DNA of 64,000 nucleotides from Blastocatellia bacterium. GTDB lineage: Bacteria; Acidobacteriota; Blastocatellia; UBA7656. How positions within the stretch are numbered: the stretch's first letter is position 1; every line of letters begins with the position of its first letter. The position numbers and the translations under genes were made by a program. This document shows positions 1 through 64,000 of this stretch, one piece after another. The notes beneath the pieces were generated by a model that saw nothing but the letters and a program-made list of their open reading frames with translations, was not told the DNA's origin and did not search any database. Location: positions 160,001-224,000 of the forward strand of contig CAVXWP010000016.1 of the NCBI GenBank assembly GCA_963765495.1, in the 5' to 3' direction.

Positions 1-1
1 G

Positions 2-370
2 CCGGTTGACGATGCGAATGGAAAGTTTGCAAACGACATTATCGCTTTTCTCAAACTGGTAGGCACAAACGACACCAACATAAATATTCTGGCGAATGTC
101 GTGGTAATACACGGCGATTATCTTCGCCTCAACCTCGCCGTCCCCAACAGCGGATCGGGCGGCGGGACCAGCGCCGGAGCAGGTTATCCTAACGGGCGGC
201 GACCCGCTGATGATGTGGTTGACACGATCTTTTTCTTTGTGGCCAACCAGAATGTCTTCGGAGATTCCGTCCCGGCCAACGACGTTGCCTTTCTCGACAC
301 CTTTCCGTTTTTTGCGCCTCCTCATCAGCCGCGACCGGCGGGAACCTTAGATGACAGTACGCGCAACTGA
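2..370 (+). CDS. DUF4331-family protein, C-terminal part (5' end outside window)
   Basis: Frame is open from position 2. It carries the GYPNGRRPADDVVD and FPFFAPPH C-terminal motifs typical of DUF4331 proteins. Confidence 0.8.
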   Translation, partial: PVDDANGKFANDIIAFLKLVGTNDTNINILANVVVIHGDYLRLNLAVPNSGSGGGTSAGAGYPNGRRPADDVVDTIFFFVANQNVFGDSVPANDVAFLDTFPFFAPPHQPRPAGTLDDSTRN

Positions 371-380
371 CAAAAGACGT

Positions 381-419
381 ATAGACTACCATCCGTTCCG
401 GCACCGGATGGTAGTCTAT
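381..419 (+). terminator. Stem-loop, probable terminator
   Basis: Perfect 15-bp inverted repeat atagactaccatccg/cggatggtagtctat, starting 10 nt after the stop codon. Confidence 0.75.
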
Positions 420-478
420 TGCTGCTGCCCTGGCTTTGCGGGGCGCGATTCACATGAAAATCGGGCCGGATAAACTCG

Positions 479-507
479 TTGACTTTAAGTATGCTCTACT
501 ATAGAAT
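479..507 (+). promoter_or_regulatory. Sigma70-type promoter candidate
   Basis: TTGACT-N17-TAGAAT, near consensus, upstream of the globin gene. Confidence 0.55.
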
Positions 508-821
508 CGCGCTGGCTTGTTGGTAGGATACCCAAAAGGCAAGTAAATTCCTTTCGTGCAAAAACCAGCTTATGGTTGAGGTCATCTTCGATCAAATAAG
601 TTTCTTGCGGCTCAGGCATCCGAACTAATAATCGCAAGCGTATTTTTGCAGTCAAGTCATTCTTCAGGCGCGTCGGAGCAATATTCATACAAAAGATTGC
701 TCCGGGTTGAAATGTTGTGCAGATACAAACGAACCAAAACATCTATGAGGATATGACAAACCGATTTTCAGGCGGGACCCGAACCGCTTTGTTTTGAGAT
801 GAGAAAGGAGTGGATTCGCAC

Positions 822-1325
822 ATGCGAAAAAACCTGATCGTAGCAGCAATAGCTGTAGTCTTTGCATTCGGCTCATTCTCTGCCGCATTTGTTCGCGGGC
901 AAGAGATGAAGCACAACGACAAGAAAATGAAGCACAGCGACAAGAAGATGAAGGAAGAGTCGCTGTACAAGAGGCTGGGCGGAAAGAAATCCATTTCAGC
1001 CGTTGTGGACCAGTTTGTCGATAATGTCGCGCACGATGATCGAATCAACAAGTTTTTTGCGGACACCGCCAAAGATCCCAAACGACTGAAAAAGTTCAAA
1101 GGAAATCTGGTTGACCAGATTTGCCAGGCCAGCGGTGGACCGTGCAAGTATAAAGGCAAAAGCATGAAGGCGGCTCACGAAGGCATGGGCGTAACCGAAG
1201 CTGACTTCAACGCGCTGGTTGAAGATCTTGTTGCGGCGCTCGATAAATTCAAGGTGGGCGAAAAAGAGAAGGGCGAGCTACTGGGCGCGCTTGGACCGAT
1301 GAAGGGCGATATAGTCGAGCAATAA
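822..1325 (+). CDS. Group I truncated hemoglobin with N-terminal signal peptide
   Basis: [31 protein letters not shown] (proximal His) and [12 protein letters not shown] motifs. Hydrophobic leader; aaggag RBS upstream. Confidence 0.92.
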
Positions 1326-1427
1326 CCGGCTATTTGCCACATCGCCTCGGGGCGAATGGCAAAACAGAAAGCCTATCCCCTGATTGATCTGCTCGTTCGG
1401 TCTGGATGAGGGAATGATCGGGAAATG

Positions 1428-1465
1428 AAAGAGGAGTGAGGCGAAATCGTCTCACTCCTCTTTTT
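1428..1465. terminator. Bidirectional intrinsic terminator between convergent genes
   Basis: aaagaggagtgagg-cgaaatcg-tctcactcctcttttt hairpin with a T-tail. Confidence 0.8.
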
Positions 1466-1494
1466 GTATGGCAGCTTGATGCGCCGTCTTTTGC

Positions 1495-3555
1495 CTAGCG
1501 ATTCGGATGGCGCGGGAACTTTACAAAGGGCAATCTTATGCCGCGCACGAACACGCGGTCGGCGCGCATCTCAGGCGGAGACTCAAATCCCGTGCTTCCC
1601 ATGGTGGCTATGATGTCGTCCTGATCCACACCGTCGCCGCTCAACCCTATGCCCCCGGCGAGCTTTCCGTTTTTGTAAAGAGGCACGCTGCCCGGAAATA
1701 TCTGGTTTCCGTTTCCGAGATTGAAGAAAGATGTGCAAGGAAAGGCTACCGCGTTGAGCAGAGACCCGACATCCTGCCCGTTGGAATTGAGAAATCTCAG
1801 GATATTGCCGTAATACTCATCCAGCACGAGGTCGAGTTGCAGTCCATCGTGGAAAGGAGAGAAGTCTTCGATAGGCACGGAAAACGGTCCGTGCTCAGTT
1901 TCGTCAATACCGTCCGGGAAGAAAGGCCGGCTGAGGAATCCCCCCGCGCGGTCTGAAAAGGCCACAGTCCCGTCAAGACCAAGCCCGTCTGCGGCAGCCG
2001 CGTCAACATACCTGCCAAGTCCGGCCTGTCGTAGCGTTCGGCCCGCTACGGGGTTGCTGAAGAAGGCGGCTGTGCGCGCCTTTTGCGCCGAAACGTCGAA
2101 ACCGAATATAGGGGCGTCAATCGTGCTGAATATACCCAGTATGGTTCCATCGACATCAACGACGGTCATATTCACCTGTGTAGGGCTATTGAGCGGCTGG
2201 CGAATAGCCGCGCGCGTGATAAAGGCCTGGGCCGCCGCCTGGGTTATCACCTGCAATACGTCGTTGGCCGTAAGCACCGAGCCGTTCTTGAACGGGAAGA
2301 AGCGATTATCCACTCTGCCGGGCGGCACTTTATCAGGGTCTGCGCCGGGCAATGTGATGACTCTGAACCTGGACGGTTGAGCGGGCAGCACGGTTGCCGG
2401 GGCCAGAGGCAACCTGTCGGGATGAGCCGGGTCGGGGGCGTTTGTGCACGGGCCTATCAAAGAGCCGGGCAGATTATCAAACGCCTTGAGCGTAAGCGAG
2501 GCAGGCATCGGCGTGTTGACGTATGGAAACCTGATGCCGTTTACGACTATCTTGTCTCCGGTGATTGCGTCCGGGGCCTCGAAACCGCGCGATGCCGCCA
2601 CCGCTACCAGTTCTTCAACCGGCTGGTCTTTGTCTGTCGGGTCGGGGTCGAGGCTATAGACTCCGTCGCCCTCGATGCCGATTCCGCCGACCTTCAGCCC
2701 GTTCTTGTAAAGCGGTATCCCGCCCGCGTCTGCCGAGAGTCCAAGAGGCGCTCTGGCATTGACATCGCTACAGAGAAACTGCGAAAACTGCACGCCAAAC
2801 AGCGGGCCCCCGGGCTGAAAGTTTACGCCCGGAGGGAAATGCTCCTGTACGATAAAGCTTGCCGTGCGCGTGCTGAATGCGTGTCCGCCGCTGCTTAGAA
2901 ACGATCCCGTGACAGCCTTCGATATGGCAGCCGAGCAGGAAGGAACCTTGACACCCTCAAGCCCGCAATTGGGGAAATCTCCGAAACACCGGGTTCCTAT
3001 GCCTACCACTGTATTTTTGGGAGTGCCGTTCATGGTGAAGTTGGCCAGAATGTTGCCTTCCGCATCAACGACGGCTATCGAAGCTCTCAACCCGCTTGCT
3101 TCGGCCTGCGCCACGGCCTGCGCGATTATGGTCTTGACATCGCTTACGGTAAGGCGGGTGTCGTCGGCCACGCTCACGGCTATATGAGCCGTCACAAAGG
3201 AGCCGTTGGGGTTTGTGACCTTCACATCCACCCCATCGGCGATGTCGGCTTCGGCCACGCTCTTTATTACTATCTTGGTCTCGCCTTTGATCTTAGCATT
3301 GCTAAAGCTGATCGGCCCCGCCGCATTAGTGAGCGTCAGCGCCGCCCCTTTTTGAAAATTCTCTCCCTTGATCGTCAGAGCGCCTTTCCGTGGATTGAAA
3401 GAAGCTTTGTCGGAGAAGATGAGCGGAGTCGGTCCCGACTGCAACCAGGCAAGTGAATGTCCACTCAGGCACACCATACCAATCGCTAGAAAGCAACTCA
3501 GGACTATCAGCGCTCGTCTTCCTGAGCGTTTGCGCTTTACAACCATGTATCTCAT
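1495..3555 (-). CDS. Exported heme-binding protein with two GlcG/HbpS (Haem_degrading/DUF336)-like domains and an N-terminal Ig/IPT-like module
   Basis: Duplicated module: IAVVDAEG..AISKAVT..GGIPLYKNGLKVGGIGIEGDG and MTVVDVDG..SAQKARTA..GSVPLYKNGKLAGGIGLSGDG. Basic plus hydrophobic leader. Start uncertain (3558/3555/3546). Confidence 0.8.
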   Translation of the reverse strand: MRYMVVKRKRSGRRALIVLSCFLAIGMVCLSGHSLAWLQSGPTPLIFSDKASFNPRKGALTIKGENFQKGAALTLTNAAGPISFSNAKIKGETKIVIKSVAEADIADGVDVKVTNPNGSFVTAHIAVSVADDTRLTVSDVKTIIAQAVAQAEASGLRASIAVVDAEGNILANFTMNGTPKNTVVGIGTRCFGDFPNCGLEGVKVPSCSAAISKAVTGSFLSSGGHAFSTRTASFIVQEHFPPGVNFQPGGPLFGVQFSQFLCSDVNARAPLGLSADAGGIPLYKNGLKVGGIGIEGDGVYSLDPDPTDKDQPVEELVAVAASRGFEAPDAITGDKIVVNGIRFPYVNTPMPASLTLKAFDNLPGSLIGPCTNAPDPAHPDRLPLAPATVLPAQPSRFRVITLPGADPDKVPPGRVDNRFFPFKNGSVLTANDVLQVITQAAAQAFITRAAIRQPLNSPTQVNMTVVDVDGTILGIFSTIDAPIFGFDVSAQKARTAAFFSNPVAGRTLRQAGLGRYVDAAAADGLGLDGTVAFSDRAGGFLSRPFFPDGIDETEHGPFSVPIEDFSPFHDGLQLDLVLDEYYGNILRFLNSNGQDVGSLLNAVAFPCTSFFNLGNGNQIFPGSVPLYKNGKLAGGIGLSGDGVDQDDIIATMGSTGFESPPEMRADRVFVRGIRLPFVKFPRHPNR

Positions 3556-4000
3556 CATAACCTCCAAACCCGGTTTGCTTTGGTGGGTGCACTCAAGCCC
3601 CAACACAAAAGCGAGAAAATGCTTAAGGATTTTTAGCGCGGATTTTTGCCATAAGCTGTGTAACGAATCTTGAAGTCAAACGACCGCTTACTGCACCCAC
3701 TCCCTTGTTCGATTGTTCAAACGCGTTGGTTGATCAGCCTTTCTAGCCAAAAGCCTTTCGTGCAATAAGAGCCGAATATTATCTTCCTTAATACCTGCAC
3801 CGCCCAAATCCGGCTGCTTTTGGGCGGGAAGTATAGCTTATGAAAAAAAGCGTTGCAAGCGAAAAGACGAAACGCGTCTCTTTGGCCCTCGTGCGAGGTC
3901 TTTACACAGCCAAATAGACAAAGAATTTTTCTCAAAAATCTTTTCTCAGTGTTTTTGCGCAAAAGTAGCCTGTTTGGGTATTTGCGACGAACTTGCACTC

Positions 4001-4030
4001 TTGACTTTAGCTCTCCTCACATGTTATACC
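4001..4030 (+). promoter_or_regulatory. Sigma70-type promoter candidate for the cytochrome operon
   Basis: TTGACT followed 18 nt later by TATACC, with an extended -10 TG, in the AT-rich divergent intergenic region. Confidence 0.35.
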
Positions 4031-4196
4031 CTCGCCTATCGCGTTGGTTTTGACGTCAATATAGTGTTTGGATTTGCAAACGTACCGCTAAGAGTTGATT
4101 GGCCAATTGAGACAGGAACAGTTCTAACTAACCCCTTCAGTTTAGACCGCTTTGTTAAAGATAGACTCAGGGTTGGCATCTCAAGTGAGGGATCGA

Positions 4197-6551
4197 ATGA
4201 AACTGAAGCTATTCATCGTTGCACTCTATGGACTGACTATGCTCGCGCTCGCGGCCCTGTCTACGAGCACATTCGCTTATTCGGGACCGGATGAAGCGAT
4301 TCAAAGCGAGGGTGAGCGAGTCGCCGTCAGATTCGACATTACAGGCAGACGCGGGCTGGTCATGTTTGACCACAAGCAACACGAGGCCCTGATAAACCCC
4401 GATCCGATCTTCCCTCACAAGACGCCGACCGGAGTCGCATGCATTGGGTGTCATCACACGGTCAAGGACATCACAGATCCAAAAGATTTTCAAAAATGCA
4501 CAAATTGTCACAAAGACCCCGGCAATCCCATAAACCCCGATGACAAGGAAGGCTTTGACCTGAACTCGATGCAGGCGTTTCACCGCCTCTGCATCAGTTG
4601 TCACAGGGCCTCGGCGGATGAGGATTTCAGAGCCGCAAGCGACAGATTCAAAGCCAAGAACGTGCGATTTGCCAATGTCGAGCGAACCATCAAATTTACA
4701 AAGTGCGGCGAGTGCCACGACCGCGACGCCACCTTTACTCCTGTAGCCGGAGAGGTGCTCGCTCAGCCTTCGCCCGACGATTCGCCCGATTTCGCACTGA
4801 GACTGAATCGCGCTCCGGCCCCGAGCGAAATCTTTAAGACGCCCTCAAATCCGCAGCTTGGATTCTCAGGGCCGTCAAGCATCGACAGACAGGAACAGAC
4901 CTCGGCCGATGCCGTGCAGGTTCCCGACCGCTGGCGCATAGGCTTTCCCGATGACCCGCGCTACAAACGCGGCGCGTGGTATAACCCCTATCGCCAGAAC
5001 ATCCTCAAAGGCGATTACCCGATCTTCAAGCAGCACAATTTCATGGTTCTGACGCTTGAAAGCGAGACCCTCGTCACCGCCAGGCGCATCCCTGTTCCAA
5101 GCAACGTCAGCGCGCAGAGACCCGATTCCGAAGAGTTCTTTGGCCGGGGCGGGCAAATCTTTACCCGGGAAAATTTCGTCGCCTCGATAGAGATTTTCCA
5201 CGGCGACACCTCCTATAAGCCTATTGATTGGAGATTCCGCTTCACGCCAAACTTCAACATCAATCACCTGAACACGCAGGAGAACTCTCTGGTCAACATC
5301 AACCCGGCTTTTGGAGCAAATCGGCTTGACGGCTATGTGGGATTTCAAGAGCTTTTCGGTGAAATGAGGCTCGGAGACACGACCAAACTACTTCCGTTCC
5401 TCAGAGGCCGGGGAAGCCAGAAAGGCGAAAGCCCGTACTTCGACACCACGTTTATCCGAGTGGGTATACAACAGTTCCAGAGCGATTTCCGGGGATTCAT
5501 CTTCAACGATTTCAACCTCGGAGCGCGACTCTTCGGACAGGCGGCAAATAACCACTACAACTTCAACGCGGCCTATTTTTACCTGCTTGAGAAAGACACA
5601 AACAGCGAATTGAACACCCGCGTAAACCTCGGCGAGTTCAGAGACCAGTCGCTGTTTATCGCCAACGTCTACAAGCAGGACACGATCTGGAAAGGCTACC
5701 AGACACAATTCAGCTTTCACTTCAACAACGACCGCCCGAGCAGGCACTTCGACGAAAACGATTTCCTTGTGCGCCCCGCCCTTATCGGAGACGCGGCCCC
5801 GCACGGAATCAAGTCTTACTACCTGGGATTTACGGGCGACGGCCACATAGGAAAGCTCAACATAGATCACGCCTTCTATCAGGTTCTGGGCCACGACACG
5901 CGCAATCCGATTGCCGGGCGCGAGGTTGACATAAACGCTCAGATGGCCGCAGCCGAGCTTTCTATTGATCGAGACTGGCTCAGGTTCAAAGGGTCGCTCT
6001 TCTTCGCTTCGGGCGATAAGAAACCCTTTGACGGCACGGCCCGTGGCTTTGATTCGATTGTGGATTTGCCGGAATTTGCGGGAGGCAAATTCAGCTTCTG
6101 GCAATTCAACCCCATCCCCTTCACAAACACGGCTGTACTTTTGACCCAGCCCGAAAGCCTGCTGCCGAACCTTCGCAGCAGCAAGACCGAAGGACAATCC
6201 AACTTTGTCAACCCCGGCATCTTCATCTACAACGTGGGAATCGAGGCGGAGATGACGCCAAAGCTCCGGGGCATCCTGAACCTGAATTACTCGCATTTTC
6301 ATCACACCGAAACGCTCGAACAACTGGAATTCCAACCGGGCATCCGCCGCGACATAGGGATTGATTACGGCGTTGGGGTACTGTATCGCCCGCTTTTGAA
6401 CGAGAACATCGTCATTGCAGGCGGGTTCTCGTCGCTGATCCCCGGCAAGGGGTTCGAAGACATCTATAGCTCTAACTGTAGCGGACAAAATTGCGGGTTC
6501 GCCACGAAGACCCTGTTTTCGACCTTTGTGAAGGTGAAAGTCATTTACTGA
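4197..6551 (+). CDS. Tetraheme cytochrome c3-like domain fused to an outer-membrane beta-barrel
   Basis: Signal peptide; FDHKQH plus CIGCHH, CTNCH, CISCH, CGECH. Then about 500 aa of amphipathic alternating beta-strands ending in aromatic C-terminal VKVKVIY. Confidence 0.8.
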
Positions 6552-6594
6552 TTTCGACAAGGCGTTGTGTAGTCATTCGCGTTGGGAGATAGAG

Positions 6595-9500
6595 ATGAAC
6601 GTACGTACCAGTAGCGGTCTCAAACTGTCGTTGATCCTGTTGGCAGTCTGCCTTTACACCTTTATCAGTTTCGCCGACACAACCCCCTCTGCGCGGCCTG
6701 CTTCTCCGGCAAAAGAGACCGGCAAGACGAAGGCAACCGATACGAAAGCGACTGAGGCGAAGGCAACTGAGGCGAAGGCAACTGAGGCGAAGGCCGCGGC
6801 GAAGGATTCGGCCAGTAATTCTGCTTCGGCGAAAAAGGATACCGGGAAGGAGTCAAAAGCCCCGGCCTCTGCCGCGCAAAACGCAGGTGGCGCCAAACTC
6901 TGGGGCATGACCAAAGAAGAGGCCGACCGCCGCAGCGCGGGCTGCAATGACTGCCACACCGGTATCGAAGACATGCACAACGGGGCGATAAACCTCGGCT
7001 GCATTGACTGCCACGGCGGCAACGCGGATGTCCGGGCGCAGGGCCTCTCGATGGGGTCAGCCCCCTACAACGAGGCGAAAAAACAGGCGCACGTTCAGCC
7101 GCGCCTCCCCGATCTCTGGAAGACCTCCGCCAATCCCGAACGGTCTTATACAGCCATACTCAGAGAGAGCCAGGAGTATGTTCAGTTCGTCAACCCCGGC
7201 GATCTGCGCGTTGCGCGCCGAAGCTGCGGGGTAGCCGAATGCCACCCCGGCGATGTGCACAACGTCAAGAAGAGCATGATGACTACGGGCAGCATGCTCT
7301 GGGGCGCGGCGCTCTACAACAACGGGTCGTTCCCGTTCAAGGATGCTCAATACGGCGAAAGCTATGACGAGGACGGCAAGCCTCAACGCCTGCAAACGGT
7401 CCCTTCTCCCACGCCCGAAGAGACTCACAAAAAAGGCATTCTCCCCTTTATAGACCCGATGCCCAGATGGGAAGTCTCTCAGATGGGAAACATACTGAGG
7501 ACATTCGAGCGCGGCGGGCGCAAGTCCGCAGAGATAGGCAATCCCCAGCCGGAAGAGCCTCCGGGAAAGCCCACGCAAAACCTTCTGAGCCTCAGAGGGT
7601 TGGGAACCCTGCTCGCCACAGACCCGACCTTTATCGGTCTGCAAAAGACTCGCCTGCTCGACCCGACGCTTAATTTCATGGGGACCAATGACCAGCCGGG
7701 TGACTATCGCTCAAGCGGCTGCACCTCCTGTCACGTCATCTATGCCAATGACCGCGACCCTTACCATTCGGGGCCGTTCGCAAAATACGGCCACACAGGG
7801 TTAAGCGCCAGCGCCGACCCGACCATCCCGAAAAACGAATCGGGGCACCCGATAAAGCACCAGTTTACGCGAGCCATTCCGAGCAGCCAGTGCGTGGTCT
7901 GTCACATGCACCCCGGCACGCTCGTGCTGATGACCTACTACGGCACGATGTGGTGGGATCTTGAGACGGACGGCGAGAAGATGTATCCCAAAGAGCACAA
8001 AGAACTGAGCGCGGAAGAGGAACGAACCATCCTCCAGCGGAACCCGGAAGCGTCGTCGCTCAGGGGTAAATGGGGCGATCCCGAGTTTCTTAGGAACCTC
8101 CGCGAAGAGGTCAATCCCGATCTCAAACACACGCAGTTTGCCGACTTCAACGGTCACGGATGGGTCTATCGAACCACATTCAAAATGGACCGTAAGGGAA
8201 ATTATCTGGATGCCAACGGCGATATCGTCAAGGATGTAACATCGGAAAAACTCAAGAAGGCCGTCGAAGACCCTTATGATGAAAACGCCGATCGCTCAGG
8301 GATTCCCGTTCATCTGAAAGACATTCACCTCGAACGCGGGATGCACTGCATAGACTGTCACTTCCGACGCGACAGCCACGGGAACGGAAATCTCTACAGC
8401 GGGCCTCGCAACGCCATAGAGATTTCATGCGAAGACTGTCACGGCACTATAGACAAACGCGCCGACCCGACATCTCTTGATGCGCGAACATCGGCAGCCG
8501 CGGGCGGCAACCGCATGCTCGAATACCGCAAGGTCTCTCCGCTCGGCGATAACCCGGCCTTAAAGAAAGACAGGTTTTTCAAGAAAGACGGCAAGCTTTT
8601 CCAGCGATCGGCGGTCGAAGCCGACAAGACGTGGGAGGTTAAACAGCTTGTTGACATAATCACGCCGGGCAACCCCGAATACAACGAGAAGGCGGCGCTT
8701 GCCAAGACCGTGCTAAAGGACGGAAAGACCTGGGGCACGGTGCCCGCAGATGATCGCAATCTCGCGCACGCAAACAGCAAGATGACATGTTTTGCGTGTC
8801 ACATGTCGTGGACGCCAAGCTGTTTCGGATGTCACCTGAAGCAGACCGCAAATCAACAGCGCGCGATGCTGCACAACGAAGGCGATGAGGAACTGCGAAA
8901 TTATGTGACCTATAATTTCCAGACCCTCCGCGACGATGTCTTCATGCTTGGGAAAGACGGCACGGTAACAGGCAAACGGTTTGCGCCCATCAGATCGGCA
9001 TGCGCCGTTCTGGTCAGTTCCAGAAACGCCCTTCGCGAATACCTCTACTGGCAGCAGCAGACCGTATCTCAGGAAGGCTACAGCGGGCAGGCGTTCAGTT
9101 CTCACTTCCCGCACACGGTCAGGACCACCGAGACAAAAGGATGCACCGATTGCCATCTGTCTAAGGAAAATGACAACAACGCATACATGGCCATGGTGTT
9201 GATGCAGGGGACGAATTTCTATAACTGGATAGGGCGATACGTCTATGTCGCCACAGGCGAAGGCGGTTATTCGGCCATCGTCGCCACCGAGCGCGAGGAA
9301 CCGCAGGCCGTCATCGGCAGCCATCTGCATAAACTGGCCTTCCCCGAGGAGTACAAGAAACACCAGGAAGACCACGAGGAGCTTCACGAATTTTACGAGC
9401 ATCCGGGCAACGATATAGGCAACTCGCTCAAGCTTTTCGGCAAGGACAAGACCGAAGTGCAAAGCCTTCAGCTTCGCGGCGAATACCTTTATGCCGCGAC

Positions 9501-10944
9501 CGGAGAGGGTGGCTTCCGCATCTATGACGTTGCAAATATCGACCAGAAGGGATTCTCTGAAAGAATGACCACGGCTCCGTTCTCGCCGATGGGACAGAAA
9601 TTCTATATAAAGTCGAAGTACGCGACCGCCATCGCATCGCCGTCAACACTTGCGGTTGACCCGACGGCGACCGTGGGCGAAGTCCTGAAAGAGAAGACGC
9701 GCCGCATCTACCGGCCCGAAAACGACGAAGGAAAGTATCGCGACGACGGGCAGTTGATACCCGCGCTTTACGGCTTCCTCTACGGCACGGACAGGTACGA
9801 GGGGCTTGTGGTCATAGGCAACCCGCTCACCGAAAAGAAAAAAGGACCGGGCGTGGCCACATTGCTCGACGGCGACCCGAACAACAACTTTATCAAGCGC
9901 GCTCTGGCCTTCAATCCTGACGGCCTGCTCAACGGGGCCAACAACATCGTCATCGCGGGTTTCCACGCCTACATAACCTGCGATAAGGGGCTGGTTATCA
10001 TAGACCTTCACGACCCGCTCAAGCCAAAAGTTGTGGGGCAGATCGGAGAGCCGTTTATAAAGAAACCGCGAGCCGTGCAGATACAATTTCGCTACGGTTT
10101 CGTCTGCGACGAGGAAGGCGTAAAGGTCATTGACGTGACCGATCCCGATCACGTTCGTCCGGTCGAAGGCGCGGTCGTGCGGCTCGAAGATGCCCGAAAC
10201 ATCTACCCCGTCAGGACCTATGCTTACGTAGCAGGCGGCAAACAGGGGCTTGTCATTCTCGACATCGAAAACCCGGAAAAGCCGAAACTCGATCAGGTCT
10301 ATAACGCCGACGGGCAGATCAACGATACAAACGATGTGAAGGTGGGCATGACAAACGTGAGCCTGTTTGCTTATCTGGCCGATGGTCACAACGGGTTGCA
10401 GGTAGTTCAACTGATCTCGCCCGAAGATACGCCCGGCCATTACGGGTTCAGCCCCCGCCCGACCCCGCATCTGATCGCGCATCATCACACGCACGAACCG
10501 GCCCTCGCCATAAGCGAAGGGATAGACCGCGACCGCGCCGTGGATGAAAGCGGCAATCAGCTTTCCGTGTTTGGCCGCAGAGGCGCTCGTCCGATGAACC
10601 TCGAAGAACAGCATCGAATGTATATGAAAGACGGGAAGCTCTTTTCCTTCCCCGAAATCAAAGACAGCAACATCAAAAACAACAAAGACATCCGAGACTA
10701 CTTCGGGCCGCCGCCGCTAAACGAGTCGGCCGGTGGCAGCGGGTCGAAACCTGAGGCCCCGAAGGGTACTCAAAAAGAAGAGAAAAAATCGGAAGCCGCT
10801 TCCGGTCACAGTCCGGGACAGGCGCGCCTGGTCGAGCCTGACCAGATCAGGCCAAACGATTCAGCGGAATTGTTCGGGCTTGCGGGTCTGTTTTTGCCGC
10901 TGGCAATAACTCTGTTCCAACAGCGTAGGCGCAACAAAAAGTGA
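6595..10944 (+). CDS. Large exported multiheme cytochrome c (9 CXXCH + 1 CX4CH) with C-terminal LVIVD-repeat beta-propeller and C-terminal membrane anchor
   Basis: CNDCH, CIDCH, CGVAECH, CTSCH, CVVCH, CIDCH, CEDCH, CFACH, CFGCH, CTDCH. Repeats such as [22 protein letters not shown] and [13 protein letters not shown]. Tail [24 protein letters not shown]. Confidence 0.88.
6727..6795 (+). repeat. 15-bp coding tandem repeat (KATEA pentapeptide linker)
   Basis: About four copies of (a)aggcaactgaggcga encoding [10 protein letters not shown]. Confidence 0.85.
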
Positions 10945-11035
10945 CTCGTGATTCGTGATTGACCAAACTTGCAAGATGCCTTTGACATGCAGGCTTCTTA
11001 AAAGTCACGAATCACGAATCACTCTTCACGCATCA
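10941..11035. repeat. Inverted heptamer-array element, family A copy 1
   Basis: (tcgtga.)n-core-(tcacgaa)n. Overlaps the TGA stop at 10942-10944. Confidence 0.8.
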
Positions 11036-11050
11036 GATCGAGGGATTGAT

Positions 11051-11608
11051 ATGAGATTGAAGCTGGCTGTTCTTACGATATACGCGCTAGGCGTGATTAC
11101 GCCCGCGGCTTTGATGGCCGGACCCGCTGCCTCCGAGGATCAGGGCAACAGGGACAGCTATCAGAGTAAGAACCCCATTATCATGCTCAACACCAAGGGC
11201 GTGCGCACGCGCGGCCCTGTGCGCTTTGACCACGACGAACACGATTCGCTCATCAATCCCGACCCGAATAATCCTCACCCGGCTAAAGAGGGCGCGGCCT
11301 GCATAGGATGTCATCACACGGAGGACGCGCGCGGCATCGTGCAGTTGTGGAAATGCACTTCGTGCCACAAGACCGAAGGCGGGGGCGACGGGAAATTCAT
11401 AAACACAAAGAACAAGGACTGCGATCAATCGGGCAATCCCAAGAATCGCGAATGCGACGAGGTCTATTTCGAGCGGGCCTTTCACGACAAATGCATAAGC
11501 TGTCATATAGCGTCGAATAAAGAGTTCACCCTGAAGCAACCCGCGCCCGTGACGTGCGGCGGCTGCCACGAGTCTTTAGGAGCGAGCGCGGCCATGAATT
11601 CTAAATAG
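11051..11608 (+). CDS. Periplasmic tetraheme cytochrome c3-like protein
   Basis: Signal peptide; FDHDEH, CIGCHH, CTSCH, CISCH, CGGCH. Paralogous to the N-terminal domain of 4197..6551. Confidence 0.88.
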   Translation: MRLKLAVLTIYALGVITPAALMAGPAASEDQGNRDSYQSKNPIIMLNTKGVRTRGPVRFDHDEHDSLINPDPNNPHPAKEGAACIGCHHTEDARGIVQLWKCTSCHKTEGGGDGKFINTKNKDCDQSGNPKNRECDEVYFERAFHDKCISCHIASNKEFTLKQPAPVTCGGCHESLGASAAMNSK

Positions 11609-11709
11609 CACGAATTCTAAATAGGAAGTTGGACCGGATTTGAGGTGTAATTAGGGGCTGTCCGAATTTTGCTATGACAGGTGGCAGTCATCTGGAGGAT
11701 TACCAGACC

Positions 11710-12693
11710 ATGCTGGGAACGAAAAGGATAGTACTCGCTTTAGGCTGTCTGTTGTTGATGGGGGCGTATTTCGGATTTACGCCGTCCGAGGCTAGTGAAA
11801 CCGACGCGCTCGTTTCCCAGCCCGTTCAGGGCGCGAGGCGAAACGCCAGCTTTCCACACGAAAAACAGAAGCACTCCGAGCTCGATTGCTCGAAATGTCA
11901 CCGGGTCACAAATCAGCCGCCCTTCGATGTCAAATCTCCCACGAGCGGTTCGGTTTATCCGGGGCACGCAAGCTGCGCGGGGTGTCACAACTTTGCCCAG
12001 ATGTTTTTCACGCAGCCGCAGTTTTGCGCCATCTGTCACAACGGAAGAGCCGTATCCCGTTCACAGCCCGCGCTCTTTGACCGCATCCCCAAGGCCGACC
12101 GCCCGAGCGATTTCGGATTGGATTTTTCACACGTCAATCACAAAAAGTCGCTTCCGCAAAACATACAGATAGAGCGATTTGATGTTAAGCCGATCTCTCA
12201 TTTCGGAGACATGTTCCAGCCGGGCGACGCTCCTAAATGCACCGGCTGTCACGAACAGACCCGCCCCCTGCGCGACAACCCGGATGATATGCGGACGGCC
12301 ACGGGGCACACGGCCTGCTTTGTCTGCCACGGCGCAATTCCTTCGAGCGGACGGTTGAAAAGCGTAAAGGAATTTCCTTACATGAACGATTGCCGCGAGT
12401 GTCACGACCTGCGCGGAGGGCGCTCGCCGCATCTGTTTGCAAATTACCATATAATGGATTTCAGGCACGAGGACCACGATTACGACATACGCCCGAGAAC
12501 CAAACAGCAGATCCGCGAGATAAAAGCCGAGGATCGTTTGTGTTCCGAGTGCCACAAGTCTGCGGCTACGGCTGAAAGCCTCAATGCCATAAAGCTGCCG
12601 GAAGAAAATTACTGCAACCAGTGCCATAACGGTAAGATCGGGCTGCCCGATCCTCTGGCTCAGGATGTTATGGATACGCTTAGAAGGCGTTAA
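11710..12693 (+). CDS. Octaheme cytochrome c built of c7/c3-like repeats
   Basis: Signal peptide; 8 CXXCH arranged 3+3+2, each group preceded by an FxH..H segment. ggagg RBS before ATG 11710. Confidence 0.88.
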   Translation: MLGTKRIVLALGCLLLMGAYFGFTPSEASETDALVSQPVQGARRNASFPHEKQKHSELDCSKCHRVTNQPPFDVKSPTSGSVYPGHASCAGCHNFAQMFFTQPQFCAICHNGRAVSRSQPALFDRIPKADRPSDFGLDFSHVNHKKSLPQNIQIERFDVKPISHFGDMFQPGDAPKCTGCHEQTRPLRDNPDDMRTATGHTACFVCHGAIPSSGRLKSVKEFPYMNDCRECHDLRGGRSPHLFANYHIMDFRHEDHDYDIRPRTKQQIREIKAEDRLCSECHKSAATAESLNAIKLPEENYCNQCHNGKIGLPDPLAQDVMDTLRRR

Positions 12694-12713
12694 ACCGATA
12701 GGGCGGTAATGAC

Positions 12714-13724
12714 ATGAGAAACGATACAGCGACAAGGCTCAAGCAAATAGTTCTGGCGATAACCGTGACACTTCTCATAGCGGGGGTCGCCTGCCGCAGC
12801 ACACAGCAGAATTTGAATAAACCGCCCGAAAACACAAATGGAAACTCAAACACCGCAGCGCCCGTCGACACAGGCATAATCACGGCCGAATCGCCCGTGG
12901 TCCGCACCTCGACTTTTGACCATTTCAGGGCCGAGCACCGGGTGGGGGCTGATGCGAAGATAAAAGACTGCGCCGTCTGCCATAAGAGAGACACCGCCGC
13001 GCCCTCAGACCCGCAGGTAAAACAGCCGAACCGGGATGGCTGGACGCCTTATCACGATTCTTGCGAGGTCTGTCATAACAAAGAGAATTTCCGCGAAACA
13101 TCGGCAACCGTACTGAAAGAAAAACCCCTCTGCGCGGGGTGCCACAAGGCGGAGGGCAACCAGATCGCCATATCTTCGGGCGGCGGGTTGAAAGGCGTCG
13201 TGATCGATTACCCGAAAGTGGAGACCGAATTCGGCATCAAAGGCGGCGCGAAAGGCTTCTCTCATAAGACTCACATGGACCTGCAAAAGATGGCCAACGA
13301 AGGCCAGGAAGTCAAATGCGAGACCTGTCACCAGTTCGGCAACAGAGGCATTCAGGCCTCCTTCCCGGAGCACCCGAACTGCTTTGGCTGTCACAGCCAT
13401 CAGGCCGGGCAGAAATTCGGCTCCTGCGACGTTTGTCACGTAAAGGCGCAGATGGCCGTAAGCTTCAGCCCCGGGACGGGGACGGCAGCCCGGCTGTATA
13501 ATTTCAGACACAGCAACTCTCATTTGAAGGCGGCAAACTGCGACCGATGTCATAAGACGAGGGAGATAGAAGCTCAGGCTGAAACCGATACGAAACCTCC
13601 TACCGATATAATGCAAATCAGCACGGCGCGAGGACAACGACACACTTCAGCCTGCTGGAGTTGTCACAGCCAGGCGCGTGAAACCGTTTGTACGAAATGC
13701 CATGTCGGGTCCCTGCCATTCTAA
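12714..13724 (+). CDS. Nonaheme cytochrome c lipoprotein (3 x triheme c7-like repeats)
   Basis: Lipobox IAGVA-C; 9 CXXCH in three FxH..H-CXXCH..H..CXXCH..CXXCH units. Confidence 0.88.
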   Translation: MRNDTATRLKQIVLAITVTLLIAGVACRSTQQNLNKPPENTNGNSNTAAPVDTGIITAESPVVRTSTFDHFRAEHRVGADAKIKDCAVCHKRDTAAPSDPQVKQPNRDGWTPYHDSCEVCHNKENFRETSATVLKEKPLCAGCHKAEGNQIAISSGGGLKGVVIDYPKVETEFGIKGGAKGFSHKTHMDLQKMANEGQEVKCETCHQFGNRGIQASFPEHPNCFGCHSHQAGQKFGSCDVCHVKAQMAVSFSPGTGTAARLYNFRHSNSHLKAANCDRCHKTREIEAQAETDTKPPTDIMQISTARGQRHTSACWSCHSQARETVCTKCHVGSLPF

Positions 13725-13885
13725 ATTCAACAGGTCTTTTACGGCGCATCCTCGGCTAAGGGACGGGCCAGGCCAAACAACATTGACTCAAGAATGCCCG
13801 TGGTGTATCGTCCCTACCAAACCTTCCTGGTTTGATCCGGGGGATCATCAGGCTTGATTTCTTTTCCGAACAGAGGTGGTATTTT

Positions 13886-16324
13886 ATGGCGCAAGAACGC
13901 AAAAGCCGGCGCGAGGTACTCGACGCAATCAAAACCATCCCTTCGATAGCCGAGCTTTTATCGGCTCACGAAGGCCATTACGAACACGAGCTTGACCTTG
14001 AAGTCACCGTTTACGGGCGCAATTATGGCGGTAAGAAGGTCGGCCCCTATGTCCGCCTGCTCAGCTACGACCCGGGAGAGGCTGTGATTAAGGAAGGCGA
14101 CTGGGGCGGGAATACATTTTACATTGTAGCCGGCGGCCACGTGGATGTTTTTATAAATGCCCCCGGTCAGGGCGAAGTCAAAGTGGCGGAATTGCCCTCC
14201 GGCACTCAATTCGGAGAGATGAGCGTGCTTGCCGGTGTGCCTCGTAACGCCACGGTTAGGGCGCCTGCCGCGGGCCCCGCACAGGTGCTTGAAGTTCAGC
14301 GCCCGGCCCTGCGCCTGCTTCGCAAACTCCCAAAGTTCAGCGAGAGCCTCGATAAGACATATCGCTCGCACGGCAGAAATGCAACGATCGAAGATCTGAA
14401 GCTTCTCTTCGACATACCCGGAGAGCTTGCCGAGGACATCAAAAACATGTCGCTCTTCAGGGTCTTCTCAAAAAACCACGTCCTCTTCCGCGAAAACGCC
14501 GCCATCGACCGCATCTACGTGATAAAAGAGGGATGGATTCGCCGCAGCAAAGAGACGGGCGAAGTCGAAACGGAAGACTTCCTCGGCAAGGGCTATTGTC
14601 TGGGCGTAGAGGGGTTGTCGCAAAGCGCATCCTGGCCATACACCGTCACATTGCTCGGACGAACCGAGGTGCTTGAAATTTCGCTTCTCAGGCTTCGCCA
14701 GAACCCGGAACTCTTAAATGCCATTGCTAAAGGGATAGGCAGATTCGCGCCGCCGCCTTTTATGGCAAAGGTGAGCGAATTTAAGCCCGAAGTCCGCGAT
14801 AAGATTTTGGCCGCGCAGGAGAGCCTTATAGACACGGGCCTCGTCGATGGAAACAACCTGCTCGTCATGGACATGGACCTCTGCGTCAGATGCGGCAACT
14901 GCTCGCTTGCCTGTCACAAGATTCACGGCCAGTCGCGGCTGCTCAGAAGAGGCGTCCACGTGACCCGGCTCGACCGGCCGCGCCCGAGCGCCGTTCAAAG
15001 CATACTCTCTCCATCTGTCTGCATGCACTGCAAAGACCCCGAATGCCTGACCGGATGCCCTACGGGGTCGATAGGCAGGTTCGGCGCGGGGCAGGTAGAC
15101 ATCGACGCGAAGACCTGCATAGGCTGCGGCGATTGCGCCACCCAGTGCCCTTACAACGCCATCTCGCTGATTCCACGCAAACCGCCCGAAGCGGTAAAGA
15201 GCAACGGCGGATTTGCGGGTAAACTGCGCGATCTTTTAAGGCTTTCGCCCGACCCGCTCCCGCCCCCCGTAGAGACTACGGACAATCTGGTAGCCGTCAA
15301 ATGCAATCTCTGCAATAACACTCCGATAAATCCTCCGGGCAGCAAACGTCAGGCTTATAGCTGTGAAGAGAACTGCCCGACAGGGGCGCTTGCCCGCGTC
15401 AACCCGAGAGAGTATTTCAGCGAAATAGGCAATATCGAAGGGCTGATGTTGATGGATCAGACCCACGCTTACGGGCGCAATATTCATCAGTCCGATCCGC
15501 CAAAACGACTCACTCACATCGCAGGCATTCTGCTGACCGTGCTTCTGACTGCCGGAACCATATTGGGTATAGAACGCTACGGGCTTGGCGAACGTCTCTT
15601 CAGTTTCCTCAACATGCGCTGGATCACGGGGCTTGTCGGCCTCTTAGGCATCGCGGTCGTGATGACCTATCCCGTGCGCCGTCAGATGTACCGTCGCCGC
15701 GCGGGAGCCTTGCGTTACTGGATGCTCATACATTCTTATGTGGGAGTCATCGCGGGGCTTATGATACTGCTGCACGGCGGCACAAGTTCGGGCGGGTTGC
15801 TCACGACGGCGCTCATGATAAGCTGGGACCTCGTGATATTCACGGGTCTTTTTGGCATCTTCGCTTATCTGATCGGGCCTCGGATACTGACAAAGATCGA
15901 AGGCTCACCGCTTCTGATCGACGATCTGAAGACACGGCGCGAAGAGTTGCAAAAAGAGATAGCAACGATAGCAAGCTCGCCAAACGGGCAGCTTCACAAT
16001 CTGGTCAGAAACAAAGTCGTGCCGCACTTTGTCAACTTCGGATATCTGCTCAGACAGTATCTGAAGCGCGAGAACATTGATGAGATGCTTGAATCAGCCA
16101 AAGCCGAATTCAGTTCCGACGCCGCGACGCTTGCCGACGAAAAAGACCGGCGCAAGCTGCTGCGCGCAGTCGAAGCGGCGGCAACCCTGCGCAGAGTCGA
16201 CGCGCTCATCTACATCCATCGCGGTCTGAAGCTCTGGCTCATTCCACACGTAGCCTCAACTTCGCTAATGCTCGCGCTCATGACAGTTCACATAATACAG
16301 GTCATCTATTACGCATCGCGCTAG
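13886..16324 (+). CDS. Tandem cNMP-binding domains + DmsB/NrfC-like 4x[4Fe-4S] domain + multi-TM His-containing membrane domain
   Basis: FGEMSVLAGVPRNATV (phosphate-binding cassette). CVRCGNCSLAC, CMHCKDPECLTGCP, CIGCGDCATQCP, CNLC..CEENCP. TM helices with IHSYVG, LLHGG, PHVAS, TVHII. Confidence 0.85.
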   Translation: MAQERKSRREVLDAIKTIPSIAELLSAHEGHYEHELDLEVTVYGRNYGGKKVGPYVRLLSYDPGEAVIKEGDWGGNTFYIVAGGHVDVFINAPGQGEVKVAELPSGTQFGEMSVLAGVPRNATVRAPAAGPAQVLEVQRPALRLLRKLPKFSESLDKTYRSHGRNATIEDLKLLFDIPGELAEDIKNMSLFRVFSKNHVLFRENAAIDRIYVIKEGWIRRSKETGEVETEDFLGKGYCLGVEGLSQSASWPYTVTLLGRTEVLEISLLRLRQNPELLNAIAKGIGRFAPPPFMAKVSEFKPEVRDKILAAQESLIDTGLVDGNNLLVMDMDLCVRCGNCSLACHKIHGQSRLLRRGVHVTRLDRPRPSAVQSILSPSVCMHCKDPECLTGCPTGSIGRFGAGQVDIDAKTCIGCGDCATQCPYNAISLIPRKPPEAVKSNGGFAGKLRDLLRLSPDPLPPPVETTDNLVAVKCNLCNNTPINPPGSKRQAYSCEENCPTGALARVNPREYFSEIGNIEGLMLMDQTHAYGRNIHQSDPPKRLTHIAGILLTVLLTAGTILGIERYGLGERLFSFLNMRWITGLVGLLGIAVVMTYPVRRQMYRRRAGALRYWMLIHSYVGVIAGLMILLHGGTSSGGLLTTALMISWDLVIFTGLFGIFAYLIGPRILTKIEGSPLLIDDLKTRREELQKEIATIASSPNGQLHNLVRNKVVPHFVNFGYLLRQYLKRENIDEMLESAKAEFSSDAATLADEKDRRKLLRAVEAAATLRRVDALIYIHRGLKLWLIPHVASTSLMLALMTVHIIQVIYYASR

Positions 16325-16374
16325 GCTCGTCTGAAAGACGACCGGGCGAAGCAACAAGCCAGAGGATAGCCATC

Positions 16375-19300
16375 ATGGCCAAGAACATATTCATCATCAA
16401 AAGGACGGATAAGGATAGCGGCGTTGACGATGTCGTTATCGAAAGCGAAGGCTTAACCATAGGACGGCTCGTCGGTAACGACCTCGTCCTAAACCACAGG
16501 GCCGTGTCCAGAACCCACGCCGGGATAAAAGAGATCAACGGCGAATTCTGGATATTCAATCTCTCAACCTCTAACGGGACGGTGCTAAACGGCCAACTGG
16601 CTGACAAGACGCCGCTCGCCGACGGGGACGTGCTTCAGATAGGCCCTTATATGCTCGTGATTGAATACGGCAAGAACGCGCTCTCGATAATCGTTCAAAG
16701 AGAGATCGAGGTCAATCCGCTCGAGGCATATGGAGCGGCGCAGTCGGCAGGCGCGGACGAAACCGGAAAGACCATGATGATCCAGATACCGGGTCTTGCG
16801 GGCAAAATTCCGGGCGGCACAAAAAGCATCAGAGGCACAGGGCTTCTCGGCAATGTGCTTCCCTCGATGGATCAGGCGGCGCTCGATGTCTTCTGGGAGA
16901 AGAGAAAAAGAGAGGCAGGCAAGATCGCCGAAGTCACGCCGCTTCATCCGAAGGGGGGCGAACGACTCGGGAGAGCCAGAAACAACTGGCGTCCTACGGT
17001 TGATCTGCGGAGGCTGTGGCGCAAGTCTTACTTCTATCTTGGCGCGGCCGTCGTCGTGTTGCTTTCGATTATCGCGATAATCATCTATGAGAGCGCATAT
17101 TCGCCCGGCTCGCTGGCCGACCCGCACGTGCGCGCGATGGATCAGAGCGCGCTCTTTACGCGAAATATCGCCAGCCGCGAAAACGCCAATTCGTGCTCCA
17201 CGTGCCACGGCGTCACAACAGGTATGCTCGACAACTGCATAACCTGTCATACGACTACGACCACGGGCGCGAGCGGCGCGACGAAGGCCGGGTTTTTGCC
17301 CCGCACCCTGATCGCAGGGCACAATAATCAGAACCTCGTATGCACCGACTGCCACATCGAGCATCAGGGGAGAGATGTTACAGCGGGTCTTGTGAGCTAC
17401 CGCCTCTGCTACAACTGTCACAACGGCGTTTACACGATCAAGAACGCGGGCAAGATCGGGCCTGCCGGTTCTGTGCTCCCCATTCCGCACGGCGGCAAGA
17501 CCGGATACACGGAACTGAGCACCGAGACAAAAGGCGGAAAATACTGGCCGGGGCTTTCCGCCGCGAGATGGGAAAAATCTATCGCCCGGTGGAGGGCGAA
17601 AGACCCCAACATCATCGCCGACGCGAAGAGTCTGGAAAACAGCCCCTCAAATCAGCAGTTTCACAAACTGCACCTCGGCGGCATAGGAATAGAAGGCAAG
17701 CAGAACAACCAGATATGCGCCATATGCCACTTCGATCAAAGCGGCAAAAATCTCGACACACAGACCAATTACGGTTTGCACGAAGCGCCGCGCCTGTCCT
17801 GCGCCAAGTGCCATACGGTCTCATACACGGTCGCGGGGGCAGCAAGTCAGGTCCCGGCAAGTTGCGAGACCTGTCATCAACAGCACGGCGCTGACGAAGG
17901 CATCCTCAACACGGCAAAGATCGTAGCCGACCCCGGCAAAGAACAGGAGTTTCTGGCTTCGCTCAACAAACCCGCGGCGGGACTCGAAAGTGGATTCCTG
18001 CCCTCGGCCGGGGCCATTGGAAGCGCCGATGTGATAAGGCAGAACAGAGATGTGGTCAGCCTTTCAAGCGCCGCTTCCAGTTTCGGCGCGCTTCCCTGGT
18101 ACGGGTGGGTGGCGGTCATCGGCATCATCCCCATCGCGGGTCTCGTCTTTATGTTCACCGACACGGCCCGCCGCAAATCTTATTTGAAGACGACTAAAAT
18201 AGAGGTCAAACCCGAGGATGAGGCGGCACTTGCGCTGACGGGTCTGCTCGACCTCGACAAACTGAAAGAGCAGGGACCGGCCTATCCTCACCCGGTCATA
18301 AACCAAATGACGTGCATAGGCTGTCACGCCTGCGTTGATGCCTGCCCTCACGATGTACTGGCAATCGTCAACGGAAAGTCTACGCCCATCGCGCTCGATC
18401 AGTGTATGGAAGACACCGCCTGTCAGGTCGAGTGCCCTACAAGTCCAAAATCCTGCATAGTAGTAAACACCAAGAAAGTGATTCCGCCGCGCAAGGTCCC
18501 GGCTCGTGACGGGCGGTTGGAGACCAACGTGCCGGGCATATATATGACGGGAGACGTTTCGGGTACGCCGCTTATCAAGAACGCCATAAACGAAGGGCGG
18601 AGGGTGATCGATTCCGTCAAGGAAGACCTTGAAAAGAACGGGCGCGCTCCGGGGGCGGATTATGATGTGGCAATCGTAGGATGCGGTCCGGCGGGATTGT
18701 CTGCGACGGTCCTTGCCAAAATAGAGGGGCTGAGTTATATCGCGGTGGAACAGGATCGTCTGGCCGGAATGATTCAGGAAGTCTATCAGGCAGGCAAGTT
18801 TGTCTTTTACACACCCGCCGATAAAGAAGTGGTCGGCGGCGTCCCGCTCCTCCCAGACCCCGACAAGCCCGAAGGAAATCTGAAAGAGAACATGCTCAAG
18901 GGCTGGTTCGACGCGATGATGCAAAACGGCGTGGTTGTAAATGAAGAGGAAGGATGCCGGGCGGTCAAGAGCGAAAACGGGTACTTCGTTCTTTCGACCG
19001 AAAAGGGCAAGTCGAAACAGAAGGTGGAGTACAAGGCTCGCAAGGTGATTCTCTCCATCGGCAATCGCGGAGCACCGATGAAACTCGGCGTTCCGGGCGA
19101 AGACCTAAAGATAACCGTCACGCCTCCGCCACAGATCGCCAATCACTGCCCGAAATGCGGGATGGCCCGCAAAGGCACCCAGCTTTTCTGCGTTCAGTGC
19201 GGGCAGCAACTCCCTTCAAAGACCCTGCCGCCTTTCGAGGACGACAGAGTGCAATACAAGCTCTCTGACCCGAAAGACTATGTCAACCGCAAGTGCATAG

Positions 19301-19674
19301 TCGTGGGCGCGGGCAATTCGGCCATAGAGGTAGCCGTAGGTCTTACAGGGTTTGAGCGCGACGGAGACAAGATCAATTTCACAAGCGACAACGAAGTCAC
19401 TTTGATCGTCCGCTCGGATTTCAAAGGAGACCTCGCTTTAGGAAACAAGATGAACGTCTATGATTGCATAGACTCGGGCCGCATGAAGGCATATTTCGGA
19501 TGCGGGATCAAAGAGGTGCTGCCCGGCGAGGTAGTCATAATGAACGCTCGCACAAAAGAAGAGAAGGCCCGCATCCCGAACGACTATATCTTCGCCCTGA
19601 TCGGTGCCGAAAAACCCATAAAATTCCTCGAAAGCATGGGCGTAAAGATCGGCGCGGAGGCAAAAAAGGGATGA
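16375..19674 (+). CDS. FHA + TM + heptaheme cytochrome c + TM + ferredoxin + permuted FAD/NAD(P)H thioredoxin-reductase-like oxidoreductase with zinc-ribbon insert
   Basis: IGR..VSRTHA..STSNGT (FHA). 7 CXXCH between two TM helices. CIGCHACVDACP/CMEDTACQVECP. GDVSGTPLIKNA precedes YDVAIVGCGPAG; VVGAGNSA; CPKC..CVQC. Confidence 0.85.
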   Translation: MAKNIFIIKRTDKDSGVDDVVIESEGLTIGRLVGNDLVLNHRAVSRTHAGIKEINGEFWIFNLSTSNGTVLNGQLADKTPLADGDVLQIGPYMLVIEYGKNALSIIVQREIEVNPLEAYGAAQSAGADETGKTMMIQIPGLAGKIPGGTKSIRGTGLLGNVLPSMDQAALDVFWEKRKREAGKIAEVTPLHPKGGERLGRARNNWRPTVDLRRLWRKSYFYLGAAVVVLLSIIAIIIYESAYSPGSLADPHVRAMDQSALFTRNIASRENANSCSTCHGVTTGMLDNCITCHTTTTTGASGATKAGFLPRTLIAGHNNQNLVCTDCHIEHQGRDVTAGLVSYRLCYNCHNGVYTIKNAGKIGPAGSVLPIPHGGKTGYTELSTETKGGKYWPGLSAARWEKSIARWRAKDPNIIADAKSLENSPSNQQFHKLHLGGIGIEGKQNNQICAICHFDQSGKNLDTQTNYGLHEAPRLSCAKCHTVSYTVAGAASQVPASCETCHQQHGADEGILNTAKIVADPGKEQEFLASLNKPAAGLESGFLPSAGAIGSADVIRQNRDVVSLSSAASSFGALPWYGWVAVIGIIPIAGLVFMFTDTARRKSYLKTTKIEVKPEDEAALALTGLLDLDKLKEQGPAYPHPVINQMTCIGCHACVDACPHDVLAIVNGKSTPIALDQCMEDTACQVECPTSPKSCIVVNTKKVIPPRKVPARDGRLETNVPGIYMTGDVSGTPLIKNAINEGRRVIDSVKEDLEKNGRAPGADYDVAIVGCGPAGLSATVLAKIEGLSYIAVEQDRLAGMIQEVYQAGKFVFYTPADKEVVGGVPLLPDPDKPEGNLKENMLKGWFDAMMQNGVVVNEEEGCRAVKSENGYFVLSTEKGKSKQKVEYKARKVILSIGNRGAPMKLGVPGEDLKITVTPPPQIANHCPKCGMARKGTQLFCVQCGQQLPSKTLPPFEDDRVQYKLSDPKDYVNRKCIVVGAGNSAIEVAVGLTGFERDGDKINFTSDNEVTLIVRSDFKGDLALGNKMNVYDCIDSGRMKAYFGCGIKEVLPGEVVIMNARTKEEKARIPNDYIFALIGAEKPIKFLESMGVKIGAEAKKG

Positions 19675-19790
19675 GGGATGAGGGATGAGGGATGAAAAGG
19701 ACTGTAGGGAATTATGCTGATGAAATGGTGAGCGGCTTTTTATCAGGGTGTCGCGCTAAACTCTTTTCATCCCTCATCCCTCCTGAAATC
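19668..19790. repeat. Inverted heptamer-array element, family B copy 1
   Basis: (gggatga)x4-core-(tcatccc)x2-tcctgaaat. Supplies the TGA stop of the upstream gene. Confidence 0.8.
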
Positions 19791-19871
19791 CCTCCGAAGT
19801 TCCTTCATCCTTTCACTATATTGCTGTAGTATGTCAGGCAGGTTGAATCTGAGATAAAGGGAGGCAAAGGC

Positions 19872-20642
19872 TTGAAAGTCAGACTTCTGCCGAGCAGCGC
19901 GGGGCGACATTCCCAGGAGCAGTCGCTAACCAGTTTCCTCATAAACGATCTGGTTTCGATTGACGGCGGCAGCATTGGATTTGCCCTGACGCCACCTGAA
20001 ATGGGCAAGGTCCGAGACATCGTGATAACGCATACGCACAGCGATCATCACGCATCTTTGCCTATTTTCATAGCCGAAGCATTCACAATGCTCGACGGAC
20101 CCGTTACGATTTACGGCCTGCCGGAAGTGATCTCGGCGTTGAGGGAGTTTATATTCAACGACAAAATATGGCCGAACTTCGAAAAGATTCCGCTTATGAA
20201 CGGCAAATCTTCTACGATAGAGTTTCGCGTCTTAGAGCCGAGAGAGACGATCGAGATTGCGGGGCTGCGCGTGACGCCAATACCCGTAAATCACCTTGTT
20301 CCGACTATCGGATTGCTGGTCGAGGACGACGGGGCCGCCGTGATCTTCACCTCCGATACTTACGTGACGGACGAGATATGGCAGCGCGGCAGAGAGAGCG
20401 AAGAGCTAAAAGCCGTCTTTGTTGATATTTCATTTCCGAACGAGCTTGGCAAACTTGCTGCCGACTCCAAGCACCTGACCCCTGAGTTGCTTGCCGGAGA
20501 GCTGAAAAAACTGAACCGGGATGCCGAAGTCTTTGCGGTCCATATCAAGCCTACCAACAGGGATCAGGTAATTCACCAGCTTGGCCTGCTCGACAATCCG
20601 CTTGTTTCAGTGGCCGAAATCGGGCGGGTTTATGAGTGGTAA
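19872..20642 (+). CDS. 3',5'-cyclic-nucleotide phosphodiesterase (class II / metallo-beta-lactamase fold)
   Basis: THTHSDHH metal motif, FNDKIWPNF, PVNHLVP, FTSDT, SKHLTP, VHIKP. TTG start after ggagg. Confidence 0.85.
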   Translation: MKVRLLPSSAGRHSQEQSLTSFLINDLVSIDGGSIGFALTPPEMGKVRDIVITHTHSDHHASLPIFIAEAFTMLDGPVTIYGLPEVISALREFIFNDKIWPNFEKIPLMNGKSSTIEFRVLEPRETIEIAGLRVTPIPVNHLVPTIGLLVEDDGAAVIFTSDTYVTDEIWQRGRESEELKAVFVDISFPNELGKLAADSKHLTPELLAGELKKLNRDAEVFAVHIKPTNRDQVIHQLGLLDNPLVSVAEIGRVYEW

Positions 20643-20693
20643 CTGACGGGTGGTAATTGCCCCAGACCGGTCGCCGCAGAATTTGAAGATGTT

Positions 20694-22319
20694 ATGTCTC
20701 TAAAACTATTAATAAGAAACACCGAAACAGGACAGGTAACCGAGAACGTATTGTCTGCCCCCGAAGTGCGGATAGGCCGGTCAGCCGAATATAACGACAT
20801 AGTGCTTGACGACTCTCAGGTCTCGCGCCGACACGCGATGCTACAGCGACTGGGCAGTTCATACATGCTTGTGGACCTAAACAGCGCCAACGGCACCTTC
20901 GTTGACGGTGAGCGGATCAAAGACCGCATCCTCAACGACGGCAATTCGTTTTCAATCAGCAAGTACACGCTCACATACAAGAGCGAAGGAGCGGTTGCCG
21001 TCAAATTCGACAACCAGCGAATCGGCAACACCGTACTGCTGCGCAACCCGGAACAGGTCGCGGCAAGTATAGCGCAACTGGATAAGTCTGTTATCTCTGA
21101 AGCCGCGGTTGATTCCAAGGACTTGCTCGAAGACATAGAAGCGCTCAGGAAAAAAGCGGAAACGCTGTCGCGCCTCTACGAATTGAATCAGATGCTCGGG
21201 TCGGTCTTTTCGCTCGAAGACATATTCAAGAAAGTAAGCGAGATGTTGTTCCGTCTGACGCCGGCCGACCGTTTTCTGGTTCTGTTGAAAGACACGGGCA
21301 CGGGCAAGCTCTCTCCGGTAGCCACGGAATTCCGCATACAGGCGGGCCGGTTGATAGCCGGTGACATATCGGTCTCTCAGACTGTGATGGACCGCGTCTT
21401 AAACGAGCGAATGTCGCTGCTCTCCTTCGATGCGCAGGGCGATGAGAGGTTGAAATCGTCTCAGTCCATCATCATGCAGAATATCCATTCGGTTATGTGC
21501 GCTCCTTTGCTTGGCAAAAACGGCGTGCTGGGTGTCGTCTATGTCGATTGCCTGCAAATCATTCAGACCTTTAAGGAAGACGACCTTGAATTATTGAATG
21601 CGCTCGCGGCTGAGACCGCCATAGCCGTCGACAACGCCATAACACACGAGCAACTGGTCAGAGAAGCCCTGGCTCGCGCTACCTATGGCCGCTTCATGCC
21701 CAAGCACGTGGTTGATGCAATACTGGCCAACCCCGATCAGATAAGCATGGGAGGGTCAAACGCCCTCGTTACCATGCTCTTTTCCGACGTTCGCGGATTC
21801 ACAAGCATGTCTGAGAATCTGCCGCCTGAGACCGTAGTCCAGATGCTTAATGAGTATTTTGGCGATATGGCTCCAATTGTATTCGAGTATCAGGGTTTGC
21901 TCGACAAGTATATCGGAGACGGTTTGATGGCGCTCTTCGGCGTGCCTTATCAAAACGAAAAATCTGCCACAAACGCCGTGGCCGCCGCCGTAACCATGCA
22001 ACGCCAGATGGAAAAGGTAAACAAAGAACTAACGAATAGAGGGCTTGCTGAAATCGCCATCGGGATAGGCATAAACACTGGAACGGTGACGGTCGGCTAT
22101 ATAGGTTCGGAAGAGCGGACCGATTATACCGCGATTGGCGACGCGGTCAATCTGGCTGCGCGATTGGAAAAAGAAGCGGGCCGAGGTCAGATAATAATCA
22201 GTTATTCCACGCTCGAAGCAATCGGAGACGGCTTTCCCGTAAAGCCAAAAGGCGAAGTGCTTGTAAAGGGGAAGCGAGAAGCGGTTAAGATTTATGAGGT
22301 TCTCTGGCAGGAGGCCTGA
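20694..22319 (+). CDS. FHA-GAF-class III adenylate cyclase
   Basis: IGR..VSRRHA..SANGT; SVMCAPL..GVVYVD (GAF). FSDVRGFT, DKYIGDG and YTAIGDAVNLAARLE (Lys/Thr indicate ATP specificity). Confidence 0.92.
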   Translation: MSLKLLIRNTETGQVTENVLSAPEVRIGRSAEYNDIVLDDSQVSRRHAMLQRLGSSYMLVDLNSANGTFVDGERIKDRILNDGNSFSISKYTLTYKSEGAVAVKFDNQRIGNTVLLRNPEQVAASIAQLDKSVISEAAVDSKDLLEDIEALRKKAETLSRLYELNQMLGSVFSLEDIFKKVSEMLFRLTPADRFLVLLKDTGTGKLSPVATEFRIQAGRLIAGDISVSQTVMDRVLNERMSLLSFDAQGDERLKSSQSIIMQNIHSVMCAPLLGKNGVLGVVYVDCLQIIQTFKEDDLELLNALAAETAIAVDNAITHEQLVREALARATYGRFMPKHVVDAILANPDQISMGGSNALVTMLFSDVRGFTSMSENLPPETVVQMLNEYFGDMAPIVFEYQGLLDKYIGDGLMALFGVPYQNEKSATNAVAAAVTMQRQMEKVNKELTNRGLAEIAIGIGINTGTVTVGYIGSEERTDYTAIGDAVNLAARLEKEAGRGQIIISYSTLEAIGDGFPVKPKGEVLVKGKREAVKIYEVLWQEA

Positions 22320-22413
22320 TGAGTTTTGAGTTTTGAATTTTGAGTTTTGAGTTTTGAGTTTTGAGTTTTCCTGATTCACAGAATTCAAAACTCAAAATTC
22401 AAAACTCAAAACT
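22320..22413. repeat. Inverted heptamer arrays (tgagttt)x7 / (aaactca)x4 between convergent genes
   Basis: Directly visible tandem arrays in inverted orientation, filling the gap between the two stop codons. Confidence 0.85.
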
Positions 22414-22416
22414 ATT

Positions 22417-24045
22417 TCAAGCGCCGGCCGCGTTTCCCAGACCGAAGAATTTTATTATCCGGGCGAAGATGTCCTTCTGCGCGTGGCCCATGCGACTGGC
22501 CGTGGCTTCGGCATCAAGCCCGTCGCGGGCCGCTTCGTATTCCGTTCGGCGTCGCGCAAGCACATGAGATATATACTCGGCTATCTCGGGGCGCTTGAGC
22601 AGGATGTCGTGAAAGGCTTCTTTGTCCAGCCGGTAACATTCCACGTCTTCGAGCGCCATAACCGTAGCCGACCTCTTTTCCCCGGTCATCAAAGACATCT
22701 CTCCAAAAAAATCTCCGGGGTGCAAAACGGCAAGGCTGCGAGTCTGTCCGCTCTCAATCGAAAGAGTGACCTCCGCCACTCCTTCCGTGATGATGTAGAG
22801 CCAGTGTCCTTCGGCTCCCTGTCTGGTAATCGCCTCGCCCTTTGTGAACGGAGCGGGGACGAGTCGCTCGGCAAGCACCCGGCGCTCTTCATCGCTCAGA
22901 GTATGGAACAGGTCTACACCTGCAAGCGCGGCAAGACGACCCTCGATCTCGCGTTCCTGTTTTCTGCCCCTTCGCTTCTCGGTCTCTTCTGTGACAAAGA
23001 CGCTCTGCGCGGGGATAGAGAGCGGAATCCCGGCGCGTTTGAGCGCGAAATATATCCGCGTGCGAACTATGGAGTCGGTCGGGTCATCCACGGCCAGGTC
23101 GGTCAGCCAGTACCGCGCGGCATAGTAACAGAAACTCTCTTTGAAATCATAAAGTATGCAATGAATCTTAGGCTCGGCGGCGACCCGCTCTATCGGTTCG
23201 GCCTGGAGCGCCTCGTTTACTATCGAGATGACCTGGGTCGGCGGGACGCGAAAGTCCACGTTGAAATAGACCCACTGGCGATGCTGCGTAGCCTGCCCGG
23301 TCCTGCGGCCCAGCACCGTGACCTGCCCTTTCATCAACATGCTGTTTGGGAAAATGATCGTGTCCCAGTTGCGCGTCTCAATCGAAGTGTGCCGCCAGCG
23401 TATCTCTTTTACCTTCCCGACATTTTGATCAATCTTCACCCAGTCGCCGACGTTTATAGTCTTTTCCAGTTGCAGTGCCAGCCCGCCCATGATGTTGCCA
23501 AGCGTATCCTGAAGCGAAAAGGCGATCACAGCCGTCAGCACCGCCGATGTCGTGATTATGTCTGAAAGACTCAATCCCCCGTGCCAGAGCAACCCCATTC
23601 CAACCATGATATAGCCTAAGGCTACAAGCAGGTCGCGGAGTATTCGAGGCGTGTGAACATGGATCAGATTGAGCAGGATATCGAATATGAATATGCTCGC
23701 AAGATTTACGATTGCAATCCCGCCTATCAACAGCCCCGTGTTGAGAGTAAAGTTGCTGGACGATTTTGCTCCACTCGATTCGAACAGGCTCGATGCCGAA
23801 ATCAGCACAAGCGCCAGCAGGAAAAACCAGCTTGCCGCCCGAATGCGAGAGCGCGCGGCAGGCACATATTTCACAAGCAAGATCGCGACTACGGCAAACG
23901 TCGCGGTCACAGGCAATACGTTGTGTTTGGAATAGACGGCGCGCAAATCGTTCCAGAGGCTCGATAGATTCAGCCCTGCGGAGTCTTGCAGAACGGCAAT
24001 CGTAAGAAGGTAAAACGGTTTCTGAAGAGAGACGAAAAAATCCAT
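22417..24045 (-). CDS. MscS-family channel with C-terminal cNMP-binding domain (bCNG-like), extra N-terminal TMs
   Basis: VIAFSLQDTLGNIMGG, VGDWVKI, PNS motifs; GDFFGEMSLMTGEKRSATV. Confidence 0.92.
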   Translation of the reverse strand: MDFFVSLQKPFYLLTIAVLQDSAGLNLSSLWNDLRAVYSKHNVLPVTATFAVVAILLVKYVPAARSRIRAASWFFLLALVLISASSLFESSGAKSSSNFTLNTGLLIGGIAIVNLASIFIFDILLNLIHVHTPRILRDLLVALGYIMVGMGLLWHGGLSLSDIITTSAVLTAVIAFSLQDTLGNIMGGLALQLEKTINVGDWVKIDQNVGKVKEIRWRHTSIETRNWDTIIFPNSMLMKGQVTVLGRRTGQATQHRQWVYFNVDFRVPPTQVISIVNEALQAEPIERVAAEPKIHCILYDFKESFCYYAARYWLTDLAVDDPTDSIVRTRIYFALKRAGIPLSIPAQSVFVTEETEKRRGRKQEREIEGRLAALAGVDLFHTLSDEERRVLAERLVPAPFTKGEAITRQGAEGHWLYIITEGVAEVTLSIESGQTRSLAVLHPGDFFGEMSLMTGEKRSATVMALEDVECYRLDKEAFHDILLKRPEIAEYISHVLARRRTEYEAARDGLDAEATASRMGHAQKDIFARIIKFFGLGNAAGA

Positions 24046-24075
24046 CCGGGTCAGCCCCTTTGCCTGATCGTTTAA

Positions 24076-25509
24076 TTAACCGAGTTTGAAGAATCGCTGA
24101 ATGCGGCGCAACACGGTCTCTCTTTGCATGCGTTTTTCGCTTTCAGGGACACTGTGCGCATATTCGGCGAGACGCGCCTGCCGGTCGGCGATCTTGTGAG
24201 AGAAAGCCTCGACCAGTTTGTCATTCTCGTTGAACAACTGCTCGATGGCCTGCTTTCTTATTTCGAAGATCTCGACTTCTTCCAGGGCGTTGACATCCGC
24301 CGTCCTGGGTTCGCCCGTGAAAAGCGCCATCTCTCCAAAGAAATCGCCCGCTGCAAGCACGGCCACGCGCTGAGATTGACCATTCGAACCCGAGACTTTA
24401 ACCTCGGCCTTGCCTCGATAAATTATAAACATCGAATCGCCTTCATCGCCGCGATGCAGAATCTCTTCGCCGGGAGCATAAATGTATCTGGCCAGCGAAT
24501 GGGTCAGCACAGTCCTCTCTTCATCCGTGAGCGGCTCGAAAATTTCTACCGACCGGATCACCTTATCATAGTCGGTCTCGTCGCGCTTCACCTCTACCTT
24601 CTGCCTCTCAAACAGGACGTGCCGCACGGGGAAGGGGATATGCAGATCGTTGCGGCTGAAGAGATACCATATTCGCTCTCTGATTTGCGCATCCATATTC
24701 GGGGTCCACATATAATCCTTGACCCAGTAGAGGACTTCATAGGTTACGCTCGATTCCGAAAACTCGTGGATACGCACAACGGGGATTTTTTCAGGCGAAA
24801 CCCTCGGCATAGTGCGGACGGTTTCGCGCACAAGCGGGATCACCTTTTGCGGGGGGGTCGCATAAGGAGCCGGGAACCGCAGCACGCGCCGGTTGAGGCC
24901 GTGCAGCGGGTATATTTCAAGCGGCTCGCGCGCGATCTTGCTGTTTGGGAATATGATGACGCTGTTGTTGTTTGTGCGAATGGCGGTCGTGCGCCATGTT
25001 ACCGATTCCACCTTGCCGAGCATATCGCCCATTCGAATCGCGTCACCGATGTAATAAGGCTGCTCGACGTGCAACGACAACCCGGCAAAGAAATTTCCCA
25101 GCGTGTCCTGTAATGCGAGACCGATGATAACCGTGACGACAGCCGATGTTGCGAGCACTCCGCTCAGGTCTTTCTTAAAGACAAAGCTATAGATGACAAC
25201 AAAAAGCGCCGAATATCCGATTATCGAAATCACAAGGCGAAGCAGTGCGGGCGCTTCGCGTCCCTTTCGCTTCTGAAAGATTATGTCAAACAGCACATAG
25301 CTTACGGCTCGGACTACTGTCACGCCGATGCTTATGACCAGCACCGTTTGAAAGTACACATAGCCCTGGATATCCATCAAGCCGTGGGCAAAGAGTCTGA
25401 GGATGATATAGATCAGGCCCAGCAGCAGGCTGACGGTAGCCGTCACTGTCAGCCTTTTCAGCGCCGAATTAGAGTCTTCCATTGCCTGATTGCTCGTCAT
25501 CTCATTCAC
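24076..25509 (-). CDS. Second MscS-family channel with C-terminal cNMP-binding domain (bCNG-like)
   Basis: IGLALQDTLGNFFAG, IGDAIR, PNSKI; GDFFGEMALFTGEPRTADV. Start abuts or overlaps the glk stop. Confidence 0.92.
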   Translation of the reverse strand: MNEMTSNQAMEDSNSALKRLTVTATVSLLLGLIYIILRLFAHGLMDIQGYVYFQTVLVISIGVTVVRAVSYVLFDIIFQKRKGREAPALLRLVISIIGYSALFVVIYSFVFKKDLSGVLATSAVVTVIIGLALQDTLGNFFAGLSLHVEQPYYIGDAIRMGDMLGKVESVTWRTTAIRTNNNSVIIFPNSKIAREPLEIYPLHGLNRRVLRFPAPYATPPQKVIPLVRETVRTMPRVSPEKIPVVRIHEFSESSVTYEVLYWVKDYMWTPNMDAQIRERIWYLFSRNDLHIPFPVRHVLFERQKVEVKRDETDYDKVIRSVEIFEPLTDEERTVLTHSLARYIYAPGEEILHRGDEGDSMFIIYRGKAEVKVSGSNGQSQRVAVLAAGDFFGEMALFTGEPRTADVNALEEVEIFEIRKQAIEQLFNENDKLVEAFSHKIADRQARLAEYAHSVPESEKRMQRETVLRRIQRFFKLG

Positions 25510-26491
25510 AGGTTCCGGCTTTTAGCCGGGCCGCCACGCGCGCGGCTCCAAGAAGCGCCGTCTTGTCGTTCAAGATTACCTGCACGCGCATGCTGGCAAG
25601 CAGCGGAGTCAATCGCCCCTTTTCCATGAAGGCTCCGATAAAGGTCCCGTCCTTGATCTTTTCGATGAGTTTCGGAGCTATGCCTCCGCCGATGTAAACG
25701 CCTCCGACGGCCTTTAGCACCAGCGCCATATTGCCCGTAGTCGCCCCGTATATGCTGACGAATGTGTCGAGCGCCTTTACGCATAACTCGCATTCGTGAG
25801 CGAGGGCCGCGCTTGCGATGACGCCGCTCGGGTCTTCGCGCGTCATGCGCTCGTTTACAGCGGGCGATTCCTTGCCGTAATTCACGGATAAAAGGAACTG
25901 GTAGATGTTAAGCAGACCCGGACCCGAAAGCACTCGCTCTACGCTTACGCGCCCAAACCTCGTCATAAGGTAGCGGAGCAGTTCGATCTCTAAAGCATCG
26001 CGCGGCGAAAAATCTATATGCCCGCCTTCGGAGGCGGAAGGGTAGTAATTCTCTCCGTTCCAAAACAGGCTCGCCACACCAAGCCCCGTGCCCGCCGCCA
26101 CAAGCACCGCATTGCCCTTTATTGCCGCCCCCTCGTTGAGCGTGAGCATCTCTTCGGGTTTGACCGACGCTATCCCATAAGCGGTCGCCTCAAGATCGTT
26201 GATAAGTCCGACCGTTTCAAGATTCAGGCCCCGCGCCAGAGCGTGCGAATTGACTACCCAGGGCAGATTGGGCGTTATTGATTGCCCGTCCACCACGGGT
26301 CCGGCCACGCCGAAACATGCGTCCTGCATCTTTTCGCTCACGTCTGCCATAAACTCGCCGACTATCGCTTCGAGGCCGACATAATTCTTGCTTCGAAAAC
26401 TCTGTTGCCTTTGCAGACGCAGAGCCCCCGCCTCAACCTCAAACAAACCGAGGTTTGTCTTTGTGCCTCCAATGTCACCGGCCAGGATCAT
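25502..26491 (-). CDS. glk: Glucokinase
   Basis: AGDIGGT, GVAGPV, INDLEA, GTGLG, SEGGH, ERVLSGPG, YIGGGIAP. Confidence 0.95.
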   Translation of the reverse strand: MILAGDIGGTKTNLGLFEVEAGALRLQRQQSFRSKNYVGLEAIVGEFMADVSEKMQDACFGVAGPVVDGQSITPNLPWVVNSHALARGLNLETVGLINDLEATAYGIASVKPEEMLTLNEGAAIKGNAVLVAAGTGLGVASLFWNGENYYPSASEGGHIDFSPRDALEIELLRYLMTRFGRVSVERVLSGPGLLNIYQFLLSVNYGKESPAVNERMTREDPSGVIASAALAHECELCVKALDTFVSIYGATTGNMALVLKAVGGVYIGGGIAPKLIEKIKDGTFIGAFMEKGRLTPLLASMRVQVILNDKTALLGAARVAARLKAGTCE

Positions 26492-26663
26492 TCAAACTCT
26501 CCTAACAACAGCCAACAGCGCGCAGTTGGCTCGAAGTAGTAGTCTGAAAATCCACAACAAGAAAATAGCCACAACAAGAAAATAGCAGGGCTTTTCTTTT
26601 GACTTTGTCTACCACTACTTCTGACAGCCGACAACGCGCTGACAGCCGAATATTGTTTCTCGC

Positions 26664-27809
26664 TCAGGAGCGATTTAGCGCGCCAAAAAGCTCTCCGGCC
26701 GAAGTCACCGCCTGTTCATACACGCGGTCGTGGCCGAGAATTTCCAGCTCTCTTGCTATCAACGCGCTTTCGCTCCAATCATCATAATTGAGGACTCGTT
26801 GTATCTGCCTCTCCTCGCCGATGGCGGCAAGAGTCTCGATGCGGTTCCCATCGCCACTCCGCCTCACGACAAAGGAGGCCGATTCATCGGCCGCGCTCGA
26901 AAACGTAGCCCTGGCCAGACCCGGCTTGATACCGGGGTCGCTTATCGAAACAAACTCAATCGTGATGTTGCGCCCGTCTGCAACCATATTGTAGATGGTC
27001 GAGTTATCGCCCGATGTGGGTGCGCCGTCTGCCAGATGCCAGCCCAGACGGCTTGCGATCCACCCGGCCAGCAACGCCGCGCGGGGTGTCACTTGAGCGC
27101 TGTCCCCGGATGCAGGCGCGTATTCGATCACCACTCGATTCATCTGATCAAGCAGAGGCCGGTACTGAGGCACATCGTAAAAACTTGCGACCAGCGCCCG
27201 CCACGCAGTGAGTCTCGCCCAGTTCAAATCGCTGATTGCGGTCCAGCGCGGGCTGTCTCGCAAAACGGCCGCGAGACTCGCCATATCTTCCTGCGGATTT
27301 GCGAAATCCGCCGAATCGATGATCACCCGATCCGAAACCTCGACCAGACGTTTGAATATTCGATCCCCGAGTCGCGGGACCGCGTTCCACCACAGATAGA
27401 CAGGCAGATCCGAAAGCAGAAGCGGGACCACGACGCTCGGCACTTCATTGATCATCTCGCCCGTGGCAGTGATCGTGACCTGCTCGCAGCAGACCTGCTT
27501 CGAGCTTCCGGTAGGAATCGTACAGCGCGATGTCACCTGCGCGTTTATCGAAGAGTCTTCGCTTTCCCGGTCGCTGACGATCAGGATCGCCCGCGACGGA
27601 TGAGTGGCAGTGACATCTATAATACAGTCATCGGCCTTTGTGAGTTCAGCCTGACTGGGAACGTAAACCAGCAGGTTTAGCAGGCACGCTCGCGTAATCC
27701 CGCTATGCTCGTCTTCGCTCGCGGCTTTCCATAAAGAGGTCAACTCACGCTCGATGGTCGCTATGTTGACCCCGGAGGGTTGCTTTGGTTGTTCAGATAC
27801 CGTGTTCAT
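26664..27809 (-). CDS. opcA: Glucose-6-phosphate dehydrogenase assembly protein OpcA
   Basis: HPSRAI, CCEQV, LLLSDLPVYLWW, VIIDS, DLNWARL; directly downstream of zwf. Confidence 0.92.
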   Translation of the reverse strand: MNTVSEQPKQPSGVNIATIERELTSLWKAASEDEHSGITRACLLNLLVYVPSQAELTKADDCIIDVTATHPSRAILIVSDRESEDSSINAQVTSRCTIPTGSSKQVCCEQVTITATGEMINEVPSVVVPLLLSDLPVYLWWNAVPRLGDRIFKRLVEVSDRVIIDSADFANPQEDMASLAAVLRDSPRWTAISDLNWARLTAWRALVASFYDVPQYRPLLDQMNRVVIEYAPASGDSAQVTPRAALLAGWIASRLGWHLADGAPTSGDNSTIYNMVADGRNITIEFVSISDPGIKPGLARATFSSAADESASFVVRRSGDGNRIETLAAIGEERQIQRVLNYDDWSESALIARELEILGHDRVYEQAVTSAGELFGALNRS

Positions 27810-27823
27810 AACTCATCCCTTCG

Positions 27824-29362
27824 TTACGGTCTTCGCCATCGTCGTCCGTCTCGCTCCATAAGCTCATCCGAGGCAGCCGGTCCCCACGTGCCTGATTCAT
27901 AGTTTGGGAAGTCCGTCGGTTTTTGCTCTTGCCAGTGTTCGAGGATAGGCATGACGATCTCCCATCCGCGTTCGGTCATATCGCGGCGCGCATAGAGGGT
28001 CGAATCTCCGAGTATGCAATCGAGCAGGAGTCGCTCGTATGCTTCGGGAGATGCTACGCCAAACGATGCGCCGTAGCGGAAATCCATGTCGACCCATCGT
28101 ATGCGCGTGGCCTGGCCGGGAACCTTTGCGCCTATTCGCAGCGTGATTCCTTCGTCGGGTTGGACGCGGACTACCAGCACATTTGGCTCAAGCTGTTGCG
28201 TGGCCACATCTTTGAATAACAGGTGCGGCGCTTCTTTGAACTGGATGGCGATCTCGGTCACGCGCTTTGGCATGCGCTTGGCCGAGCGCAGGTAAAAAGG
28301 CACGCCCGCCCAGCGCCAGTTGTCGAAAAATAGCTTCACGGCGGCGTAGGTCTCGGTGCTCGACTCGGGGTTTACATCCTTCTCGTCGCGATATGCCTTG
28401 CCGGATTTGCCTCCGACCGAGCCTTCTCCATACTGGCCGCGCACTACGAATTCATCCACGCGGTCGCGCGGTATGGGCCGGACCGCCTGCATAACCTTTA
28501 TCTTTTCATCGCGCACGGCGTTTGCCGAAAGATCCATAGGCGGCTCCATCGCCACAAGCGACAGCACCTGAAAGACGTGATTTTGAATCATGTCGCGCAG
28601 GACGCCGCTCGTGTCATAGTACCCGCCGCGATCTTCGACGCCGATTGCCTCGGCATTTGTTATCTGAACATGGTCTATGTACTGCCGGTTCCATATAGGC
28701 TCGAATATGCCGTTTGCAAATCGGAAGACCATGAGGTTCTGCACCGTCTCTTTGCCGAGATAGTGGTCGATTCTATAGACCTGATCTTCATCGAATACCT
28801 CTCCCACTTCCTGATTCAGTTGTTTTGCGGATTCGAGATCGTGGCCAAACGGTTTTTCGATGATTATGTGGGTCCATCCCTTGCCTTCGGGTTTGGCAAG
28901 GCCGGCGGCACCAAGCTGGCGAACGGCCTCGCCGTAATGGCCCGGCGCGGTCGAAAGATAAAAGACGCGATTTCCGGCCGTGCCCCGGTCGCGGTCTATC
29001 TGGTCGAGCAGTTCGCTCATCTGGCGATACGCCTCTGCGTCGCTTATATCGCCGGCAATGTAATAGAGCCCTTGAGCAAAGCTCTCCCATACGGCCTCGT
29101 CAACGCTCTTGGCTTCGGAGTAGGTGGCAATGGCATCCTTCATTTTAGCCCGGAAGTCGTCGTGGCTCATCTTCGAGCGCGAGAATCCGACTATTGCAAA
29201 TTCTGCCGGCAGCAGCCTCTCTTGCGTCAGGCGATAAAGAGCCGGGACGAGCTTGCGTTTTGTCAGGTCGCCCGAAGCGCCAAAAATTATAACGGTGCAA
29301 GGGTCGGCCGTGCGTTCGAGCCTCACGCCTTCGCGCAGGGGATTATCATTTGTGCTAGACAT
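27824..29362 (-). CDS. zwf: Glucose-6-phosphate 1-dehydrogenase
   Basis: FGASGDL, EKPFG, YRIDHYLGKE, RDMIQNH, RWAGVPFYLR. Confidence 0.97.
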   Translation of the reverse strand: MSSTNDNPLREGVRLERTADPCTVIIFGASGDLTKRKLVPALYRLTQERLLPAEFAIVGFSRSKMSHDDFRAKMKDAIATYSEAKSVDEAVWESFAQGLYYIAGDISDAEAYRQMSELLDQIDRDRGTAGNRVFYLSTAPGHYGEAVRQLGAAGLAKPEGKGWTHIIIEKPFGHDLESAKQLNQEVGEVFDEDQVYRIDHYLGKETVQNLMVFRFANGIFEPIWNRQYIDHVQITNAEAIGVEDRGGYYDTSGVLRDMIQNHVFQVLSLVAMEPPMDLSANAVRDEKIKVMQAVRPIPRDRVDEFVVRGQYGEGSVGGKSGKAYRDEKDVNPESSTETYAAVKLFFDNWRWAGVPFYLRSAKRMPKRVTEIAIQFKEAPHLLFKDVATQQLEPNVLVVRVQPDEGITLRIGAKVPGQATRIRWVDMDFRYGASFGVASPEAYERLLLDCILGDSTLYARRDMTERGWEIVMPILEHWQEQKPTDFPNYESGTWGPAASDELMERDGRRWRRP

Positions 29363-29376
29363 TCTCTCACTCCCTC

Positions 29377-29474
29377 GATTTTGGATTTTAGATTTCCGAT
29401 TTTAGATCATAGGATTCCATCTCCTATAATCCTCGGTCGTCAATCTAAAATCCAAAATCCAAAATCTAAAATCT
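29377..29474. repeat. Inverted heptamer arrays (gattttr)n / (aaaatcy)n between gnd and zwf
   Basis: gattttggattttagatttccgattttagat ... aatctaaaatccaaaatccaaaatctaaaatcta. Abuts the gnd TAG stop. Confidence 0.8.
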
Positions 29475-30930
29475 ACTGTTGGGCCAGTTCTTCCCACTCC
29501 GTGTGGATAGGCTCGCCGCCGGGCTGATCCAGGCGCTGATAGGTGTGCGAGCCGAAGAAGTCGCGCTGCGCCTGCGTGAGGTTCAGCGGGAGGTTGGCCG
29601 TGCGATAGGCATCGAAATAGGCAAGGCTTGCAGACATTGCCGTCGCCGGAATGCCGCGCGATTGCGCTATGGTGACCGCCTGCCGCCAGCGCGGCTGCGC
29701 GTCGAGCACCCACGCCTTGAAATCATCGTCGAGCAGGAGGTTTGGCAGGTCGGGCCGGCGCTGATAGGCCTGCTTGATCTTGTCGAGGAACTGAGCCCGG
29801 ATGATGCATCCGCCTTTCCATATGCGGCTCACTTCGCCGAGATTTATGTCCCAGCCGTACTCCTCCGCGCCCCTGCGAATCACATTCATGCCTTGCGCGT
29901 AAGAGCAAATCTTCGACGCATAAAGCGCATCGTGAACCGCCTTTATAAACTCGTCGCGGTCGCCCGTATACTCGCTCACGTCGGGGCCGGGCAGATGTTT
30001 GCTCGCTTCGACGCGCTCGTCCTTGCGCATCGAAAGCACGCGCATATCGACCGCCGCCTGCATGGTCGGAATCACAATGCCCAGATTTAGCGCGACCTCA
30101 GATGTCCATCGCCCGGTTCCCTTCTGCGCCGCCGCGTCGAGTATCTGATCTACGAGCGGCTTGCCCGTTTGGGGATCGTTTACCGTAAAAATCTTTGCGG
30201 TGATTTCGATGAGGAACGAGTTGAGCGGGCCTTCATTCCATTTTGAGAACACCTCGGCAAGTTCCGGGGCCTGCATTCCGAGCACGTTTCTGAGAAGGTC
30301 GTAGCCTTCGGCTATAAGCTCCATATCGCCGTACTCGATGCCGTTGTGAACCATCTTGACGAAATGGCCTGCGCCGTCCGATCCGATATAGGTGACGCAC
30401 GGGCCGTCATCGACCTGCGCGGCTATCTTTTCCCAGATGGGTCTAAGATTTTCGTAGGCTTCGCGGTCCCCGCCCGGCATAAGCGACGGTCCCCACAGAG
30501 CGCCTTTCTCTCCGCCCGACACGCCGCAGCCTATAAAGTTGAAGCCTTCGGCCTTTAGGTCTTTTTCGCGCCTTCGAGTGTTCTCGAAGAAAGAGTTGCC
30601 TCCGTCAATGATGATGTCGCCCTGTTCGAGATGGGGCTTGAGTTGCTCGATTACGGCATCGACGGCCCCGCCCGCCTTGACCAGAAGGATGATCTTGCGC
30701 GGTTTCTCAAGCGAATTGACAAACTCTTCGATTGAGTAAGCGCCTATAACCTGCTGGCCTTCGGCATGGCTCTGGGCGCGGTTGAGGAACTTGTCTACCT
30801 TTGTCGTATCACGGTTGTAAACTGCTATAGGGTATCCGTTGCGCGCGATGTTCAGCGCGAGGTTTTCTCCCATCACGGCCAGTCCAACCATTCCTATTTT
30901 TGCTAGTTCAGCTTTGGTCGTTGCACTCAT
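29473..30930 (-). CDS. gnd: 6-phosphogluconate dehydrogenase, decarboxylating (long form), copy 1
   Basis: GLAVMG, NRD, IIDGGNS, VSGGE, VKMVHNGIEYGDM, QAQRDFFGSH. Confidence 0.96.
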   Translation of the reverse strand: MSATTKAELAKIGMVGLAVMGENLALNIARNGYPIAVYNRDTTKVDKFLNRAQSHAEGQQVIGAYSIEEFVNSLEKPRKIILLVKAGGAVDAVIEQLKPHLEQGDIIIDGGNSFFENTRRREKDLKAEGFNFIGCGVSGGEKGALWGPSLMPGGDREAYENLRPIWEKIAAQVDDGPCVTYIGSDGAGHFVKMVHNGIEYGDMELIAEGYDLLRNVLGMQAPELAEVFSKWNEGPLNSFLIEITAKIFTVNDPQTGKPLVDQILDAAAQKGTGRWTSEVALNLGIVIPTMQAAVDMRVLSMRKDERVEASKHLPGPDVSEYTGDRDEFIKAVHDALYASKICSYAQGMNVIRRGAEEYGWDINLGEVSRIWKGGCIIRAQFLDKIKQAYQRRPDLPNLLLDDDFKAWVLDAQPRWRQAVTIAQSRGIPATAMSASLAYFDAYRTANLPLNLTQAQRDFFGSHTYQRLDQPGGEPIHTEWEELAQQ

Positions 30931-31070
30931 GTGTTCTACCTCTGTGCCAAATGTGGCAATCTATAGTTAAAGACGCGCCTACCGGGGGCGCAGGATAAAT
31001 CATCGCTACCCAGAAAATCAGGGCGATAATCGCTTGAAATAACTCAGTGTTTCAATCTCTAATGCGCTCA

Positions 31071-31195
31071 CGTAATTCGTGAATCGTGAATCGTGATGCG
31101 TGAATCGTGAATCGTGATTCGTGACTTTTAGGCGGGTTGCAGGTTAAAGACAACTTGCAAGCCCGGTCAATCACGCATCACGCATCACGCATCAC
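31071..31195. repeat. Inverted heptamer-array element, family A copy 2
   Basis: (tcgtgaa)n-core-(tcacgca)n. Core is a reverse-complement homolog of 10955-11010. Contains the pgl stop codon. Confidence 0.8.
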
Positions 31196-31997
31196 TTTTC
31201 GTCTCGCTCAACTGGCTGGCGGCGGCTTCGTCCACCATCCAGAGCAGCGACCCGTTGCGCGGACGAATCATCTGGCTTGGATATAGGTCAGGCTGATACG
31301 GCCCTTCGAGCACGGCCTTGAGCGTTTCGGCCTTATCGCCTCCTCCGGCGACAAACGTCACATTGCGCGCATTGTTGATCGTGGCCGCCGTCAGGGTGAT
31401 TCGATATGCGTCGAACTTCTCTACAAAATTGGATACGGCGATCTGCTCGCCCGCGTGTAGAGCGGTCGTTCCCGGGAAAAGCGATGCCGTGTGCCCGTCA
31501 GGCCCCATCCCCAGAAACACCAGGTCGAATCGGGGCAGCAGGGCGAGCGGCGCGGTCCCGGTTCGCGAGGCTCCCGCGCCAGTCAGGAAAAAATTTCTGA
31601 GCGTGGTCGAATACTCTTCCGCCGCCGCTTCGTGGTCTTCCATCTCGGCCGGGATTCGAAATACGTTCTCTTCGGGGATCGCTACTTTTGAAAGCAGCGT
31701 CTCACGCGCCATGCGGTAATTGCTGTCCTGATGATCGGGCGGCACGCATCTTTCATCGCCCCAGAAGAAATAGATCGACGACCAGGGAACCGTTTCCGCA
31801 TAAGGCTCGGCGGCAAGCAGCGAAAACATCGCTCGCGGAGTAGAGCCGCCCGAAAGGGCCACGGTGAAATGACCGCAGCCGATCACATACTGGTCGGCCA
31901 GCCGCGCAAACGCCCGCGCAGCCTTAAGGGCCAGCTCGTTTGCGTCGCGGTAGACGCGCACCTGCGCATCGCTTTTGTTCAGCATCTTTGTTGACAT
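31185..31997 (-). CDS. pgl: 6-phosphogluconolactonase
   Basis: ALSGGSTP, FWGDERCVP, SNYRM, LGMGPDGHTASLFP, RITLT. Start approximate. Confidence 0.95.
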   Translation of the reverse strand: MSTKMLNKSDAQVRVYRDANELALKAARAFARLADQYVIGCGHFTVALSGGSTPRAMFSLLAAEPYAETVPWSSIYFFWGDERCVPPDHQDSNYRMARETLLSKVAIPEENVFRIPAEMEDHEAAAEEYSTTLRNFFLTGAGASRTGTAPLALLPRFDLVFLGMGPDGHTASLFPGTTALHAGEQIAVSNFVEKFDAYRITLTAATINNARNVTFVAGGGDKAETLKAVLEGPYQPDLYPSQMIRPRNGSLLWMVDEAAASQLSETKSDA

Positions 31998-32023
31998 ACT
32001 CATCCTTTCAATCGGCTTCGCCC

Positions 32024-32770
32024 TCAGTGCTGCTTCTGCCGCCAGAGCCACGCCCCGCCTTTTACCCCGCACTCGTTAGAGACTATCTTGATGTCGGGCG
32101 GCAGCTTGAAATCGAGCTTGCTGGCGTTGCCGCCTCCGATATAGAGCTTGTCGAAATTTGTCAGGATTCGGAGATTTTCTATGGCCTTCTGCACGCGGCG
32201 ATTCCATTTCTTGCGGCCTATCTTCTTCAAGGCTCTGGCTCCGAGTTGCTCGTCATAGGACTGCTCTTTGCGGAAAGGCGTATGCGAGATTTCAAGGTGC
32301 GGCCCCAGTTGACCCTCTACGAAAAGGGCTGAACCAAACCCGGTTCCGAGCGTTATGACCATCTCGACGCCCTCGCCTCCGATGGCTCCGAGCCCCTGCA
32401 TATCGGCATCGTTTACGGCGCGCACGGGTTTCCCGAGGCGAGCGGAAAGCTCGCCCGCCAGATCGAACCCTCTTAAAATTTCAGTCCCGAGATTAGGCGC
32501 GGTAATGATCTTTCCATTGCGCACGACGCCGGGAAATCCGACCGACACCATATCATAATTCTGGAGCGGCTCTACAAGCTCGACCAGTTTCTCAAGCAGA
32601 ACCTCGGGCAGGCAAGGGTGCGGGGTCTTGATCCTGACGCGCTCGGTCGTCATCTCGCCTTCGGAATTCAAAATAGCCGCTTTTAGTCCAGACCCTCCAA
32701 TATCAATAGCCAGAATGCCGGTATCGGGTTGCTCCTGATCTTCAGATACCGACTGTTGTTTTGTAGCCAT
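32024..32770 (-). CDS. ROK-family sugar kinase, polyphosphate glucokinase-like
   Basis: AIDIGGSGLK, GFPGVV, NDADMQG, TLGTGFGSA, HLEISH, YIGGGN. Confidence 0.8.
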   Translation of the reverse strand: MATKQQSVSEDQEQPDTGILAIDIGGSGLKAAILNSEGEMTTERVRIKTPHPCLPEVLLEKLVELVEPLQNYDMVSVGFPGVVRNGKIITAPNLGTEILRGFDLAGELSARLGKPVRAVNDADMQGLGAIGGEGVEMVITLGTGFGSALFVEGQLGPHLEISHTPFRKEQSYDEQLGARALKKIGRKKWNRRVQKAIENLRILTNFDKLYIGGGNASKLDFKLPPDIKIVSNECGVKGGAWLWRQKQH

Positions 32771-32813
32771 AGATTCTCCTTTCAGATTTCAGCGGCCGAA
32801 TCCGGTTGTTCTG

Positions 32814-34262
32814 TCATTTCAGTATAGATTCGGCCCATTCGGTATGTAAGTGCCCCCGTTCGGGATGATCTACGCGCTCGTATGTGTGAGCGCCAAAATA
32901 ATCTCGTTGCGCCTGCGTAAGATTTTGCGGCAGGTTGGCCGTGCGATAACTGTCAAAGTAGGCAAGGCTCGCCGACATCGCGGGCACAGGAATGCCCATA
33001 TTCACAGCCGTCTTTACGGCGAATCGCCAGTTAGCCTGAGACGATTGTATCCATCGGTTGAACTCGTCGTCTTGCAGCAGGTTGGGCAAATCCGGGCGGC
33101 GATTGTATGCGTTCATGATCGAGTCCAGGAATCGAGCGCGGATGATACACCCGCCTTTCCATATGCGCGCCATCTCGCTCAGGTTTACATCCCAGTTGTA
33201 CTCCTCAGACCCCCTGCGAATCAGGTTCAACCCTTGCGCGTAAGAGCAAATCTTTGACGCATAGAGCGCGTCGCGAACGGCGGTGATGAGTTTCGCCCGG
33301 TCACTTCGCGAGCGGCTCGTGCGCGGGCCTTTGATCTTTTTGCTCGCGATAACGCGCTCTTCTTTTATGCTCGAAAGCACGCGCGCGTCCAGCGCGGCGG
33401 CAATCGTAGGGATAGGTATTCCGAAATCGAGCGCCACCTGCGCCGTCCACTTGCCCGTGCCTTTCTGTTCGGCCTTGTCGAGCACGAGGTCAACGAGCGG
33501 ATTGCCGGTCTCTTCGTCTCTTGCTCGGAAAATCTTTGCGGTTATTTCAATCAGGAATGATTCGAGAAGCCCTTCGTTCCACTGCTCGAACACTTCGGCG
33601 AGTTCCGAAGCATTCATCCCGAGCCCGCGTCGAAGCATGTCGTAGGCTTCGGCGATCAACTGCATGTCGCCGTATTCGATGCCGTTGTGAACCATCTTGA
33701 CGAAATGGCCCGCGCCGTCCGGTCCGACGTATGTCACGCAGGGCCCCGAATCGGTCTTTGCCGCAATCGCTTCAAAGATATTGCGGACGTGCTCATATGC
33801 CTCGCGCGCCCCGCCGGGCATAAGCGAGGGTCCGTGGCGAGCGCCTTCTTCGCCGCCCGATACGCCCGACCCGAAGAAGTTCAAGCCCTCTTCACGAAGA
33901 GCGGCCTCGCGTCGCTGGGTGTCTTTAAAAAACGAGTTCCCGCCGTCAATCAGGATGTCGCCTTCGTCGAGCAACGATTTGATGTTGGCGATTGTAATGT
34001 CAACCGGCCCGCCCGCTTTGATCATCATCATTATACGGCGCGGTCGTTCGAGCGCGTCCGCGAAATCCGCGAGCGTCTTCGTGCCGATCAACTGTTTTTC
34101 CTGATTCTCGCTTATGAAACTGTCAACCCATTCGGGTTCGAGGTTCCAGACCGTAACCGGGAACCCGTGCTCTTCTACGTTCAAGGCGAGGTTTCGGCCC
34201 ATAACGCCGAGACCTATCATGCCGAATTGCCCCTGTTTTGCTTTGGCTAAACTCGTTGACAT
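32814..34262 (-). CDS. gnd: 6-phosphogluconate dehydrogenase, decarboxylating (long form), copy 2
   Basis: GLGVMG, IDGGNS, VSGGEEG, VKMVHNGIEYGDM, QAQRDYFGAH. NLE at the cofactor fingerprint. Confidence 0.95.
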   Translation of the reverse strand: MSTSLAKAKQGQFGMIGLGVMGRNLALNVEEHGFPVTVWNLEPEWVDSFISENQEKQLIGTKTLADFADALERPRRIMMMIKAGGPVDITIANIKSLLDEGDILIDGGNSFFKDTQRREAALREEGLNFFGSGVSGGEEGARHGPSLMPGGAREAYEHVRNIFEAIAAKTDSGPCVTYVGPDGAGHFVKMVHNGIEYGDMQLIAEAYDMLRRGLGMNASELAEVFEQWNEGLLESFLIEITAKIFRARDEETGNPLVDLVLDKAEQKGTGKWTAQVALDFGIPIPTIAAALDARVLSSIKEERVIASKKIKGPRTSRSRSDRAKLITAVRDALYASKICSYAQGLNLIRRGSEEYNWDVNLSEMARIWKGGCIIRARFLDSIMNAYNRRPDLPNLLQDDEFNRWIQSSQANWRFAVKTAVNMGIPVPAMSASLAYFDSYRTANLPQNLTQAQRDYFGAHTYERVDHPERGHLHTEWAESILK

Positions 34263-34288
34263 CTCTGTTTTCTCCCTCTCGCCCGGAT

Positions 34289-35107
34289 TCAAATTCCGGC
34301 TGATTGATATGCGCCCAGTACGTGTTTTTCGATCCCACGCGCCCAGCCTTCGTCGTCGTTGGAACTCGTGGTGCGGTTAGCCTGCGCGCGCACTTCGTCT
34401 ACGGCCTGTCCCATGGCTATGCTGAGGGCGGCCTCCCTGAACATCTCCACATCGTTTGGCCCGTCGCCAATGACGGCTATCTGCTCGGTCGGTATCCCAA
34501 AGACCTCAGACAACCGGACGATGACATTGCCTTTGTGCCAGCCGTAGGATGTTACATCAAGAAAGCGCGGCTTGGAACGCGATGCCGACACTTTGGCGTC
34601 GAGGTCGGCAAGCACGCGCTCTTCGGCGATGGCGACAAGCTCAGGCTTGCCGACCACGGTCAGCTTGTTGAGCGGTCCTGCTATTACTCGATTGTAGTCT
34701 TCCATATTTGGGCTGAAGCCCGACGTATGCTCTTCACGGTCCACAAAGGGGGTGCGCTCAGAGGCATACCATTCGGATTCGTCATAAAGCCAGACGCCGA
34801 TTCCAAGATCATCCGCTATCGCTTTTATGTGAGCGATCGTATCAGGCTCTATCTTTTTGCTTGCCATGACCTCCCCGTCAGATGTGATTACGAGCGCGCC
34901 GTTGAAGGCGGCAAAAGGCGAGTGAAGGTTGAGCGATTCGGCAAGCGGGCGGATGCTGCGCGGCGGGCGCGAACTGGCGAGCGAAAGCTTTATGCCCCGC
35001 TCGTACAGTTTCGCCGCCGTCTCCTTTGTGCGCTGAGTTATTTCGTGATTGGAAGTGATGAGTGTGCCATCAATGTCGGAAACGACAAGCGCGATATTAT
35101 TAGGCAT
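34289..35107 (-). CDS. Cof-type HAD-IIB hydrolase (sugar phosphatase)
   Basis: SDIDGTL, ASSRP, NGAL, HKG, IGDGPNDVEM. Confidence 0.9.
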   Translation of the reverse strand: MPNNIALVVSDIDGTLITSNHEITQRTKETAAKLYERGIKLSLASSRPPRSIRPLAESLNLHSPFAAFNGALVITSDGEVMASKKIEPDTIAHIKAIADDLGIGVWLYDESEWYASERTPFVDREEHTSGFSPNMEDYNRVIAGPLNKLTVVGKPELVAIAEERVLADLDAKVSASRSKPRFLDVTSYGWHKGNVIVRLSEVFGIPTEQIAVIGDGPNDVEMFREAALSIAMGQAVDEVRAQANRTTSSNDDEGWARGIEKHVLGAYQSAGI

Positions 35108-35129
35108 AAGTTTTATCCTGCGGTCGAAA

Positions 35130-35224
35130 CGTGATGCGTGATCGGTGACGCGTGATTTACCGGACTTGCAAGTCTGGTAACCTTGCGGTCTGGCCAAAAA
35201 TCACGCGTCACGCGTCACCGATCA
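35130..35224. repeat. Inverted heptamer-array element, family A copy 3
   Basis: gtgatgcgtgatcggtgacgcgtgatttaccggacttgcaag...aaaaatcacgcgtcacgcgtcaccgatca. Confidence 0.75.
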
Positions 35225-35262
35225 ATCTTAAATTCATTTTCACCAGCCTCTGACGGTCAGAT

Positions 35263-38181
35263 TCACCCGGCCTGCCCCGCCACGATTGGAAGCCCGTTCT
35301 GAACTATCTCTAAAATGGCCTTGAGCCCGGCCTCGGCATCCGTTCCCAGGTGAACGCGAATCGCCCTGCGATTGCGGCTCGCAAGCGAGTGGAAATCTCC
35401 GAGCGCCTGCGCCTGCTTGAGCACGCCGAACGTATAAGGCTCGCCCGGTATGGGCACATCCTTCTTCGCATCCGCAGTCAATTGAAGGAAGACCCCGCTT
35501 GCAGGCCCCCCCTTGTGCAATTGCCCTGTCGAATGCAGGAAGCGCGGGCCGTAACCTGTCGTGGTCGCAACTTTGAGCGCGTCGCGCAGATGCACGCGAA
35601 TCGCCTGAATCGCCGCCTCGTGTTCGGCGCTCTCTTGAATGTAATCGCATAAAGCGACGTAATCTCCTTCGCCCGCCCGTTTCAAATGAGCCACGATAAA
35701 GTCTGCAATCGAAAGACCTGCTCCAAGCTCTTGAATCGTGTCGCTGCTTGCAAGCGCAGTCAGCCCCCTTCCCTGTGCGGCTTCATCCTGTTCAGGGAGC
35801 GCGCCGTTGGTTTTATATTCTTCGAGCAAGTGACGTGTGTTGTCTTTGCTCTCCTGAACATTCGGCTGATCGAAGGCATCTATCCCGATTATCACCCCGG
35901 CTATGGCCGTCGAAAGCTCCCATACGTAAAACTCTTCGCCGAGATCGAGCGCGTCGTGAAGCGTACGGCGAACCACCGGATGGCCTGCTCCTTCCAGCGC
36001 CCGAAGCTTTGCATCGGTGTCGGGATCGGGCGGTCCCACACTGATATGCACAAAGAGCCGGTCATTGCCGTAAACCGAGGGCGCTCCAAGCGGCTCGCCC
36101 GCGATTGGTATAATGCCCTTGCCTTCTTTCCCCGTGCTTTCGGCTATCAACTGCTCGACCCAGAGCCCGAGCGATGAAATTTCAGGCGAGGTCGAAAGCG
36201 TCAGCTTATCGCGTCCGGCATCCGCGCAAACGCCCAGAATAGTGCCGAGCCTCACGGCCGGATTATCGGCGGCCGGGATGTAGTGGGCGCAGGCGTGAAC
36301 GGCGCGGTCGGCGCGGTCGAGAAGGGCTTTGAATCCAAACCCTTGCAAGGCCGCCGGCACCATGCCGAAATAGGTTAGCGCCGAATAACGCCCGCCTATG
36401 TCTGCCGGGTTCAGGAAGATTCGACGGAAGCCGTCGCCTTTGGCCATCTGCTCCATCAGTGTGTCCGGGTCGGTTATGGCGATGAAGTTTTCGCCCGCCC
36501 GCTCTCCCTTGATCCGGCGCACGCGATCAAAGAAGTATTTGTAAAAGACAAGCGGCTCGGTTGTCGTACCCGACTTGCTCGACACGATAAAGAGCGTATG
36601 CTCCATATCAATCCGGCTTTCAAAATCCGCCACCGTATCGGGGTCTGTGCTGTCGAGCACGTGTAGCTGCGGATAGTCTTCGCGTTTGCCGAATGTGCGG
36701 CGGAAGACTTCCGGGCAGAGACTGCTGCCGCCCATGCCTAAAAGCATTACGTGAGTAAACCCGTCGCCGCGCACGCGGTCGGCAAAAGCCGAAAGCTCGT
36801 CTGAGGCTTCAAGCATCTGGTCCACAACCGTTACCCACCCGAGAGCATTCTTGATGATCTTCTTATGCTGTTCGTCATCCTTCCACAGGGTCGCGTCTTT
36901 GTTCCAGATGCGGCGTACCCACTGCTCTTTTTCGGCTCGCTGAATCGCCCCCTGCACCTCCTCACCGTAGGCTCCAAGCGTCGCGGTCTGGCGTTCGAGC
37001 AGTCCGCTTGTGATGGCCGCCTGCTTTGAAGATATGCTGCCGATCAAGCCGCGAAATGCGTCAATAAATGCCTGGACCGCTTCCTCCTGTAATTTGCGCG
37101 TAACATCTTTGAGGTCGATTCCGATCTCGGTCAGCTTGTTGATAACGGCTCGCGCCCCGTCCACATCTTCTTCGAGGCTGAGGCGTGACTTGCCGTGATC
37201 GCGAAAGGCTGTGAAGGTGGCCGGAGGCACGGTGTTGACCGTTTTCGGCCCGATCAACTCCTCTACGTAATAGACGTCGCTGTAGGCGGGATTCTTTGTC
37301 CCGGTGCTTGCCCAAAGAGGCCGCTGGACCTGAGCGCCGCCCGCCCGCAGTTTTTCGAACCGCTCGCTTTCAAAGAGTTCTTTGAATCGCCGATAAAGCA
37401 GTTTCGTATTTGCAATCGCCGCCTTGCCAAGTAGCGCGGAAAGCGTGGCTTTCTCTTCTTCATCGCTTGAGCGGCGAATGCGGAATTCGAGTTGATTGTC
37501 TACGGCAGTGTCGACGCGGCTGACGAACACGGATGCGACCGAGGCTACGTGATCGAGAGGATCGCCTGCGGCGGCTCTCTCTTCAAGTCCGCTGATATAG
37601 GCTTCGGCCACTTCATCATAAGTCTCCTGAGAAAAGATCAGCGTGACGTTTATGTTTATGCCTGCGGCGATCAGGGCCTTGATTGCCGGGATGCCTTCCT
37701 TTGTGCCCGGAACTTTTATCATCGCGTTCCTGCGGTCGAGCGCCGCCCATAACCGCTTGGCCTCGGCTATCGTGCCTTCGGTGTCTTCGGCAAGTAACGG
37801 CGATACTTCGAGGCTCACGTATCCGTCTATCCTGTCGGTCATCGCATAGACGGGCGCGAACAGATCGGTGGTTCGCTGTATGTCTTCGATCACCAGAGCC
37901 TCATAGATCTCCTGCACATCCCTGCCTTCGGCTATAAGCCCGCGCATCGATTCGTCGTAGTCTGTGCTTCCGGCAATGGCTTTCTCGAAGATGGCCGGGT
38001 TCGAGGTTACGCCGCGCAGATCGTCTCCGCCGACTTTCTGCATAAGGTTCGATGTTACACCTTTAGGCAGACCGCCGATTTTGCGGGCAAGGTCGCCCGT
38101 ATCAATAAGGGCGCGGCGGATATTGTCATACCAGATGCTTTGCCCGAGCTTCTGTAGTTCGACCAGTGGATTCTCGCTCAT
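35263..38181 (-). CDS. tal-pgi: Bifunctional transaldolase / glucose-6-phosphate isomerase
   Basis: GQSIWYDN, GVTSNPAIF, SLEVSP, MIKVP, NVTLIFS, RPLWASTGTKNP; then GMGGSSL, SSKSGTTTE, GGRYS, EQLIAESTGK, HSTGQLHKGG. Confidence 0.93.
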   Translation of the reverse strand: MSENPLVELQKLGQSIWYDNIRRALIDTGDLARKIGGLPKGVTSNLMQKVGGDDLRGVTSNPAIFEKAIAGSTDYDESMRGLIAEGRDVQEIYEALVIEDIQRTTDLFAPVYAMTDRIDGYVSLEVSPLLAEDTEGTIAEAKRLWAALDRRNAMIKVPGTKEGIPAIKALIAAGININVTLIFSQETYDEVAEAYISGLEERAAAGDPLDHVASVASVFVSRVDTAVDNQLEFRIRRSSDEEEKATLSALLGKAAIANTKLLYRRFKELFESERFEKLRAGGAQVQRPLWASTGTKNPAYSDVYYVEELIGPKTVNTVPPATFTAFRDHGKSRLSLEEDVDGARAVINKLTEIGIDLKDVTRKLQEEAVQAFIDAFRGLIGSISSKQAAITSGLLERQTATLGAYGEEVQGAIQRAEKEQWVRRIWNKDATLWKDDEQHKKIIKNALGWVTVVDQMLEASDELSAFADRVRGDGFTHVMLLGMGGSSLCPEVFRRTFGKREDYPQLHVLDSTDPDTVADFESRIDMEHTLFIVSSKSGTTTEPLVFYKYFFDRVRRIKGERAGENFIAITDPDTLMEQMAKGDGFRRIFLNPADIGGRYSALTYFGMVPAALQGFGFKALLDRADRAVHACAHYIPAADNPAVRLGTILGVCADAGRDKLTLSTSPEISSLGLWVEQLIAESTGKEGKGIIPIAGEPLGAPSVYGNDRLFVHISVGPPDPDTDAKLRALEGAGHPVVRRTLHDALDLGEEFYVWELSTAIAGVIIGIDAFDQPNVQESKDNTRHLLEEYKTNGALPEQDEAAQGRGLTALASSDTIQELGAGLSIADFIVAHLKRAGEGDYVALCDYIQESAEHEAAIQAIRVHLRDALKVATTTGYGPRFLHSTGQLHKGGPASGVFLQLTADAKKDVPIPGEPYTFGVLKQAQALGDFHSLASRNRRAIRVHLGTDAEAGLKAILEIVQNGLPIVAGQAG

Positions 38182-38235
38182 AAGTCCTCCTCCTGCTGAC
38201 TGTTCTGAATGGTGAAAAGTTGAATCGTTCGACTA

Positions 38236-40296
38236 CTACGACTGCTGCGCCTTGACTCGTTCTATTGAGGCGCGAGCTTCGGCCACGACATTCTCGACAG
38301 TAAAGCCGAACTGTTTGAGCAATTCCTTGAGCGGGGCCGACGCGCCGAAATCGCGTCGCGCGATTATGCCGCCGTCAATGCCTACATACCGGCGCCAGCC
38401 CAGACTCGAACCGGCTTCGATTGCCACGCGCGCGCGCACCCCTGGCGGAAGCACGCTTGCGCGGTACTCCTCCGGCTGCCGCTCGAATATTTCATAGCTC
38501 GGTATGCTGACTACGCGAGACTTGATCCCTTCGGATGTAAGTTGCTCGTGAGCCGCCATACACCATTGAAGTTCGCTGCCTGTGCCCATCAGTATGACAT
38601 CCGGGGTCCCATCGGAATCGGCGACGATATAGGCACCCTTATGCACGCCTTCGGCCGAGCCGTATTTCTCGCGGTCAATGGTCGGAAGCGGCTGGCGGCT
38701 GAGTATGAGCGCAACGGGGTGATGTTTCTCGGTCATTATGAAGCGCCAGGCCTGGGCCACTTCGTTGCCGTCGGCGGGGCGCAGCACGATCAGTTGCGGA
38801 ATGGCGCGCAAGGAGATCAGATGTTCGATAGGCTGGTGAGTGGGTCCGTCTTCGCCTACGCCGATTGAATCGTGCGTAAAAATATAGGTGACGGGCAATT
38901 CCATAAGCGATGATAGCCGTATCGAAGCGCGCATGTAATCGGAGAAGATCAGGAAGCCCGATCCGTAAGCGCGCAGTTTGGCAAGCCCCATCCCGTTTAC
39001 CATCGAGCCCATAGCGTGTTCGCGAATTCCGAAGTGGAAATTGCGGCCCGAATAATCGTTTGCCTCGAAGTCTCCGCCATCGTTTAGACGGGTCTTGGTC
39101 GAAGGGGCAAGGTCGGCTGCGCCTCCGATGAGCCACGGCACATTTTTGGCGATGGCGTTGAGGACCTTCGCGCTCGCGTCGCGTCCGGCCACGCCTTTTT
39201 CATCGGTCGGGAAAACGGGGATGTCTTTGTCCCAGCCTTCGGGCAGATTGCCCGCCTGCATGGTTTCCCATTCCGAGGCAAGCTCGGGGTGCGCCTCTTT
39301 ATAAGCGGCGAATCGTTCGCTCCATTCGGCCTCGGCCTTCGCGCCACGATCTATGGCTCCCTGTGTCATGTATTGCGTGGTCTCGTCAGGCACGAGGAAT
39401 TTGGCATCGGGCGGCCAGCCGTAACGCTGCTTGGTTAATCGGATCTCTTCTTCGCCAAGCGGCTCGCCGTGCGCGGCTGATGTGTCCTGTTTGTTTGGCG
39501 CGCCCCAGGCGATGTGGCTGTCTACGATGATGAGCGTCGGGCGCTCGGTCTCTTTTTCGGCGGTGCGAAGCGCTTGATCCAGAAGTTCGAGATCGTTTGC
39601 ATCGCCTACGCGCAGAACGTTCCAGTGATAAGACATGAAGCGCGTGCCAACGTCGTCGCTAAATGCGAGCGCCGTATTTCCTTCGATGGTGATGTGGTTG
39701 TTGTCGTAAATCCAGACAAGATTACTGAGCTTTAGATGACCTGCAAGCGATGCCGCTTCCTGAGAGATGCCTTCCATCATGCAGCCGTCGCCCGCGATGG
39801 CATAGACGCGGTGATCGACTATCTCGTGGCCGGGGCGGTTATAGCGAGCCGCAAGCCATCGCTCGGCTATGGCCATGCCTACCGATGTAGCCACGCCCTG
39901 ACCGAGCGGGCCTGTGGTCGTCTCTATGCCCGGGGTCAATCCGTATTCGGGGTGGCCCGGCGTGAGCGATCCCCACTGGCGAAACCGCTTCAGCTCTTCG
40001 AGCGGAAGATCGTAACCCGACAGGTGAAGCATCGAGTAGAGCAGCATGGAGGCGTGGCCGGCCGAAAGCACAAAGCGGTCACGGTTTGGCCATTGCGGAT
40101 TGCGCGGGTTGTGGCGCAGGAAGCGATCCCACAAAACGTAGGCAACCGGCGCAAGCGCCATCGGAGTTCCGGGATGCCCGGAATTGGCCTGCTGCACCCC
40201 GTCCATCGCAAGCGTTCTTATAGTGTTTATACAAAGCTCGTCGAGCCTCTTATCATGGCTCGCGGAATCGTCGGCCGGCTTCATAGCATGACTCAT
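38236..40296 (-). CDS. tkt: Transketolase
   Basis: [52 protein letters not shown]. Confidence 0.97.
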
Positions 40297-40431
40297 AATA
40301 TCTATTTCTCCTTTTCCCAAGTATCATCACCCGCAGGTGTACTAATGAGAGGATTATTTCTCGACTGGCAGCCGTTCGGGCGGGCCGGACGGTTGCCGAA
40401 TTTCTGTCTGCGATGCTGATCGGCGCAGTCT

Positions 40432-40668
40432 CTATTCGGAGATGTCTTGAACAGTTTCGGATTTTGCGATCAACTCCTGCTCGGCCTGCAACCAATCATC
40501 AAGAGCGCTGCCGTGCGCGTCCCCACGCGCCATATAAATCTCGTAAGCTCGCCCGGCTATCGCTTCTTGCGCGGGATAGTTTTCGATGGCGGTCTCATCC
40601 GTTGCCGAAGAAGAAATCTCTTCGATTATACTGCTCTCTTTTTCTTCGCCTCTTGCTGTTTCTGCCAT
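40432..40668 (-). CDS. DUF2934-domain small acidic protein
   Basis: IAGRAYEIYMARG..HG..DDWLQAEQEL signature. Confidence 0.85.
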   Translation of the reverse strand: MAETARGEEKESSIIEEISSSATDETAIENYPAQEAIAGRAYEIYMARGDAHGSALDDWLQAEQELIAKSETVQDISE

Positions 40669-41022
40669 GGTGGCTCCCTCCTCACATTACAAATTCCCTA
40701 TGAGGGTTTTCCCTTTGGCCTGCTCGATTGAAGGGGTATCGAAGTGAAAGTGCTGCCTCCAGGAAGTCCAAAACCATTATGACTTATCCTTACTTACCTG
40801 ACGCGGAGTACGCCCTGACACAAAAAATATTATGATGGGAAACCGCCTTCAGCAGATGCCGCGAGATTATACCTTTTGAACAATTAAGTCAACAAAAAGC
40901 AGCGAAAAACGATGTCACGGTGAGGTGCTTCACAAAGTTTTCAGCTTGAAAGAAAACGCGAAGTGAGGTGAATGGCAACGGGCGTCTCTTCGGGCCATAT
41001 TCAGCATATCTTCGGTCCTGTT

Positions 41023-43725
41023 TCAGTCTCTCCATTCGTCTATCAATGAGGCCACGAGGCCGGTCCATCCGGTCTGGTGCGATGCGCCTATGCCTGCGCC
41101 GCTATCGCCGTGAAAGAACTCGTAAAAAAGAATATAATCGCGCCAGTGCGGGTCTTCTTGAAACTTGGGCGTCCCGCCGTAAACGGCTCGCCTGCCATCC
41201 TGGTCTCTCGTAAATATATTGATCATGCGGTTGGCTATACCCTCGGCCATCTCGGATAGAGTCACCTTTCGACCTTCGTCACCCGGCACAGCCACGCTGA
41301 AACTCGGGCCGTAGGCCTTGCCCAGTTTTCTGAGCGACTCGATGATCAAAAAGGTGGTCGGGAACCAGACAGGCCCGCGCCAGTTTGAATTCCCGCCCTT
41401 GATCTTATTGTCGGATTCGGCAGGCTCATAACGCACTTCGTTCGACCCGTAAATGAAAGGGTTGTGCTCGTGGAATTTCGACATGCTCCGAATCCCGTAA
41501 TCGGACAGGAATTCGTTCGGATCATAGAGTCGCTCAAGTATCCGCTTCATTTGATTGTCGTCTACTATCGCAAGGACATAGACATCCATATCGTCGTGCT
41601 TTATCAAATGGCAGCACCGCTGCACTATATCCTGCCGGTTTCTGACAAACCATTCGAGGTTGGACTGGAATTCGGCAAAGGGCTTTATCCAGTCCACTTC
41701 AAGCCGCTCGATTGCATAAATGGGGATAAGCCCGACCAGCGAGCGAACGCGGAACTTGTGAAAGCTTCCGTCCGGGTACCTGAGCACATCATAAAAGAAA
41801 CCGTCTCGCTCGTCCCACAAAGAGTAATCCCGCCCGCCCATGTGTTTCATCGCAGCGCCCACATAGATGTAGTGCTGGAAAAATTTCGTAGCCAGGCTCT
41901 CGTATACTTTATTCTCTTTGGCGAGTTCGAGCGCGATCCGCATGAGGTTCTGACAAAACATCCCCATCCAGCCCGTGGCGTCGGACTGTTCGAGCTTTAC
42001 GCCGCCCGGCAGTTTCTCGCTGCGGTCGATGACGGTGATGTTGTCGAGACCGAGGAATCCGCCTTCAAAGACGTTGTTACCTTCGCTGTCTACCTTGTTG
42101 ACCCACCACGCGAAATTTATAAGCAGCTTGTGAAAACATTTCTCAAGCCAGGCGCGGTCGGCCACGCCCGATCTTATGCGGTCCATGTTGTAGACACGCC
42201 AGCAGGCCCACGCGTGAACGGGCGGATTCAGATCCGAAAACTCCCACTCATAGGCCGGAATCTGTCCGTTGGGATGCTGGAACTGCTCGAATAGCATCAG
42301 CCATAGCTGCTCTTTTGCAAATTCGCCGTCAACAAGCGCAAGCGCCACACAATGAAATGCGAGGTCCCAGGCGGCAAACCACGGGTACTCCCACTTATCG
42401 GGCATCGAAAGTATCCGCATAGAGTTCAAATGACGCCAGTGAGCATTTCGAATATTTTGGCGCGATTCGGGCGGGGGGAAATTCGGATTATCGCCCTCAA
42501 GCCAGACGTCTACGTCGAACAGGTAGCTCTGTTTTGTCCAGAGCAATCCGGCGAACGCCTGCCGCTGGATTCGCCGCTCGTCTTCGCTCGCCTTTGCCGG
42601 ATGAATCGTCGCGTAAAACTCGTCGGCTTCCTCCCGTTGCCTCTCGACTATTTCGTCAACCTCACCAACAGCCGCATCCAGAGCCTCGGGAGCAAGTCTC
42701 AGCCTTATGACCACCGACCCGCCCGCAGGCACCATGCGCTCGTATCTGAGGCAGGCTTTCGTTCCTTCATTTGCCGGATTTGTCGCCTCTTCGCCGTCGA
42801 CTATGCGACGGTGGAACGCGTCCTTGACGTAAGGCTTGTTATTTACGGCCTGCGGCCCGTAGAGACGCTGGTTATTGCTCTCGTTATAGGTGAACATCAC
42901 TTCCGCGCCCGCTTCGGCGTAAAGGAACCGCTCGCCAAGGCGGTATTCAAACGGAAGGTTTGGAAGCATCTTTGCGGTTGAATCATCGGCCACGAGGCTT
43001 ATAAAGCCCTCGCCCGACGGACCCACGCGGATTTCAGGCTCCGGGCCGGGCGGATCGGTCCACGCCCAGGTGTTGCGAAACCACAGGTGCGGAATTATTT
43101 GAAGCATTGCTGCTTCCGGGCCGCGATTGAAGGCTTCGATTCGGATGGAGATATCGTCGGGCGAACTCTTTGCGTACTCTACAAAGACATCGAAATACCT
43201 GTCTTCATCGAATATGCCCGTATCGAGCAATTCGTATTCAAGCCCGCGCCCGCCCCGGCTGCGGTTCTCTTCGACGAGATGAGCGTAGGGGTACTCCGAC
43301 TGCGGATACTTGTAAAGATATTTCATGTAGGAGTGCGTAGGAGTGCTGTCGAGGTAGAAGTAATAATCCTTCACGTCCTCGCCGTGATTGGCTTCGCCCG
43401 GGGTGAGACCAAAAGGGCGCTCTTTCAATATGGGGTCGCGCCCGTTCCAGAGCGCAAGCGCGAAGGCCAGCAACTGGTAGCGATCCGAGATTCCGGCCAG
43501 CCCGTCTTCACCCCATCTGTATGTCTTGCTTCGGGCCTGGTCGTGCGTCAGGTAATCCCATGCACCGCCGTTCGGGCTATAATCTTCGCGCACAGTACCC
43601 CAGGCCCGCTCACTCAGGTACGGACCCCAGCGTCTCCAGGGAGGAATACCGCCGCCGGACTTCTGTTTTAATCTTTCGTGTTCTTTGGTTTGAGCAGGAG
43701 TCTCTTTCGCCTGATTATTTTCCAT
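41023..43725 (-). CDS. GH63 / MGH1-like glycoside hydrolase (glucosidase)
   Basis: [55 protein letters not shown]. Confidence 0.9.
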
Positions 43726-43750
43726 TGATCCTCGATGACGGAAGAAGGAA

Positions 43751-43894
43751 GGGATGAAGCATTTCAGGAGGGATGAGGGATGAGGGATGAAAAGGATTTT
43801 CAGGGATTCCCTGATAACAGCTTGAGTCGCTTTTCACCGAGTCCTCTCGCCACAATCCTTTTCATCCCTCATCCCTCATCCCTTATCCCTTATC
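43751..43894. repeat. Inverted heptamer-array element, family B copy 2
   Basis: atttcagga-(gggatga)x3-core-(tcatccc)x3. Reverse-complement homolog of 19668-19790; contains the PP2C stop codon. Confidence 0.8.
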
Positions 43895-45267
43895 GTATAC
43901 TCCACACGGCTGACAGGCGCTGTTGCATCAGGGGCGTTCTGTTGTTCCATGTGGGGCTTATAGTAGTAATAGTAATAAAAGAAAAAGGCGGCTCCGGCCA
44001 GAAGCAGCAACGATATAAAGGCTATAACGAAGATCGCCGTGTAATTCCTCCTTTTGGGCAACAACGGTTTTGAAACCGTTACCGGACGTTGGGCTTCCGT
44101 TTGCGGTGGGGCCTGCTGCACGGGTACGGGCTGAGTGGGGATGGATTCCTGATCCACAGTTGCCGGGGAGCCTGCGATTGCCGTCGAAGAGAGGAGCGCG
44201 GTTTCCGGCGAACTGCCTGAGGTTTCCGTAGCCAGTTCCCGCGTGCTCCGGTCTTGCGAGTCTGCCTCCGGGGATTCAACAGGCGATTGAGATTTTAATG
44301 CCTGCATCACCATCGTTGTGGGCGGGGCTGCTGATTCGGAAGGCTTGGGCGGCTCGTAATGGGCGGCAAGCCCGGAAGCTTTTTCGCTCAGATAATCTTC
44401 ACTTATGGCCATGAAGCTTCCGGTGATCGAGTTGGTGTCGGTGGCCGTGTGCAGCGCTTCCCCGTCGAATCGGGCTACGATGACCGTTATGTTGTCTTCG
44501 CCGCCCCGTTCGTTGGCAATCTCTACGAGTCGGCGGCAGGCGATGGTCAGACTGTCGGATTTTTCGACTATCTCGCGCATCTCGGGGGCTTTGATCTTGT
44601 TCGACAGCCCGTCGCTACAAACCAAAAGCGAGTCGTTGCGAAAGAGTTTGACGCCCGTGAGCGCGACCTTGACGGTCGGCTGAGTTCCGAGCGCCTGCAT
44701 TATGACATTCTGAGGCACGGAGCCGATCTGATCGGGCTGTATGGCTCCCGAATCGACGAGCATCTGGGCGAGAGACTGATCCTTGGTGAGTTGTTTGATC
44801 TGTGAGCCTCTCACCAGATAAGCGCGGGAATCACCTACCTGCGCGATATATGCGACCGTGTCGTGCGCAAGCACCGCCGTAAGAGTTGCGCCCATTCCAG
44901 AGAGTTCCGGGTTTTGCTGCGCGTGGTTCCATATGCGCTCGTTGGCGATCTCGGTCGCCATTCTGAGGCTGTCGGAGATGTTCAAATCGAGAGGCATCTC
45001 CATCAGAGAGTCTCGAATGGTCGTCACCGCAAGTTCTGAGGCTATCTCACCGGCGACAGCTCCGCCCATGCCGTCGGAAACAACCATGAGGCTTCCTCGT
45101 TCGCCTATGCGATGTTTGCTCATATCGGGTCCAAGCCCAACGTTGCCTGTAGTCAGGTCGGCGACCAGAAAGGCATCTTCGTTTCCGCTGCGTTGCATCC
45201 CTATATCTGTTCGAGCAAATACATGGAGTTGTATGTCATTCATCGGCGGTCTTAAAGATGTAGCCAC
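43876..45267 (-). CDS. PP2C/PPM Ser/Thr phosphatase (Stp1/PrpC-like) with C-terminal TM anchor
   Basis: TDIG..R..NED, VSDGMGG, MGATLT, VGDSRAY, CSDGL, GGEDNITV. Start approximate. Confidence 0.92.
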   Translation of the reverse strand: MATSLRPPMNDIQLHVFARTDIGMQRSGNEDAFLVADLTTGNVGLGPDMSKHRIGERGSLMVVSDGMGGAVAGEIASELAVTTIRDSLMEMPLDLNISDSLRMATEIANERIWNHAQQNPELSGMGATLTAVLAHDTVAYIAQVGDSRAYLVRGSQIKQLTKDQSLAQMLVDSGAIQPDQIGSVPQNVIMQALGTQPTVKVALTGVKLFRNDSLLVCSDGLSNKIKAPEMREIVEKSDSLTIACRRLVEIANERGGEDNITVIVARFDGEALHTATDTNSITGSFMAISEDYLSEKASGLAAHYEPPKPSESAAPPTTMVMQALKSQSPVESPEADSQDRSTRELATETSGSSPETALLSSTAIAGSPATVDQESIPTQPVPVQQAPPQTEAQRPVTVSKPLLPKRRNYTAIFVIAFISLLLLAGAAFFFYYYYYYKPHMEQQNAPDATAPVSRVEYTIRDKG

Positions 45268-45301
45268 GTACATCCCCTCCAAAGTTTCAGTAGCAATGCG
45301 C

Positions 45302-46399
45302 CTAAACCTCAAAACGAAATAGCTGTTTGCCAATAAGGATCATATCCCCGGGCTTTAGTTCTACCTCGCCTTTGATCCGAATAAAGGAGCCGTTGCGGCT
45401 GCCTTCATCTGTAAGTATAAATGAGGAGCCGCGCTGCACGATGCGAGCGTGTCGGCCCGACATGAAGCCGTCGTGCGGGAAAGAGATATCGCCAGCGGTC
45501 CGGCCTATCACCGTATCGTCTTTCAGTTCATATATCTCTCCCTGCTGGCCTCCCTCCATTATAAGATGAAGTCGGCCCTTTGGCTGCGCGGCAACCGAAG
45601 ACATTACTATAGTTTTGGCCACAGTCATAGGCGAACCGCAGGCGGCGCAAAATGAACTGCCGGGGTTGTTCTGATGACTGCACTGCGGACAGGGCACGGT
45701 CCCCTTGGCCGGAGGTGGCACGGATTGGCCTATCACGGTTTCCATGCCTCTTCCGGGCGGCTTATCGGCAGGCGGTTGAGAAGCGATAGTAGCACGCCCC
45801 TGTGTAATCTCATCATCCCTGACAGGCGTGCGTTCTACGACTGTGGGCTTCCCCGGCGGAAATCTCGGATCGGATACGGGTATTTGATTTGGAACCGTTG
45901 TCTTCCCGTGTTGGTACGGATCGTTTGCGGGCGGGCGCTGCGCGGGCGGCGACACCGGAGTGTTAGCCCTCTCTTCCATCGGCTGATTTGGTCTCAGTTG
46001 CGGCTGGTCCATAACCGTCGCCTGCCCCGGTTGAAATCTGGGATCATTTATAGGAGTTTGAGCGATGACGGTTCTCTGTTCCTCTTGAGCGCGCTGCTGT
46101 CCTGGGGGCGGAGAGATCGGAGCCGATTGCTGAAGCTTGCTCCCGCACTGCTGACAGAAGGCCCATCCCATTTCATTCATGGTCTGGCAGGTCGGGCACT
46201 GAATTCCCTGCGAATTTGACGAACCCGATTCGGATTGCCCGGAATTCTGTCCCGAGAAGACCACCGTAGGCGGCAGCGAGTCGGCTCTTTCCGGGCGCGG
46301 GCCGCCCGGCATGCTGGCCGCGCCCAGAGGGGTCGCGCACATGCGGCAGACCATAGCGGTCGGTTTGTTCTCAGCACCACACTTAGGACAGGTAATCAT
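45302..46399 (-). CDS. Zinc-ribbon repeats + Pro/Gln-rich linker + C-terminal FHA domain protein
   Basis: Three CxxC..CxxC ribbons; IGR..MSGRHA..GSRNGS FHA. Confidence 0.88.
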   Translation of the reverse strand: MITCPKCGAENKPTAMVCRMCATPLGAASMPGGPRPERADSLPPTVVFSGQNSGQSESGSSNSQGIQCPTCQTMNEMGWAFCQQCGSKLQQSAPISPPPGQQRAQEEQRTVIAQTPINDPRFQPGQATVMDQPQLRPNQPMEERANTPVSPPAQRPPANDPYQHGKTTVPNQIPVSDPRFPPGKPTVVERTPVRDDEITQGRATIASQPPADKPPGRGMETVIGQSVPPPAKGTVPCPQCSHQNNPGSSFCAACGSPMTVAKTIVMSSVAAQPKGRLHLIMEGGQQGEIYELKDDTVIGRTAGDISFPHDGFMSGRHARIVQRGSSFILTDEGSRNGSFIRIKGEVELKPGDMILIGKQLFRFEV

Positions 46400-46931
46400 T
46401 TTATAAGCACTCCTTAGATCATTGCCAGCCTAGCCATTATACGAAAAGGCAAACTTTATGAAAACATGAAAGTCATAGCAAAGCCATAGCAATGATTCCA
46501 TCGTAATAATCCATTTTATAGAATATATGCTATTTATTAAAGACTCCCAGATGTTAGCCAAGAATACAACGAAGCCGTGGATGAAGCAAGCGTGATTCTG
46601 AAACTACCTCTCATATGAATCCGCATTTACAAAGGCACTCCTTAAAGGGCTGTGATCGGGCATAAACGGTCATACTCGTTTCGGCAATCGCTATTTCCCG
46701 ATTATCTGCGCCCCCATTCGGTTTAAGAGACCAGTAAAGTCAGGGGCATTCGATTTTCAGGCAGTTGTTTGCTTATTCGGCAGCCCCCCTTTCTTCTGCC
46801 AGAGCCGAATGGTCCGAGAGTTAATGAAGAATTAATGATGAAGAATTAGAATAGTGATATTGCCTCTTACGGCGGTGTCGGGGCAAACCAATTCCAGAAA
46901 AGATGCGGTATATGTACAAGGAGGAAAATGC

Positions 46932-48050
46932 ATGAGGCAAAGTACCCGTACTGAAAAACTCAAAGGCTTCTTCACAGGAACAACCTTACTCGTCTTCGGT
47001 TTTGCCCCGGTCGTCACCTGGCTACAAGGACCGGAGAATTCCAAGGATAAAGCCGGTATAAAGGCGTCTTCGAATATGTCCGCTCCCGCAGTCGCAACCG
47101 TCTCGGCAATAGTTGAAACGGCTCCGGTCCCACATCCTGAGGATGCAGCCGATGATCCTGCCATCTGGATCAATCCTCTGGACCCGTCCAGAAGCACTAT
47201 AATCGGAACCGATAAGCAGGGCGGGCTTGGCGTATACGATCTCGATGGAAAAGAGATTCAATATGTGCCTGCCGGACGAGTCGACAATGTCGATATTCGC
47301 TCAGGCTTTCCGCTCTCGGGGCAGGCGGTGGATGTCGTCACGGCAAGCAACCGCACCAACAATACCATAGCGATCTACAAGGTTAATCCTTCTACGCGTA
47401 TGCTCGAAGAAGCGGCTGCTCGCCCTATAGAAACAGTCCTGGCTTACGGCGCTTGCATGTATCGAAGCGCGAAGACAAACAAATACTATTACTTCGTCAC
47501 AAGCAAGACCGGAGTGGTCGAACAGTGGGAATTGTTTGATAACAATAAGGGGAAGATTGACGCCAGAAAAGCGCGCAGTTTCAAGGTCGGGGGCAAGATA
47601 GAAGGCTGTGTGGCAGACGACGAACTCGATTATTTCTATGTGTCTGAAGAAGTATTAGGCATATGGAAATACGGCGCGGAACCCGACGCGGGCGAAGATC
47701 GCGCTATCGTGGACAGAGCGGGAGGGGGAGGACCCCTTGTTGCCGATATAGAAGGGCTGGCAATCGCCTATGGCAAAAATGGAACCGGCTATCTGATCGC
47801 TTCAAGTCAGGGCGACAACTCTTTTGCGATCTATCGCCGCGAAGGCAAAAACGAGTTTGTCAAATCATTCAGAATCGTCGCGGGCAAACAGACGGATGGC
47901 GTTGAAGAGACCGACGGCATTGATGTGACTACATTAAATCTGGGGCCGCGTTTCCCCTCGGGTCTCTTCGTAGCTCAGGACGGGATCAATGATAACGGCA
48001 ACCAGAATTTCAAGCTCGTCCCCTGGAATACGATCATAGAAGACAGATAA
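46932..48050 (+). CDS. phy: Beta-propeller (3-)phytase, exported
   Basis: [61 protein letters not shown]. Confidence 0.93.
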
Positions 48051-48104
48051 ATCTGACTCGCTTTAAGGCGCAGAGGACAAATCAAACGGAATACGAATCA
48101 AAGT

Positions 48105-48143
48105 ATAAGGCTCCGCTCCTAACTGTGGGAGCGGGGCCTTATT
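48105..48143. terminator. Hairpin terminator between convergent genes
   Basis: ataagggctccgctcc-taactgt-gggagcggggccttatt. Confidence 0.65.
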
Positions 48144-48210
48144 ACATGGGGCCTTATTACATGGGGCCTTGTTATATTGGCGCGCTTATATTGGCGCGAA
48201 AACTGGCGCG
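48133..48210. repeat. Short intergenic tandem repeats (15-bp ggggccttattacat, 13-bp ttatattggcgcg)
   Basis: Directly visible direct repeats extending from the hairpin arm. Confidence 0.75.
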
Positions 48211-48237
48211 CACCGATGAGCAATCAGAGCCGGTAGA

Positions 48238-49359
48238 TTATCTGGCCTGTTGACCGACCGAAGACTTCAACTCGTTGATCTTTTGAATTATGCGAGTCGA
48301 AAACCCGCTGATTTCATCCGGGGTTGCTCCGGCGGCCTTGAAGGCATCTCGTATCTGCTTATCAGAAAGCTGGCCGATTATCCCTGCAAACCATCTGGCA
48401 TGCTCGACCGGGACCGATTCCAGTGACGCAGACATCTTGCCCGAATAGTGCAGCTTTATTTTATTGCCCGAAACCCTGTCGATAAATGCCTGCTTGCTGA
48501 AATCTTTCAAATCCCATTTCGTATGAGAAAAGTATCCGCCCGATTTGCCGAGCGTGCCGCCCCAATCCGACACGATATACCAGTCCTTCACATTGTCGTC
48601 GTCGTCATACATTCCAAGAACATTGTTGTTGTCCGTCTTGGCGTCCCAGTTATTGAGAAGCACGATCAGGATTGCCAGCCCGGAAAGCTCCTTTGAACCG
48701 GCGAAAGGATTCCTGTCCCAAGACCACCTGACATTGCGCCGGGCTATCGAGTCGGGGCGCTTCTCAAACATCGCGTTTGTAAACGACCCGTCCGAGCCTA
48801 TAAACCTCTTTGCCCTGCCAAGCCCGGTCACCCCCGAAACCTTGCCGGAGGGAACAAAATAGCTCTCTTCAACCATATAGCCCGCGGCCCAGACGATACG
48901 GCTGGCGGCGACCTCGGCATTCACCTCTTCATCAAATTTCACATTCCATTTAACGCCGTCCGCATCAATCACTTTGATCTTCGGATTCGTCCCCGTAACA
49001 TCCTCTTTTTCAAAGGTAAAAGGAGGCTTGGGCGTAAGGTCCGGTCCGCCTATACCCCAGAAGAGGTCAAGCTGCGATATGTCGCCGCGATCCTCCCACA
49101 AAGCGGGAACGCCGTTTTCCGTAGGCGCTTCCGAATCTTCTCCCTTGTGCTTTTTCCCCTTTTTGCCTTTCTTGCCTTTCTTGCCTTTCTTATCCTTTTT
49201 CTGGATCGCTGTGAAGGCCGTCGCGCCGTTGGAATCGCCGGTCTTTATCCTCGACCTGCCTTCAACCGAAACGGGGGCGAACCCGACGGAGCCAATCATT
49301 AGGATCAAAGCAAGGATAGCCGACCCAAACCCTGAATTCTTGAATATGTTGATTCTCAT
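48238..49359 (-). CDS. Exported hypothetical protein with atypical protein-kinase-like motifs and a Lys-rich (KKG)n linker
   Basis: Signal peptide; NVKFDEE..AEVAA, NNWDAKTDNN, SDWG. Confidence 0.7.
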   Translation of the reverse strand: MRINIFKNSGFGSAILALILMIGSVGFAPVSVEGRSRIKTGDSNGATAFTAIQKKDKKGKKGKKGKKGKKHKGEDSEAPTENGVPALWEDRGDISQLDLFWGIGGPDLTPKPPFTFEKEDVTGTNPKIKVIDADGVKWNVKFDEEVNAEVAASRIVWAAGYMVEESYFVPSGKVSGVTGLGRAKRFIGSDGSFTNAMFEKRPDSIARRNVRWSWDRNPFAGSKELSGLAILIVLLNNWDAKTDNNNVLGMYDDDDNVKDWYIVSDWGGTLGKSGGYFSHTKWDLKDFSKQAFIDRVSGNKIKLHYSGKMSASLESVPVEHARWFAGIIGQLSDKQIRDAFKAAGATPDEISGFSTRIIQKINELKSSVGQQAR

Positions 49360-49613
49360 AAGTAACTCCTTCATTCCTTGTACGAAAGCCCAACCCTTAA
49401 GGGATTTGACCGAAAGGCGAATCAATTCTTGCGAGAGGCGGGATTCGCCGTTTCCTTACCCACTGCTCATCGCTTTTGATAGCGGATCGTTTAGCTGAGA
49501 CTAACCCGAGTGAGAGTCATTAAGAAATTTCAAACATGCCGAGTGGAAAAGATAAACCCACTTCTGCGGGGTGTCAAATACTTCTTCGATTTGGAGGCGG
49601 GCGGGTCGAAGGT

Positions 49614-50306
49614 TTATGACCCCCGGCTGATTCGGCCGTGGCCGTTGGTCTTCGCGCGTTCCTGTATACGCAATCGTTCGTCGTATTCGGCGAGCGCCGT
49701 TGTGACATAGCTCCTGAGTCTGGTGAGCCGCAATCTTGTAGAGGTCATTTCAAGCAATCGCTGTTTACGGTCGTTATCAATCGGCAGGGCCGAAGAGACG
49801 AGCAGCGAAAAGGCTTCGGGGTCGTCCGGCAGTTCCTGTGTGATGGGAGCGCCCAGTTCATTCAAAGTCTGAGCCGCGGCCAGAAATTTTTTACACGTCT
49901 CGGTCAGGTCTTCAAACAAGCGGTCGCTTGCGTCGTCAGGTTCCAGATCATCTATAAACGGCTCGACCTTTGCTATCAGGAAAGGCTCCACCTGATCAAA
50001 CTTGAGCAGGCGGTATCTGATTTCGCCAATCGAAACCAGATTCATCCGGCCTTCTTCTACGGGCACTAAGGCTTCGATCCTGGCTATCGTTCCTATGCTT
50101 CCTATATCGGGCGGGGTTTCGGCACCTACGTCGGCGTCCTTGCGATAGGAGAGTCCGAATCTCGCGCCGTTTTCCATCGCATAGCGCACCATCGCCTTAT
50201 AGCGTTCCTCGAATATGTGAAGCGGCAGGATTGCGCCGGGAAACAGCACGGTTGAAAGCGGAAATACGGCTATCGGTTCCGGCTCATTTATAGAATCTAA
50301 TTCCAT
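49614..50306 (-). CDS. LON peptidase substrate-binding (N-terminal) domain protein
   Basis: AVFPLSTVLFPG..LPLHIFEERYKAM; KQRLLE..R. No AAA or protease domain. Confidence 0.9.
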   Translation of the reverse strand: MELDSINEPEPIAVFPLSTVLFPGAILPLHIFEERYKAMVRYAMENGARFGLSYRKDADVGAETPPDIGSIGTIARIEALVPVEEGRMNLVSIGEIRYRLLKFDQVEPFLIAKVEPFIDDLEPDDASDRLFEDLTETCKKFLAAAQTLNELGAPITQELPDDPEAFSLLVSSALPIDNDRKQRLLEMTSTRLRLTRLRSYVTTALAEYDERLRIQERAKTNGHGRISRGS

Positions 50307-50313
50307 GACACAA

Positions 50314-50322
50314 ATTATAGCA
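50314..50322 (-). promoter_or_regulatory. Extended -10 promoter (TGcTATAAT) 7 nt upstream of the ATG
   Basis: Minus strand reads tgctataatttgtgtcATG; no Shine-Dalgarno. Confidence 0.6.
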
Positions 50323-50426
50323 TCCAATATGTGCGCCGCTAAGATGAAGTCGTTATGAAAGCGGTCGCCGCCGCCCCCTCTTCGCCCGAAAGCCTCTTTC
50401 GTAAAGAAGAAACCTGACCGGAACGG

Positions 50427-51689
50427 ATGAGCATTCACGTCTGGACGCAGGCAGTTATGCTCGGCTATAGTGATTTGACAGATCTGCATCGAAAGCTGAG
50501 GCATCCGTTGGCTCAGAGACGGCAAATATCGCTAGTTTTTCGCGATTCTCAGGCGAATAATTCTGACGATCAGAACTCGGCAGGATACAGCCACCTGTCG
50601 GAATCAAAATCGAAGACCCCGGCGAAAATCTCAGACGCCCTTAACTTGAAGGGCGTGCTTGTCTTTGTAATATGTATTCTGTTAAGCGGTTGCCGTTCGC
50701 CGGTAACAAACGCCGGGCAATCCATCGAATTCACAAGGGTTCCCGAGGCTTCCGAAGGCGGTTCGGATAAACTCGAAACCATTGAGGGCCGCGCTCTCGG
50801 CGCGCGCGCCGGACAGAAGATCGTTCTGTTTGCAAGGAGCGGCGTATGGTGGGTGCAGCCCTTCGCTGACCAGCCCTTCACAACCATTCAACCGGATTCG
50901 ACATGGAAAAGCCCGACACACCTTGGAACAGAGTACGCCGCCCTGCTTGTCGAATCGGGATACCAACCACAGCCAACTATGGATTCGCTGCCGACAGAAG
51001 GCGGTTCGGTCGTCGCCGTAGCAGTTGCGAAAGGCGAAGATCCTCCGCCCTCAAAGACGCTTCACTTCAGCGGGTATGAATGGAGGGTCCGCAGCACCGC
51101 AAGCGAGCGCGGCGGCAAGCTCAATACCTATGACCCTGCCAACGCCTGGATCGATGCAAACGGGTTTCTGCATCTTCGGGTAACTCAACGCTCCGGCCAG
51201 TGGACCTGCGCGGAAGTGCAGCTCACGCGCAGTCTCGGATATGGAACATATCTGTTTAAAGTGCGTGACACATCTCATCTTGAGCCCGCCGCGGTTCTTG
51301 GGCTGTTTACGTGGGATGGATCGGTGGCAGATCAGAATCACCGCGAAATAGACATTGAGATCACCCGCTGGGGAGACCCCGCAAGCAAAAACGCGCAGTA
51401 TGTGATCCAGCCTTATTATGTGCCTGCCAATGTTGACCGCTTTATGATACCGGCCGGGACATTTACCCATTCATTTCATTGGGAGCCGGGGCGGGTGGCA
51501 TTCAAAACCGTTCCTGCCAACTCGGACGATGCCGGATCACGCCCCATTTCCCGGCATGACTTTACCTCCGGGGTTCCTTCCCCGGGTGGCGAATCGATTC
51601 ATATCAATCTGTATGCCTTCGACAACCCAAAAAATCCTCTGCAAAATGATGCGGAGGTCGTCATTGAAAAATTCGAATACCTGCCCTGA
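50427..51689 (+). CDS. Lipoprotein with GH16-like C-terminal domain (true start probably near 50646)
   Basis: Lipobox LLSG-C; HREIDIE catalytic-type motif; LGYGTY. Confidence 0.7.
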   Translation: MSIHVWTQAVMLGYSDLTDLHRKLRHPLAQRRQISLVFRDSQANNSDDQNSAGYSHLSESKSKTPAKISDALNLKGVLVFVICILLSGCRSPVTNAGQSIEFTRVPEASEGGSDKLETIEGRALGARAGQKIVLFARSGVWWVQPFADQPFTTIQPDSTWKSPTHLGTEYAALLVESGYQPQPTMDSLPTEGGSVVAVAVAKGEDPPPSKTLHFSGYEWRVRSTASERGGKLNTYDPANAWIDANGFLHLRVTQRSGQWTCAEVQLTRSLGYGTYLFKVRDTSHLEPAAVLGLFTWDGSVADQNHREIDIEITRWGDPASKNAQYVIQPYYVPANVDRFMIPAGTFTHSFHWEPGRVAFKTVPANSDDAGSRPISRHDFTSGVPSPGGESIHINLYAFDNPKNPLQNDAEVVIEKFEYLP

Positions 51690-54600
51690 CCCGCGGGTTA
51701 AACACAAACAGGTTAGCCATCGCCTGAGACTCGGATTGCTGATAGGGTTTCTGGCGGTCCTGGCCTGCTGCGTCAACCGGGGCTATGCGATTGATCCAAA
51801 CAGAATGATGTCGCAGTACATACGCGATCAGTGGGGAACCGAAAAAGGATTTCCAGGCGGACTGGTTTACGCCATCACTCAGACGCCGGACGGCTATCTG
51901 TGGGTCGGAGCAGAGAAAGGGCTCGTTCGTTTCGACGGATTGAATTTCCATCTTTTCCAGCACGCGAATACGCCATCCCTGCCCGCAGGTCCCGTTCTCG
52001 GTCTGACGGCCGATGATGAGGGGAATCTGTGGATACGGATGCGAAGCCCGAATCTGCTGCGGTATCGCGACGGTAAATTTGTAGATATCCTGCCCGAACT
52101 CGAGCGACCGGAAGTCCACATCACAGCCATGTGCAAAGGGAAAGACGGGGAGATTCTGATTTCGGGACTCGTAAACGGCCCCCTCAGATACAGCGAAGGA
52201 AGGTTTGTAAAACTCGCATCCCTGGCCGGGCTGCCAAACTTTCTGGTCATCTCGATGGCGGAAACACCCGACGGCGACATATGGATGGGGACGCGCGATG
52301 CCGGTCTGTTTCGTCTGAGCGGGGGAACGGTTTCCGCGATTACAAAGGGGTTGCCTGACCGCAAGATCAACTCTCTTCTGCCGGATGGCGATAGAGATCT
52401 GTGGGTCGGCACGGACAACGGGATAGTGCAGGCGCGCTGGAACGGAACCGAGATGACAGGGTCGGGTGTGTCGGCGTCTCTCGATAATACTCAGGCTCTT
52501 GCTATGATCAGGGATCGCGAATCGAATATCTGGATCGGCACGGCCTCGCGAGGGCTTTTGCGGCTCAACACGAGCGGCATAAATTCACTCGAAGAGCACG
52601 GCAGGGCGGTGACCGCATTGTTTGAAGATCGGGAAGGAAATATCTGGGTAGGGAGCGCACAGGGAATCGAGCGATTGCGTGACAGCGTGTTTACGACATA
52701 TTTGCCTTCCGACGGCCTGCCCTCGGAAAGCAGCGGTCCCGTCTACGCCGACTCGGAAGGCCGCACATGGTTTGCTCCTTCAAGCGGTGGGCTCTACTGG
52801 ATAAAAGGGAACCGGATCGGGCGAGTAAGCGACGCGGGGCTGGATAAAGATGTGGTTTATTCGATAGCGGGCGGCAAAGGCGAATTGTGGGTCGGCAGGC
52901 AACGCGGCGGGCTGACCTGTCTGCGACCTGACGGGGAATCGTTCACGACCGAAACTTACACGCAGGCGGAAGGACTCGCTCAAAACAGCGTTTACGCGGT
53001 TCAGAAAAATCGTGACGGAACGGTGTGGGCCGGGACTCTTAGCGGTGGCGTGAGCCGATTTAAAGACGGCAAATTCACAACCTACACAAACGCGCAGGGA
53101 CTCGCCTCAAACACTGTCGCTTCGATTGTGGAAGCAAGCGACGGAACTATGTGGTTCGCAACGCCAAACGGGTTGAGCGCGATGTCGAATGATCGCTGGC
53201 AGGTCTATACGACCCGGGACCGCCTGCCTTCGGAAAACGTAAACTGCCTCCTTGAAGACTCAGCCGGCGTTCTATGGATAGGGACCGACGACGGCCTCGC
53301 CTTCCTCAGTTCAGGCCGTATCCAGCCCCTTTCCGAAGTCCCTGCCCTATTGCACGAACACATTCTGGGGGTTGCCGAAGACAGAAACGGATCGCTGTGG
53401 ATAGCGACTTCAAATCATGTGTTACGCGTAGACCGTGACAGGCTGCTCGGCGGACGGCTGGGCGACGAAGATATACACGAGTACGGGATTGCAGACGGTC
53501 TGGCCGGTATCGAAGGCGTAAAGCGGGACCGTACCGTCATAGCCGACCCGCTCGGGAGTATATGGTTTTCCATGAATCGCGGTCTTTCGGTAGTCAATCC
53601 GGCGCGGGCGATGACCAATTCAGCCCCGGCGAGAGTTGACGTTCAGGCGATTTCAGCCGACGGAGACCCTGTTGAGATGCAAGACCCCGTTCACATTCCG
53701 GCCGCTCGTCAGAGAATCACCTTCAGCTTTGTGGGTCTGAGCCTTTCGATTCCCGAACGGATCCGATTCCGTTATACGCTCGATGGATTCGATCACGGCT
53801 GGAGCGCGCCGGTCGCAACGCGCGAAGCCGTCTACACAAATCTCAGCCCGGGTTCGTATCGCTTCCGCGTGATGGCCTGTAACAGCAACGGTCTCTGGAA
53901 CGGGCCTGAAACCGTGATCGGGTTTGAAATAGAGCCGTTGTTCTGGCAGACCTGGTGGTTTCGGCTCGCGGGTGTAGCGGCTGCGGTGCTTGCGGCGCTG
54001 GCCTGGTATCAATTGCGCATGCGCCAGCTGGCCAGACAGCTTAATCTCCGCTTTGAAGAACGGCTCGCGGAGCGAACGCGCATCGCGCAGGAGCTTCACG
54101 ATACGCTGTTGCAGGGTTTTATCAGCGCAAATATGCAGCTTCACGTAGCGGCCGATCACCTGCCCGAGGATTCAAAAGCAAAGCCTATGCTCGGACGTGT
54201 TCTGCAATTGATGGGGCACGTAATAGAAGATGGCAGAAACGCGGTTCGCGGTCTGCGCTCATCTGAGAGCAACACCTGCGATCTGGAACAGGCATTTTCC
54301 CGAATCCAGCAGGAACTGGCCATCCACGAGCAGATGGGGTTTCGCGTAATCGTCGAGGGCCGCTCCCGGTCGCTTCACCCGATCATCCGCGATGAAGTCT
54401 ATCGCATAGGGCGCGAGGCACTGGTAAATGCGTTCCGCCACTCGCGGGCAAAGAGCATCGAAGTCGAACTGGAATATGCGGCCAACCACCTGCGCCTTCT
54501 CGTCCGAGATGACGGCTGCGGGATTGACCAGCAGGTGCTGCGGTCAGGACGAGATGGGCATTGGGGGCTTTCAGGAATGCGCGAACGGGCCGAAGGGATC

Positions 54601-54774
54601 GGCGCCAGGCTCAGTGTCTGGAGCCGCGCCTCGGCCGGGACGGAGGTCGAACTCTCCGTCCCCGGACATATAGCCTTTCAGTTTCAGCCTCCCGCGCAAT
54701 CATCAGGATGGTTTGCCAGATTGTATACACGAAAAGCCGGGCTTCGGAAGCTCGGAAGAGAGAACGATAAATGA
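51649..54774 (+). CDS. Sensor histidine kinase: periplasmic two-component regulator propellers + Y_Y_Y + TM + HisKA_3/HATPase
   Basis: Repeated D..G.LW.GT..GL; YTNLSPGSYRFRV; ERTRIAQELHDTLLQ; EALVNAFRH, DDGCG, GHWGLSGMRER. Start uncertain. Confidence 0.92.
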   Translation: MRRSSLKNSNTCPDPRVKHKQVSHRLRLGLLIGFLAVLACCVNRGYAIDPNRMMSQYIRDQWGTEKGFPGGLVYAITQTPDGYLWVGAEKGLVRFDGLNFHLFQHANTPSLPAGPVLGLTADDEGNLWIRMRSPNLLRYRDGKFVDILPELERPEVHITAMCKGKDGEILISGLVNGPLRYSEGRFVKLASLAGLPNFLVISMAETPDGDIWMGTRDAGLFRLSGGTVSAITKGLPDRKINSLLPDGDRDLWVGTDNGIVQARWNGTEMTGSGVSASLDNTQALAMIRDRESNIWIGTASRGLLRLNTSGINSLEEHGRAVTALFEDREGNIWVGSAQGIERLRDSVFTTYLPSDGLPSESSGPVYADSEGRTWFAPSSGGLYWIKGNRIGRVSDAGLDKDVVYSIAGGKGELWVGRQRGGLTCLRPDGESFTTETYTQAEGLAQNSVYAVQKNRDGTVWAGTLSGGVSRFKDGKFTTYTNAQGLASNTVASIVEASDGTMWFATPNGLSAMSNDRWQVYTTRDRLPSENVNCLLEDSAGVLWIGTDDGLAFLSSGRIQPLSEVPALLHEHILGVAEDRNGSLWIATSNHVLRVDRDRLLGGRLGDEDIHEYGIADGLAGIEGVKRDRTVIADPLGSIWFSMNRGLSVVNPARAMTNSAPARVDVQAISADGDPVEMQDPVHIPAARQRITFSFVGLSLSIPERIRFRYTLDGFDHGWSAPVATREAVYTNLSPGSYRFRVMACNSNGLWNGPETVIGFEIEPLFWQTWWFRLAGVAAAVLAALAWYQLRMRQLARQLNLRFEERLAERTRIAQELHDTLLQGFISANMQLHVAADHLPEDSKAKPMLGRVLQLMGHVIEDGRNAVRGLRSSESNTCDLEQAFSRIQQELAIHEQMGFRVIVEGRSRSLHPIIRDEVYRIGREALVNAFRHSRAKSIEVELEYAANHLRLLVRDDGCGIDQQVLRSGRDGHWGLSGMRERAEGIGARLSVWSRASAGTEVELSVPGHIAFQFQPPAQSSGWFARLYTRKAGLRKLGRENDK

Positions 54775-55400
54775 GCACCCCCACTACCATACGCATCCTC
54801 TGTGTTGACGACCACCCCCTGCTGCGCGAGGGAATCGCCGCCATCATAAACAATGAACCGGATATGCTGCTTGTGGGCGAAGCCGCTACAGGCTGCGAGG
54901 CCATTGAAAAGTTTCGAGAGCACAAGCCTGACATCACCCTCATGGACCTGAGACTCCCCGACATGAGCGGGATTGATTCGTTGATTGCCATCAGGACGGA
55001 ATTTCCCGAAGCCAGCATCATCATGTTGACAACCTTCGAAGGCGATGTGGAAATCCGCCGCGCTCTCGAGGCGGGAGCACGCGGCTATATGCTCAAGAGC
55101 ATGCCTCCAAAGGAACTGGTAGAAGTGATACAGCAGGCGCACGCGGGAAAGAAGCGTATCCCCGCCGAGGTAGCGGCGCATCTGGCCGAGTACTTCGGCG
55201 ATGATGCCCTGACCGAGCGCGAGATAGAGGTACTCCGACTCGTCGCCGAGGGAAACCGCAATCGCGACATCGCAGAACGGCTCTTTATCTCGGAGGAGAC
55301 GGTCAAGGTCCACGTCAAACACGTCATGGAAAAGCTCGCGGCCAACGACCGCACGCAGGCGGTTGCCATAGCCATACGCCGTGGAATAATCCAATTGTGA
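54771..55400 (+). CDS. NarL/LuxR-family response regulator
   Basis: VDDHPLLREG, LMDLRLP, LTEREIEVL..ISEETVKVH. ATAA/ATGA-type overlap with the kinase. Confidence 0.95.
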   Translation: MSTPTTIRILCVDDHPLLREGIAAIINNEPDMLLVGEAATGCEAIEKFREHKPDITLMDLRLPDMSGIDSLIAIRTEFPEASIIMLTTFEGDVEIRRALEAGARGYMLKSMPPKELVEVIQQAHAGKKRIPAEVAAHLAEYFGDDALTEREIEVLRLVAEGNRNRDIAERLFISEETVKVHVKHVMEKLAANDRTQAVAIAIRRGIIQL

Positions 55401-55428
55401 AGCCCACAATTCTCCTTGCTGAATAAAA

Positions 55429-55469
55429 TACTCAGGAAGTGGTCAGAAAAGATACCACGATCTAGGGAT
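55429..55469 (+). promoter_or_regulatory. Candidate response-regulator operator, copy 1
   Basis: tactcaggaagtggtcagaaaagataccacgatctagggat aligns with 57790-57830. Confidence 0.45.
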
Positions 55470-55548
55470 TCGCGCCGGGTCTCTATACATTATCATTCTG
55501 CCGTCAGATACGTGTATGAATACCAAAAAGACATGAAGGAGATGCAGA

Positions 55549-55971
55549 CTGCAAAGGCTATTTTCCACTTTTCCGGGCGGGTGGCCTGGCACAGGTTTGC
55601 TGCTGTTGCGAGCCGGGGTCGGAGCGACAGCGGTCGTCCAGGGAGGCATCTATCTGGCTGACCACAGCAATCCTGCACCGGCAATCTGGGCAATCGGCCT
55701 GCTTGCGGTCACAGGCGGCGTTCTGCTTCTGATCGGATTCCTGACGCCCGCTGCCGGTATCCTGATAGGGTTGGGCAGCCTGAGCCACGCGCTTCGCTGG
55801 CTTCCTGCTTCGACTCCGAATCTGTTCGACACTCCGTTGTCAATTATCTTTGTGATCATTATGGCCGCGGCACTTGTCTTTCTCGGCCCGGGAGCCTTTT
55901 CGCTCGATTCCCGTTTGTTCGGACGCCGCGAGATTATAATTCCTCACGCCTCCAGTTCTCCAAAACCCTGA
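55549..55971 (+). CDS. Small DoxX-like membrane protein, probable CTG start
   Basis: (M)QRLFSTFPGGWPGTGLLLLR...GFLTP...GPGAFSLDSRLFGRREI. aaggag lies 7 nt before the CTG; in-frame TGA at 55534. Confidence 0.75.
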   Translation: MQRLFSTFPGGWPGTGLLLLRAGVGATAVVQGGIYLADHSNPAPAIWAIGLLAVTGGVLLLIGFLTPAAGILIGLGSLSHALRWLPASTPNLFDTPLSIIFVIIMAAALVFLGPGAFSLDSRLFGRREIIIPHASSSPKP

Positions 55972-56083
55972 TCTGACAATCGATCATCTTCTGATATTCG
56001 AAAACGAAGCCCGGCAGTTCTCGATTACCAACCCGCACGTTCTCAGCAGTAGTACAAAAAATATTCGAGACTGAAGTCGTCAT

Positions 56084-56569
56084 TCAAATGGACTGGAACA
56101 AGATTGGGCGAACACGCTCGCGCAAACGCTGAAGTTCGCTTGCATTGTGGCGAAGGAGATCGTGTTCCCATGTTATATCAGTTTCTTCGCGGCAATCCCT
56201 GGCCAACTCTGAACCGATGGTTTCGTAAGAGCCGAGAGCGGTCTTGAGGTCTTCGGGTTCTGTCCAGGTGCCCAGAATAAAGACCCTGTCAGTCAAATCA
56301 GCTGGAACGGTGGCCTTCGCAGCATCCCCTCTATCTTGCCTACCATCAAAGTCAACCAACAGAACCATAAATCGATTAGGATATCGTTGCATTTCACTAA
56401 CATGCTCCGATTTGAAAAGACTCAGTACATTATGCCAGCCACCTGCCACCCGCAGCACTTGCATCTGCCGGGTCGAGTTAATCTCCAGATGAAAGCCGTT
56501 CGCCAACTCGCGATTGGCATCATCTTCGGGAAGCACATAAATGTGTGGCTTATTCTTGTTGACGCTCAT
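56084..56569 (-). CDS. Hypothetical partner of the ABC ATPase (TOPRIM/DUF4276-like acidic motifs)
   Basis: YVLPEDDAN and LLVDFDG motifs; ATGA overlap with the ATPase. Confidence 0.6.
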   Translation of the reverse strand: MSVNKNKPHIYVLPEDDANRELANGFHLEINSTRQMQVLRVAGGWHNVLSLFKSEHVSEMQRYPNRFMVLLVDFDGRQDRGDAAKATVPADLTDRVFILGTWTEPEDLKTALGSYETIGSELARDCREETDITWEHDLLRHNASELQRLRERVRPILFQSI

Positions 56570-57675
56570 GGTTCTATATCGCCACGAATAAGCGCGCTGA
56601 TAAGATCCCCGTTGTATTGGATGTCGTTTAACGGCTTGATGCGCGTAGGCTCAAGATGGTTATCCCTATAAAGAACAAATGTATTCTCGTCAGAAAAACG
56701 GCTGATCGCCTCTGGATTGTGCGAGGTCGCGATGAACTGGCCGCCGGATTGGAACGCTTTGCGAAGAGCCAATACAAAGTGTCCAACCTCATCCAGCGCA
56801 AGATAGTTGTCCGGCTCATCCCAAAAACAAAGCACCGGGCCGTATGCATAGTTCGCGGCGAGCACCAGGGCGCATATAGTGAAGCATTTCTCGCCGTCGG
56901 AAAGAGATTCGAAAGGGATGGTCAGACTTCCTTGAGTATTGGAAAAATGGACAGAAAGGCTTCGAGAATCTTTGCCTACCATCGGATTTCTGATGTCCTT
57001 CAGGTCGGGCATCACTTGCTTGAGATATTCATCAATTCTGGCATAAGCGGCTGGTGCGTAAGCGAGCAAACCTGAAAACCACTCGCCAAAGTCGGTGACC
57101 TGAATATTCGGCCACAGCGTCTCTTTTTCGGAGTCCCCTGGGATCAAACTGGGTATTGGCCGAAGGATGAGCATACGAGCGAGCCACTCCTTAAATATAA
57201 AAAGAGGAGCGTTCCTCGACTCTTCCTGAACTATCGGCAGAGCCACCAGTTGCAAGTTTACAGGGAAATTCGCCTCCTGCCTCCCGTTTGTTTTTGCAAG
57301 CCGCATCCGGCCCTGTTTTCGGGAGTAGACGGGCGTGCCGTCAATTGCGAGGTTCTCTTCAAGTACGACTGGTTCTTTGGCCGACCCCTGAATTCTAAAA
57401 GCGATGACATACTCGTATATCTTGGCGTCCAGATCGACCTCGATTTCAAATCGCATAGGCACGTCTACGCGCTCGCGAGTGAAATCACTCGACTTAATAA
57501 GGTCGCCTACCTTGTTCGTACCTCTGGCGATTCTCTGTAGAACTTCCAGCGCGAGCCCAATTGCTGTCTTGCCTGTGCCATTTTTCCCAATTAGCAGGAT
57601 GGACGAGTGGCCTGAGACTGGTAGCTCGAAGTTTTCCAGGGACCGGAAATTATGAATGTAAAACCGACGTATCAC
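56566..57675 (-). CDS. ABC/SMC-like ATPase (AAA_21 / AbiEii-like)
   Basis: IHNFRSL, LIGKNGTGKT (Walker A), LSDGEK signature, FWDEPDN (Walker B), TSHNP. GTG start inferred. Confidence 0.88.
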   Translation of the reverse strand: MIRRFYIHNFRSLENFELPVSGHSSILLIGKNGTGKTAIGLALEVLQRIARGTNKVGDLIKSSDFTRERVDVPMRFEIEVDLDAKIYEYVIAFRIQGSAKEPVVLEENLAIDGTPVYSRKQGRMRLAKTNGRQEANFPVNLQLVALPIVQEESRNAPLFIFKEWLARMLILRPIPSLIPGDSEKETLWPNIQVTDFGEWFSGLLAYAPAAYARIDEYLKQVMPDLKDIRNPMVGKDSRSLSVHFSNTQGSLTIPFESLSDGEKCFTICALVLAANYAYGPVLCFWDEPDNYLALDEVGHFVLALRKAFQSGGQFIATSHNPEAISRFSDENTFVLYRDNHLEPTRIKPLNDIQYNGDLISALIRGDIEP

Positions 57676-57789
57676 AAATGGATGATACTGCGCATCTGAG
57701 GGCAGGCTCAACCGGAATGTTACATTTTCCTGCCTGGACACACCGGCTATGAATTCCATCACACAAGGGCTTATCAAATAATTCTTGAT

Positions 57790-57830
57790 TACCACGATGG
57801 TGGTAGAAAAAAAACATTCGATCTCGTGAT
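57790..57830 (+). promoter_or_regulatory. Candidate response-regulator operator, copy 2 (7-2-7 inverted repeat)
   Basis: TACCACG-AT-GGTGGTA, followed by a weaker second site. Confidence 0.5.
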
Positions 57831-57964
57831 GTTTTATTTGCCCGCCTGCTTCATAGTGTGAGTCGAGGGGAACGATGAAGCTAGAGCGATCAATGGATTC
57901 ACCCAACTGCACAGGCAGGACCGGATGAAAAGAATTTCAAACTGATTAGCGAGGGAGACGCGTC

Positions 57965-58441
57965 ATGCTAAAGACTTTCACTTTGATACACGTCGTGATA
58001 AGCCTGATTGGGATCGGCTCTGGACTGGTAGTCTTATTCGGATTGCTCACCGGGAAACGATTCAACGGCTGGACGGCACTTTTTCTGGCAACCACTGTGG
58101 CGACGAGCGTAACCGGGTTTGGCTTTCCATTCCATAAACTCTTACCGTCACATATAGTCGGCATCATATCGCTCGTGGTGCTTGGGGCTGCAATCCTTGC
58201 GCGCTACGTTTATCACATGACAGGCGCGTGGCGATGGATATATGTGGTCGGCGCTATGATAGCCCTTTATCTGAATGTCTTTGTCGCGCTCGTGCAGGCA
58301 TTTCAGAAAATACCCGGCCTGAAAGCGGTGGCTCCGACGCAATCCGAACTACCGTTTTTGCTCACGCAGATAATCGTTCTGACGCTTTTCGTAGCGCTTG
58401 CCGTTATGGCTACAAAAAGGTTTCGAATCGCTCGCGCCTGA
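57965..58441 (+). CDS. Integral membrane hypothetical protein (about 5 TM)
   Basis: Hydrophobic ORF with RBS gaggga; IHVVISLIGI, TGFGFP, QAFQKIP. Confidence 0.8.
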   Translation: MLKTFTLIHVVISLIGIGSGLVVLFGLLTGKRFNGWTALFLATTVATSVTGFGFPFHKLLPSHIVGIISLVVLGAAILARYVYHMTGAWRWIYVVGAMIALYLNVFVALVQAFQKIPGLKAVAPTQSELPFLLTQIIVLTLFVALAVMATKRFRIARA

Positions 58442-58540
58442 TCTTCAGGCAGAGAGCCTTCACCCGGTCGTCACCAGAGCGAGAGGCTTTCGGCGGGTCG
58501 TTTTTCTAAGAATAAAGCACTGATTTCAAAAGGAGACAAC

Positions 58541-59296
58541 ATGTCCACAAACGGAAAGAAACTCACAGGCAAGGTCGCCGTCGTAACCGGCGCGTCGAAA
58601 GGCATAGGAGCAGCCATAGCCACAAATCTGGCCGACGAAGGCGCGGCTGTCGTCGTCAACTACGCCTCAAGCAAAGAGGGGGCTGATCGCGTTGTCAGCC
58701 AAATCACAGCCAGAGGCGGGAAGGCCGTAGCCGTGCAGGCAAACGTAGCCAATAAGACCGATATTGCGCGTCTGTTTTCAGCCACGGAAAAAGAATTCGG
58801 AAAGGTTGACATTCTGGTCAATAACGCCGGTGTTTATGAGATGTGGCCCATCGAGCAAATTACCGAAGAGCATTTTCACAAACAATTTGATCTGAATGTG
58901 CTCGGCCTGATTCTCACCGTTCAGGAAGCAATAAAGCACTTCGGTCCAGAGGGCGGAAGCATTATCAATCTCAGTTCGATAGTGAGCACGTTGAGCCCCG
59001 CCAATGCCCCGGTCTACAGCGCCACAAAGGCGGCGGTTGACGCCTTGACGAGGTCGTTTGCAAAAGAACTGGCGTCGCGGAAAATTCGCGTCAATTCCAT
59101 CAACCCGGGAATGATTGAAACGGAGGGCGTGCATTCGACGGGATTTATAGACCTGCGCGCGACTTTCGAAGCGATCACCCCGCTCGGTCGCATCGGCCAA
59201 CCGCAGGACATCGCGCCTGCGGCGGTCTTCCTCGCTTCCGCAGATTCGGCGTGGATGACAGGCGAAACCATGTTTATCACGGGCGGCTTGCGTTGA
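58541..59296 (+). CDS. Short-chain dehydrogenase/reductase
   Basis: TGASKGIG, NNAG, YSATK, NPG. Confidence 0.95.
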   Translation: MSTNGKKLTGKVAVVTGASKGIGAAIATNLADEGAAVVVNYASSKEGADRVVSQITARGGKAVAVQANVANKTDIARLFSATEKEFGKVDILVNNAGVYEMWPIEQITEEHFHKQFDLNVLGLILTVQEAIKHFGPEGGSIINLSSIVSTLSPANAPVYSATKAAVDALTRSFAKELASRKIRVNSINPGMIETEGVHSTGFIDLRATFEAITPLGRIGQPQDIAPAAVFLASADSAWMTGETMFITGGLR

Positions 59297-59318
59297 CCCT
59301 CTAAAGGTAGGAACTACT

Positions 59319-59780
59319 ATGACACTTCTGTTTGCTTTTCTGATAGGACTGTTTACGGGGTTGCGCTCGCTCACGCCACCAGCGGTGACTGCGTGGGCCG
59401 CGTATCTGGGATGGCTGAAACTCGACCGCCCGCTCTCTTTAATCGGCACGCTTCCTTCGGTAATAATCCTCACCTTGCTCGCAGTCATAGAGCTTGTGGC
59501 CGACAAGCTGCCGAAAACACCCAGCCGCACAGCGCCTCCGGGGCTGATCGCGCGGATCGTTATGGGCTCGCTCGCAGGCGCGTGCGTTGCCGCAGCCGCC
59601 GGGCAGGGCGCTGTTCCCGGCATTCTGCTTGGCGCTCTGGGCGCTGTTGTGGGATGTTTCGGAGGCTATCAGGCACGTAAGCGACTCGTCAAAGCGCTCG
59701 GCACACCCGACCTCTATATCGCCCTGCTTGAAGACATCGTAACCATTGGCGGCAGCCTCTGGATCGTTTCGCGGTTTTGA
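59319..59780 (+). CDS. DUF4126-like membrane protein
   Basis: GLRSLTPPA, ELVADKLPKTPSR, ALLED. Confidence 0.75.
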   Translation: MTLLFAFLIGLFTGLRSLTPPAVTAWAAYLGWLKLDRPLSLIGTLPSVIILTLLAVIELVADKLPKTPSRTAPPGLIARIVMGSLAGACVAAAAGQGAVPGILLGALGAVVGCFGGYQARKRLVKALGTPDLYIALLEDIVTIGGSLWIVSRF

Positions 59781-59906
59781 GCATCCCTTAGATATCAGGG
59801 GGCGAAAGACCTGTTTGATCGATTGAGGCTTGCCGCTTTTATAAACACAGGTGAAAACCACAAGATGAGCACATATACAAGATGAGCACATACAAAGGAG
59901 ATTCTT

Positions 59907-60899
59907 ATGTCAGATAATAAACAACCCGTTCTTGAACCGGCGACCCGCGCATTCATTGACGCCGTCAACGCGCAGGGAGGGACCCCGCTTTATGAGCTTC
60001 CCTACGCCGACGCCCGTCAGGTGCTGGAAAACGCGCAGAAGATAGAGGTCAACAAATTACCGGCCGATGTCGAAGAGCACGTTCTGCCGGTTGGCCCTGA
60101 CGGAGAGGTTTCGGTTCGCATTTACCGCCCGAAGGGGGCCGAAGGGCTTCTGCCTGTCGTGATGTATTTCCACGGCGGCGGCTGGATTTTGGGCAGCAAA
60201 GAGACGCACGACAGACTGCTGCGCGATCTGGTCAACGGGACCGAGGCGGCTTTCGTTTTTGTAAACTACACGCCCTCGCCCGAAGCGCAGTTTCCAGTGC
60301 CGCTCGAAGAGTGCTACGCGGCGACAAAATACATAGGCGAGCACGGCGATCAGTTTGGCTTTGATACCGGCAGGCTTGCTGTGGCCGGTGACAGCGCAGG
60401 CGGAGACTTGTGCGCAGTGGTCACGCATCTTGCCAAAGAGCGCGGAGGCCCGGCGATTCGTTATCAGGTGCTTCTCTATCCGGTGACCGATGGAAGCCTC
60501 TCTCAGAAATCCTATGAAGAGTTTGCAGAAGGTCTGTGGCTGTCGCGGGCTGCGATGGCATGGTTCTGGGACGCATACGCTCCCAATCTGGAAGACCGCA
60601 AGAAGAGCACGGCATCACCTCTACAGGCGACAGAAGAGCAGTTAAAGGGACTGCCTCCGGCGCTCATCATCGTAGACGAAAACGACATTCTGCGTGATGA
60701 AGGCGAAGAGTACGCAAGAAAGCTTATGAAGGCGGGCGTTGAGGTGACGGCGTTGCGGGCTCTTGCGACCCTTCACGATTTCGCGATGTTAAATGCTTTA
60801 GCCAATACGCCCGCAACCAGACTCGTCGTCGAACTGGCTTCGGAAAAGCTCAGATCCGCACTTGCGAGTGACGCTCGAACCACGGCAGCCGGGAAATAG
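59907..60899 (+). CDS. Alpha/beta hydrolase (HSL-family esterase/lipase)
   Basis: HGGGW, GDSAGG, DILRDEG, HDF. Confidence 0.93.
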   Translation: MSDNKQPVLEPATRAFIDAVNAQGGTPLYELPYADARQVLENAQKIEVNKLPADVEEHVLPVGPDGEVSVRIYRPKGAEGLLPVVMYFHGGGWILGSKETHDRLLRDLVNGTEAAFVFVNYTPSPEAQFPVPLEECYAATKYIGEHGDQFGFDTGRLAVAGDSAGGDLCAVVTHLAKERGGPAIRYQVLLYPVTDGSLSQKSYEEFAEGLWLSRAAMAWFWDAYAPNLEDRKKSTASPLQATEEQLKGLPPALIIVDENDILRDEGEEYARKLMKAGVEVTALRALATLHDFAMLNALANTPATRLVVELASEKLRSALASDARTTAAGK

Positions 60900-60968
60900 T
60901 GTCAACCGAAAGCGCCGAACGGAATAATAACCGGGGGACGGGGCATTAATGATCTGGGGGAATAAATC

Positions 60969-61622
60969 ATGAATATCGTCTCGATCAATGTGGGGCTGCC
61001 TCGCGAGGTCGTCTGGAAAGGTAAAAAGGTTGTGACCGGCATCTTCAAGGAGCCGGTCGCTGGAAACCTGCGTCTGCGCGCACTCAATTTCGACGGCGAC
61101 AGGCAGGCCGATTTATCGGTTCACGGCGGGCCGGAAAAAGCGGTCTACGCATATCCGGCGGAGCATTACGACTTCTGGCGAAGCGAATTGCCCGATATGA
61201 AACTGCCCTGGGGAATGTTTGGCGAGAATTTGACCACGACAGGTCTTGATGAAAGTGACCTCAACATCGGAGATCAGTTCCGCATCGGCTCGGCTGTCGT
61301 CAGGGTCACGCAGCCGCGAATGCCTTGCTACAAGCTCGCATTGAAATTCGGGCGTGACGACATCCTCAAGCGATTTCTCGATAGCGGACTAACCGGCTTT
61401 TACTTTGCCGTTCTGAAAGAGGGTGAAGTAAAAGCCGGTGACTCCATCGAACTGGTCGAGCGTGATTCGAGCGGTGTCACGGTGGCAGATATAACTCGAT
61501 TGTACGCGTTTGAGAAAAACAACCTGGACCTGTTGCGGCGAGCTATAAAGGTCGAAGCATTACCTGAAAGCTGGCGGGGTTACTTCGAGCACCGGCTTGA
61601 GAAAATCTCATCAGATCAGTAA
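60969..61622 (+). CDS. MOSC-domain protein (YiiM-like, with 3-alpha domain)
   Basis: GDRQAD..HGGPEKAV, FGENL, QPRMPCYK, TGFY..VL.EG. Confidence 0.92.
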   Translation: MNIVSINVGLPREVVWKGKKVVTGIFKEPVAGNLRLRALNFDGDRQADLSVHGGPEKAVYAYPAEHYDFWRSELPDMKLPWGMFGENLTTTGLDESDLNIGDQFRIGSAVVRVTQPRMPCYKLALKFGRDDILKRFLDSGLTGFYFAVLKEGEVKAGDSIELVERDSSGVTVADITRLYAFEKNNLDLLRRAIKVEALPESWRGYFEHRLEKISSDQ

Positions 61623-61678
61623 AGGCCATCTTAATTACGATAAGAAGCGGCACAAGAATTCATAAAAGGAGCAACACG

Positions 61679-62422
61679 ATGGAGAAAGCACTTACAGGAA
61701 AGGTTGTGCTTGTGACAGGCGGGTCGCGCGGCATAGGTAGGGCGATAGCCGAACGGCTGGCCGATGAAGGAGCGACGGTCGCCATCACATACGTCAATGG
61801 AAAAGAGAAGGCCGAAGAGGTTGTGCTCGCAATCCTTGCGGCGGGCGGGCGGGCGCGGGCCATCCGCGCTGACAGCGCAGACGCGGAGGCGGTCAGAAGC
61901 GCCGTTGCCGAGACGGTTCAAGCCTTTGACCGTCTGGATGTGCTGGTCAACAACGCGGGGATAGCAAAGATTGCGCCGCTTGACGAGTTTTCTCTCGACG
62001 ACTTTGACCGCATGATTTCTGTAAACGTCCGGGGCGTCTTTGCCGCCGCCAAGGAAGCATCCCGTCATATGGGTGAAGGCGGGCGCATCATCACGATAGG
62101 CAGCGTCAACGCCGGGTTCATGCCTTTCGCAGGCGGCAGCGTCTATGCCATGACAAAGGCCGCGGTTGCCGGTCTTACGCGCGGGCTGGCGCGCGACCTG
62201 GGGCCGCGCGGAATCACGGTCAACAACGTACAACCGGGCCCGGTTGACACCGACATGAACCCCGAGGACGGGCCGTTTGCCCCCACCTTGAAAGGTCTGA
62301 TCGCCGTAGGACGCTACGGCCGGGACAAGGAAATAGCCGGGCTGGTCGCCTATCTCGCCAGCCCCGAAGCCGGATACATCACAGGCGCGAGCCTCACCAT
62401 AGACGGCGGCTTCAGCGCCTGA
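61679..62422 (+). CDS. Short-chain dehydrogenase/reductase (BdcA-like)
   Basis: TGGSRGIG, NNAG, YAMTK, QPGPVDTDMNP. Confidence 0.93.
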   Translation: MEKALTGKVVLVTGGSRGIGRAIAERLADEGATVAITYVNGKEKAEEVVLAILAAGGRARAIRADSADAEAVRSAVAETVQAFDRLDVLVNNAGIAKIAPLDEFSLDDFDRMISVNVRGVFAAAKEASRHMGEGGRIITIGSVNAGFMPFAGGSVYAMTKAAVAGLTRGLARDLGPRGITVNNVQPGPVDTDMNPEDGPFAPTLKGLIAVGRYGRDKEIAGLVAYLASPEAGYITGASLTIDGGFSA

Positions 62423-62479
62423 TCGCTTTCGATATGAATTTATAGTTTCTGGTAAGAACGCTCAATAAGGAGTGACAGA

Positions 62480-62516
62480 GTGTCAAAGAGACTCGCGGGA
62501 AAAATCGCAGTCGTCA
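62480..62516 (+). pseudogene. 5' remnant of an SDR gene
   Basis: aaggag RBS, then GTG-SKRLAGKIAVV, breaking off just before the expected TGxxxGIG. Confidence 0.6.
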
Positions 62517-62600
62517 ATAACTCAGCAGGTTCGAATTGACCTGATCCTGATGCGTGGCGGTGATTCCATGCGGCGCTCCAGGATAGTAGATGTCCTTCGC
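62514..62600 (-). pseudogene. 3' remnant of a non-heme haloperoxidase-type alpha/beta hydrolase
   Basis: Minus strand reads AKDIYYPGAPHGITATHQDQVNSNLLSY*, a catalytic-His C-terminal segment with no upstream domain. Confidence 0.65.
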
Positions 62601-62621
62601 GCGGCTCATAAGCCGCGCGAA
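62596..62621. terminator. Perfect 11-bp hairpin at the remnant junction
   Basis: ttcgcgcggct-cata-agccgcgcgaa. Confidence 0.5.
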
Positions 62622-62692
62622 TTCTCAGCCTTCTCTTATTCAGTAACGTCTGCATTTCTCATTCGGTAATTGGCCCTCAGCGCATTCCGGCC

Positions 62693-63148
62693 TCATTTCA
62701 CCGGCACGAGTATCGGAGCCCCTTTGTCCTTGACCAAGATGGCCAATATTTTTGCCGGCCTGGTGTCGCTTGCGTTTCGGCCAACGACGTGAATATCATC
62801 GGGACCCTCGTAAAAGGTCTGTCCCGGTGTGAGCGTCACTTCTTGTCCGCCTTTCACTTGCATGACAACCGAGCCTTCCAGCACGTAAATAAATCCGTGC
62901 GCATTGTGCTTGTGCACGGGGTCTGCTCCACCCGGCGGAAACTCCACGGTAATCATCGAGACTTCCTTACCTGGAATGTCCGCCAGAGTTTTCGACATCA
63001 GCGTCACCACGTCAGGCTGTTGGGCTTTCGCCGTGCTGCTCGCGAGCCAAAGCGCAAGCGTTGAAATTAGACCGACAGCCATCAATGCAGCAAGGGTGCG
63101 CGTGACCTTATTGGTCATTGTCGTGATTCGTTTCTCTCTGCTTAACAT
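62693..63148 (-). CDS. Exported cupin-domain protein
   Basis: PVHKHNAHGFIYVLEG..FYEGPDDIH; signal peptide ending AKA-QQ. Confidence 0.9.
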   Translation of the reverse strand: MLSREKRITTMTNKVTRTLAALMAVGLISTLALWLASSTAKAQQPDVVTLMSKTLADIPGKEVSMITVEFPPGGADPVHKHNAHGFIYVLEGSVVMQVKGGQEVTLTPGQTFYEGPDDIHVVGRNASDTRPAKILAILVKDKGAPILVPVK

Positions 63149-63219
63149 AGCTTTTCTCCTTTCTGAGTTCGTCGGCTTCGCAATCTGAAACCTGCTGATG
63201 TATATCCATCCAATCACGG

Positions 63220-63999
63220 TTACTCAGGCCGCAGGTATTTCTTCAGTTCTGCGGCTGCATGTTCGAACAGGGAACGAACTGCCGGTTCCGTCGCTAAAGC
63301 ATTCAACAATCCGAAGTCGTGGATCATGCCGTTGTAACGCACAGTGGTGACCTTAACACCCGCTACGTCCAGCTTGCGGCCGTATGCTTCGCCTTCGTCG
63401 CGCAGGATATCGCTTTCCGCGACCTGGATCAGTGCCGGAGGCAGTCCCTTCAGTTGTTCGATCGATGCTTGCAAGGGCGATGCATAGATTTCTTTGCGTT
63501 GTTGAGGGTCAGTCGTGTAGAGGTCATACATCCACTTCATCAACGGCGTAGTGAGGAAACGCTTCTCGCCAAATTGTTTGTAAGACTCTGTCTCGAAATC
63601 GGCATCCACAATCGGCCACATCATTATCTGAAGTTTGATTTCCGGGCCGCCGTGTTCCTTAGCCTTCAGCGCGGTCACCGCGGTCATATTGCCGCCGACG
63701 CTGTTGCCCACGACAGCGAGGTTTTTCCCGTCCACCCCGATCTCCTCGCCGTGTTCGGCTACCCATTTAGTGGCTGCAAAGATTTCGTTTATCGCTTGCG
63801 GATATCTGGCGTCAGGGGTGCGCGTGTAGTTGACGAAGACTCCGGCAAAGCCTGTGAGGACAACAAGGTCCCGTACCATCCGCTTGTGTGTCGGGTAATC
63901 GCCCAGCACCCAGCCCCCGCCATGAATGAAGATGAAGACAGGCAGCTTACCTTCGACTCCTTCCGGGCGCACGATGTTCAGTTTGATCGTGTAACCATC
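63220..63999 (-). CDS. Alpha/beta hydrolase (HSL family), 5' end outside window
   Basis: HGGGW, GNSVGG, DILRDEG, HDF. Frame is open to the window edge. Confidence 0.9.
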   Translation of the reverse strand, partial: DGYTIKLNIVRPEGVEGKLPVFIFIHGGGWVLGDYPTHKRMVRDLVVLTGFAGVFVNYTRTPDARYPQAINEIFAATKWVAEHGEEIGVDGKNLAVVGNSVGGNMTAVTALKAKEHGGPEIKLQIMMWPIVDADFETESYKQFGEKRFLTTPLMKWMYDLYTTDPQQRKEIYASPLQASIEQLKGLPPALIQVAESDILRDEGEAYGRKLDVAGVKVTTVRYNGMIHDFGLLNALATEPAVRSLFEHAAAELKKYLRPE

Positions 64000-64000
64000 A

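What the first reader, a model, noticed from the sequence alone, without database searches (positions are those of the whole stretch)
1495..25509. Candidate new system: cAMP- and phosphothreonine-gated trans-envelope multiheme electron conduit
Seen: one co-directional run (4197-22319) encodes every layer of a wire. Outer membrane: beta-barrel fused to a tetraheme. Exported: 9-10-heme propeller protein, 4- and 8-heme soluble cytochromes and a 9-heme lipoprotein. Inner membrane/cytoplasm: a His-containing membrane protein with 4x[4Fe-4S], and a heptaheme-ferredoxin-NAD(P)H flavoprotein. I count 41 CXXCH. The two membrane redox subunits carry regulatory domains themselves (tandem cNMP-binding; FHA). 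The same run ends with a cNMP phosphodiesterase and an FHA-GAF adenylate cyclase, converging on two cNMP-domain MscS channels; a secreted double heme-binding protein is divergent. Known: porin-cytochrome conduits (MtrCAB, Geobacter Pcc) are fed from quinol via CymA/ImcH/CbcL-type proteins, and their redox subunits do not carry cNMP or FHA domains. Inference: electrons move between cytoplasmic NAD(P)H and the cell surface under direct second-messenger control, or the wire senses extracellular redox and sets cAMP level.
Basis: partly seen in the sequence, partly recalled or inferred. Interest (0 to 1): 0.92.

Follow-up and report, generated by a model that had tools for sequence, protein, structure and literature searches.

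The report
Signal-gated NADPH-to-cytochrome membrane electron module
Soil Acidobacteriota carry a conserved, uncharacterised pair of membrane proteins that look built to pass electrons from cytoplasmic NADPH across the inner membrane to haem proteins outside it, and both carry their own signalling domains.

Summary
Window 4197-22319 encodes, on one strand, a tetrahaem-barrel fusion, a 9-10-haem LVIVD protein, 4-, 8- and 9-haem cytochromes, a cNMP-4x[4Fe-4S]-membrane protein (g7), an FHA-heptahaem-ferredoxin-flavoprotein (g8), a class-II-PDE-like hydrolase and an FHA-GAF cyclase. There are 41 haem sites, against 0.175 CXXCH expected from shuffles.

Only g7 and g8 always travel together: 58 of 59 related loci with enough sequence. 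In most relatives g8 is split into an FHA-heptahaem protein and a ferredoxin-flavoprotein.

The g7 membrane domain has four invariant histidines (two Hx13H pairs), the signature of a two-haem b transmembrane relay. The topology of both proteins is coherent.

Best reading: a NOX-like, possibly quinone-independent route from NADPH through FAD, Fe-S, two b haems and seven c haems to periplasmic cytochromes. In this clade it may continue to an outer-membrane conduit. cNMP and phosphothreonine inputs are built in.

The barrel, PDE, cyclase and bCNG channels are confined to one Blastocatellia clade. A 2026 preprint describes a split proteobacterial analogue of unknown function. Function, direction and gating are inferred, not shown.

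The parts
13886..16324 (+). g7 (812 aa from M19 of the ORF that opens at 13832). Cytoplasmic tandem cNMP-binding domains: the first has an intact FGE...R-x-A-T cassette and the second has none. Then a 4x[4Fe-4S] NrfC/PsrB-like domain with no export signal, and a 5-helix membrane domain with two Hx13H pairs.
   Evidence: Pfam and NCBIfam. 16 Cys are invariant in 45 of 46 rows, and H616, H630, H788 and H802 in all 46 (A4). The same four His are invariant in 39 of 39 and 28 of 28 divergent homologues. The fold of the N-terminal part matches the tandem CNB domains of the PKA regulatory subunit.
15497..16318 (+). Membrane domain of g7: putative di-haem b transmembrane relay. TM3 carries W-x3-H...H and the last TM carries W-x3-H-x13-H. 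A 120-residue cytoplasmic helical insert lies between TM4 and TM5.
   Evidence: Hydropathy and alignments A4 and A7. 848 library representatives match at E<=0.001, including stand-alone proteins of about 280 aa. There are only sub-threshold Pfam hits, to Ni_hydr_CYTB, DUF4405 or Ferric_reduct, in 11 of 26 stand-alone homologues. No NCBIfam or PDB sequence match.
16375..19674 (+). g8 (1099 aa). FHA (16456-16644), TM1 (17029-17085), periplasmic heptahaem domain (17125-17886), TM2 (18103-18159), 2-cluster ferredoxin (18292-18456), and a TrxR/YpdA-like FAD/NAD(P)H flavoprotein with a Zn-ribbon insert (18661-19653).
   Evidence: Conserved in A3 (60 sequences): 7 CXXCH plus 7 further invariant His; the FHA residues G30-R31, S45-R46 and N72-G73; 8 ferredoxin Cys; and two GxGxxG/A motifs. 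The best solved relatives of the flavoprotein are YpdA/Bdr 7a76 and 7a7b.
4197..6551 (+). g2: signal peptide, tetrahaem c3-like domain, Pro-rich linker, and a C-terminal domain of about 500 residues that is probably an outer-membrane beta-barrel (a fused cytochrome-porin).
   Evidence: The AF2 model has mean pLDDT 40.8 but 16-17 long strands from residue 280. The Foldseek matches listed are outer-membrane barrels, AlgE best at E 3.2e-8. The C-terminus reads ...K-x-K-[FVL]-x-Y in 11 of 11 homologues and there is no hydrophobic helix. No Pfam family covers this domain.
6595..10944 (+). g3: exported protein with 9 CXXCH plus 1 CX4CH, LVIVD repeats, and a C-terminal hydrophobic helix with an RRRNKK tail (sorting-signal-like).
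   Evidence: Partial match to ExtM, 84 bits against a cut-off of 800.
10955..13724 (+). g4 (tetrahaem; probable start 11051), g5 (octahaem; ORF 11674-12693) and g6 (nonahaem; 12714-13724): exported c3/c7-type multihaem cytochromes.
   Evidence: Relatives of the 8-, 9- and 4-haem genes also lie near g7-g8 in Pyrinomonadaceae loci, on the other strand.
19872..20642 (+). g9: metallo-beta-lactamase-fold hydrolase, class-II cyclic-nucleotide-phosphodiesterase-like.
   Evidence: PF02112, 58.1 bits against 23.7, but only 85 of 340 profile positions. The best solved match is yeast PDE1 4ojv, E 6.4e-7. NCBIfam NF041851 gives 29 bits against a cut-off of 400.
20694..22319 (+). g10: FHA-GAF-class III nucleotide cyclase. 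The residues D365, K405, D409, T479, N485 and R489 are read as the adenylate-cyclase type.
   Evidence: Pfam and the sequence itself. The roles assigned to these residues are recalled, not tested.
22417..25509 (-). g11 and g12: MscS-type channels with a C-terminal cNMP-binding domain (bCNG type), convergent on the run.
   Evidence: The bCNG family is as described in PMC13591265 (passage read).
1495..3606 (-). g1: exported or anchored protein with two HbpS-like (GlcG/DUF336) domains, divergent from g2.
   Evidence: It recurs near g7-g8 in 5 of 80 loci (L012, L025, L040, L043, L054), in different positions.
25502..40320 (-). Context: oxidative pentose-phosphate operon (glucokinase, OpcA, G6PD, two 6PGD, lactonase, transaldolase-PGI, transketolase), the main NADPH source.
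   Evidence: The glk, opcA and zwf genes also flank g7-g8 in L002, L003, L005, L008, L009 and L040, and lie upstream and divergent in L039 and L053.

Best explanation
g7 and g8 form one inner-membrane redox complex that carries electrons from the cytoplasm to the periplasm.

Proposed path (inferred): NAD(P)H reduces the FAD of the C-terminal TrxR-type flavoprotein of g8. Electrons then pass to its fused two-cluster ferredoxin and along the four [4Fe-4S] clusters of g7. They cross the membrane on two bis-His b haems held by the Hx13H pairs of g7, and reach the seven bis-His c haems of g8, which sit in the periplasm between its two membrane helices. From there they go to the soluble 4-, 8- and 9-haem cytochromes.

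In the window's clade the path may continue to the tetrahaem-barrel fusion g2 and the surface LVIVD cytochrome g3, that is, to an extracellular or periplasmic acceptor.

The logic is that of NADPH oxidase/ferric reductase (flavin, two b haems, outside), built from unrelated parts and extended by c haems.

The cyclic-nucleotide-binding domain of g7 and the FHA domain of g8 are fixed parts of the family. They are taken to switch or tune the flow. In this clade cAMP would be supplied locally by g10 and removed by g9.

Shown: the domains, the cofactor-binding residues, the topology, the synteny and the conservation. Inferred: complex formation, the donor, the direction, the acceptor and the gating.
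For: 1. Synteny. Both halves of g8 follow g7 on the same strand in 58 of 59 loci with at least 3.4 kb downstream, at a median gap of 97 nt. The proteins are fused in 15 loci plus the window and split into two genes in 45.

2. Cofactor sites are conserved across the family: 16 Fe-S Cys and 4 membrane His in g7; 7 CXXCH, 7 distal His, 8 ferredoxin Cys and 2 dinucleotide motifs in g8.

3. Topology. H616 and H788 lie at the cytoplasmic ends, and H630 and H802 at the periplasmic ends, of two helices that both run from inside to outside. Basic loops lie on the side of the Fe-S, FHA and flavoprotein domains.

4. Weak family leads for a di-haem b domain. 11 of 26 stand-alone homologues give sub-threshold Ni_hydr_CYTB, DUF4405 or Ferric_reduct hits. 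The Atlas gives 'ferric reductase like' at 0.82, which is a lead only.

5. Complex prediction, g7 residues 520-812 with 2 haems and g8 residues 205-610: weak support. The median score is 0.59 (0.57, 0.64, 0.59) and the best of 3 controls is 0.00. The mark was reached by 58 of 80 solved complexes and 2 of 110 mismatched pairs. At 0.60 or under it was reached by only 7 of those 80 and by both passing mismatches. The runs agree in at least 81% of contacts, and the partner's pLDDT is at least 66.

6. Other multihaem cytochrome genes (4 or more CXXCH) lie within 10 kb in 22 of 33 full-flank loci, in two unrelated arrangements.

7. The NADPH-producing oxidative pentose-phosphate operon adjoins the cluster here and in 8 related loci, in two arrangements.

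8. The flavoprotein lacks a conserved CxxC; only C861 and C1031 are conserved there. It has Ala where YpdA is recalled to have its active Cys. That fits an NAD(P)H:ferredoxin reductase with its own ferredoxin.

9. Direction. Export of electrons from about -320 mV is downhill and helped by the membrane potential, whereas import would run against both. This is inference from standard bioenergetics.
Against: - No cofactor, activity or interaction has been measured.
- The membrane domain matches no curated haem b family above threshold and no solved structure by sequence. Its AF2 model is mediocre (mean pLDDT 56.7 for the whole of g7).
- 11 of 33 full-flank loci have no other multihaem gene nearby.
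- The Pyrinomonadaceae loci show no outer-membrane barrel, so 'trans-envelope' may hold only for one clade.
- The barrel itself rests on a model with pLDDT 40.8.
- A quinone site in g7 cannot be excluded.
- Cyclase and PDE are absent from most loci, so local cAMP control is not a family trait.
- The second cNMP domain lacks the phosphate-binding cassette.
- Known Blastocatellia are mainly aerobes (recalled), which sits uneasily with metal respiration.
Confidence: 0.5

Rival explanations
1. Quinone-coupled module. The g7 membrane domain is a quinol/quinone oxidoreductase, as in CbcL, NarI, FdnI or HybB. The periplasmic cytochromes are fed from, or feed, the menaquinone pool. The cytoplasmic Fe-S and flavoprotein arm is a second entry to the same pool.
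For: Di-haem b subunits with the same His spacing commonly carry quinone sites (established knowledge). The weak Ni_hydr_CYTB hits point to such families. The Ferrigenium preprint proposes quinone reduction for its analogue.
Against: The long cytoplasmic Fe-S chain plus a dedicated flavoprotein is conserved in 58 of 59 loci. That is superfluous for a plain quinol dehydrogenase. No quinone-site motif could be tested.
Confidence: 0.2
2. Same machine, different job. It supplies NADPH-derived reducing power to the periplasm for redox homeostasis or oxidative-stress defence, comparable in purpose to DsbD or MsrPQ, and is not used for respiration on extracellular acceptors.
For: - The hosts are soil aerobes (recalled).
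- The neighbours in Pyrinomonadaceae loci are an ECF sigma factor, a PDZ protein, a PilZ protein, a GCS2 ligase and an ATP-grasp enzyme. Other loci carry a redoxin, a Ser/Thr kinase and a PIG-L deacetylase.
- The oxidative pentose-phosphate operon lies alongside.
- The window also holds a secreted HbpS-like protein and a signal-peptide globin.
- Most loci have no g2-like barrel gene.
Against: In the window's clade the barrel fusion and the large surface cytochrome are encoded directly upstream on the same strand, in 11 of 45 loci. That is the hallmark of extracellular electron transfer. No periplasmic reductase or peroxidase gene is conserved next to the core.
Confidence: 0.25
3. Inward flow. 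The outer cytochromes take electrons from Fe(II) or another outside donor, with g2 acting like the fused cytochrome-porin Cyc2. The g7-g8 pair delivers them to cytoplasmic NAD(P)+ or to a disulfide.
For: g2 has the Cyc2-type layout of a haem domain fused to a barrel. Only the title and the start of the abstract of the Cyc2 paper 10.1101/228056 were seen. The only published analogue is from an Fe(II) oxidiser and was discussed as an uptake route. The flavoprotein's nearest solved relatives are disulfide reductases.
Against: Moving electrons from c haems to Fe-S and flavin at about -320 mV runs uphill and against the membrane potential, and no proton-coupling element is evident (inference). The YpdA-type active Cys and the TrxR CxxC are absent.
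Confidence: 0.08
4. The cAMP genes (g9-g12) are an independent neighbouring signalling unit, a cyclase and phosphodiesterase serving the two bCNG channels. They have no specific tie to the redox proteins.
For: PDE and cyclase are each in 9 of 48 loci with 7 kb downstream, and a MscS-cNMP gene in 4 of 48. bCNG channels are a known stand-alone family. g7 keeps its cNMP domain in the many loci that have no cyclase.
Against: - PDE and cyclase follow g8 on the same strand in 9 loci (g9, then g10).
- A g10-like FHA-GAF-cyclase sits directly upstream of g7, divergently, in two Pyrinomonadaceae loci of different layout (L025, L043).
- The cyclase shares the FHA input with g8.
Confidence: 0.35

Closest known systems
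FHA-nonahaem cytochrome c, 5-TM protein and [4Fe-4S] protein cluster of Ferrigenium straubiae (bioRxiv 10.64898/2026.01.22.701106, section 27 read). Also the 'Forkhead-associated protein' cluster with 10 CXXCH in Gallionellaceae (PMC9900912, table passage).
   Same: A cytoplasmic FHA domain joined through a membrane helix to a periplasmic multihaem c domain. Beside it lie a five-helix membrane protein with no database match and a cytosolic [4Fe-4S] protein. Function is unknown.
   Different: There the three parts are separate proteins, with 9 haems and one membrane helix. No cNMP domain, flavoprotein or barrel is reported, and the 5-TM protein was judged not redox-active. Here the Fe-S and 5-TM parts are one protein with cNMP domains and four invariant His. 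Homology to the Ferrigenium proteins could not be tested because their sequences are not held.
NADPH oxidase / ferric reductase (NOX, FRE, FRD superfamily)
   Same: It works alike: cytoplasmic NADPH, then flavin, then two stacked bis-His b haems on two helices with H-x13-H spacing, then the outer face.
   Different: The flavoprotein is TrxR-type and sits on another polypeptide. Six Fe-S clusters are interposed. The acceptor is a c-haem chain, not O2 or Fe(III). Pfam Ferric_reduct is never reached above threshold.
Transmembrane redox complexes of sulfate reducers and Geobacter (TmcABCD, HmcABCDEF, Cbc complexes, ExtMNO)
   Same: A periplasmic multihaem c, a membrane cytochrome b and a cytoplasmic or Fe-S subunit linking the two sides of the inner membrane.
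   Different: Only sub-cut-off matches were found: HmcA, TmcA, ExtM, ExtN and ExtO at 15-84 bits against cut-offs of 114-800. None of these is known to carry NAD(P)H flavoprotein, cNMP or FHA domains (recalled; searches found none).
Porin-cytochrome conduits (MtrCAB, Geobacter Pcc) and the Acidobacteriota/Verrucomicrobiota EET1-4 clusters (bioRxiv 10.64898/2026.05.27.727921, section 9 read)
   Same: A gene cluster holding an outer-membrane barrel together with periplasmic and surface multihaem cytochromes.
   Different: The barrel is fused to its own tetrahaem domain. There is no MtrB_PioB Pfam hit, and the OmcA/MtrC and DmsE models stay under their cut-offs. EET1-4 are from Terriglobia, Bryobacterales and Verrucomicrobiota, and the section read describes no inner-membrane partner.
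Cyc2 fused cytochrome-porin (10.1101/228056; only title and start of abstract seen)
   Same: An N-terminal c-type cytochrome domain and an outer-membrane barrel in one polypeptide.
   Different: Four haems rather than one (the Cyc2 figure is recalled), and a longer barrel region. Homology was not tested because no Cyc2 model is available.
bCNG channels (MscS with a C-terminal cNMP domain)
   Same: g11 and g12 have exactly this architecture and intact FGE...R[ST]A cassettes.
   Different: None seen. They are ordinary members. Their link to the redox genes is positional only.

Membership tests
Porin-cytochrome conduit of the Mtr/Pcc type | Outer-membrane barrel of the MtrB/PioB family | tested here: not met
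   No PF11854-type hit for g2 in the Pfam scan at E<=0.01. The C-terminal domain has no Pfam family in any of the 120 listed homologues.
Porin-cytochrome conduit of the Mtr/Pcc type | Decahaem MtrA/DmsE or MtrC/OmcA family cytochromes | tested here: not met
   TIGR03507 and TIGR03508 give 23-34 bits against cut-offs of 192-209.
Porin-cytochrome conduit (any) | A transmembrane beta-barrel in the outer membrane | tested here: inconclusive
   The AF2 model has mean pLDDT 40.8 with 16-17 long strands. Foldseek matches are outer-membrane barrels, E 3e-8, TM-score 0.36-0.52 on the target. The C-terminal Tyr motif is present in 11 of 11.
Cyc2-type fused cytochrome-porin | Haem c domain and barrel in one exported polypeptide | tested here: met
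   Signal peptide, 4 CXXCH at residues 97-185 of the ORF, then a strand-rich C-terminal domain.
Cyc2-type fused cytochrome-porin | Sequence homology to Cyc2 | not testable with these tools
   No Cyc2 or FeGenie model is available in the libraries offered.
Ferric reductase domain / NOX superfamily | Two pairs of haem-ligating His, about 13 residues apart, on two transmembrane helices | tested here: met
   H616/H630 and H788/H802 are invariant in 39 of 39 and 28 of 28 sequences.
Ferric reductase domain / NOX superfamily | Match to PF01794 above the gathering score | tested here: not met
   No hit for g7. 3 of 26 stand-alone homologues reach 18-19 bits against a cut-off of 28.
NrfC/PsrB/DsrO four-cluster ferredoxins | Four Cys groups (16 Cys) binding four cubane clusters | tested here: met
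   Cys at 333/336/339/343, 379/382/387/391, 411/414/417/421 and 473/476/493/497. 15 are invariant and one nearly invariant in 46 sequences. PDB relatives are 6cz7_B and 2vpw_B.
NrfC/PsrB/DsrO four-cluster ferredoxins | Equivalog-level score or Tat export to the periplasm | tested here: not met
   The best NCBIfam score is 57 bits against a cut-off of 450. The domain lies 320 residues inside a protein that begins with cytoplasmic cNMP domains.
YpdA/Bdr bacillithiol-disulfide reductase | Score at the TIGR04018 cut-off | tested here: not met
   121.5 bits against 339.9. Consensus is GxGPAGLSA, with Ala where the active Cys of YpdA is recalled to lie.
Thioredoxin reductase | Redox-active CxxC in the NADPH domain | tested here: not met
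   The only conserved Cys in the flavoprotein part are C861, C1031 and the four Zn-ribbon Cys. TIGR01292 gives 43 bits against 343.
FHA domain (phosphothreonine reader) | Pfam score and conserved Gly-Arg, Ser-Arg, His and Asn-Gly loop residues | tested here: met
   PF00498 gives 54 bits against 20.7. G30, R31, S45 and R46 are invariant and H48, N72 and G73 nearly invariant in 60 sequences. The roles of these residues are recalled.
Cyclic-nucleotide-binding domain | Phosphate-binding cassette FGE...R-x-A | tested here: met
   The first domain of g7 reads FGEMSVLAGVPRNAT. G110 is invariant, and F109, E111, R120 and A122 are at least 90% conserved. The second domain lacks the cassette. Ligand identity was not tested.
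Class III adenylate cyclase | Catalytic domain with metal Asp pair, substrate Lys and Asn/Arg | tested here: met
   PF00211 gives 106 bits. D365, D409, K405, T479, N485 and R489 are read from the sequence. The assignment to ATP is recalled.
Class II cyclic-nucleotide phosphodiesterase | PF02112 above the gathering score; equivalog NF041851 | tested here: inconclusive
   PF02112 gives 58.1 bits against 23.7 but covers only 85 of 340 positions. NF041851 gives 29 bits against 400. RNase Z and PhnP models score similarly.
bCNG channels | MscS pore and beta domain with a C-terminal cNMP-binding domain | tested here: met
   g11 and g12.
FHA-multihaem / 5-TM / [4Fe-4S] cluster (Ferrigenium preprint) | The three components encoded together | tested here: met
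   All three are present as domains of g7 and g8. Sequence homology is not testable because those sequences are not held.

The most novel reading that the evidence does not exclude
A quinone-independent 'bacterial NOX with a wire'. A single two-subunit complex takes electrons straight from cytoplasmic NADPH through flavin, six Fe-S clusters, two b haems and seven c haems into a periplasmic and outer-membrane cytochrome chain. Its throughput is set directly by cAMP binding to one subunit and by phosphothreonine docking on the other. This would give abundant soil Acidobacteriota a signal-gated valve for discharging reducing power to extracellular acceptors.
Probability: 0.3. Interest if true: 0.9.

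Novelty: new variant of a known kind. Interest (0 to 1): 0.74.

Why it matters
Known extracellular-electron-transfer chains start at the quinone pool, and none is known to carry second-messenger or phosphopeptide readers on its redox subunits.

This pair is common. 403 related stretches were found in one-genome-per-species contigs, all of the 80 inspected being Acidobacteriota of the Blastocatellia/Pyrinomonadaceae type.

If it works as proposed, it would be a new way to couple cytoplasmic NADPH to the cell exterior. It would also be a rare case of post-translational gating of a respiratory-type wire.

It would give the five-helix protein that a 2026 study of an iron oxidiser left unexplained a concrete, testable role as a two-haem b relay.

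It would also bear on how abundant soil bacteria balance redox state and interact with iron, manganese and humic matter.

Tried and rejected
- AF2 of g2 with 11 sequences gave pLDDT 40.8. AF2 of g7 with 18 sequences gave 56.7.
- Foldseek with the g7 model returned only PKA regulatory subunits, driven by the cNMP domains. It said nothing about the membrane part.
- Profile searches of the membrane domain found nothing meaningful in PDB sequences (best E 0.017, a sodium channel) or in NCBIfam.
- The Atlas look-up gave scores of 0.82-0.84, below the level that means anything.
- The promoter and terminator scan was at chance level: 9 promoter-like sites against 10.8 expected. Operon structure rests on strand and spacing only.
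- The listing of cluster members gave no taxonomy for the distant homologues, so the range outside Acidobacteriota is unknown.
- YpdA/Bdr and thioredoxin reductase were rejected as identities for the flavoprotein. The scores are under the cut-offs and the active-site Cys are missing.
- MtrB/PioB was rejected for the barrel, as there is no hit.
- Not available: the collections metagenome contigs and viral contigs (closed), a second genome-contig scan (cap), FeGenie/Cyc2 models, and bioRxiv supplements. The last means the Ferrigenium sequences could not be compared.

Full report
**What is there.** The window carries a co-directional run of nine genes (4197-22319, + strand). A divergent gene (g1, 1495-3606) lies on one side and two convergent genes (g11 and g12, 22417-25509) on the other.

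- g2: signal peptide, tetrahaem class III cytochrome c, and a C-terminal part of about 550 residues that has no family.
- g3: 9 CXXCH plus 1 CX4CH, with LVIVD repeats.
- g4, g5 and g6: 4, 8 and 9 CXXCH.
- g7: two cNMP-binding stretches, an NrfC/DsrO-like Fe-S domain, and a membrane domain.
- g8: FHA, 7 CXXCH, ferredoxin, and a pyridine-nucleotide-disulfide-oxidoreductase-type flavoprotein.
- g9: class-II-phosphodiesterase-like metallo-beta-lactamase fold.
- g10: FHA, GAF and a class III cyclase.
- g11 and g12: MscS channels with a cNMP domain.
- g1: two HbpS-like domains.

There are 42 CXXCH, one of which belongs to the ferredoxin motif of g8. Residue shuffles give a mean of 0.175 and a maximum of 3.

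**Topology.** Hydropathy places the heptahaem domain of g8 (residues 251-504) between two membrane helices (219-237 and 577-595). The FHA domain lies before the first helix, and the ferredoxin and flavoprotein after the second. Basic residues flank the helices on the FHA and flavoprotein side. One polypeptide can therefore have its c haems in the periplasm and its other domains in the cytoplasm.

g7 begins with soluble cNMP and Fe-S domains without an export signal. It ends in five helices. The strongly basic loop between helices 2 and 3, and a 120-residue charged insert between helices 4 and 5, fall on the cytoplasmic side.

**The conserved unit is g7 plus g8.**
- g8 has 467 relatives at E<=0.001 among 7999 candidates scored. 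Of the 120 listed, 118 cover at least 99% of the query at 47-100% identity.
- g7 has 2354 relatives at E<=0.001 among 8000 candidates. The 120 listed are 66-100% identical.
- Every source name that gives a taxon says Acidobacteriota or Blastocatellia.
- A scan of one genome per species with a g7 alignment found 403 related stretches. The best 80 were kept with 10 kb flanks.
- By their record titles these 80 are Blastocatellia, Pyrinomonadaceae or unclassified Acidobacteriota. A few MAGs are titled Clostridia or Heliobacteriaceae but nest among the others in the tree.
- By tblastn, both the haem half and the flavoprotein half of g8 follow g7 on the same strand in 58 of 59 loci with at least 3.4 kb downstream. 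The median gap is 97 nt. The exception, L076, has a shortened haem half.
- In 15 loci and the window the two halves are one gene. In 45 loci they are two genes: an FHA-TM-heptahaem-TM protein of about 500 aa and a ferredoxin-flavoprotein of about 517 aa. In six of those loci a rhomboid, AAA or PIG-L gene lies between them.
- On a g7 tree one branch with 98% SH-aLRT support separates 20 rows from 52 rows. The 20 rows hold every fused locus, the window and short contigs. The 52 rows hold every split locus (quick method, midpoint root for drawing only).

**Cofactor sites.**
- g8, 60 sequences: the seven CXXCH, seven further His (251, 316, 330, 372, 430, 433, 504), eight ferredoxin Cys and two dinucleotide-binding motifs are invariant or nearly so. 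The same holds for the FHA loop residues G30-R31, S45-R46, H48 and N72-G73.
- g7, 46 sequences reaching down to 25% identity: 15 of the 16 Fe-S Cys are invariant and one is nearly invariant. The phosphate-binding cassette of the first cNMP domain is conserved. Four membrane His are invariant.
- A whole-library search with the membrane domain alone found 848 representatives at E<=0.001. They include cNMP-Fe-S-TM proteins at 25-31% identity, one multihaem-TM fusion, and many stand-alone proteins of 265-320 aa.
- In two alignments of these the same four His are invariant, in 39 of 39 and 28 of 28 sequences. They are H616 and H630 on helix 3, and H788 and H802 on the last helix. Each pair is H-x13-H, and each is preceded by an invariant Trp four residues before the first His.
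- Both helices run from inside to outside, so the His pair up at two depths. This is the standard signature of two bis-His b haems stacked across a membrane.
- It remains a signature only. No curated family is reached. 11 of 26 stand-alone homologues give sub-threshold Ni_hydr_CYTB, DUF4405 or Ferric_reduct hits, 12 give nothing and 3 give unrelated weak hits. NCBIfam and PDB sequence searches are empty.

**The flavoprotein.** Its nearest solved relatives are YpdA/Bdr proteins (E 1.6e-13). The YpdA model scores 121.5 bits against a cut-off of 339.9, and the thioredoxin-reductase model 43 against 343. No CxxC is conserved in this part. The position recalled to hold the active Cys of YpdA is Ala in the consensus.

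A TrxR-type NAD(P)H:ferredoxin reductase fused to its ferredoxin is the simplest reading. The invariant Arg-Ser after the second Rossmann strand hints at NADPH. That reading of the motif is recalled, not tested.

The whole oxidative pentose-phosphate pathway is encoded next door (25502-40320, - strand). Its glk, opcA and zwf genes also adjoin g7-g8 in eight related loci in two different arrangements.

**Do g7 and g8 touch?** One complex prediction was run. It used g7 residues 520-812, two haems riding along, and g8 residues 205-610, with my own alignments. It gave 'weak support'.
- The median score is 0.59 (runs 0.57, 0.64, 0.59). The best of 3 controls is 0.00.
- The mark was reached by 58 of 80 solved complexes and 2 of 110 mismatched pairs. 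At 0.60 or under it was reached by only 7 of those 80, and by both mismatches that passed.
- The runs agree in at least 81% of contacts, and the partner's pLDDT is at least 66.
- With near-universal synteny as a prior I count this as mild support.

**The outer layers.** The g2 barrel is plausible but not proven.
- The AF2 model has mean pLDDT 40.8, with 16-17 long strands from residue 280.
- Its Foldseek matches are outer-membrane barrels: AlgE at E 3.2e-8, then OmpM1, Occ/Opd, OmpF-type porins, MOMP and the NalP translocator.
- The C-terminus ends in an alternating hydrophobic motif with a final Tyr in 11 of 11 homologues. The domain has no hydrophobic helix.
- The family is large. 6565 proteins reach E<=0.001 among 8000 candidates. 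Most of those listed carry the c3 domain, and none has a Pfam family for the C-terminal part.
- g3 ends in a hydrophobic helix followed by RRRNKK, like a C-terminal sorting signal. No model confirmed this.

**How far the rest is co-conserved (ORF-family counts).** Greedy ORF picking misses a few genes, so these are lower bounds.
- g2 and g3 are present in 11 of 45 loci with at least 9.5 kb upstream.
- The PDE is in 9 of 48 loci with at least 7 kb downstream. A g10-like cyclase is in 9 of 48, both are in 6 of 48, and a MscS-cNMP gene is in 4 of 48.
- Among 33 loci with full flanks, another gene with at least 4 CXXCH is present in 22, g2 in 7, and g1 in 4.
- Of those 33, 8 have fused g8, and 7 of the 8 also have g2. 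None of the other 25 has g2.
- Exceptions that link the parts across layouts: L035 (split g8) has g2-g3 downstream. L025 and L043 (Pyrinomonadaceae) have a g10-like cyclase directly upstream and divergent.
- The typical Pyrinomonadaceae locus has a convergent operon downstream: a CcsA-like cytochrome c assembly protein, a TPR protein, octa-, nona- and tetrahaem cytochromes, and a small unknown protein.
- Upstream it has a divergent ECF sigma factor, an unknown protein, a PDZ protein, an ATP-grasp enzyme, a PilZ protein and a GCS2 ligase. There is no barrel.
- Other loci have a Ser/Thr kinase, a triple-FHA ABC transporter and a redoxin upstream.
- FHA is found in 44 of 45 split heptahaem proteins and cNMP_binding in 46 of 46 g7 relatives. 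The regulatory domains therefore belong to the family, whereas the cyclase, the PDE and the channels do not.

**Mechanism.** I propose that g7-g8 is a transmembrane electron exporter. Electrons would pass from NAD(P)H to FAD, then to the two ferredoxin clusters of g8 and the four clusters of g7. They would cross the membrane on two b haems and reach the seven c haems of g8, then the soluble cytochromes.

In the window's clade the path would go on to the cytochrome-barrel fusion and the surface cytochrome.

Outward flow is favoured because it is downhill from about -320 mV and is assisted by the membrane potential. Inward flow would oppose both, and no proton-coupling element is visible (inference).

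The physiological acceptor is open. It could be an extracellular oxidant, as in metal or humic reduction, or periplasmic targets in redox defence. The neighbours in the barrel-less clades lean towards the second.

A quinone site in g7 cannot be excluded.

cNMP and phosphothreonine inputs are likely to gate or tune the complex. Nothing tested here says how, or which nucleotide binds. The g10 catalytic residues read as an adenylate cyclase of the Lys/Thr type (roles recalled).

**Comparison with what is known.** The module works like NADPH oxidase/ferric reductase. It also resembles the Tmc, Hmc and Cbc type complexes that join periplasmic multihaem cytochromes, a membrane cytochrome b and cytoplasmic Fe-S proteins. 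It meets no sequence-level membership test for any of them.

The closest published description is in a 2026 preprint on Ferrigenium straubiae. That paper reports an FHA-one-helix-nonahaem cytochrome encoded beside a five-helix protein with no InterPro match and a cytosolic [4Fe-4S] protein. It states that FHA had not been reported with multihaem cytochromes, and it leaves the function open (10.64898/2026.01.22.701106; section 27 read).

A Gallionellaceae pangenome table lists a 'Forkhead-associated protein' cluster with 10 CXXCH (PMC9900912; passage only).

The stand-alone homologues of about 280 aa found here probably correspond to that five-helix protein. I could not test this.

Porin-cytochrome clusters have been described in other Acidobacteriota, namely Terriglobia and Bryobacterales. 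The parts I read mention no inner-membrane partner or signalling domain (10.64898/2026.05.27.727921; passages and section 9).

g11 and g12 are ordinary bCNG channels (PMC13591265; passage).

Three full-text searches returned nothing further:
- FHA domain, multihaem cytochrome, thioredoxin reductase and Acidobacteria, at least 3 of the 4 terms: 0 papers.
- Cyclic nucleotide-binding, 4Fe-4S, cytochrome b, multihaem and transmembrane electron transfer, at least 4 of the 5 terms: 3 papers, none relevant by title and abstract.
- Forkhead-associated with multihaem: 4 papers held, 2 listed, both cited above.

Subscription journals and preprint supplements were not searchable.

The robust and widespread novelty is the two- or three-protein inner-membrane module with built-in cNMP and FHA domains and a predicted di-haem b relay. 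The trans-envelope extension and the local cAMP circuit are features of one Blastocatellia clade and are less secure.

I rate it a new variant of a known kind, the transmembrane multihaem/b/Fe-S redox complex. Interest is high because it makes a quinone-bypassing, signal-gated electron export directly testable.

Noticed in passing
window 25502-40320 (- strand): A complete oxidative pentose-phosphate operon: glucokinase, OpcA, G6PD, 6PGD, lactonase, ROK, a second 6PGD, a HAD hydrolase, a transaldolase-PGI fusion and transketolase. It abuts the cluster. Its glk, opcA and zwf genes recur next to g7-g8 in 8 related loci in two arrangements.
   Followed up: partly
window 43876-46399 (- strand): A PP2C-type protein phosphatase followed by a zinc-ribbon/FHA protein. 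These are Ser/Thr-phosphorylation signalling parts about 20 kb from the FHA-bearing g8 and g10. No protein kinase was found among the window ORFs scanned.
   Followed up: no
window 810-1325 (+ strand): A bacterial-like (truncated) globin with an N-terminal hydrophobic signal-like segment and a Lys-rich repeat ([16 protein letters not shown]). It lies just beyond the HbpS-like gene.
   Followed up: no
window 10830-10944 (C-terminus of g3): The large surface cytochrome ends in a hydrophobic helix and an RRRNKK tail, resembling a PEP-CTERM or other C-terminal sorting signal. No NCBIfam sorting-domain model matched.
   Followed up: partly
L009 and L038 (both contigs of assembly DATNBZ01); L050 and L051 (JBDSEC01): Some genomes carry two copies of the g7-g8 module. 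In DATNBZ01 one copy has the full cytochrome/barrel/PDE/cyclase set and a second, very divergent copy (branch length 1.3 on the g7 tree) has none.
   Followed up: no
L019, L021, L042, L044, L045, L066 (between the heptahaem gene and the flavoprotein gene): Rhomboid protease, AAA ATPase (ClpB-D2-like) and PIG-L family deacetylase genes are inserted inside the split module. Together with the GCS2 ligase, ATP-grasp and amidotransferase genes upstream in Pyrinomonadaceae loci, this hints at a link to low-molecular-weight thiol metabolism.
   Followed up: no
P0370 (1277 aa): A library protein in which a multihaem c domain is fused directly to the four-His membrane domain. This is an independent gene-fusion hint that the membrane domain exchanges electrons with c haems.
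   Followed up: partly
L004, L011, L020, L035, L042, L044 (record titles): MAGs titled 'uncultured Clostridia', 'Heliobacteriaceae' or 'Heliomicrobium' carry loci that nest among the Blastocatellia rows of the g7 tree. The record taxonomy is probably wrong.
   Followed up: no
window 18661-19653, g8 residues 925-942: A four-Cys zinc-ribbon is inserted in the flavoprotein domain. It is invariant in the 60 full-length relatives but absent from many split-form flavoproteins (present in 25 of the sequences aligned).
   Followed up: no

Follow-up and report, generated by a model that had tools for sequence, protein, structure and literature searches.

Does a run of genes that supplies redox proteins to each layer of the envelope, together with genes of cyclic-nucleotide signaling, encode a messenger-switched wire to the cell surface, as an earlier note on a Blastocatellia genome had proposed, or a different kind of device? 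The window that we analyzed is a 64,000-nucleotide stretch of contig CAVXWP010000016.1 (positions 160,001 to 224,000; all coordinates below are those of the window). Nine co-directional genes, denoted A to I, span positions 4197-22319; these genes, the two genes for MscS channels with cNMP domains and the divergent gene with two HbpS-like domains are all present with the domains that the earlier note had assigned. The CXXCH motifs of the six haem proteins (A, B, C, D, E and G) number 4 + 9 + 4 + 8 + 9 + 7 = 41, confirming the original count, and a 42nd match, at Cys647 of G, is part of a ferredoxin motif and not a haem site. Shuffled versions of these six proteins contained 0.14 CXXCH motifs on average and 2 at most (300 runs). 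Scans for promoters (9 vs. 9.8) and terminators (36 vs. 24.6 ± 5.4) gave results near chance.

The product of gene A (4197..6551, + strand) consists of a signal peptide, a class III tetrahaem domain and an outer-membrane barrel, as anticipated, with residues 230-784 modeled as 18 strands (pLDDT 82.6). The top Foldseek match of the barrel is AlgE (E = 1.2 × 10−16), and fold comparison yielded VIA (Z 25.1, rmsd 3.1, 367 aligned residues); ten arginines and one lysine (R245, R376, R421, R432, R444, R482, R526, R596, R660, K663 and R731) are kept in 19 of 19 sequences, and the Atlas neighbors are mostly unnamed, with one cluster comprising 21% alginate-export family members. By its model, the barrel is AlgE/Occ-like and not MtrB-like; MtrB is absent among the listed fold matches, an absence that does not in itself exclude likeness to MtrB. 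The comparison with MtrB and Pcc components that had been suggested produced no match above cut-off: PF11854 (MtrB/PioB) matched neither A nor any other protein of the genome (97.9% complete), with control genomes also falling below the cut-off, and the best scores were 28 bits (vs. 192) for the MtrA/DmsE decahaem and 34 bits (vs. 209) for MtrC/OmcA.

Gene B (6595..10944, +) encodes an exported LVIVD-propeller cytochrome, for which the predicted 9 to 10 haems correspond to nine CXXCH motifs and one CX4CH that is invariant in 14/14 aligned sequences. Its motifs are widely spaced (~84 residues per CXXCH vs. 30-39 in the remaining haem proteins), and a hydrophobic/basic tail at the C-terminus is variable, being present, by eye, in 7 of the 14 homologues. 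No clear solved relative of B was found, the best match (E = 0.003) covering one haem pair of an eight-haem nitrite reductase, and the Atlas neighbors are unnamed multihaem proteins; ExtM was rejected as an identity (partial match, 84 bits vs. a cut-off of 800). We consider B a candidate for the terminal component of the chain. The other exported cytochromes are a class III tetrahaem protein that is a paralogue of the A haem domain with 37% identity (C, 11051..11608, +), a c7/c3-like octahaem carrier (D, 11674..12693, +) and a nonahaem lipoprotein with lipobox Cys27 (E, 12714..13724, +). The divergent gene, hbp (1495..3606, −), encodes an exported protein with two GlcG/HbpS-like domains (PF03928 in two stretches; match to the GlcG-like 6bws, E = 3 × 10−7). 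A homologue, 42% identical, adjoins the barrel gene in Thermoanaerobaculia-type loci and in Sphingobium. We assign hbp, with a putative haem-binding role, to the outer module. A truncated globin gene (810..1325, +; PF01152, E = 1 × 10−14), whose product has an N-terminal hydrophobic segment and is probably exported, lies before the range covered by the earlier note; in one other locus it stands ~9.5 kb away from the gene of the barrel, a loose association with the cluster.

Comparison of loci shows that the inner genes are not tied to the outer ones. Of the 51 loci with enough flank, 48 have a multihaem gene downstream of F and 43 include the flavoprotein (which is missing in 5 of 41 well-flanked loci); the barrel and B are present in only 7/41 well-flanked loci each, so that no one periplasmic end is constant. 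F and G are also found in loci that lack the outer genes. Profile searches of five F-bearing genomes, run without a positive control, returned zero matches for the barrel and one distant match for B. The module occurs widely among Blastocatellia, and was found also in myxobacteria and in cultured Sphingobium. Both the barrel type, with its conserved Arg/Lys, and the frequent absence of the barrel and LVIVD genes from F/G loci weaken the case for the trans-envelope conduit of the original proposal; that the entire run passes electrons from pentose-phosphate NADPH, without a quinone step, through F, G and the periplasmic cytochromes to a surface LVIVD decahaem seated in the barrel, switched by cAMP and phosphothreonine on the redox subunits, is in our judgment unlikely. 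If it were true, aerobic soil bacteria would own a NOX-like, messenger-gated device for the extracellular reduction of metals, humics or oxygen. The first half of the proposed chain, from NADPH across the inner membrane, is supported by motifs, fusions and a complex model; the surface half is the weak point.

Protein F (13886..16324, +) joins two cNMP domains (PF00027 twice) to a 4x[4Fe-4S] polyferredoxin (PF13247, above cut-off) and a five-helix cytochrome b domain predicted to be di-haem; its model (pLDDT 92.6) has five membrane helices. The 16 Fe-S cysteines are conserved in 68/68 diverse homologues (67 at one position), and the four candidate b-haem ligands, His616/630 and His788/802, in 67-68 of the 68. 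These histidines lie in the motifs W612-H616-H630 and W784-H788-H802, accompanied by TGLFG (Thr replacing the Ser of SGXXG); both WX3HX13H motifs are complete in 41 of the 68 homologues. PF01794 did not match the membrane domain of F; a split homologue, which aligns to the F profile with 99.6% probability, matched it with E = 9 × 10−6 and a score of 26.2, below the cut-off of 28. Fold searches with the whole of F, in which all matches were to the cNMP and Fe-S domains, are silent on the membrane domain. From the conserved motifs, we infer that this domain carries two b haems across the membrane.

Protein G (16375..19674, +) comprises an FHA domain, a helix, a heptahaem domain, a second helix, a ferredoxin domain and an FAD-NADPH domain. 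Its earlier placement in the inner membrane and cytoplasm holds for the FHA domain and the ferredoxin-flavoprotein part, which lie inside, but not for the heptahaem domain, which lies outside in the periplasm. The flavoprotein domain is YpdA/TrxR-like with an inserted zinc ribbon, and its nearest solved proteins are YpdA/Bdr-like; it is neither a true YpdA (121 bits vs. a cut-off of 340) nor a thioredoxin reductase (43 bits vs. 343). GxGxxA and Arg1013, the NADPH-type signature, are present in 65/65 flavoprotein domains. Natural fusions link the parts of F and G: single chains of the order flavoprotein-cNMP-cNMP-FeS occur in Sphingobium and Thermoanaerobaculia-type loci, and one protein combines the heptahaem and di-haem domains. 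Modeling of the F-G complex, which had been suggested as a check, supported the pairing: residues 325-812 of F with 206-715 of G scored 0.63, compared to 0.00 for the best of three controls, at a mark that is reached by 116 of 157 solved pairs and 2 of 215 mismatched pairs. At least 73% of contacts recur between runs, the partner has a pLDDT of at least 61, and His278 of G, the first haem ligand, sits within the modeled interface. Given the fusions and the passing complex model, F and G most likely form one electron chain.

On this basis, the reading that we prefer, and to which we give an even chance, is that F, G and the multihaem proteins make up a cAMP-modulated exporter of electrons from NADPH to the periplasm. 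F and G would form one inner-membrane complex in which electrons pass from NADPH to FAD, the ferredoxin of G, the four [4Fe-4S] clusters of F, the two b haems and the G heptahaem, with no need for quinone; beyond G, they might proceed through D, E, C and the haems of A to B, the likely terminus, which would lie either in the periplasm or at the barrel. Outward flow would be driven by the membrane potential and would consume it, which suggests a reductive service, as with ferric reductase or MsrQ, and not respiration, and one that would call for a switch. The genome has three COX1 genes, which fits this reading. A likely source of NADPH is the opposite-strand glucokinase/pentose-phosphate run next to the cluster (25502..40320, −: glk, opcA, zwf, gnd, pgl, ROK, gnd, HAD, tal-pgi, tkt); among the family genomes in which this could be judged, 10 of 14 have pentose-phosphate genes next to the cluster, and three loci have them there in a rearranged form.

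The exporter has to be weighed against an exchange of electrons with quinone, because quinone-reactive subunits also combine a polyferredoxin with a five-helix di-haem cytochrome b, which is how He 2017 interpreted the arrangement. The di-haem domain would then be a junction with the quinone pool that ties periplasmic or external donors, or NADPH, to respiration, possibly with inward flow, as He 2017 (PMC5566968) proposes for the same motif set; the Fe-S domain of F resembles the DmsB/NrfC/ArrB subunits, iron oxidizers bear matching architectures, and the flavoprotein is missing from some loci. However, most loci have an NADPH-type flavoprotein, either fused or as a neighbor, retention of all four histidines amounts to a complete trans-membrane path, and a NapC/NirT-type heptahaem protein is encoded elsewhere in the genome, beside paralogues of D and E (PF03264 matches are confined to contigs C3 and C8). 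We put this alternative at about one chance in five.

Regulation of the chain would act through the pockets of F and G. The first cNMP domain of F has the phosphate-binding cassette FGE...R-x-A-T, which aligns with those of PKA and PKG; G110, E111, R120, A122 and T123 are found in 120/120 close homologues, and the Gly, Glu and Arg in 68, 57 and 62 of 68 distant ones, with Gly and Arg retained down to ~20% identity. This domain is predicted to bind a cyclic nucleotide in an intact effector pocket. Of the tandem described earlier, both domains exist, but only the first has the phosphate-binding Arg: in the second it is replaced by Trp, and the pocket Arg is lost in 120/120 close homologues. In G, the FHA residues R31, S45, H48 and N67 are present in 66, 66, 60 and 61 of 73 sequences, so that the phosphothreonine pocket, as proposed, is intact as judged by its residues; the FHA domain is missing from the Polyangia versions examined, and the genes of the cluster did not include one for a kinase. 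A cAMP switch is probably built into the F-G chain: cAMP would act at the first cNMP domain of F, and phosphothreonine docking on the FHA domain of G would provide a second input.

Gene H (19872..20642, +) encodes a class II (metallo-beta-lactamase) cyclic-nucleotide phosphodiesterase (PF02112 above cut-off; THTHSDH motif present; best PDB match yeast PDE1), and gene I (20694..22319, +) an FHA-GAF-class III cyclase with the catalytic residues and Lys/Thr at the specificity positions, a pair that we take to be adenine-type, i.e., to mark an adenylate cyclase. The expected co-conservation of these genes with the redox genes was observed within one family, where 18 of 24 genomes have the phosphodiesterase downstream of G at a distance of at most 11 kb, 16 of them together with the cyclase; outside the family, the phosphodiesterase was on the F contig in 0 of 13 genomes. 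In the wider set, a cyclase or phosphodiesterase occurs in only 6/41 loci, two of which share the gene order of the window. The link of the cyclase to F and G is strong only within one family. The two MscS genes with C-terminal cNMP domains (22417..25509, −) do converge on the cluster as described, but they are the final genes of the pentose-phosphate run; an MscS-cNMP gene adjoins the cyclase in 9 family loci and in 1/41 wider loci.

These patterns bear on the possibility that the oxidoreductase is unregulated, with cNMP and FHA domains that are structural or bind another ligand, and with the cyclase, phosphodiesterase and MscS genes as neighbors by descent in one family. The 0/13 linkage, the loss of Arg from the second pocket and the abundance of phosphodiesterases and cyclases across the class independently of F fit this explanation. 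It conflicts with the deep retention of Gly and Arg in the first pocket, with the two pockets kept in 116/120 split-type proteins (motif search) and with the different cyclases beside F in 4 of 39 loci, compared to ~0.7 expected from the gene density of this genome (kin among the loci are not independent); we regard it as distinctly improbable. A low-flux chain that uses the FHA and cNMP domains to signal the redox state of the periplasm to circuits of kinases and cAMP is improbable as well. Three observations would suit such a sensor: G shares an FHA domain with the cyclase; the protein encoded ahead of F in Polyangia combines a degenerate kinase-like domain with a helix and a pentahaem; and a few loci (three) have a kinase or PP2C gene nearby. 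Against it, cNMP and FHA domains are receivers, 41 haems are a large investment, and the cyclase contains no redox cofactor motif. Nothing in the cyclase points to the wire setting the cAMP level, the converse direction of control that had also been raised.

The preferred exporter would be a new way for bacteria to spend NADPH beyond the cytoplasm under signal control, and its occurrence in Sphingobium and myxobacteria makes it accessible to ordinary genetics and biochemistry. The cluster itself is not a new kind, contrary to the original claim: its inner module matches published PCC4/ptd-type clusters by motif and architecture. Such clusters have been printed three times without a function and mostly read as candidates for quinone-linked iron oxidation; an exporter that is fed by NADPH and whose redox chain itself carries a cyclic-nucleotide pocket is a different, testable model, and if it is true, such clusters should not count as metal-respiration markers. 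We found no report of cyclic-nucleotide gating on such a redox chain in the literature searched.

A close likeness is to PCC4, described by He 2017 (PMC5566968) alongside clusters of a porin-less MHC, an IMP and a redox protein, with inward flow to quinone proposed. In its last part, F has the five helices and the paired HX13H motifs of the PCC3/PCC4 di-haem domain: helices 3 and 5 each bear WX3HX13H, and helix 4 bears (S/T)GXXG. Also shared are the PF13247 Fe-S domain immediately before it, the multihaem cytochromes and an outer-membrane barrel; the Gallionella trio of Supplementary Table 6 (9 haems in 544-556 aa, membrane protein of 308-310 aa, redox protein of 796-805 aa) matches the Sphingobium split form in size. 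The present cluster differs in the fusion of the Fe-S and membrane domains, in the added LVIVD cytochrome, HbpS-like protein, cyclase and phosphodiesterase, and in its haem set (4/9-10/4/8/9/7 vs. 4/5/10); it lacks a pentahaem of the PtdA type, which is seen in Polyangia loci, and we therefore file it as a variant and not as PCC4 itself. In the part of the ptdABCDEFG description available to us (Elbon, Stewart, Glass; bioRxiv 10.1101/2023.11.21.568154), function is unassigned and neither gating nor NADPH export is modeled; the porin, the FAD/NAD(P) oxidoreductase (PtdC), the tetra- and decahaem cytochromes, the cNMP + [4Fe-4S] protein (PtdE) and the ferric-reductase-like membrane protein (PtdF) have counterparts here by description, F corresponding to PtdE + PtdF and G to a multihaem joined to a PtdC-like domain. 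The FHA-nonahaem NHC cluster of Ferrigenium straubiae, reportedly expressed in all tested conditions (bioRxiv 10.64898/2026.01.22.701106), shares the cytosolic FHA domain, single helix and periplasmic multihaem, with five-helix and [4Fe-4S] proteins adjoining; its authors describe the membrane protein as lacking a redox motif and propose that NHC reduces quinone, whereas the membrane domain here carries four near-invariant histidines. In MtrCAB and the Geobacter conduits, too, the barrel of the outer membrane is encoded together with periplasmic multihaem cytochromes and a multihaem lipoprotein, but the present cluster, unlike MtrCAB or Geobacter Pcc, has no CymA-type (NapC/NirT) gene. In the direction proposed here, from NADPH through FAD and two b haems outward, the chain would parallel the ferric reductase superfamily (NOX, FRE, MsrQ-like and long bacterial forms; PMC3591440, PMC8238504), sharing the four histidines that would hold two b haems, placed on helices 3 and 5, and a redox chain that bears its own regulatory domain, comparable to the EF hands of NOX5; it differs in using a TrxR/YpdA-like flavoprotein and ~6 Fe-S clusters instead of an FNR-type module (PF08022, PF08030), and its output would enter c-type multihaems.

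Nine co-directional genes (A to I) make up the run at 4197-22319, with intergenic gaps of 20-197 bases, and its six cytochromes carry 4, 9, 4, 8, 9 and 7 CXXCH motifs, bearing out the motif count of 41 in the earlier note; shuffled sequences never gave more than 2 haem motifs. Pfam matches agree with the cNMP, Fe-S, FHA, flavoprotein, phosphodiesterase, cyclase, MscS and HbpS-like domains that the note had named. The anatomy it described is confirmed, and its interpretation is partly supported. By the names of its close homologues, the host belongs to the Blastocatellia. Residues are numbered from the starts 4197, 6595, 13886 and 16375.

The constant part of the cluster is the inner pair of F (13886), the cNMP-Fe-S membrane protein, and G (16375), the FHA-heptahaem-ferredoxin-flavoprotein. 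We found G in 24 of the 24 family genomes and F in 23, and F occurred in 18 of 301 phylum genomes (15 of these 18 within the class). A GTDB scan, whose patterns under-sample the split form, gave at least 601 pattern matches, at least 296 of them confirmed; the 80 kept come from Pyrinomonadaceae, Bryobacterales, Thermoanaerobaculia, Sorangium, Nannocystaceae, Kofleriaceae and others. Among loci with 6 kb downstream (n = 51), a multihaem gene is present there in 48 and a flavoprotein is present in the locus in 43, and among those with 7 kb on each side (n = 41), the barrel is found in 7, the LVIVD cytochrome B in 7 and the HbpS-like gene hbp in 8. The outer set of hbp, barrel and B is a recurrent unit, reaching Sphingobium at 37-44% identity, but an exchangeable one; B lies near F on the same contig in 11/24 family genomes. 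Other cytochromes accompany F-G in two genomes (G015 and G010), and in G034 the outer set is present, with neither F nor G found. One genome (L016-L017, G013:C8) carries tandem F-G modules, one split and one fused, on either side of a single barrel-LVIVD set. In several relatives the cluster is adjoined by system II (ResB/CcsA) genes for cytochrome c maturation (L028:8295-11398, L024:9541-11277, L084, L087 and L096).

The structure model of F has a pLDDT of 92.6. In an alignment of 68 sequences (F and 67 of the 150 listed representatives, those 690-960 aa long), the 16 Cys for four [4Fe-4S] clusters are present in 68/68 (one position in 67/68), and His616, 630, 788 and 802, forming two WX3HX13H motifs in helices 3 and 5, in 67-68. 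The membrane domain of F itself has no Pfam match; a split homologue of this domain matches the ferric reductase family slightly below the family cut-off and aligns to the F profile at 99.6%. We read the domain as a putative di-haem cytochrome b. Of the tandem cNMP-binding domains that had been named for F, the first has G110, E111, R120, A122 and T123 in 120/120 close homologues; in the second, Trp replaces the Arg in 120/120.

G has two helices, which place the FHA and ferredoxin-flavoprotein parts inside and the heptahaem outside. Its flavoprotein is nearest to YpdA/Bdr and has GAGNSA and Arg1013 in 65/65 sequences, which, by established dinucleotide-fold rules, we take to indicate NADPH. 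The phosphothreonine residues of the FHA domain are each conserved in 60-66 of the 73 homologues. Compared with the Sphingobium form, the flavoprotein (gene at 16375-19674) appears circularly permuted; it has Asp at a site of the second ferredoxin cluster where Cys is usual (52/75), and it carries a zinc ribbon (29/69 homologues). A second full-length G, 46% identical and with no adjoining F, lies at L013:13314-19957 (G000:C1, about 858-865 kb of the same genome), divergent from npdG (NADPH-dependent F420 reductase) and the F420 biosynthesis genes cofD, cofC and cofE, each above its NCBIfam cut-off.

Modelling of the 13886+16375 complex, proposed in the earlier note, gave a score of 0.63 for F325-812 with G206-715, against 0.00 for the best control; this mark was reached by 116/157 solved and 2/215 mismatched pairs, a calibration that transfers only roughly to the alignments used here. 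Contact agreement between runs was at least 73% and partner pLDDT at least 61. The first helix of G packs against helix 5 of F, the ligand of the first G haem sits in the interface, and the model supports the predicted F-G binding. At Sphingobium and Thermoanaerobaculia-type loci one chain holds the flavoprotein, a pair of cNMP domains and the Fe-S domain, ahead of the membrane domain and an FHA-decahaem, and in a single metagenomic case (P0264) the heptahaem and di-haem domains share one chain.

In the reading that we find most likely, with chances about even, NADPH would give electrons to the FAD of the G flavoprotein, to pass through about six Fe-S clusters to two b haems and from these to the periplasmic cytochromes. 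That the b haems mark a quinone junction seems unlikely to us. By general bioenergetics, we infer that outward electron flow in the F-G chain would be driven by the membrane potential and would spend it. In a host with three COX1 genes, such flow would suit a regulated reductive service better than respiration, and it would account for the built-in switch. The MscS genes end an opposite-strand pentose-phosphate run that adjoins the cluster in 10/14 testable family genomes and also, in a rearranged order, at L092, L124 and L134, which fits an NADPH consumer.

At the outer end, the barrel of A (4197) claimed earlier models as such, with 18 strands and AlgE and Occ channels as top matches by model and fold search. 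Across 19 sequences, ten Arg and one Lys do not vary, several of them mid-strand, a pattern shared with anion-selective channels and equally compatible with the binding of haem propionates. The A tetrahaem is missing from many barrel homologues and, being N-terminal, is probably periplasmic. B (6595) has about 84 residues per CXXCH versus 30-39 in the other cluster cytochromes, which makes it more enzyme-like; its conserved His suffice for bis-His haems, and 7/14 homologues have its C-terminal anchor. That the exporter extends as a complete wire to the cell surface is doubtful. Elsewhere in the genome (L154:9595-14110, G000:C3), D and E paralogues are divergent from the gene for a NapC/NirT-family heptahaem; pyruvate:ferredoxin oxidoreductase, hemN and apparent cytochrome bd genes are close by, and the set may be a quinol-fed counterpart for low oxygen.

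The proposed co-conservation with cyclic-nucleotide genes was strong only within the family. A phosphodiesterase lies at most 11 kb downstream of G in 18/24 family genomes (of the other six, three end at contig breaks and three are unlinked), with a cyclase too in 16/24, but on the F contig in 0/13 genomes outside the family, and a cyclase or phosphodiesterase occurs in 6 of the 41 wider loci, two repeating the window's gene order. Both genes flank the outer set in G030 and G034. Cyclases of several architectures occur at the other four of these loci (L070, L075, L114, L124) versus about 0.7 expected from the window genome's four cyclases and two phosphodiesterases, an excess that is a lead because kin are not independent. 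An unregulated enzyme with inherited neighbours is hardly probable, and a redox sensor is improbable as well. Cyclase I (20694) has its catalytic residues and a Lys at the base-specificity position. We found no gene for a kinase within the cluster, though 33 ORFs of the genome carry Hanks motifs. FHA is absent from the Polyangia G proteins examined; there the gene just before F (L066:6733-9864, similar in L064-L121) codes for a degenerate Ser/Thr kinase-like domain joined through a helix to a pentahaem, with a beta-rich part at the C-terminus, and resembles PtdA by description. A PP2C phosphatase gene lies at 43876-45333, about 18 kb off, and PP2C or SpoIIE genes lie near related clusters (L094, L139, L039). 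At L133:960-15200 (G034), the outer module, phosphodiesterase and cyclase are accompanied by a fusion of an NDH-2-like flavoprotein with a cNMP domain, a possible second cNMP-gated NAD(P)H input. On Sphingobium herbicidovorans pMSHV (L052:25239-26087), a metallophosphoesterase with motifs that we take to be CpdA-like immediately follows the FHA-decahaem and could replace the class II phosphodiesterase.

The earlier claim of a new system does not stand: by motifs and architecture, not sequence, the cluster is a variant of PCC4/ptd-type clusters already in print. PCC4 is defined by the membrane motifs seen here together with an Fe-S gene upstream, with porin-less Gallionella trios of matching sizes in Supplementary Table 6 (He et al. 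2017, PMC5566968), whose supplement may already display cNMP and flavoprotein domains; ptd has the same component parts (Elbon et al., bioRxiv 10.1101/2023.11.21.568154); Ferrigenium has an FHA-nonahaem trio (10.64898/2026.01.22.701106); and iron oxidisers have a ten-haem FHA protein cluster (count 27) and a cNMP-MscS cluster (PMC9900912). Further papers cover the ferric reductase family (PMC3591440, PMC8238504) and other Acidobacteriota cytochromes (PMC7399161, PMC8100337 and a peat preprint). In the literature outside subscription journals we found no proposal of cNMP gating or NADPH export for such clusters. The PCC4/ptd type is known yet functionally unsolved, and the reading given here proposes for this variant a concrete, testable mechanism.

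Follow-up and report, generated by a model that had tools for sequence, protein, structure and literature searches.

Among outer-membrane cytochrome-porin systems described to date, Cyc2 is a monoheme protein with a predicted barrel of 16 strands, its small cytochrome modelled as a periplasmic plug, and conduits of the MtrAB type are built from 26-stranded barrels into which a decaheme cytochrome is inserted (PMC8406198, PMC13741234). In the Geobacter extHIJKLMNOPQS cluster, the porin ExtI, which resembles phosphate porins, has been proposed to act as a solute channel or anchor (PMC5877670). Two larger gene sets are closer still to the locus studied here. PCC4 comprises a porin, periplasmic 4-, 5- and 10-heme cytochromes, a PF13247 iron-sulphur gene and a 5-TM protein with two WX3HX13H motifs (PMC5566968, He et al. 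2017). The ghost-rock ‘Group 1 PCC’ comprises 11 clusters with a 4–5 kb decaheme gene and a porin of ∼20 strands, seven of them with an FNR-like gene, in hosts that include Acidobacteriota, Planctomycetota and KSB1 (PMC13264449). A peat preprint describes porin-multiheme clusters in Terriglobia (10.64898/2026.05.27.727921), and clusters of this kind have been read as extracellular-electron-transfer systems (10.64898/2026.05.27.727921, PMC5566968, PMC13264449).

The window analysed here is a 64,000-nucleotide stretch of a Blastocatellia bacterium contig (CAVXWP010000016.1, positions 160,001 to 224,000), in which a tetraheme cytochrome c3 and an outer-membrane barrel are encoded as one open frame, closing on a Tyr (Table 1). 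The initial annotation had noted four CXXCH motifs in a c3-type layout and a Pro-rich linker, and both are borne out. The motifs lie at residues 82, 101, 132 and 170, and the ligand order FDH59xxH62, C82xxCH86H87, C101xxCH105, H129, C132xxCH136, C170xxCH174 contains the four motifs and four distal His (H59, H62, H87 and H129) of a class III c3. Pfam PF02085 (Cytochrom_CIII) matches residues 66–174 with 35.7 bits against a gathering cut-off of 22.9 (E 1.2e-8), cytochromes c3 come first among the PDB sequence matches, and none of the 16 heme ligands (8 Cys, 8 His) varies in the 95 aligned fused rows. The 69-residue linker contains 10 Pro (median length 68 residues, range 43–86, and mean Pro content 19% in 109 homologs) and is the least conserved part of the protein, with a column identity of 0.26–0.35 compared to 0.49 for the c3 domain and 0.71 for the barrel.

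Table 1. Features of the fusion gene and its surroundings, in window coordinates.
Feature	Coordinates	Strand	Basis or remark
Exported protein with three HbpS/GlcG-like heme-binding stretches, divergent	1495..3606	-	PF03928
c3-barrel fusion gene, 784 aa	4197..6551	+	same M-[KR]LKL start in homologs
Putative Sec signal peptide, residues 1-27	4197..4277	+	basic-hydrophobic-AFA pattern
Class III tetraheme cytochrome c3 domain, bis-His layout	4359..4721	+	PF02085 above cut-off; ligands invariant
Pro-rich, weakly conserved linker, 69 aa	4722..4925	+	column identity; pLDDT < 50 in part
Conserved pre-barrel segment DRWR..G.P...Y.Q..LKGD.PI	4926..5036	+	family-wide in alignment; model pLDDT 78-93
18-stranded AlgE/OccD-fold outer-membrane barrel, Tyr at end	5037..6548	+	fold model, fold match, coevolution
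Insert of ~20 aa, periplasmic turn 2	5376..5432	+	alignment
Long conserved loop 7, SGD..P.D..A.GFD...GQSNFVNPG	6009..6218	+	alignment, model
Decaheme cytochrome with LVIVD beta-propeller, signal peptide and C-terminal hydrophobic tail	6595..10944	+	motifs, domains
Free tetraheme c3	11051..11608	+	closest paralogue of fused domain; sister clade
Exported 8-heme c7-like cytochrome	11674..12693	+	motifs, Pfam
Exported 9-heme c7-like cytochrome, lipobox-like signal (GVAC)	12714..13724	+	motifs, Pfam
Two cNMP-binding domains, 4Fe-4S (PF13247) and 5-TM domain with two WX3HX13H	13886..16324	+	Pfam, motifs
FHA, TM, 7-heme periplasmic domain, TM, 4Fe-4S, FAD/NAD(P)H oxidoreductase	16375..19674	+	domains
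Class II cAMP phosphodiesterase-like gene and FHA-GAF-nucleotide cyclase gene	19872..22319	+	after cluster

The fusion is neither a missed stop nor a misassembly, since it is shared by independent homologs. With residues 235–784 as the query, 7,957 of 8,000 scored candidates passed, and 109 of the best 120 examined carry four CXXCH motifs in the same in-frame fusion, labelled ‘cytochrome c3 family protein’ by NCBI. The remainder of the 120 consists of one partial sequence with three motifs, six N-terminally cut fragments and four full-length, unfused proteins without heme motifs, and the named matches in this set all belong to Blastocatellia or Acidobacteriota.

The view that the C-terminal region is a transmembrane barrel is supported by fold model, fold match and coevolution. 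AlphaFold2 prediction of the C-terminal 550 residues alone (105 rows) gives 18 long strands with a pLDDT of 92 and a pTM of 0.91. The top Foldseek match of this model is AlgE (E 6e-18), which also leads a wide structural search (Z 26.8, rmsd 3.0 Å, 367 aligned residues), followed by OpdQ (Z 25.1), OccD2 (24.7) and the Campylobacter MOMP (23.9). In a mean-field coevolution analysis (345 rows, Neff 190) that takes its strand labels from the AlphaFold model, 52 of the top 150 pairs join neighbouring strands where 3.4 are expected, covering 16 of the 18 strand junctions including the β1–β18 closure, and all 18 are covered in the top 275. A simple test of hydropathy alternation was passed by 10 of the 18 strands. 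The best-conserved parts of the barrel are its extracellular loops. By sequence the barrel stands apart: it matches no Pfam or NCBIfam model, it finds no PDB relative even with the 105-row profile at E 10, and PF13372 does not match the fusion at E 0.1 and reaches only sub-threshold scores in 2 of 64 relatives scanned. Fold searches with the full-length model returned no cytochrome match, the barrel filling the match list.

A position of the heme domain within the lumen, implied when the initial annotation spoke of a multiheme porin-cytochrome, is unlikely. What stands of that description is a single chain that joins tetraheme c3 to a transmembrane barrel and whose architecture is related to neither Cyc2 nor MtrAB, as judged by Pfam, the 18-strand fold and coevolution. 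The standard barrel formula relates strand number to free width, and gives ∼22 Å for 18 strands even when the barrel is empty, compared to ∼37 Å for 26 strands; a c3 domain is ∼30–40 Å across. The full-length model has a lower pTM than the barrel alone (0.74 against 0.91), a linker pLDDT below 50 and no confident packing of c3 on the barrel, as expected of an undocked domain. Since c3 is too large for the lumen and is not confidently docked, it probably hangs in the periplasm; we also infer that the N-terminus of the barrel faces the periplasm, which would place c3 there too.

A lumen that is itself largely occupied is suggested by AlgE, in which loops L3, L7 and L8 and turn T5 fill the lumen, leaving ∼5 Å, and both termini are periplasmic (PMC4118822). 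The AlgE alignment includes 367 of 421 residues, more than the 246 strand residues of the barrel model, so the loops align as well, and by analogy loop 7 would lie in the lumen as it does in AlgE. Coevolution cannot serve as proof of a plugged lumen and supports strand order only, because pairs between L7 and strands are not enriched (15 seen, 17.4 expected), those of L3 are not significant (p 0.1–0.2), and pairs of the N-terminal segment are depleted.

The barrel’s fixed partner, overlooked in the initial annotation, is the decaheme protein next door. Its gene directly follows the barrel gene in 61 of the 62 loci whose sequence extends far enough downstream, and likewise in the two Sphingomonad plasmid loci examined. 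The 4.35 kb gene encodes 1449 residues with nine CXXCH motifs and an invariant CX4CH. Of 52 long decaheme homologs, 16 have a C-terminal TM tail, which would suit a protein located in the periplasm; LVIVD propellers have been described as cell-surface proteins, and the high conservation of the barrel’s extracellular loops makes docking on the outside possible. Complex prediction of the barrel with residues 106–555 of the decaheme protein, one third of its length, weakly supports an interaction, with a score of 0.50 against 0.00 for the best of three controls and no interface given. Of 157 solved complexes, 116 attained the mark applied, as did 2 of 215 mismatches; both of these mismatches, and just 18 of the solved complexes, did so at 0.60 or less, a range in which a pass is more likely to be wrong than right. 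Contact agreement across the runs was at least 23% with a partner pLDDT of 52, and one of the three runs scored 0.02. When compared with enzyme families, the decaheme protein matches octaheme nitrite reductase, NrfA/NrfB and YncE over short heme-motif stretches only, and in the Atlas it is assigned only to generic multiheme clusters. The ExtM and ExtN equivalog models are matched below their cut-offs (84.2 of 800 and 24.1 of 200 bits), and the only profile match to a chain that we take to be MtrA-like is a short heme stretch (E 0.012).

The divergent HbpS-like gene has a counterpart in 34 of the 48 loci for which 3 kb or more is available to either side. Downstream, the 5-TM domain behind the cNMP-binding and PF13247 domains would be a ferric-reductase-type diheme cytochrome b, both of its WX3HX13H motifs being found in 11 of 16 long homologs from the loci and in Sphingobium; the eighth CXXCH of the FHA/FAD protein falls in its 4Fe-4S motif. 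In total the cluster contains ∼42 c-type heme motifs in addition to the inner-membrane cytochrome b. It is followed by the phosphodiesterase and cyclase genes and by two MscS-cNMP genes, and a cyclase homolog lies within 10 kb of the barrel in only one of 80 loci (L070). No alginate genes or polysaccharide synthesis operon lie near the barrel, whose neighbours in the window are cytochromes and redox or cAMP genes. A promoter scan gave no more hits than shuffled sequence (9 compared to 10.2), and no terminator-like site lies on the + strand between the fusion and decaheme genes.

The trio of heme-free barrel, decaheme and HbpS-like genes is also found on plasmids or chromids of Sphingomonadaceae (13 records matched, two examined). 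The Sphingobium cluster is flanked by CHASE2, CHAT, metallophosphoesterase and TPS genes, and the Sphingopyxis locus holds the core genes with no cNMP module within 15 kb on either side. Both genera are aerobes.

Searches with the barrel alone show the c3 domain to be an accessory that belongs to one clade. Among representatives at 50% identity, 1,544 are relatives of the barrel, and CXXCH motifs occur in 3 of the 77 apparently full-length representatives among the best 150 of these, the other 74 lacking c3. At least 588 relatives are found in GTDB genomes (588 of 598 stretches), with the fusion in 6 of the best 80 loci. The N-terminal slot ahead of the barrel is otherwise filled by varied and typically periplasmic modules: among 64 relatives scanned with Pfam, it holds CarboxypepD_reg in eight, SH3 in two, and fn3, HEAT, SPOR and c3 in one each, with no N-terminal family in the rest. 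The range outside Acidobacteriota is drawn from few loci, the 13 plasmid records and Atlas labels.

On the barrel tree (84 rows), all but one of the 20 fused rows cluster in a single clade (support 96) nested among unfused barrels, most of them from Blastocatellia, with no loss of c3 among the 19, and from this phylogeny the fusion is a derived state of one Blastocatellia clade. The turn-2 insert is common to this clade and its unfused Blastocatellia sisters and is thus older than the fusion. The remaining fused row, P0161, sits on a long branch outside the clade in the FastTree barrel tree (two changes). A second fusion origin is disfavoured on the grounds of the long branch, the nesting of the P0161 c3 among the other fused c3s and its short form of the clade’s turn-2 insert, and a single origin is preferred.

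The c3 domain itself appears to have a local source. No paralogue is closer to the fused domain than the free c3 of the cluster (38% identity over 128 columns, E 6e-24), whose N-terminus is similar to the signal peptide of the fusion. In a tree of 54 c3 rows, the 23 fused domains group together without exception (95/90), and their sister group consists of the 7 free c3s from the fusion loci. The simplest history would be a duplication in which a copy of the cluster’s own c3 gene, signal peptide included, came to lie ahead of the barrel, and the free c3 is kept in the window and in all six fusion loci. Natural fusions of barrel with decaheme or HbpS-like proteins were also sought among 22 longer relatives. 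Four barrel-decaheme and one HbpS-barrel joins were rejected as probable frameshift or assembly joins, because they miss barrel strands, contain unalignable spacers or carry an internal signal peptide, and no new cytochrome-barrel fusion appeared in this set.

We favour, at about even probability, a reading in which an AlgE/OccD-fold channel or scaffold carries c3 as a tethered periplasmic shuttle that feeds a periplasmic multiheme enzyme. In such an arrangement the barrel would be a narrow solute channel or a scaffold, and the decaheme protein a periplasmic oxidoreductase docked on it. Electrons would pass from cytoplasmic NAD(P)H through FAD, 4Fe-4S and the cNMP-gated diheme cytochrome b across the inner membrane, then through the 7-, 8-, 9- and 4-heme periplasmic carriers, with the tethered c3 as the last hand-over to the decaheme enzyme in the fused clade. 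This direction of flow is suggested by the FAD/NAD(P)H domain and by the low potentials typical of c3 hemes. The decaheme enzyme would reduce a small soluble compound admitted by the pore, candidates being a chelated metal or heme iron, a quinone, or an N, S or Se oxyanion. Barrel and decaheme protein, usually with the HbpS-like protein, travel together even in aerobes with a heme-free barrel.

One alternative is a true trans-outer-membrane conduit. Either c3 would then sit as a plug in the periplasmic end of the barrel or a stretch of the decaheme protein would run through its pore, and electrons would reach minerals or humic matter from a decaheme/propeller exposed at the cell surface. We consider it unlikely. 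The heme content of the cluster with its inner-membrane cytochrome b, the conserved extracellular loops, the weak barrel-decaheme score and the literature interpretation of similar clusters would all suit a conduit, as would the Cyc2 precedent of a small cytochrome modelled as a plug in the periplasmic opening. They are set against 18 strands rather than the 26 of MtrAB, a free width of ∼22 Å, an AlgE/OccD-type fold whose lumen is loop-filled in AlgE, the lack of confident c3 docking, the 74 of 77 representatives without c3, and the occurrence of the core in Sphingobium and Sphingopyxis, which are aerobes. The fullest form of the idea, that this is the first single-chain multiheme porin-cytochrome to act as an electron gateway, with c3 beneath the 18-strand barrel and the decaheme/propeller completing a route, gated by cAMP, along which electrons from cytoplasmic NAD(P)H reach acceptors outside the cell in Blastocatellia, is in our estimate similarly doubtful; if true, it would add a third class of outer-membrane conduit, with a heme-free form in hundreds of species that include cultured aerobes.

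A role in redox or heme sensing seems quite unlikely, whereby barrel, HbpS-like and decaheme proteins would respond to a ligand or redox state outside the cell, and the signal would travel along the heme chain to the cNMP/FHA/cyclase module. Such a role would account for the cNMP-binding and FHA domains within redox proteins, the signalling genes downstream of the cluster and around that of Sphingobium, and the frequent HbpS-like neighbour, but ∼42 hemes are a large cost for a sensor, cyclase homologs are near the barrel in a single locus of 80, and the Sphingopyxis core has no cNMP module within 15 kb. That c3 is a mere passenger, a duplicated domain captured in a tolerant N-terminal slot and anchored there without functional coupling to the pore, is very unlikely: the slot does accept many unrelated domains or low-complexity sequence, the linker is variable and the free c3 has been retained, yet the heme ligands are invariant in every fused row, c3 has not been lost among the 19 rows of the fused clade, and linker length is held within its 43–86 residues. 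That a sequencing or assembly error has run two separate genes together has negligible probability. Such joins do exist in the family’s database entries (P0281, P0286, P0287, P0288 and P0289, with truncated barrels or an internal signal peptide), but the same in-frame fusion behind one signal peptide recurs in the 109 homologs and in six GTDB genomes, independent genomes that refute this explanation.

No published fusion of a multiheme cytochrome to a barrel came up in a literature search; most subscription journals lay outside its reach, and the accessible parts of the sources it covered include PMC10734462, PMC5615132, PMC4914508, PMC9040806, PMC11492766, 10.1101/2022.05.06.490989 and PMC11475568. 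In a term search of the main text of the peat preprint (10.64898/2026.05.27.727921), ‘fused’ and ‘Blastocatellia’ are absent. While the parent cluster seems already to have been noted in print, the tetraheme c3-barrel architecture is real, conserved and apparently unreported, and as a conserved tetraheme fusion on a barrel unrelated to single-heme Cyc2 it shows an independent origin. On present evidence the fusion falls short of a new wire, but it draws useful attention to a redox system that is widespread and uncharacterised and has hosts in culture. Through it, a family of barrels that neither Pfam nor NCBIfam models (1,544 clusters at 50% identity; 588 or more matches in GTDB genomes) is physically tied to periplasmic electron transfer. 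The AlgE-type fold is also a warning that clusters called conduits from their gene inventory may be solute channels feeding a periplasmic enzyme. As the core genes are present in cultured Sphingobium and Sphingopyxis strains, the question is testable now.

Set beside described systems, the locus is best read as having a logic like that of the Geobacter ExtI cluster and a topology like that of Cyc2, which would make it unlike an MtrAB wire. With Cyc2 and Cyt572, as far as these are described in the accessible text, the fusion shares a signal peptide, an N-terminal periplasmic c-type cytochrome and a C-terminal barrel too narrow for a heme wire, all in one chain. It differs from Cyc2 in having four bis-His c3 hemes rather than one, 18 AlgE-type strands rather than a predicted 16, a long flexible linker, a fixed decaheme partner and a c3 domain that is optional in the family. 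From the Desulfovibrio-type c3, with which it shares four hemes, their bis-His order and PF02085, the fused domain differs in that all its motifs are CX2CH, it is tethered to an outer-membrane protein and its host is acidobacterial. The barrel resembles AlgE, OccD (OprD) and MOMP in its 18-strand fold, long loop 7 and C-terminal aromatic residue, but at 9–13% identity, with no PF13372 match, no alginate genes nearby and a redox context.

At the level of gene clusters, MtrAB/MtoAB/PioAB and the Geobacter Pcc systems likewise combine adjoining barrel and decaheme genes with multiheme carriers in the periplasm and an inner-membrane module linked to quinones or NAD(P)H, but where MtrAB has a 26-strand barrel with an inserted decaheme protein, this locus pairs 18 strands with a 1449-residue decaheme protein that bears a β-propeller. 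The ext cluster also places a porin within a multiheme and cytochrome b cluster, and its ExtM and ExtN are partially matched by the decaheme protein, albeit far below cut-offs; ext has no fused cytochrome in the part of the report accessible (PMC5877670). PCC4, again as given in the accessible text of PMC5566968, shares the porin, the 4- and 10-heme cytochromes and the 5-TM protein with two WX3HX13H motifs behind PF13247. Here, however, TM4 carries TGLFG in place of SGXXG, the iron-sulphur and membrane domains are fused to cNMP domains, and the heme proteins of the window have 4 (fused), 10, 4, 8, 9 and 7 hemes, none of them five. The closest likeness is to Group 1 PCC, which, compared by description, is very probably the parent cluster: its decaheme gene, porin and FNR-like gene correspond to the 4.35 kb decaheme gene with 10 motifs, the 18-strand barrel and the FAD oxidoreductase at 16375. 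The accessible account of Group 1 PCC (PMC13264449) is a gene inventory that mentions neither a fused heme domain nor a fold nor Blastocatellia, and it is in these respects that the present locus differs.

The tandem MscS genes that follow the phosphodiesterase and cyclase genes in the window are, from their cNMP-binding domains, a predicted cAMP-gated channel pair adjoining the redox cluster. The neighbouring pentose-phosphate cluster contains glucokinase, OpcA, G6PD, two 6PGD, 6PGL, a transaldolase-PGI fusion and transketolase, and, given this adjacency in the window, could supply NADPH to the redox system. Upstream of the fusion gene, the truncated hemoglobin, whose N-terminus carries a signal-like hydrophobic stretch, is preceded by a DUF4331 gene; DUF4331 homologues lie close to the barrel in 7 of the 80 loci compared (L028, L032, L042, L072, L075, L076 and L079).

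A hydrophobic helix followed by a basic tail ends the decaheme protein in 16 of 52 long homologues; no sorting-signal match was found in NCBIfam for the C-terminal tail of the window copy.

Location and strand of features in the window and in the Sphingobium locus L081
Feature	Position	Strand	Remark
DUF4331 gene	window 2-370	+	
Truncated (group 1-like) hemoglobin	window 810-1325	+	
KATE(A/T) repeats, linker after decaheme protein signal peptide	window 6720-6800	+	
Optional hydrophobic helix and basic tail, decaheme protein C-terminus	window 10860-10944	+	also in loci
Two tandem MscS channels, C-terminal cNMP-binding domains	window 22417-25509	-	
Large oxidative pentose-phosphate cluster, adjoining redox system	window 25502-40320	-	
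CHAT, CHASE2, ShlB/FhaC and large putative secreted protein genes, ahead of cluster	L081 1-11344		

The fused barrel cluster is present in three loci (L001, L003 and L004) whose records read 'uncultured Clostridia bacterium' and which fall inside Blastocatellia sequences, and the record of a further locus, L009, is titled Actinomycetota. Because Clostridia and Actinomycetota mostly have no outer membrane, all four are probably mislabelled or misbinned. Database proteins in which the barrel appears fused to the decaheme protein or to HbpS (P0281 and P0286-P0289) were set aside, as they resemble frameshift or assembly joins. Compared with the window, the Sphingobium locus carries FAD, FeS, cNMP and cytochrome b domains in a different arrangement.
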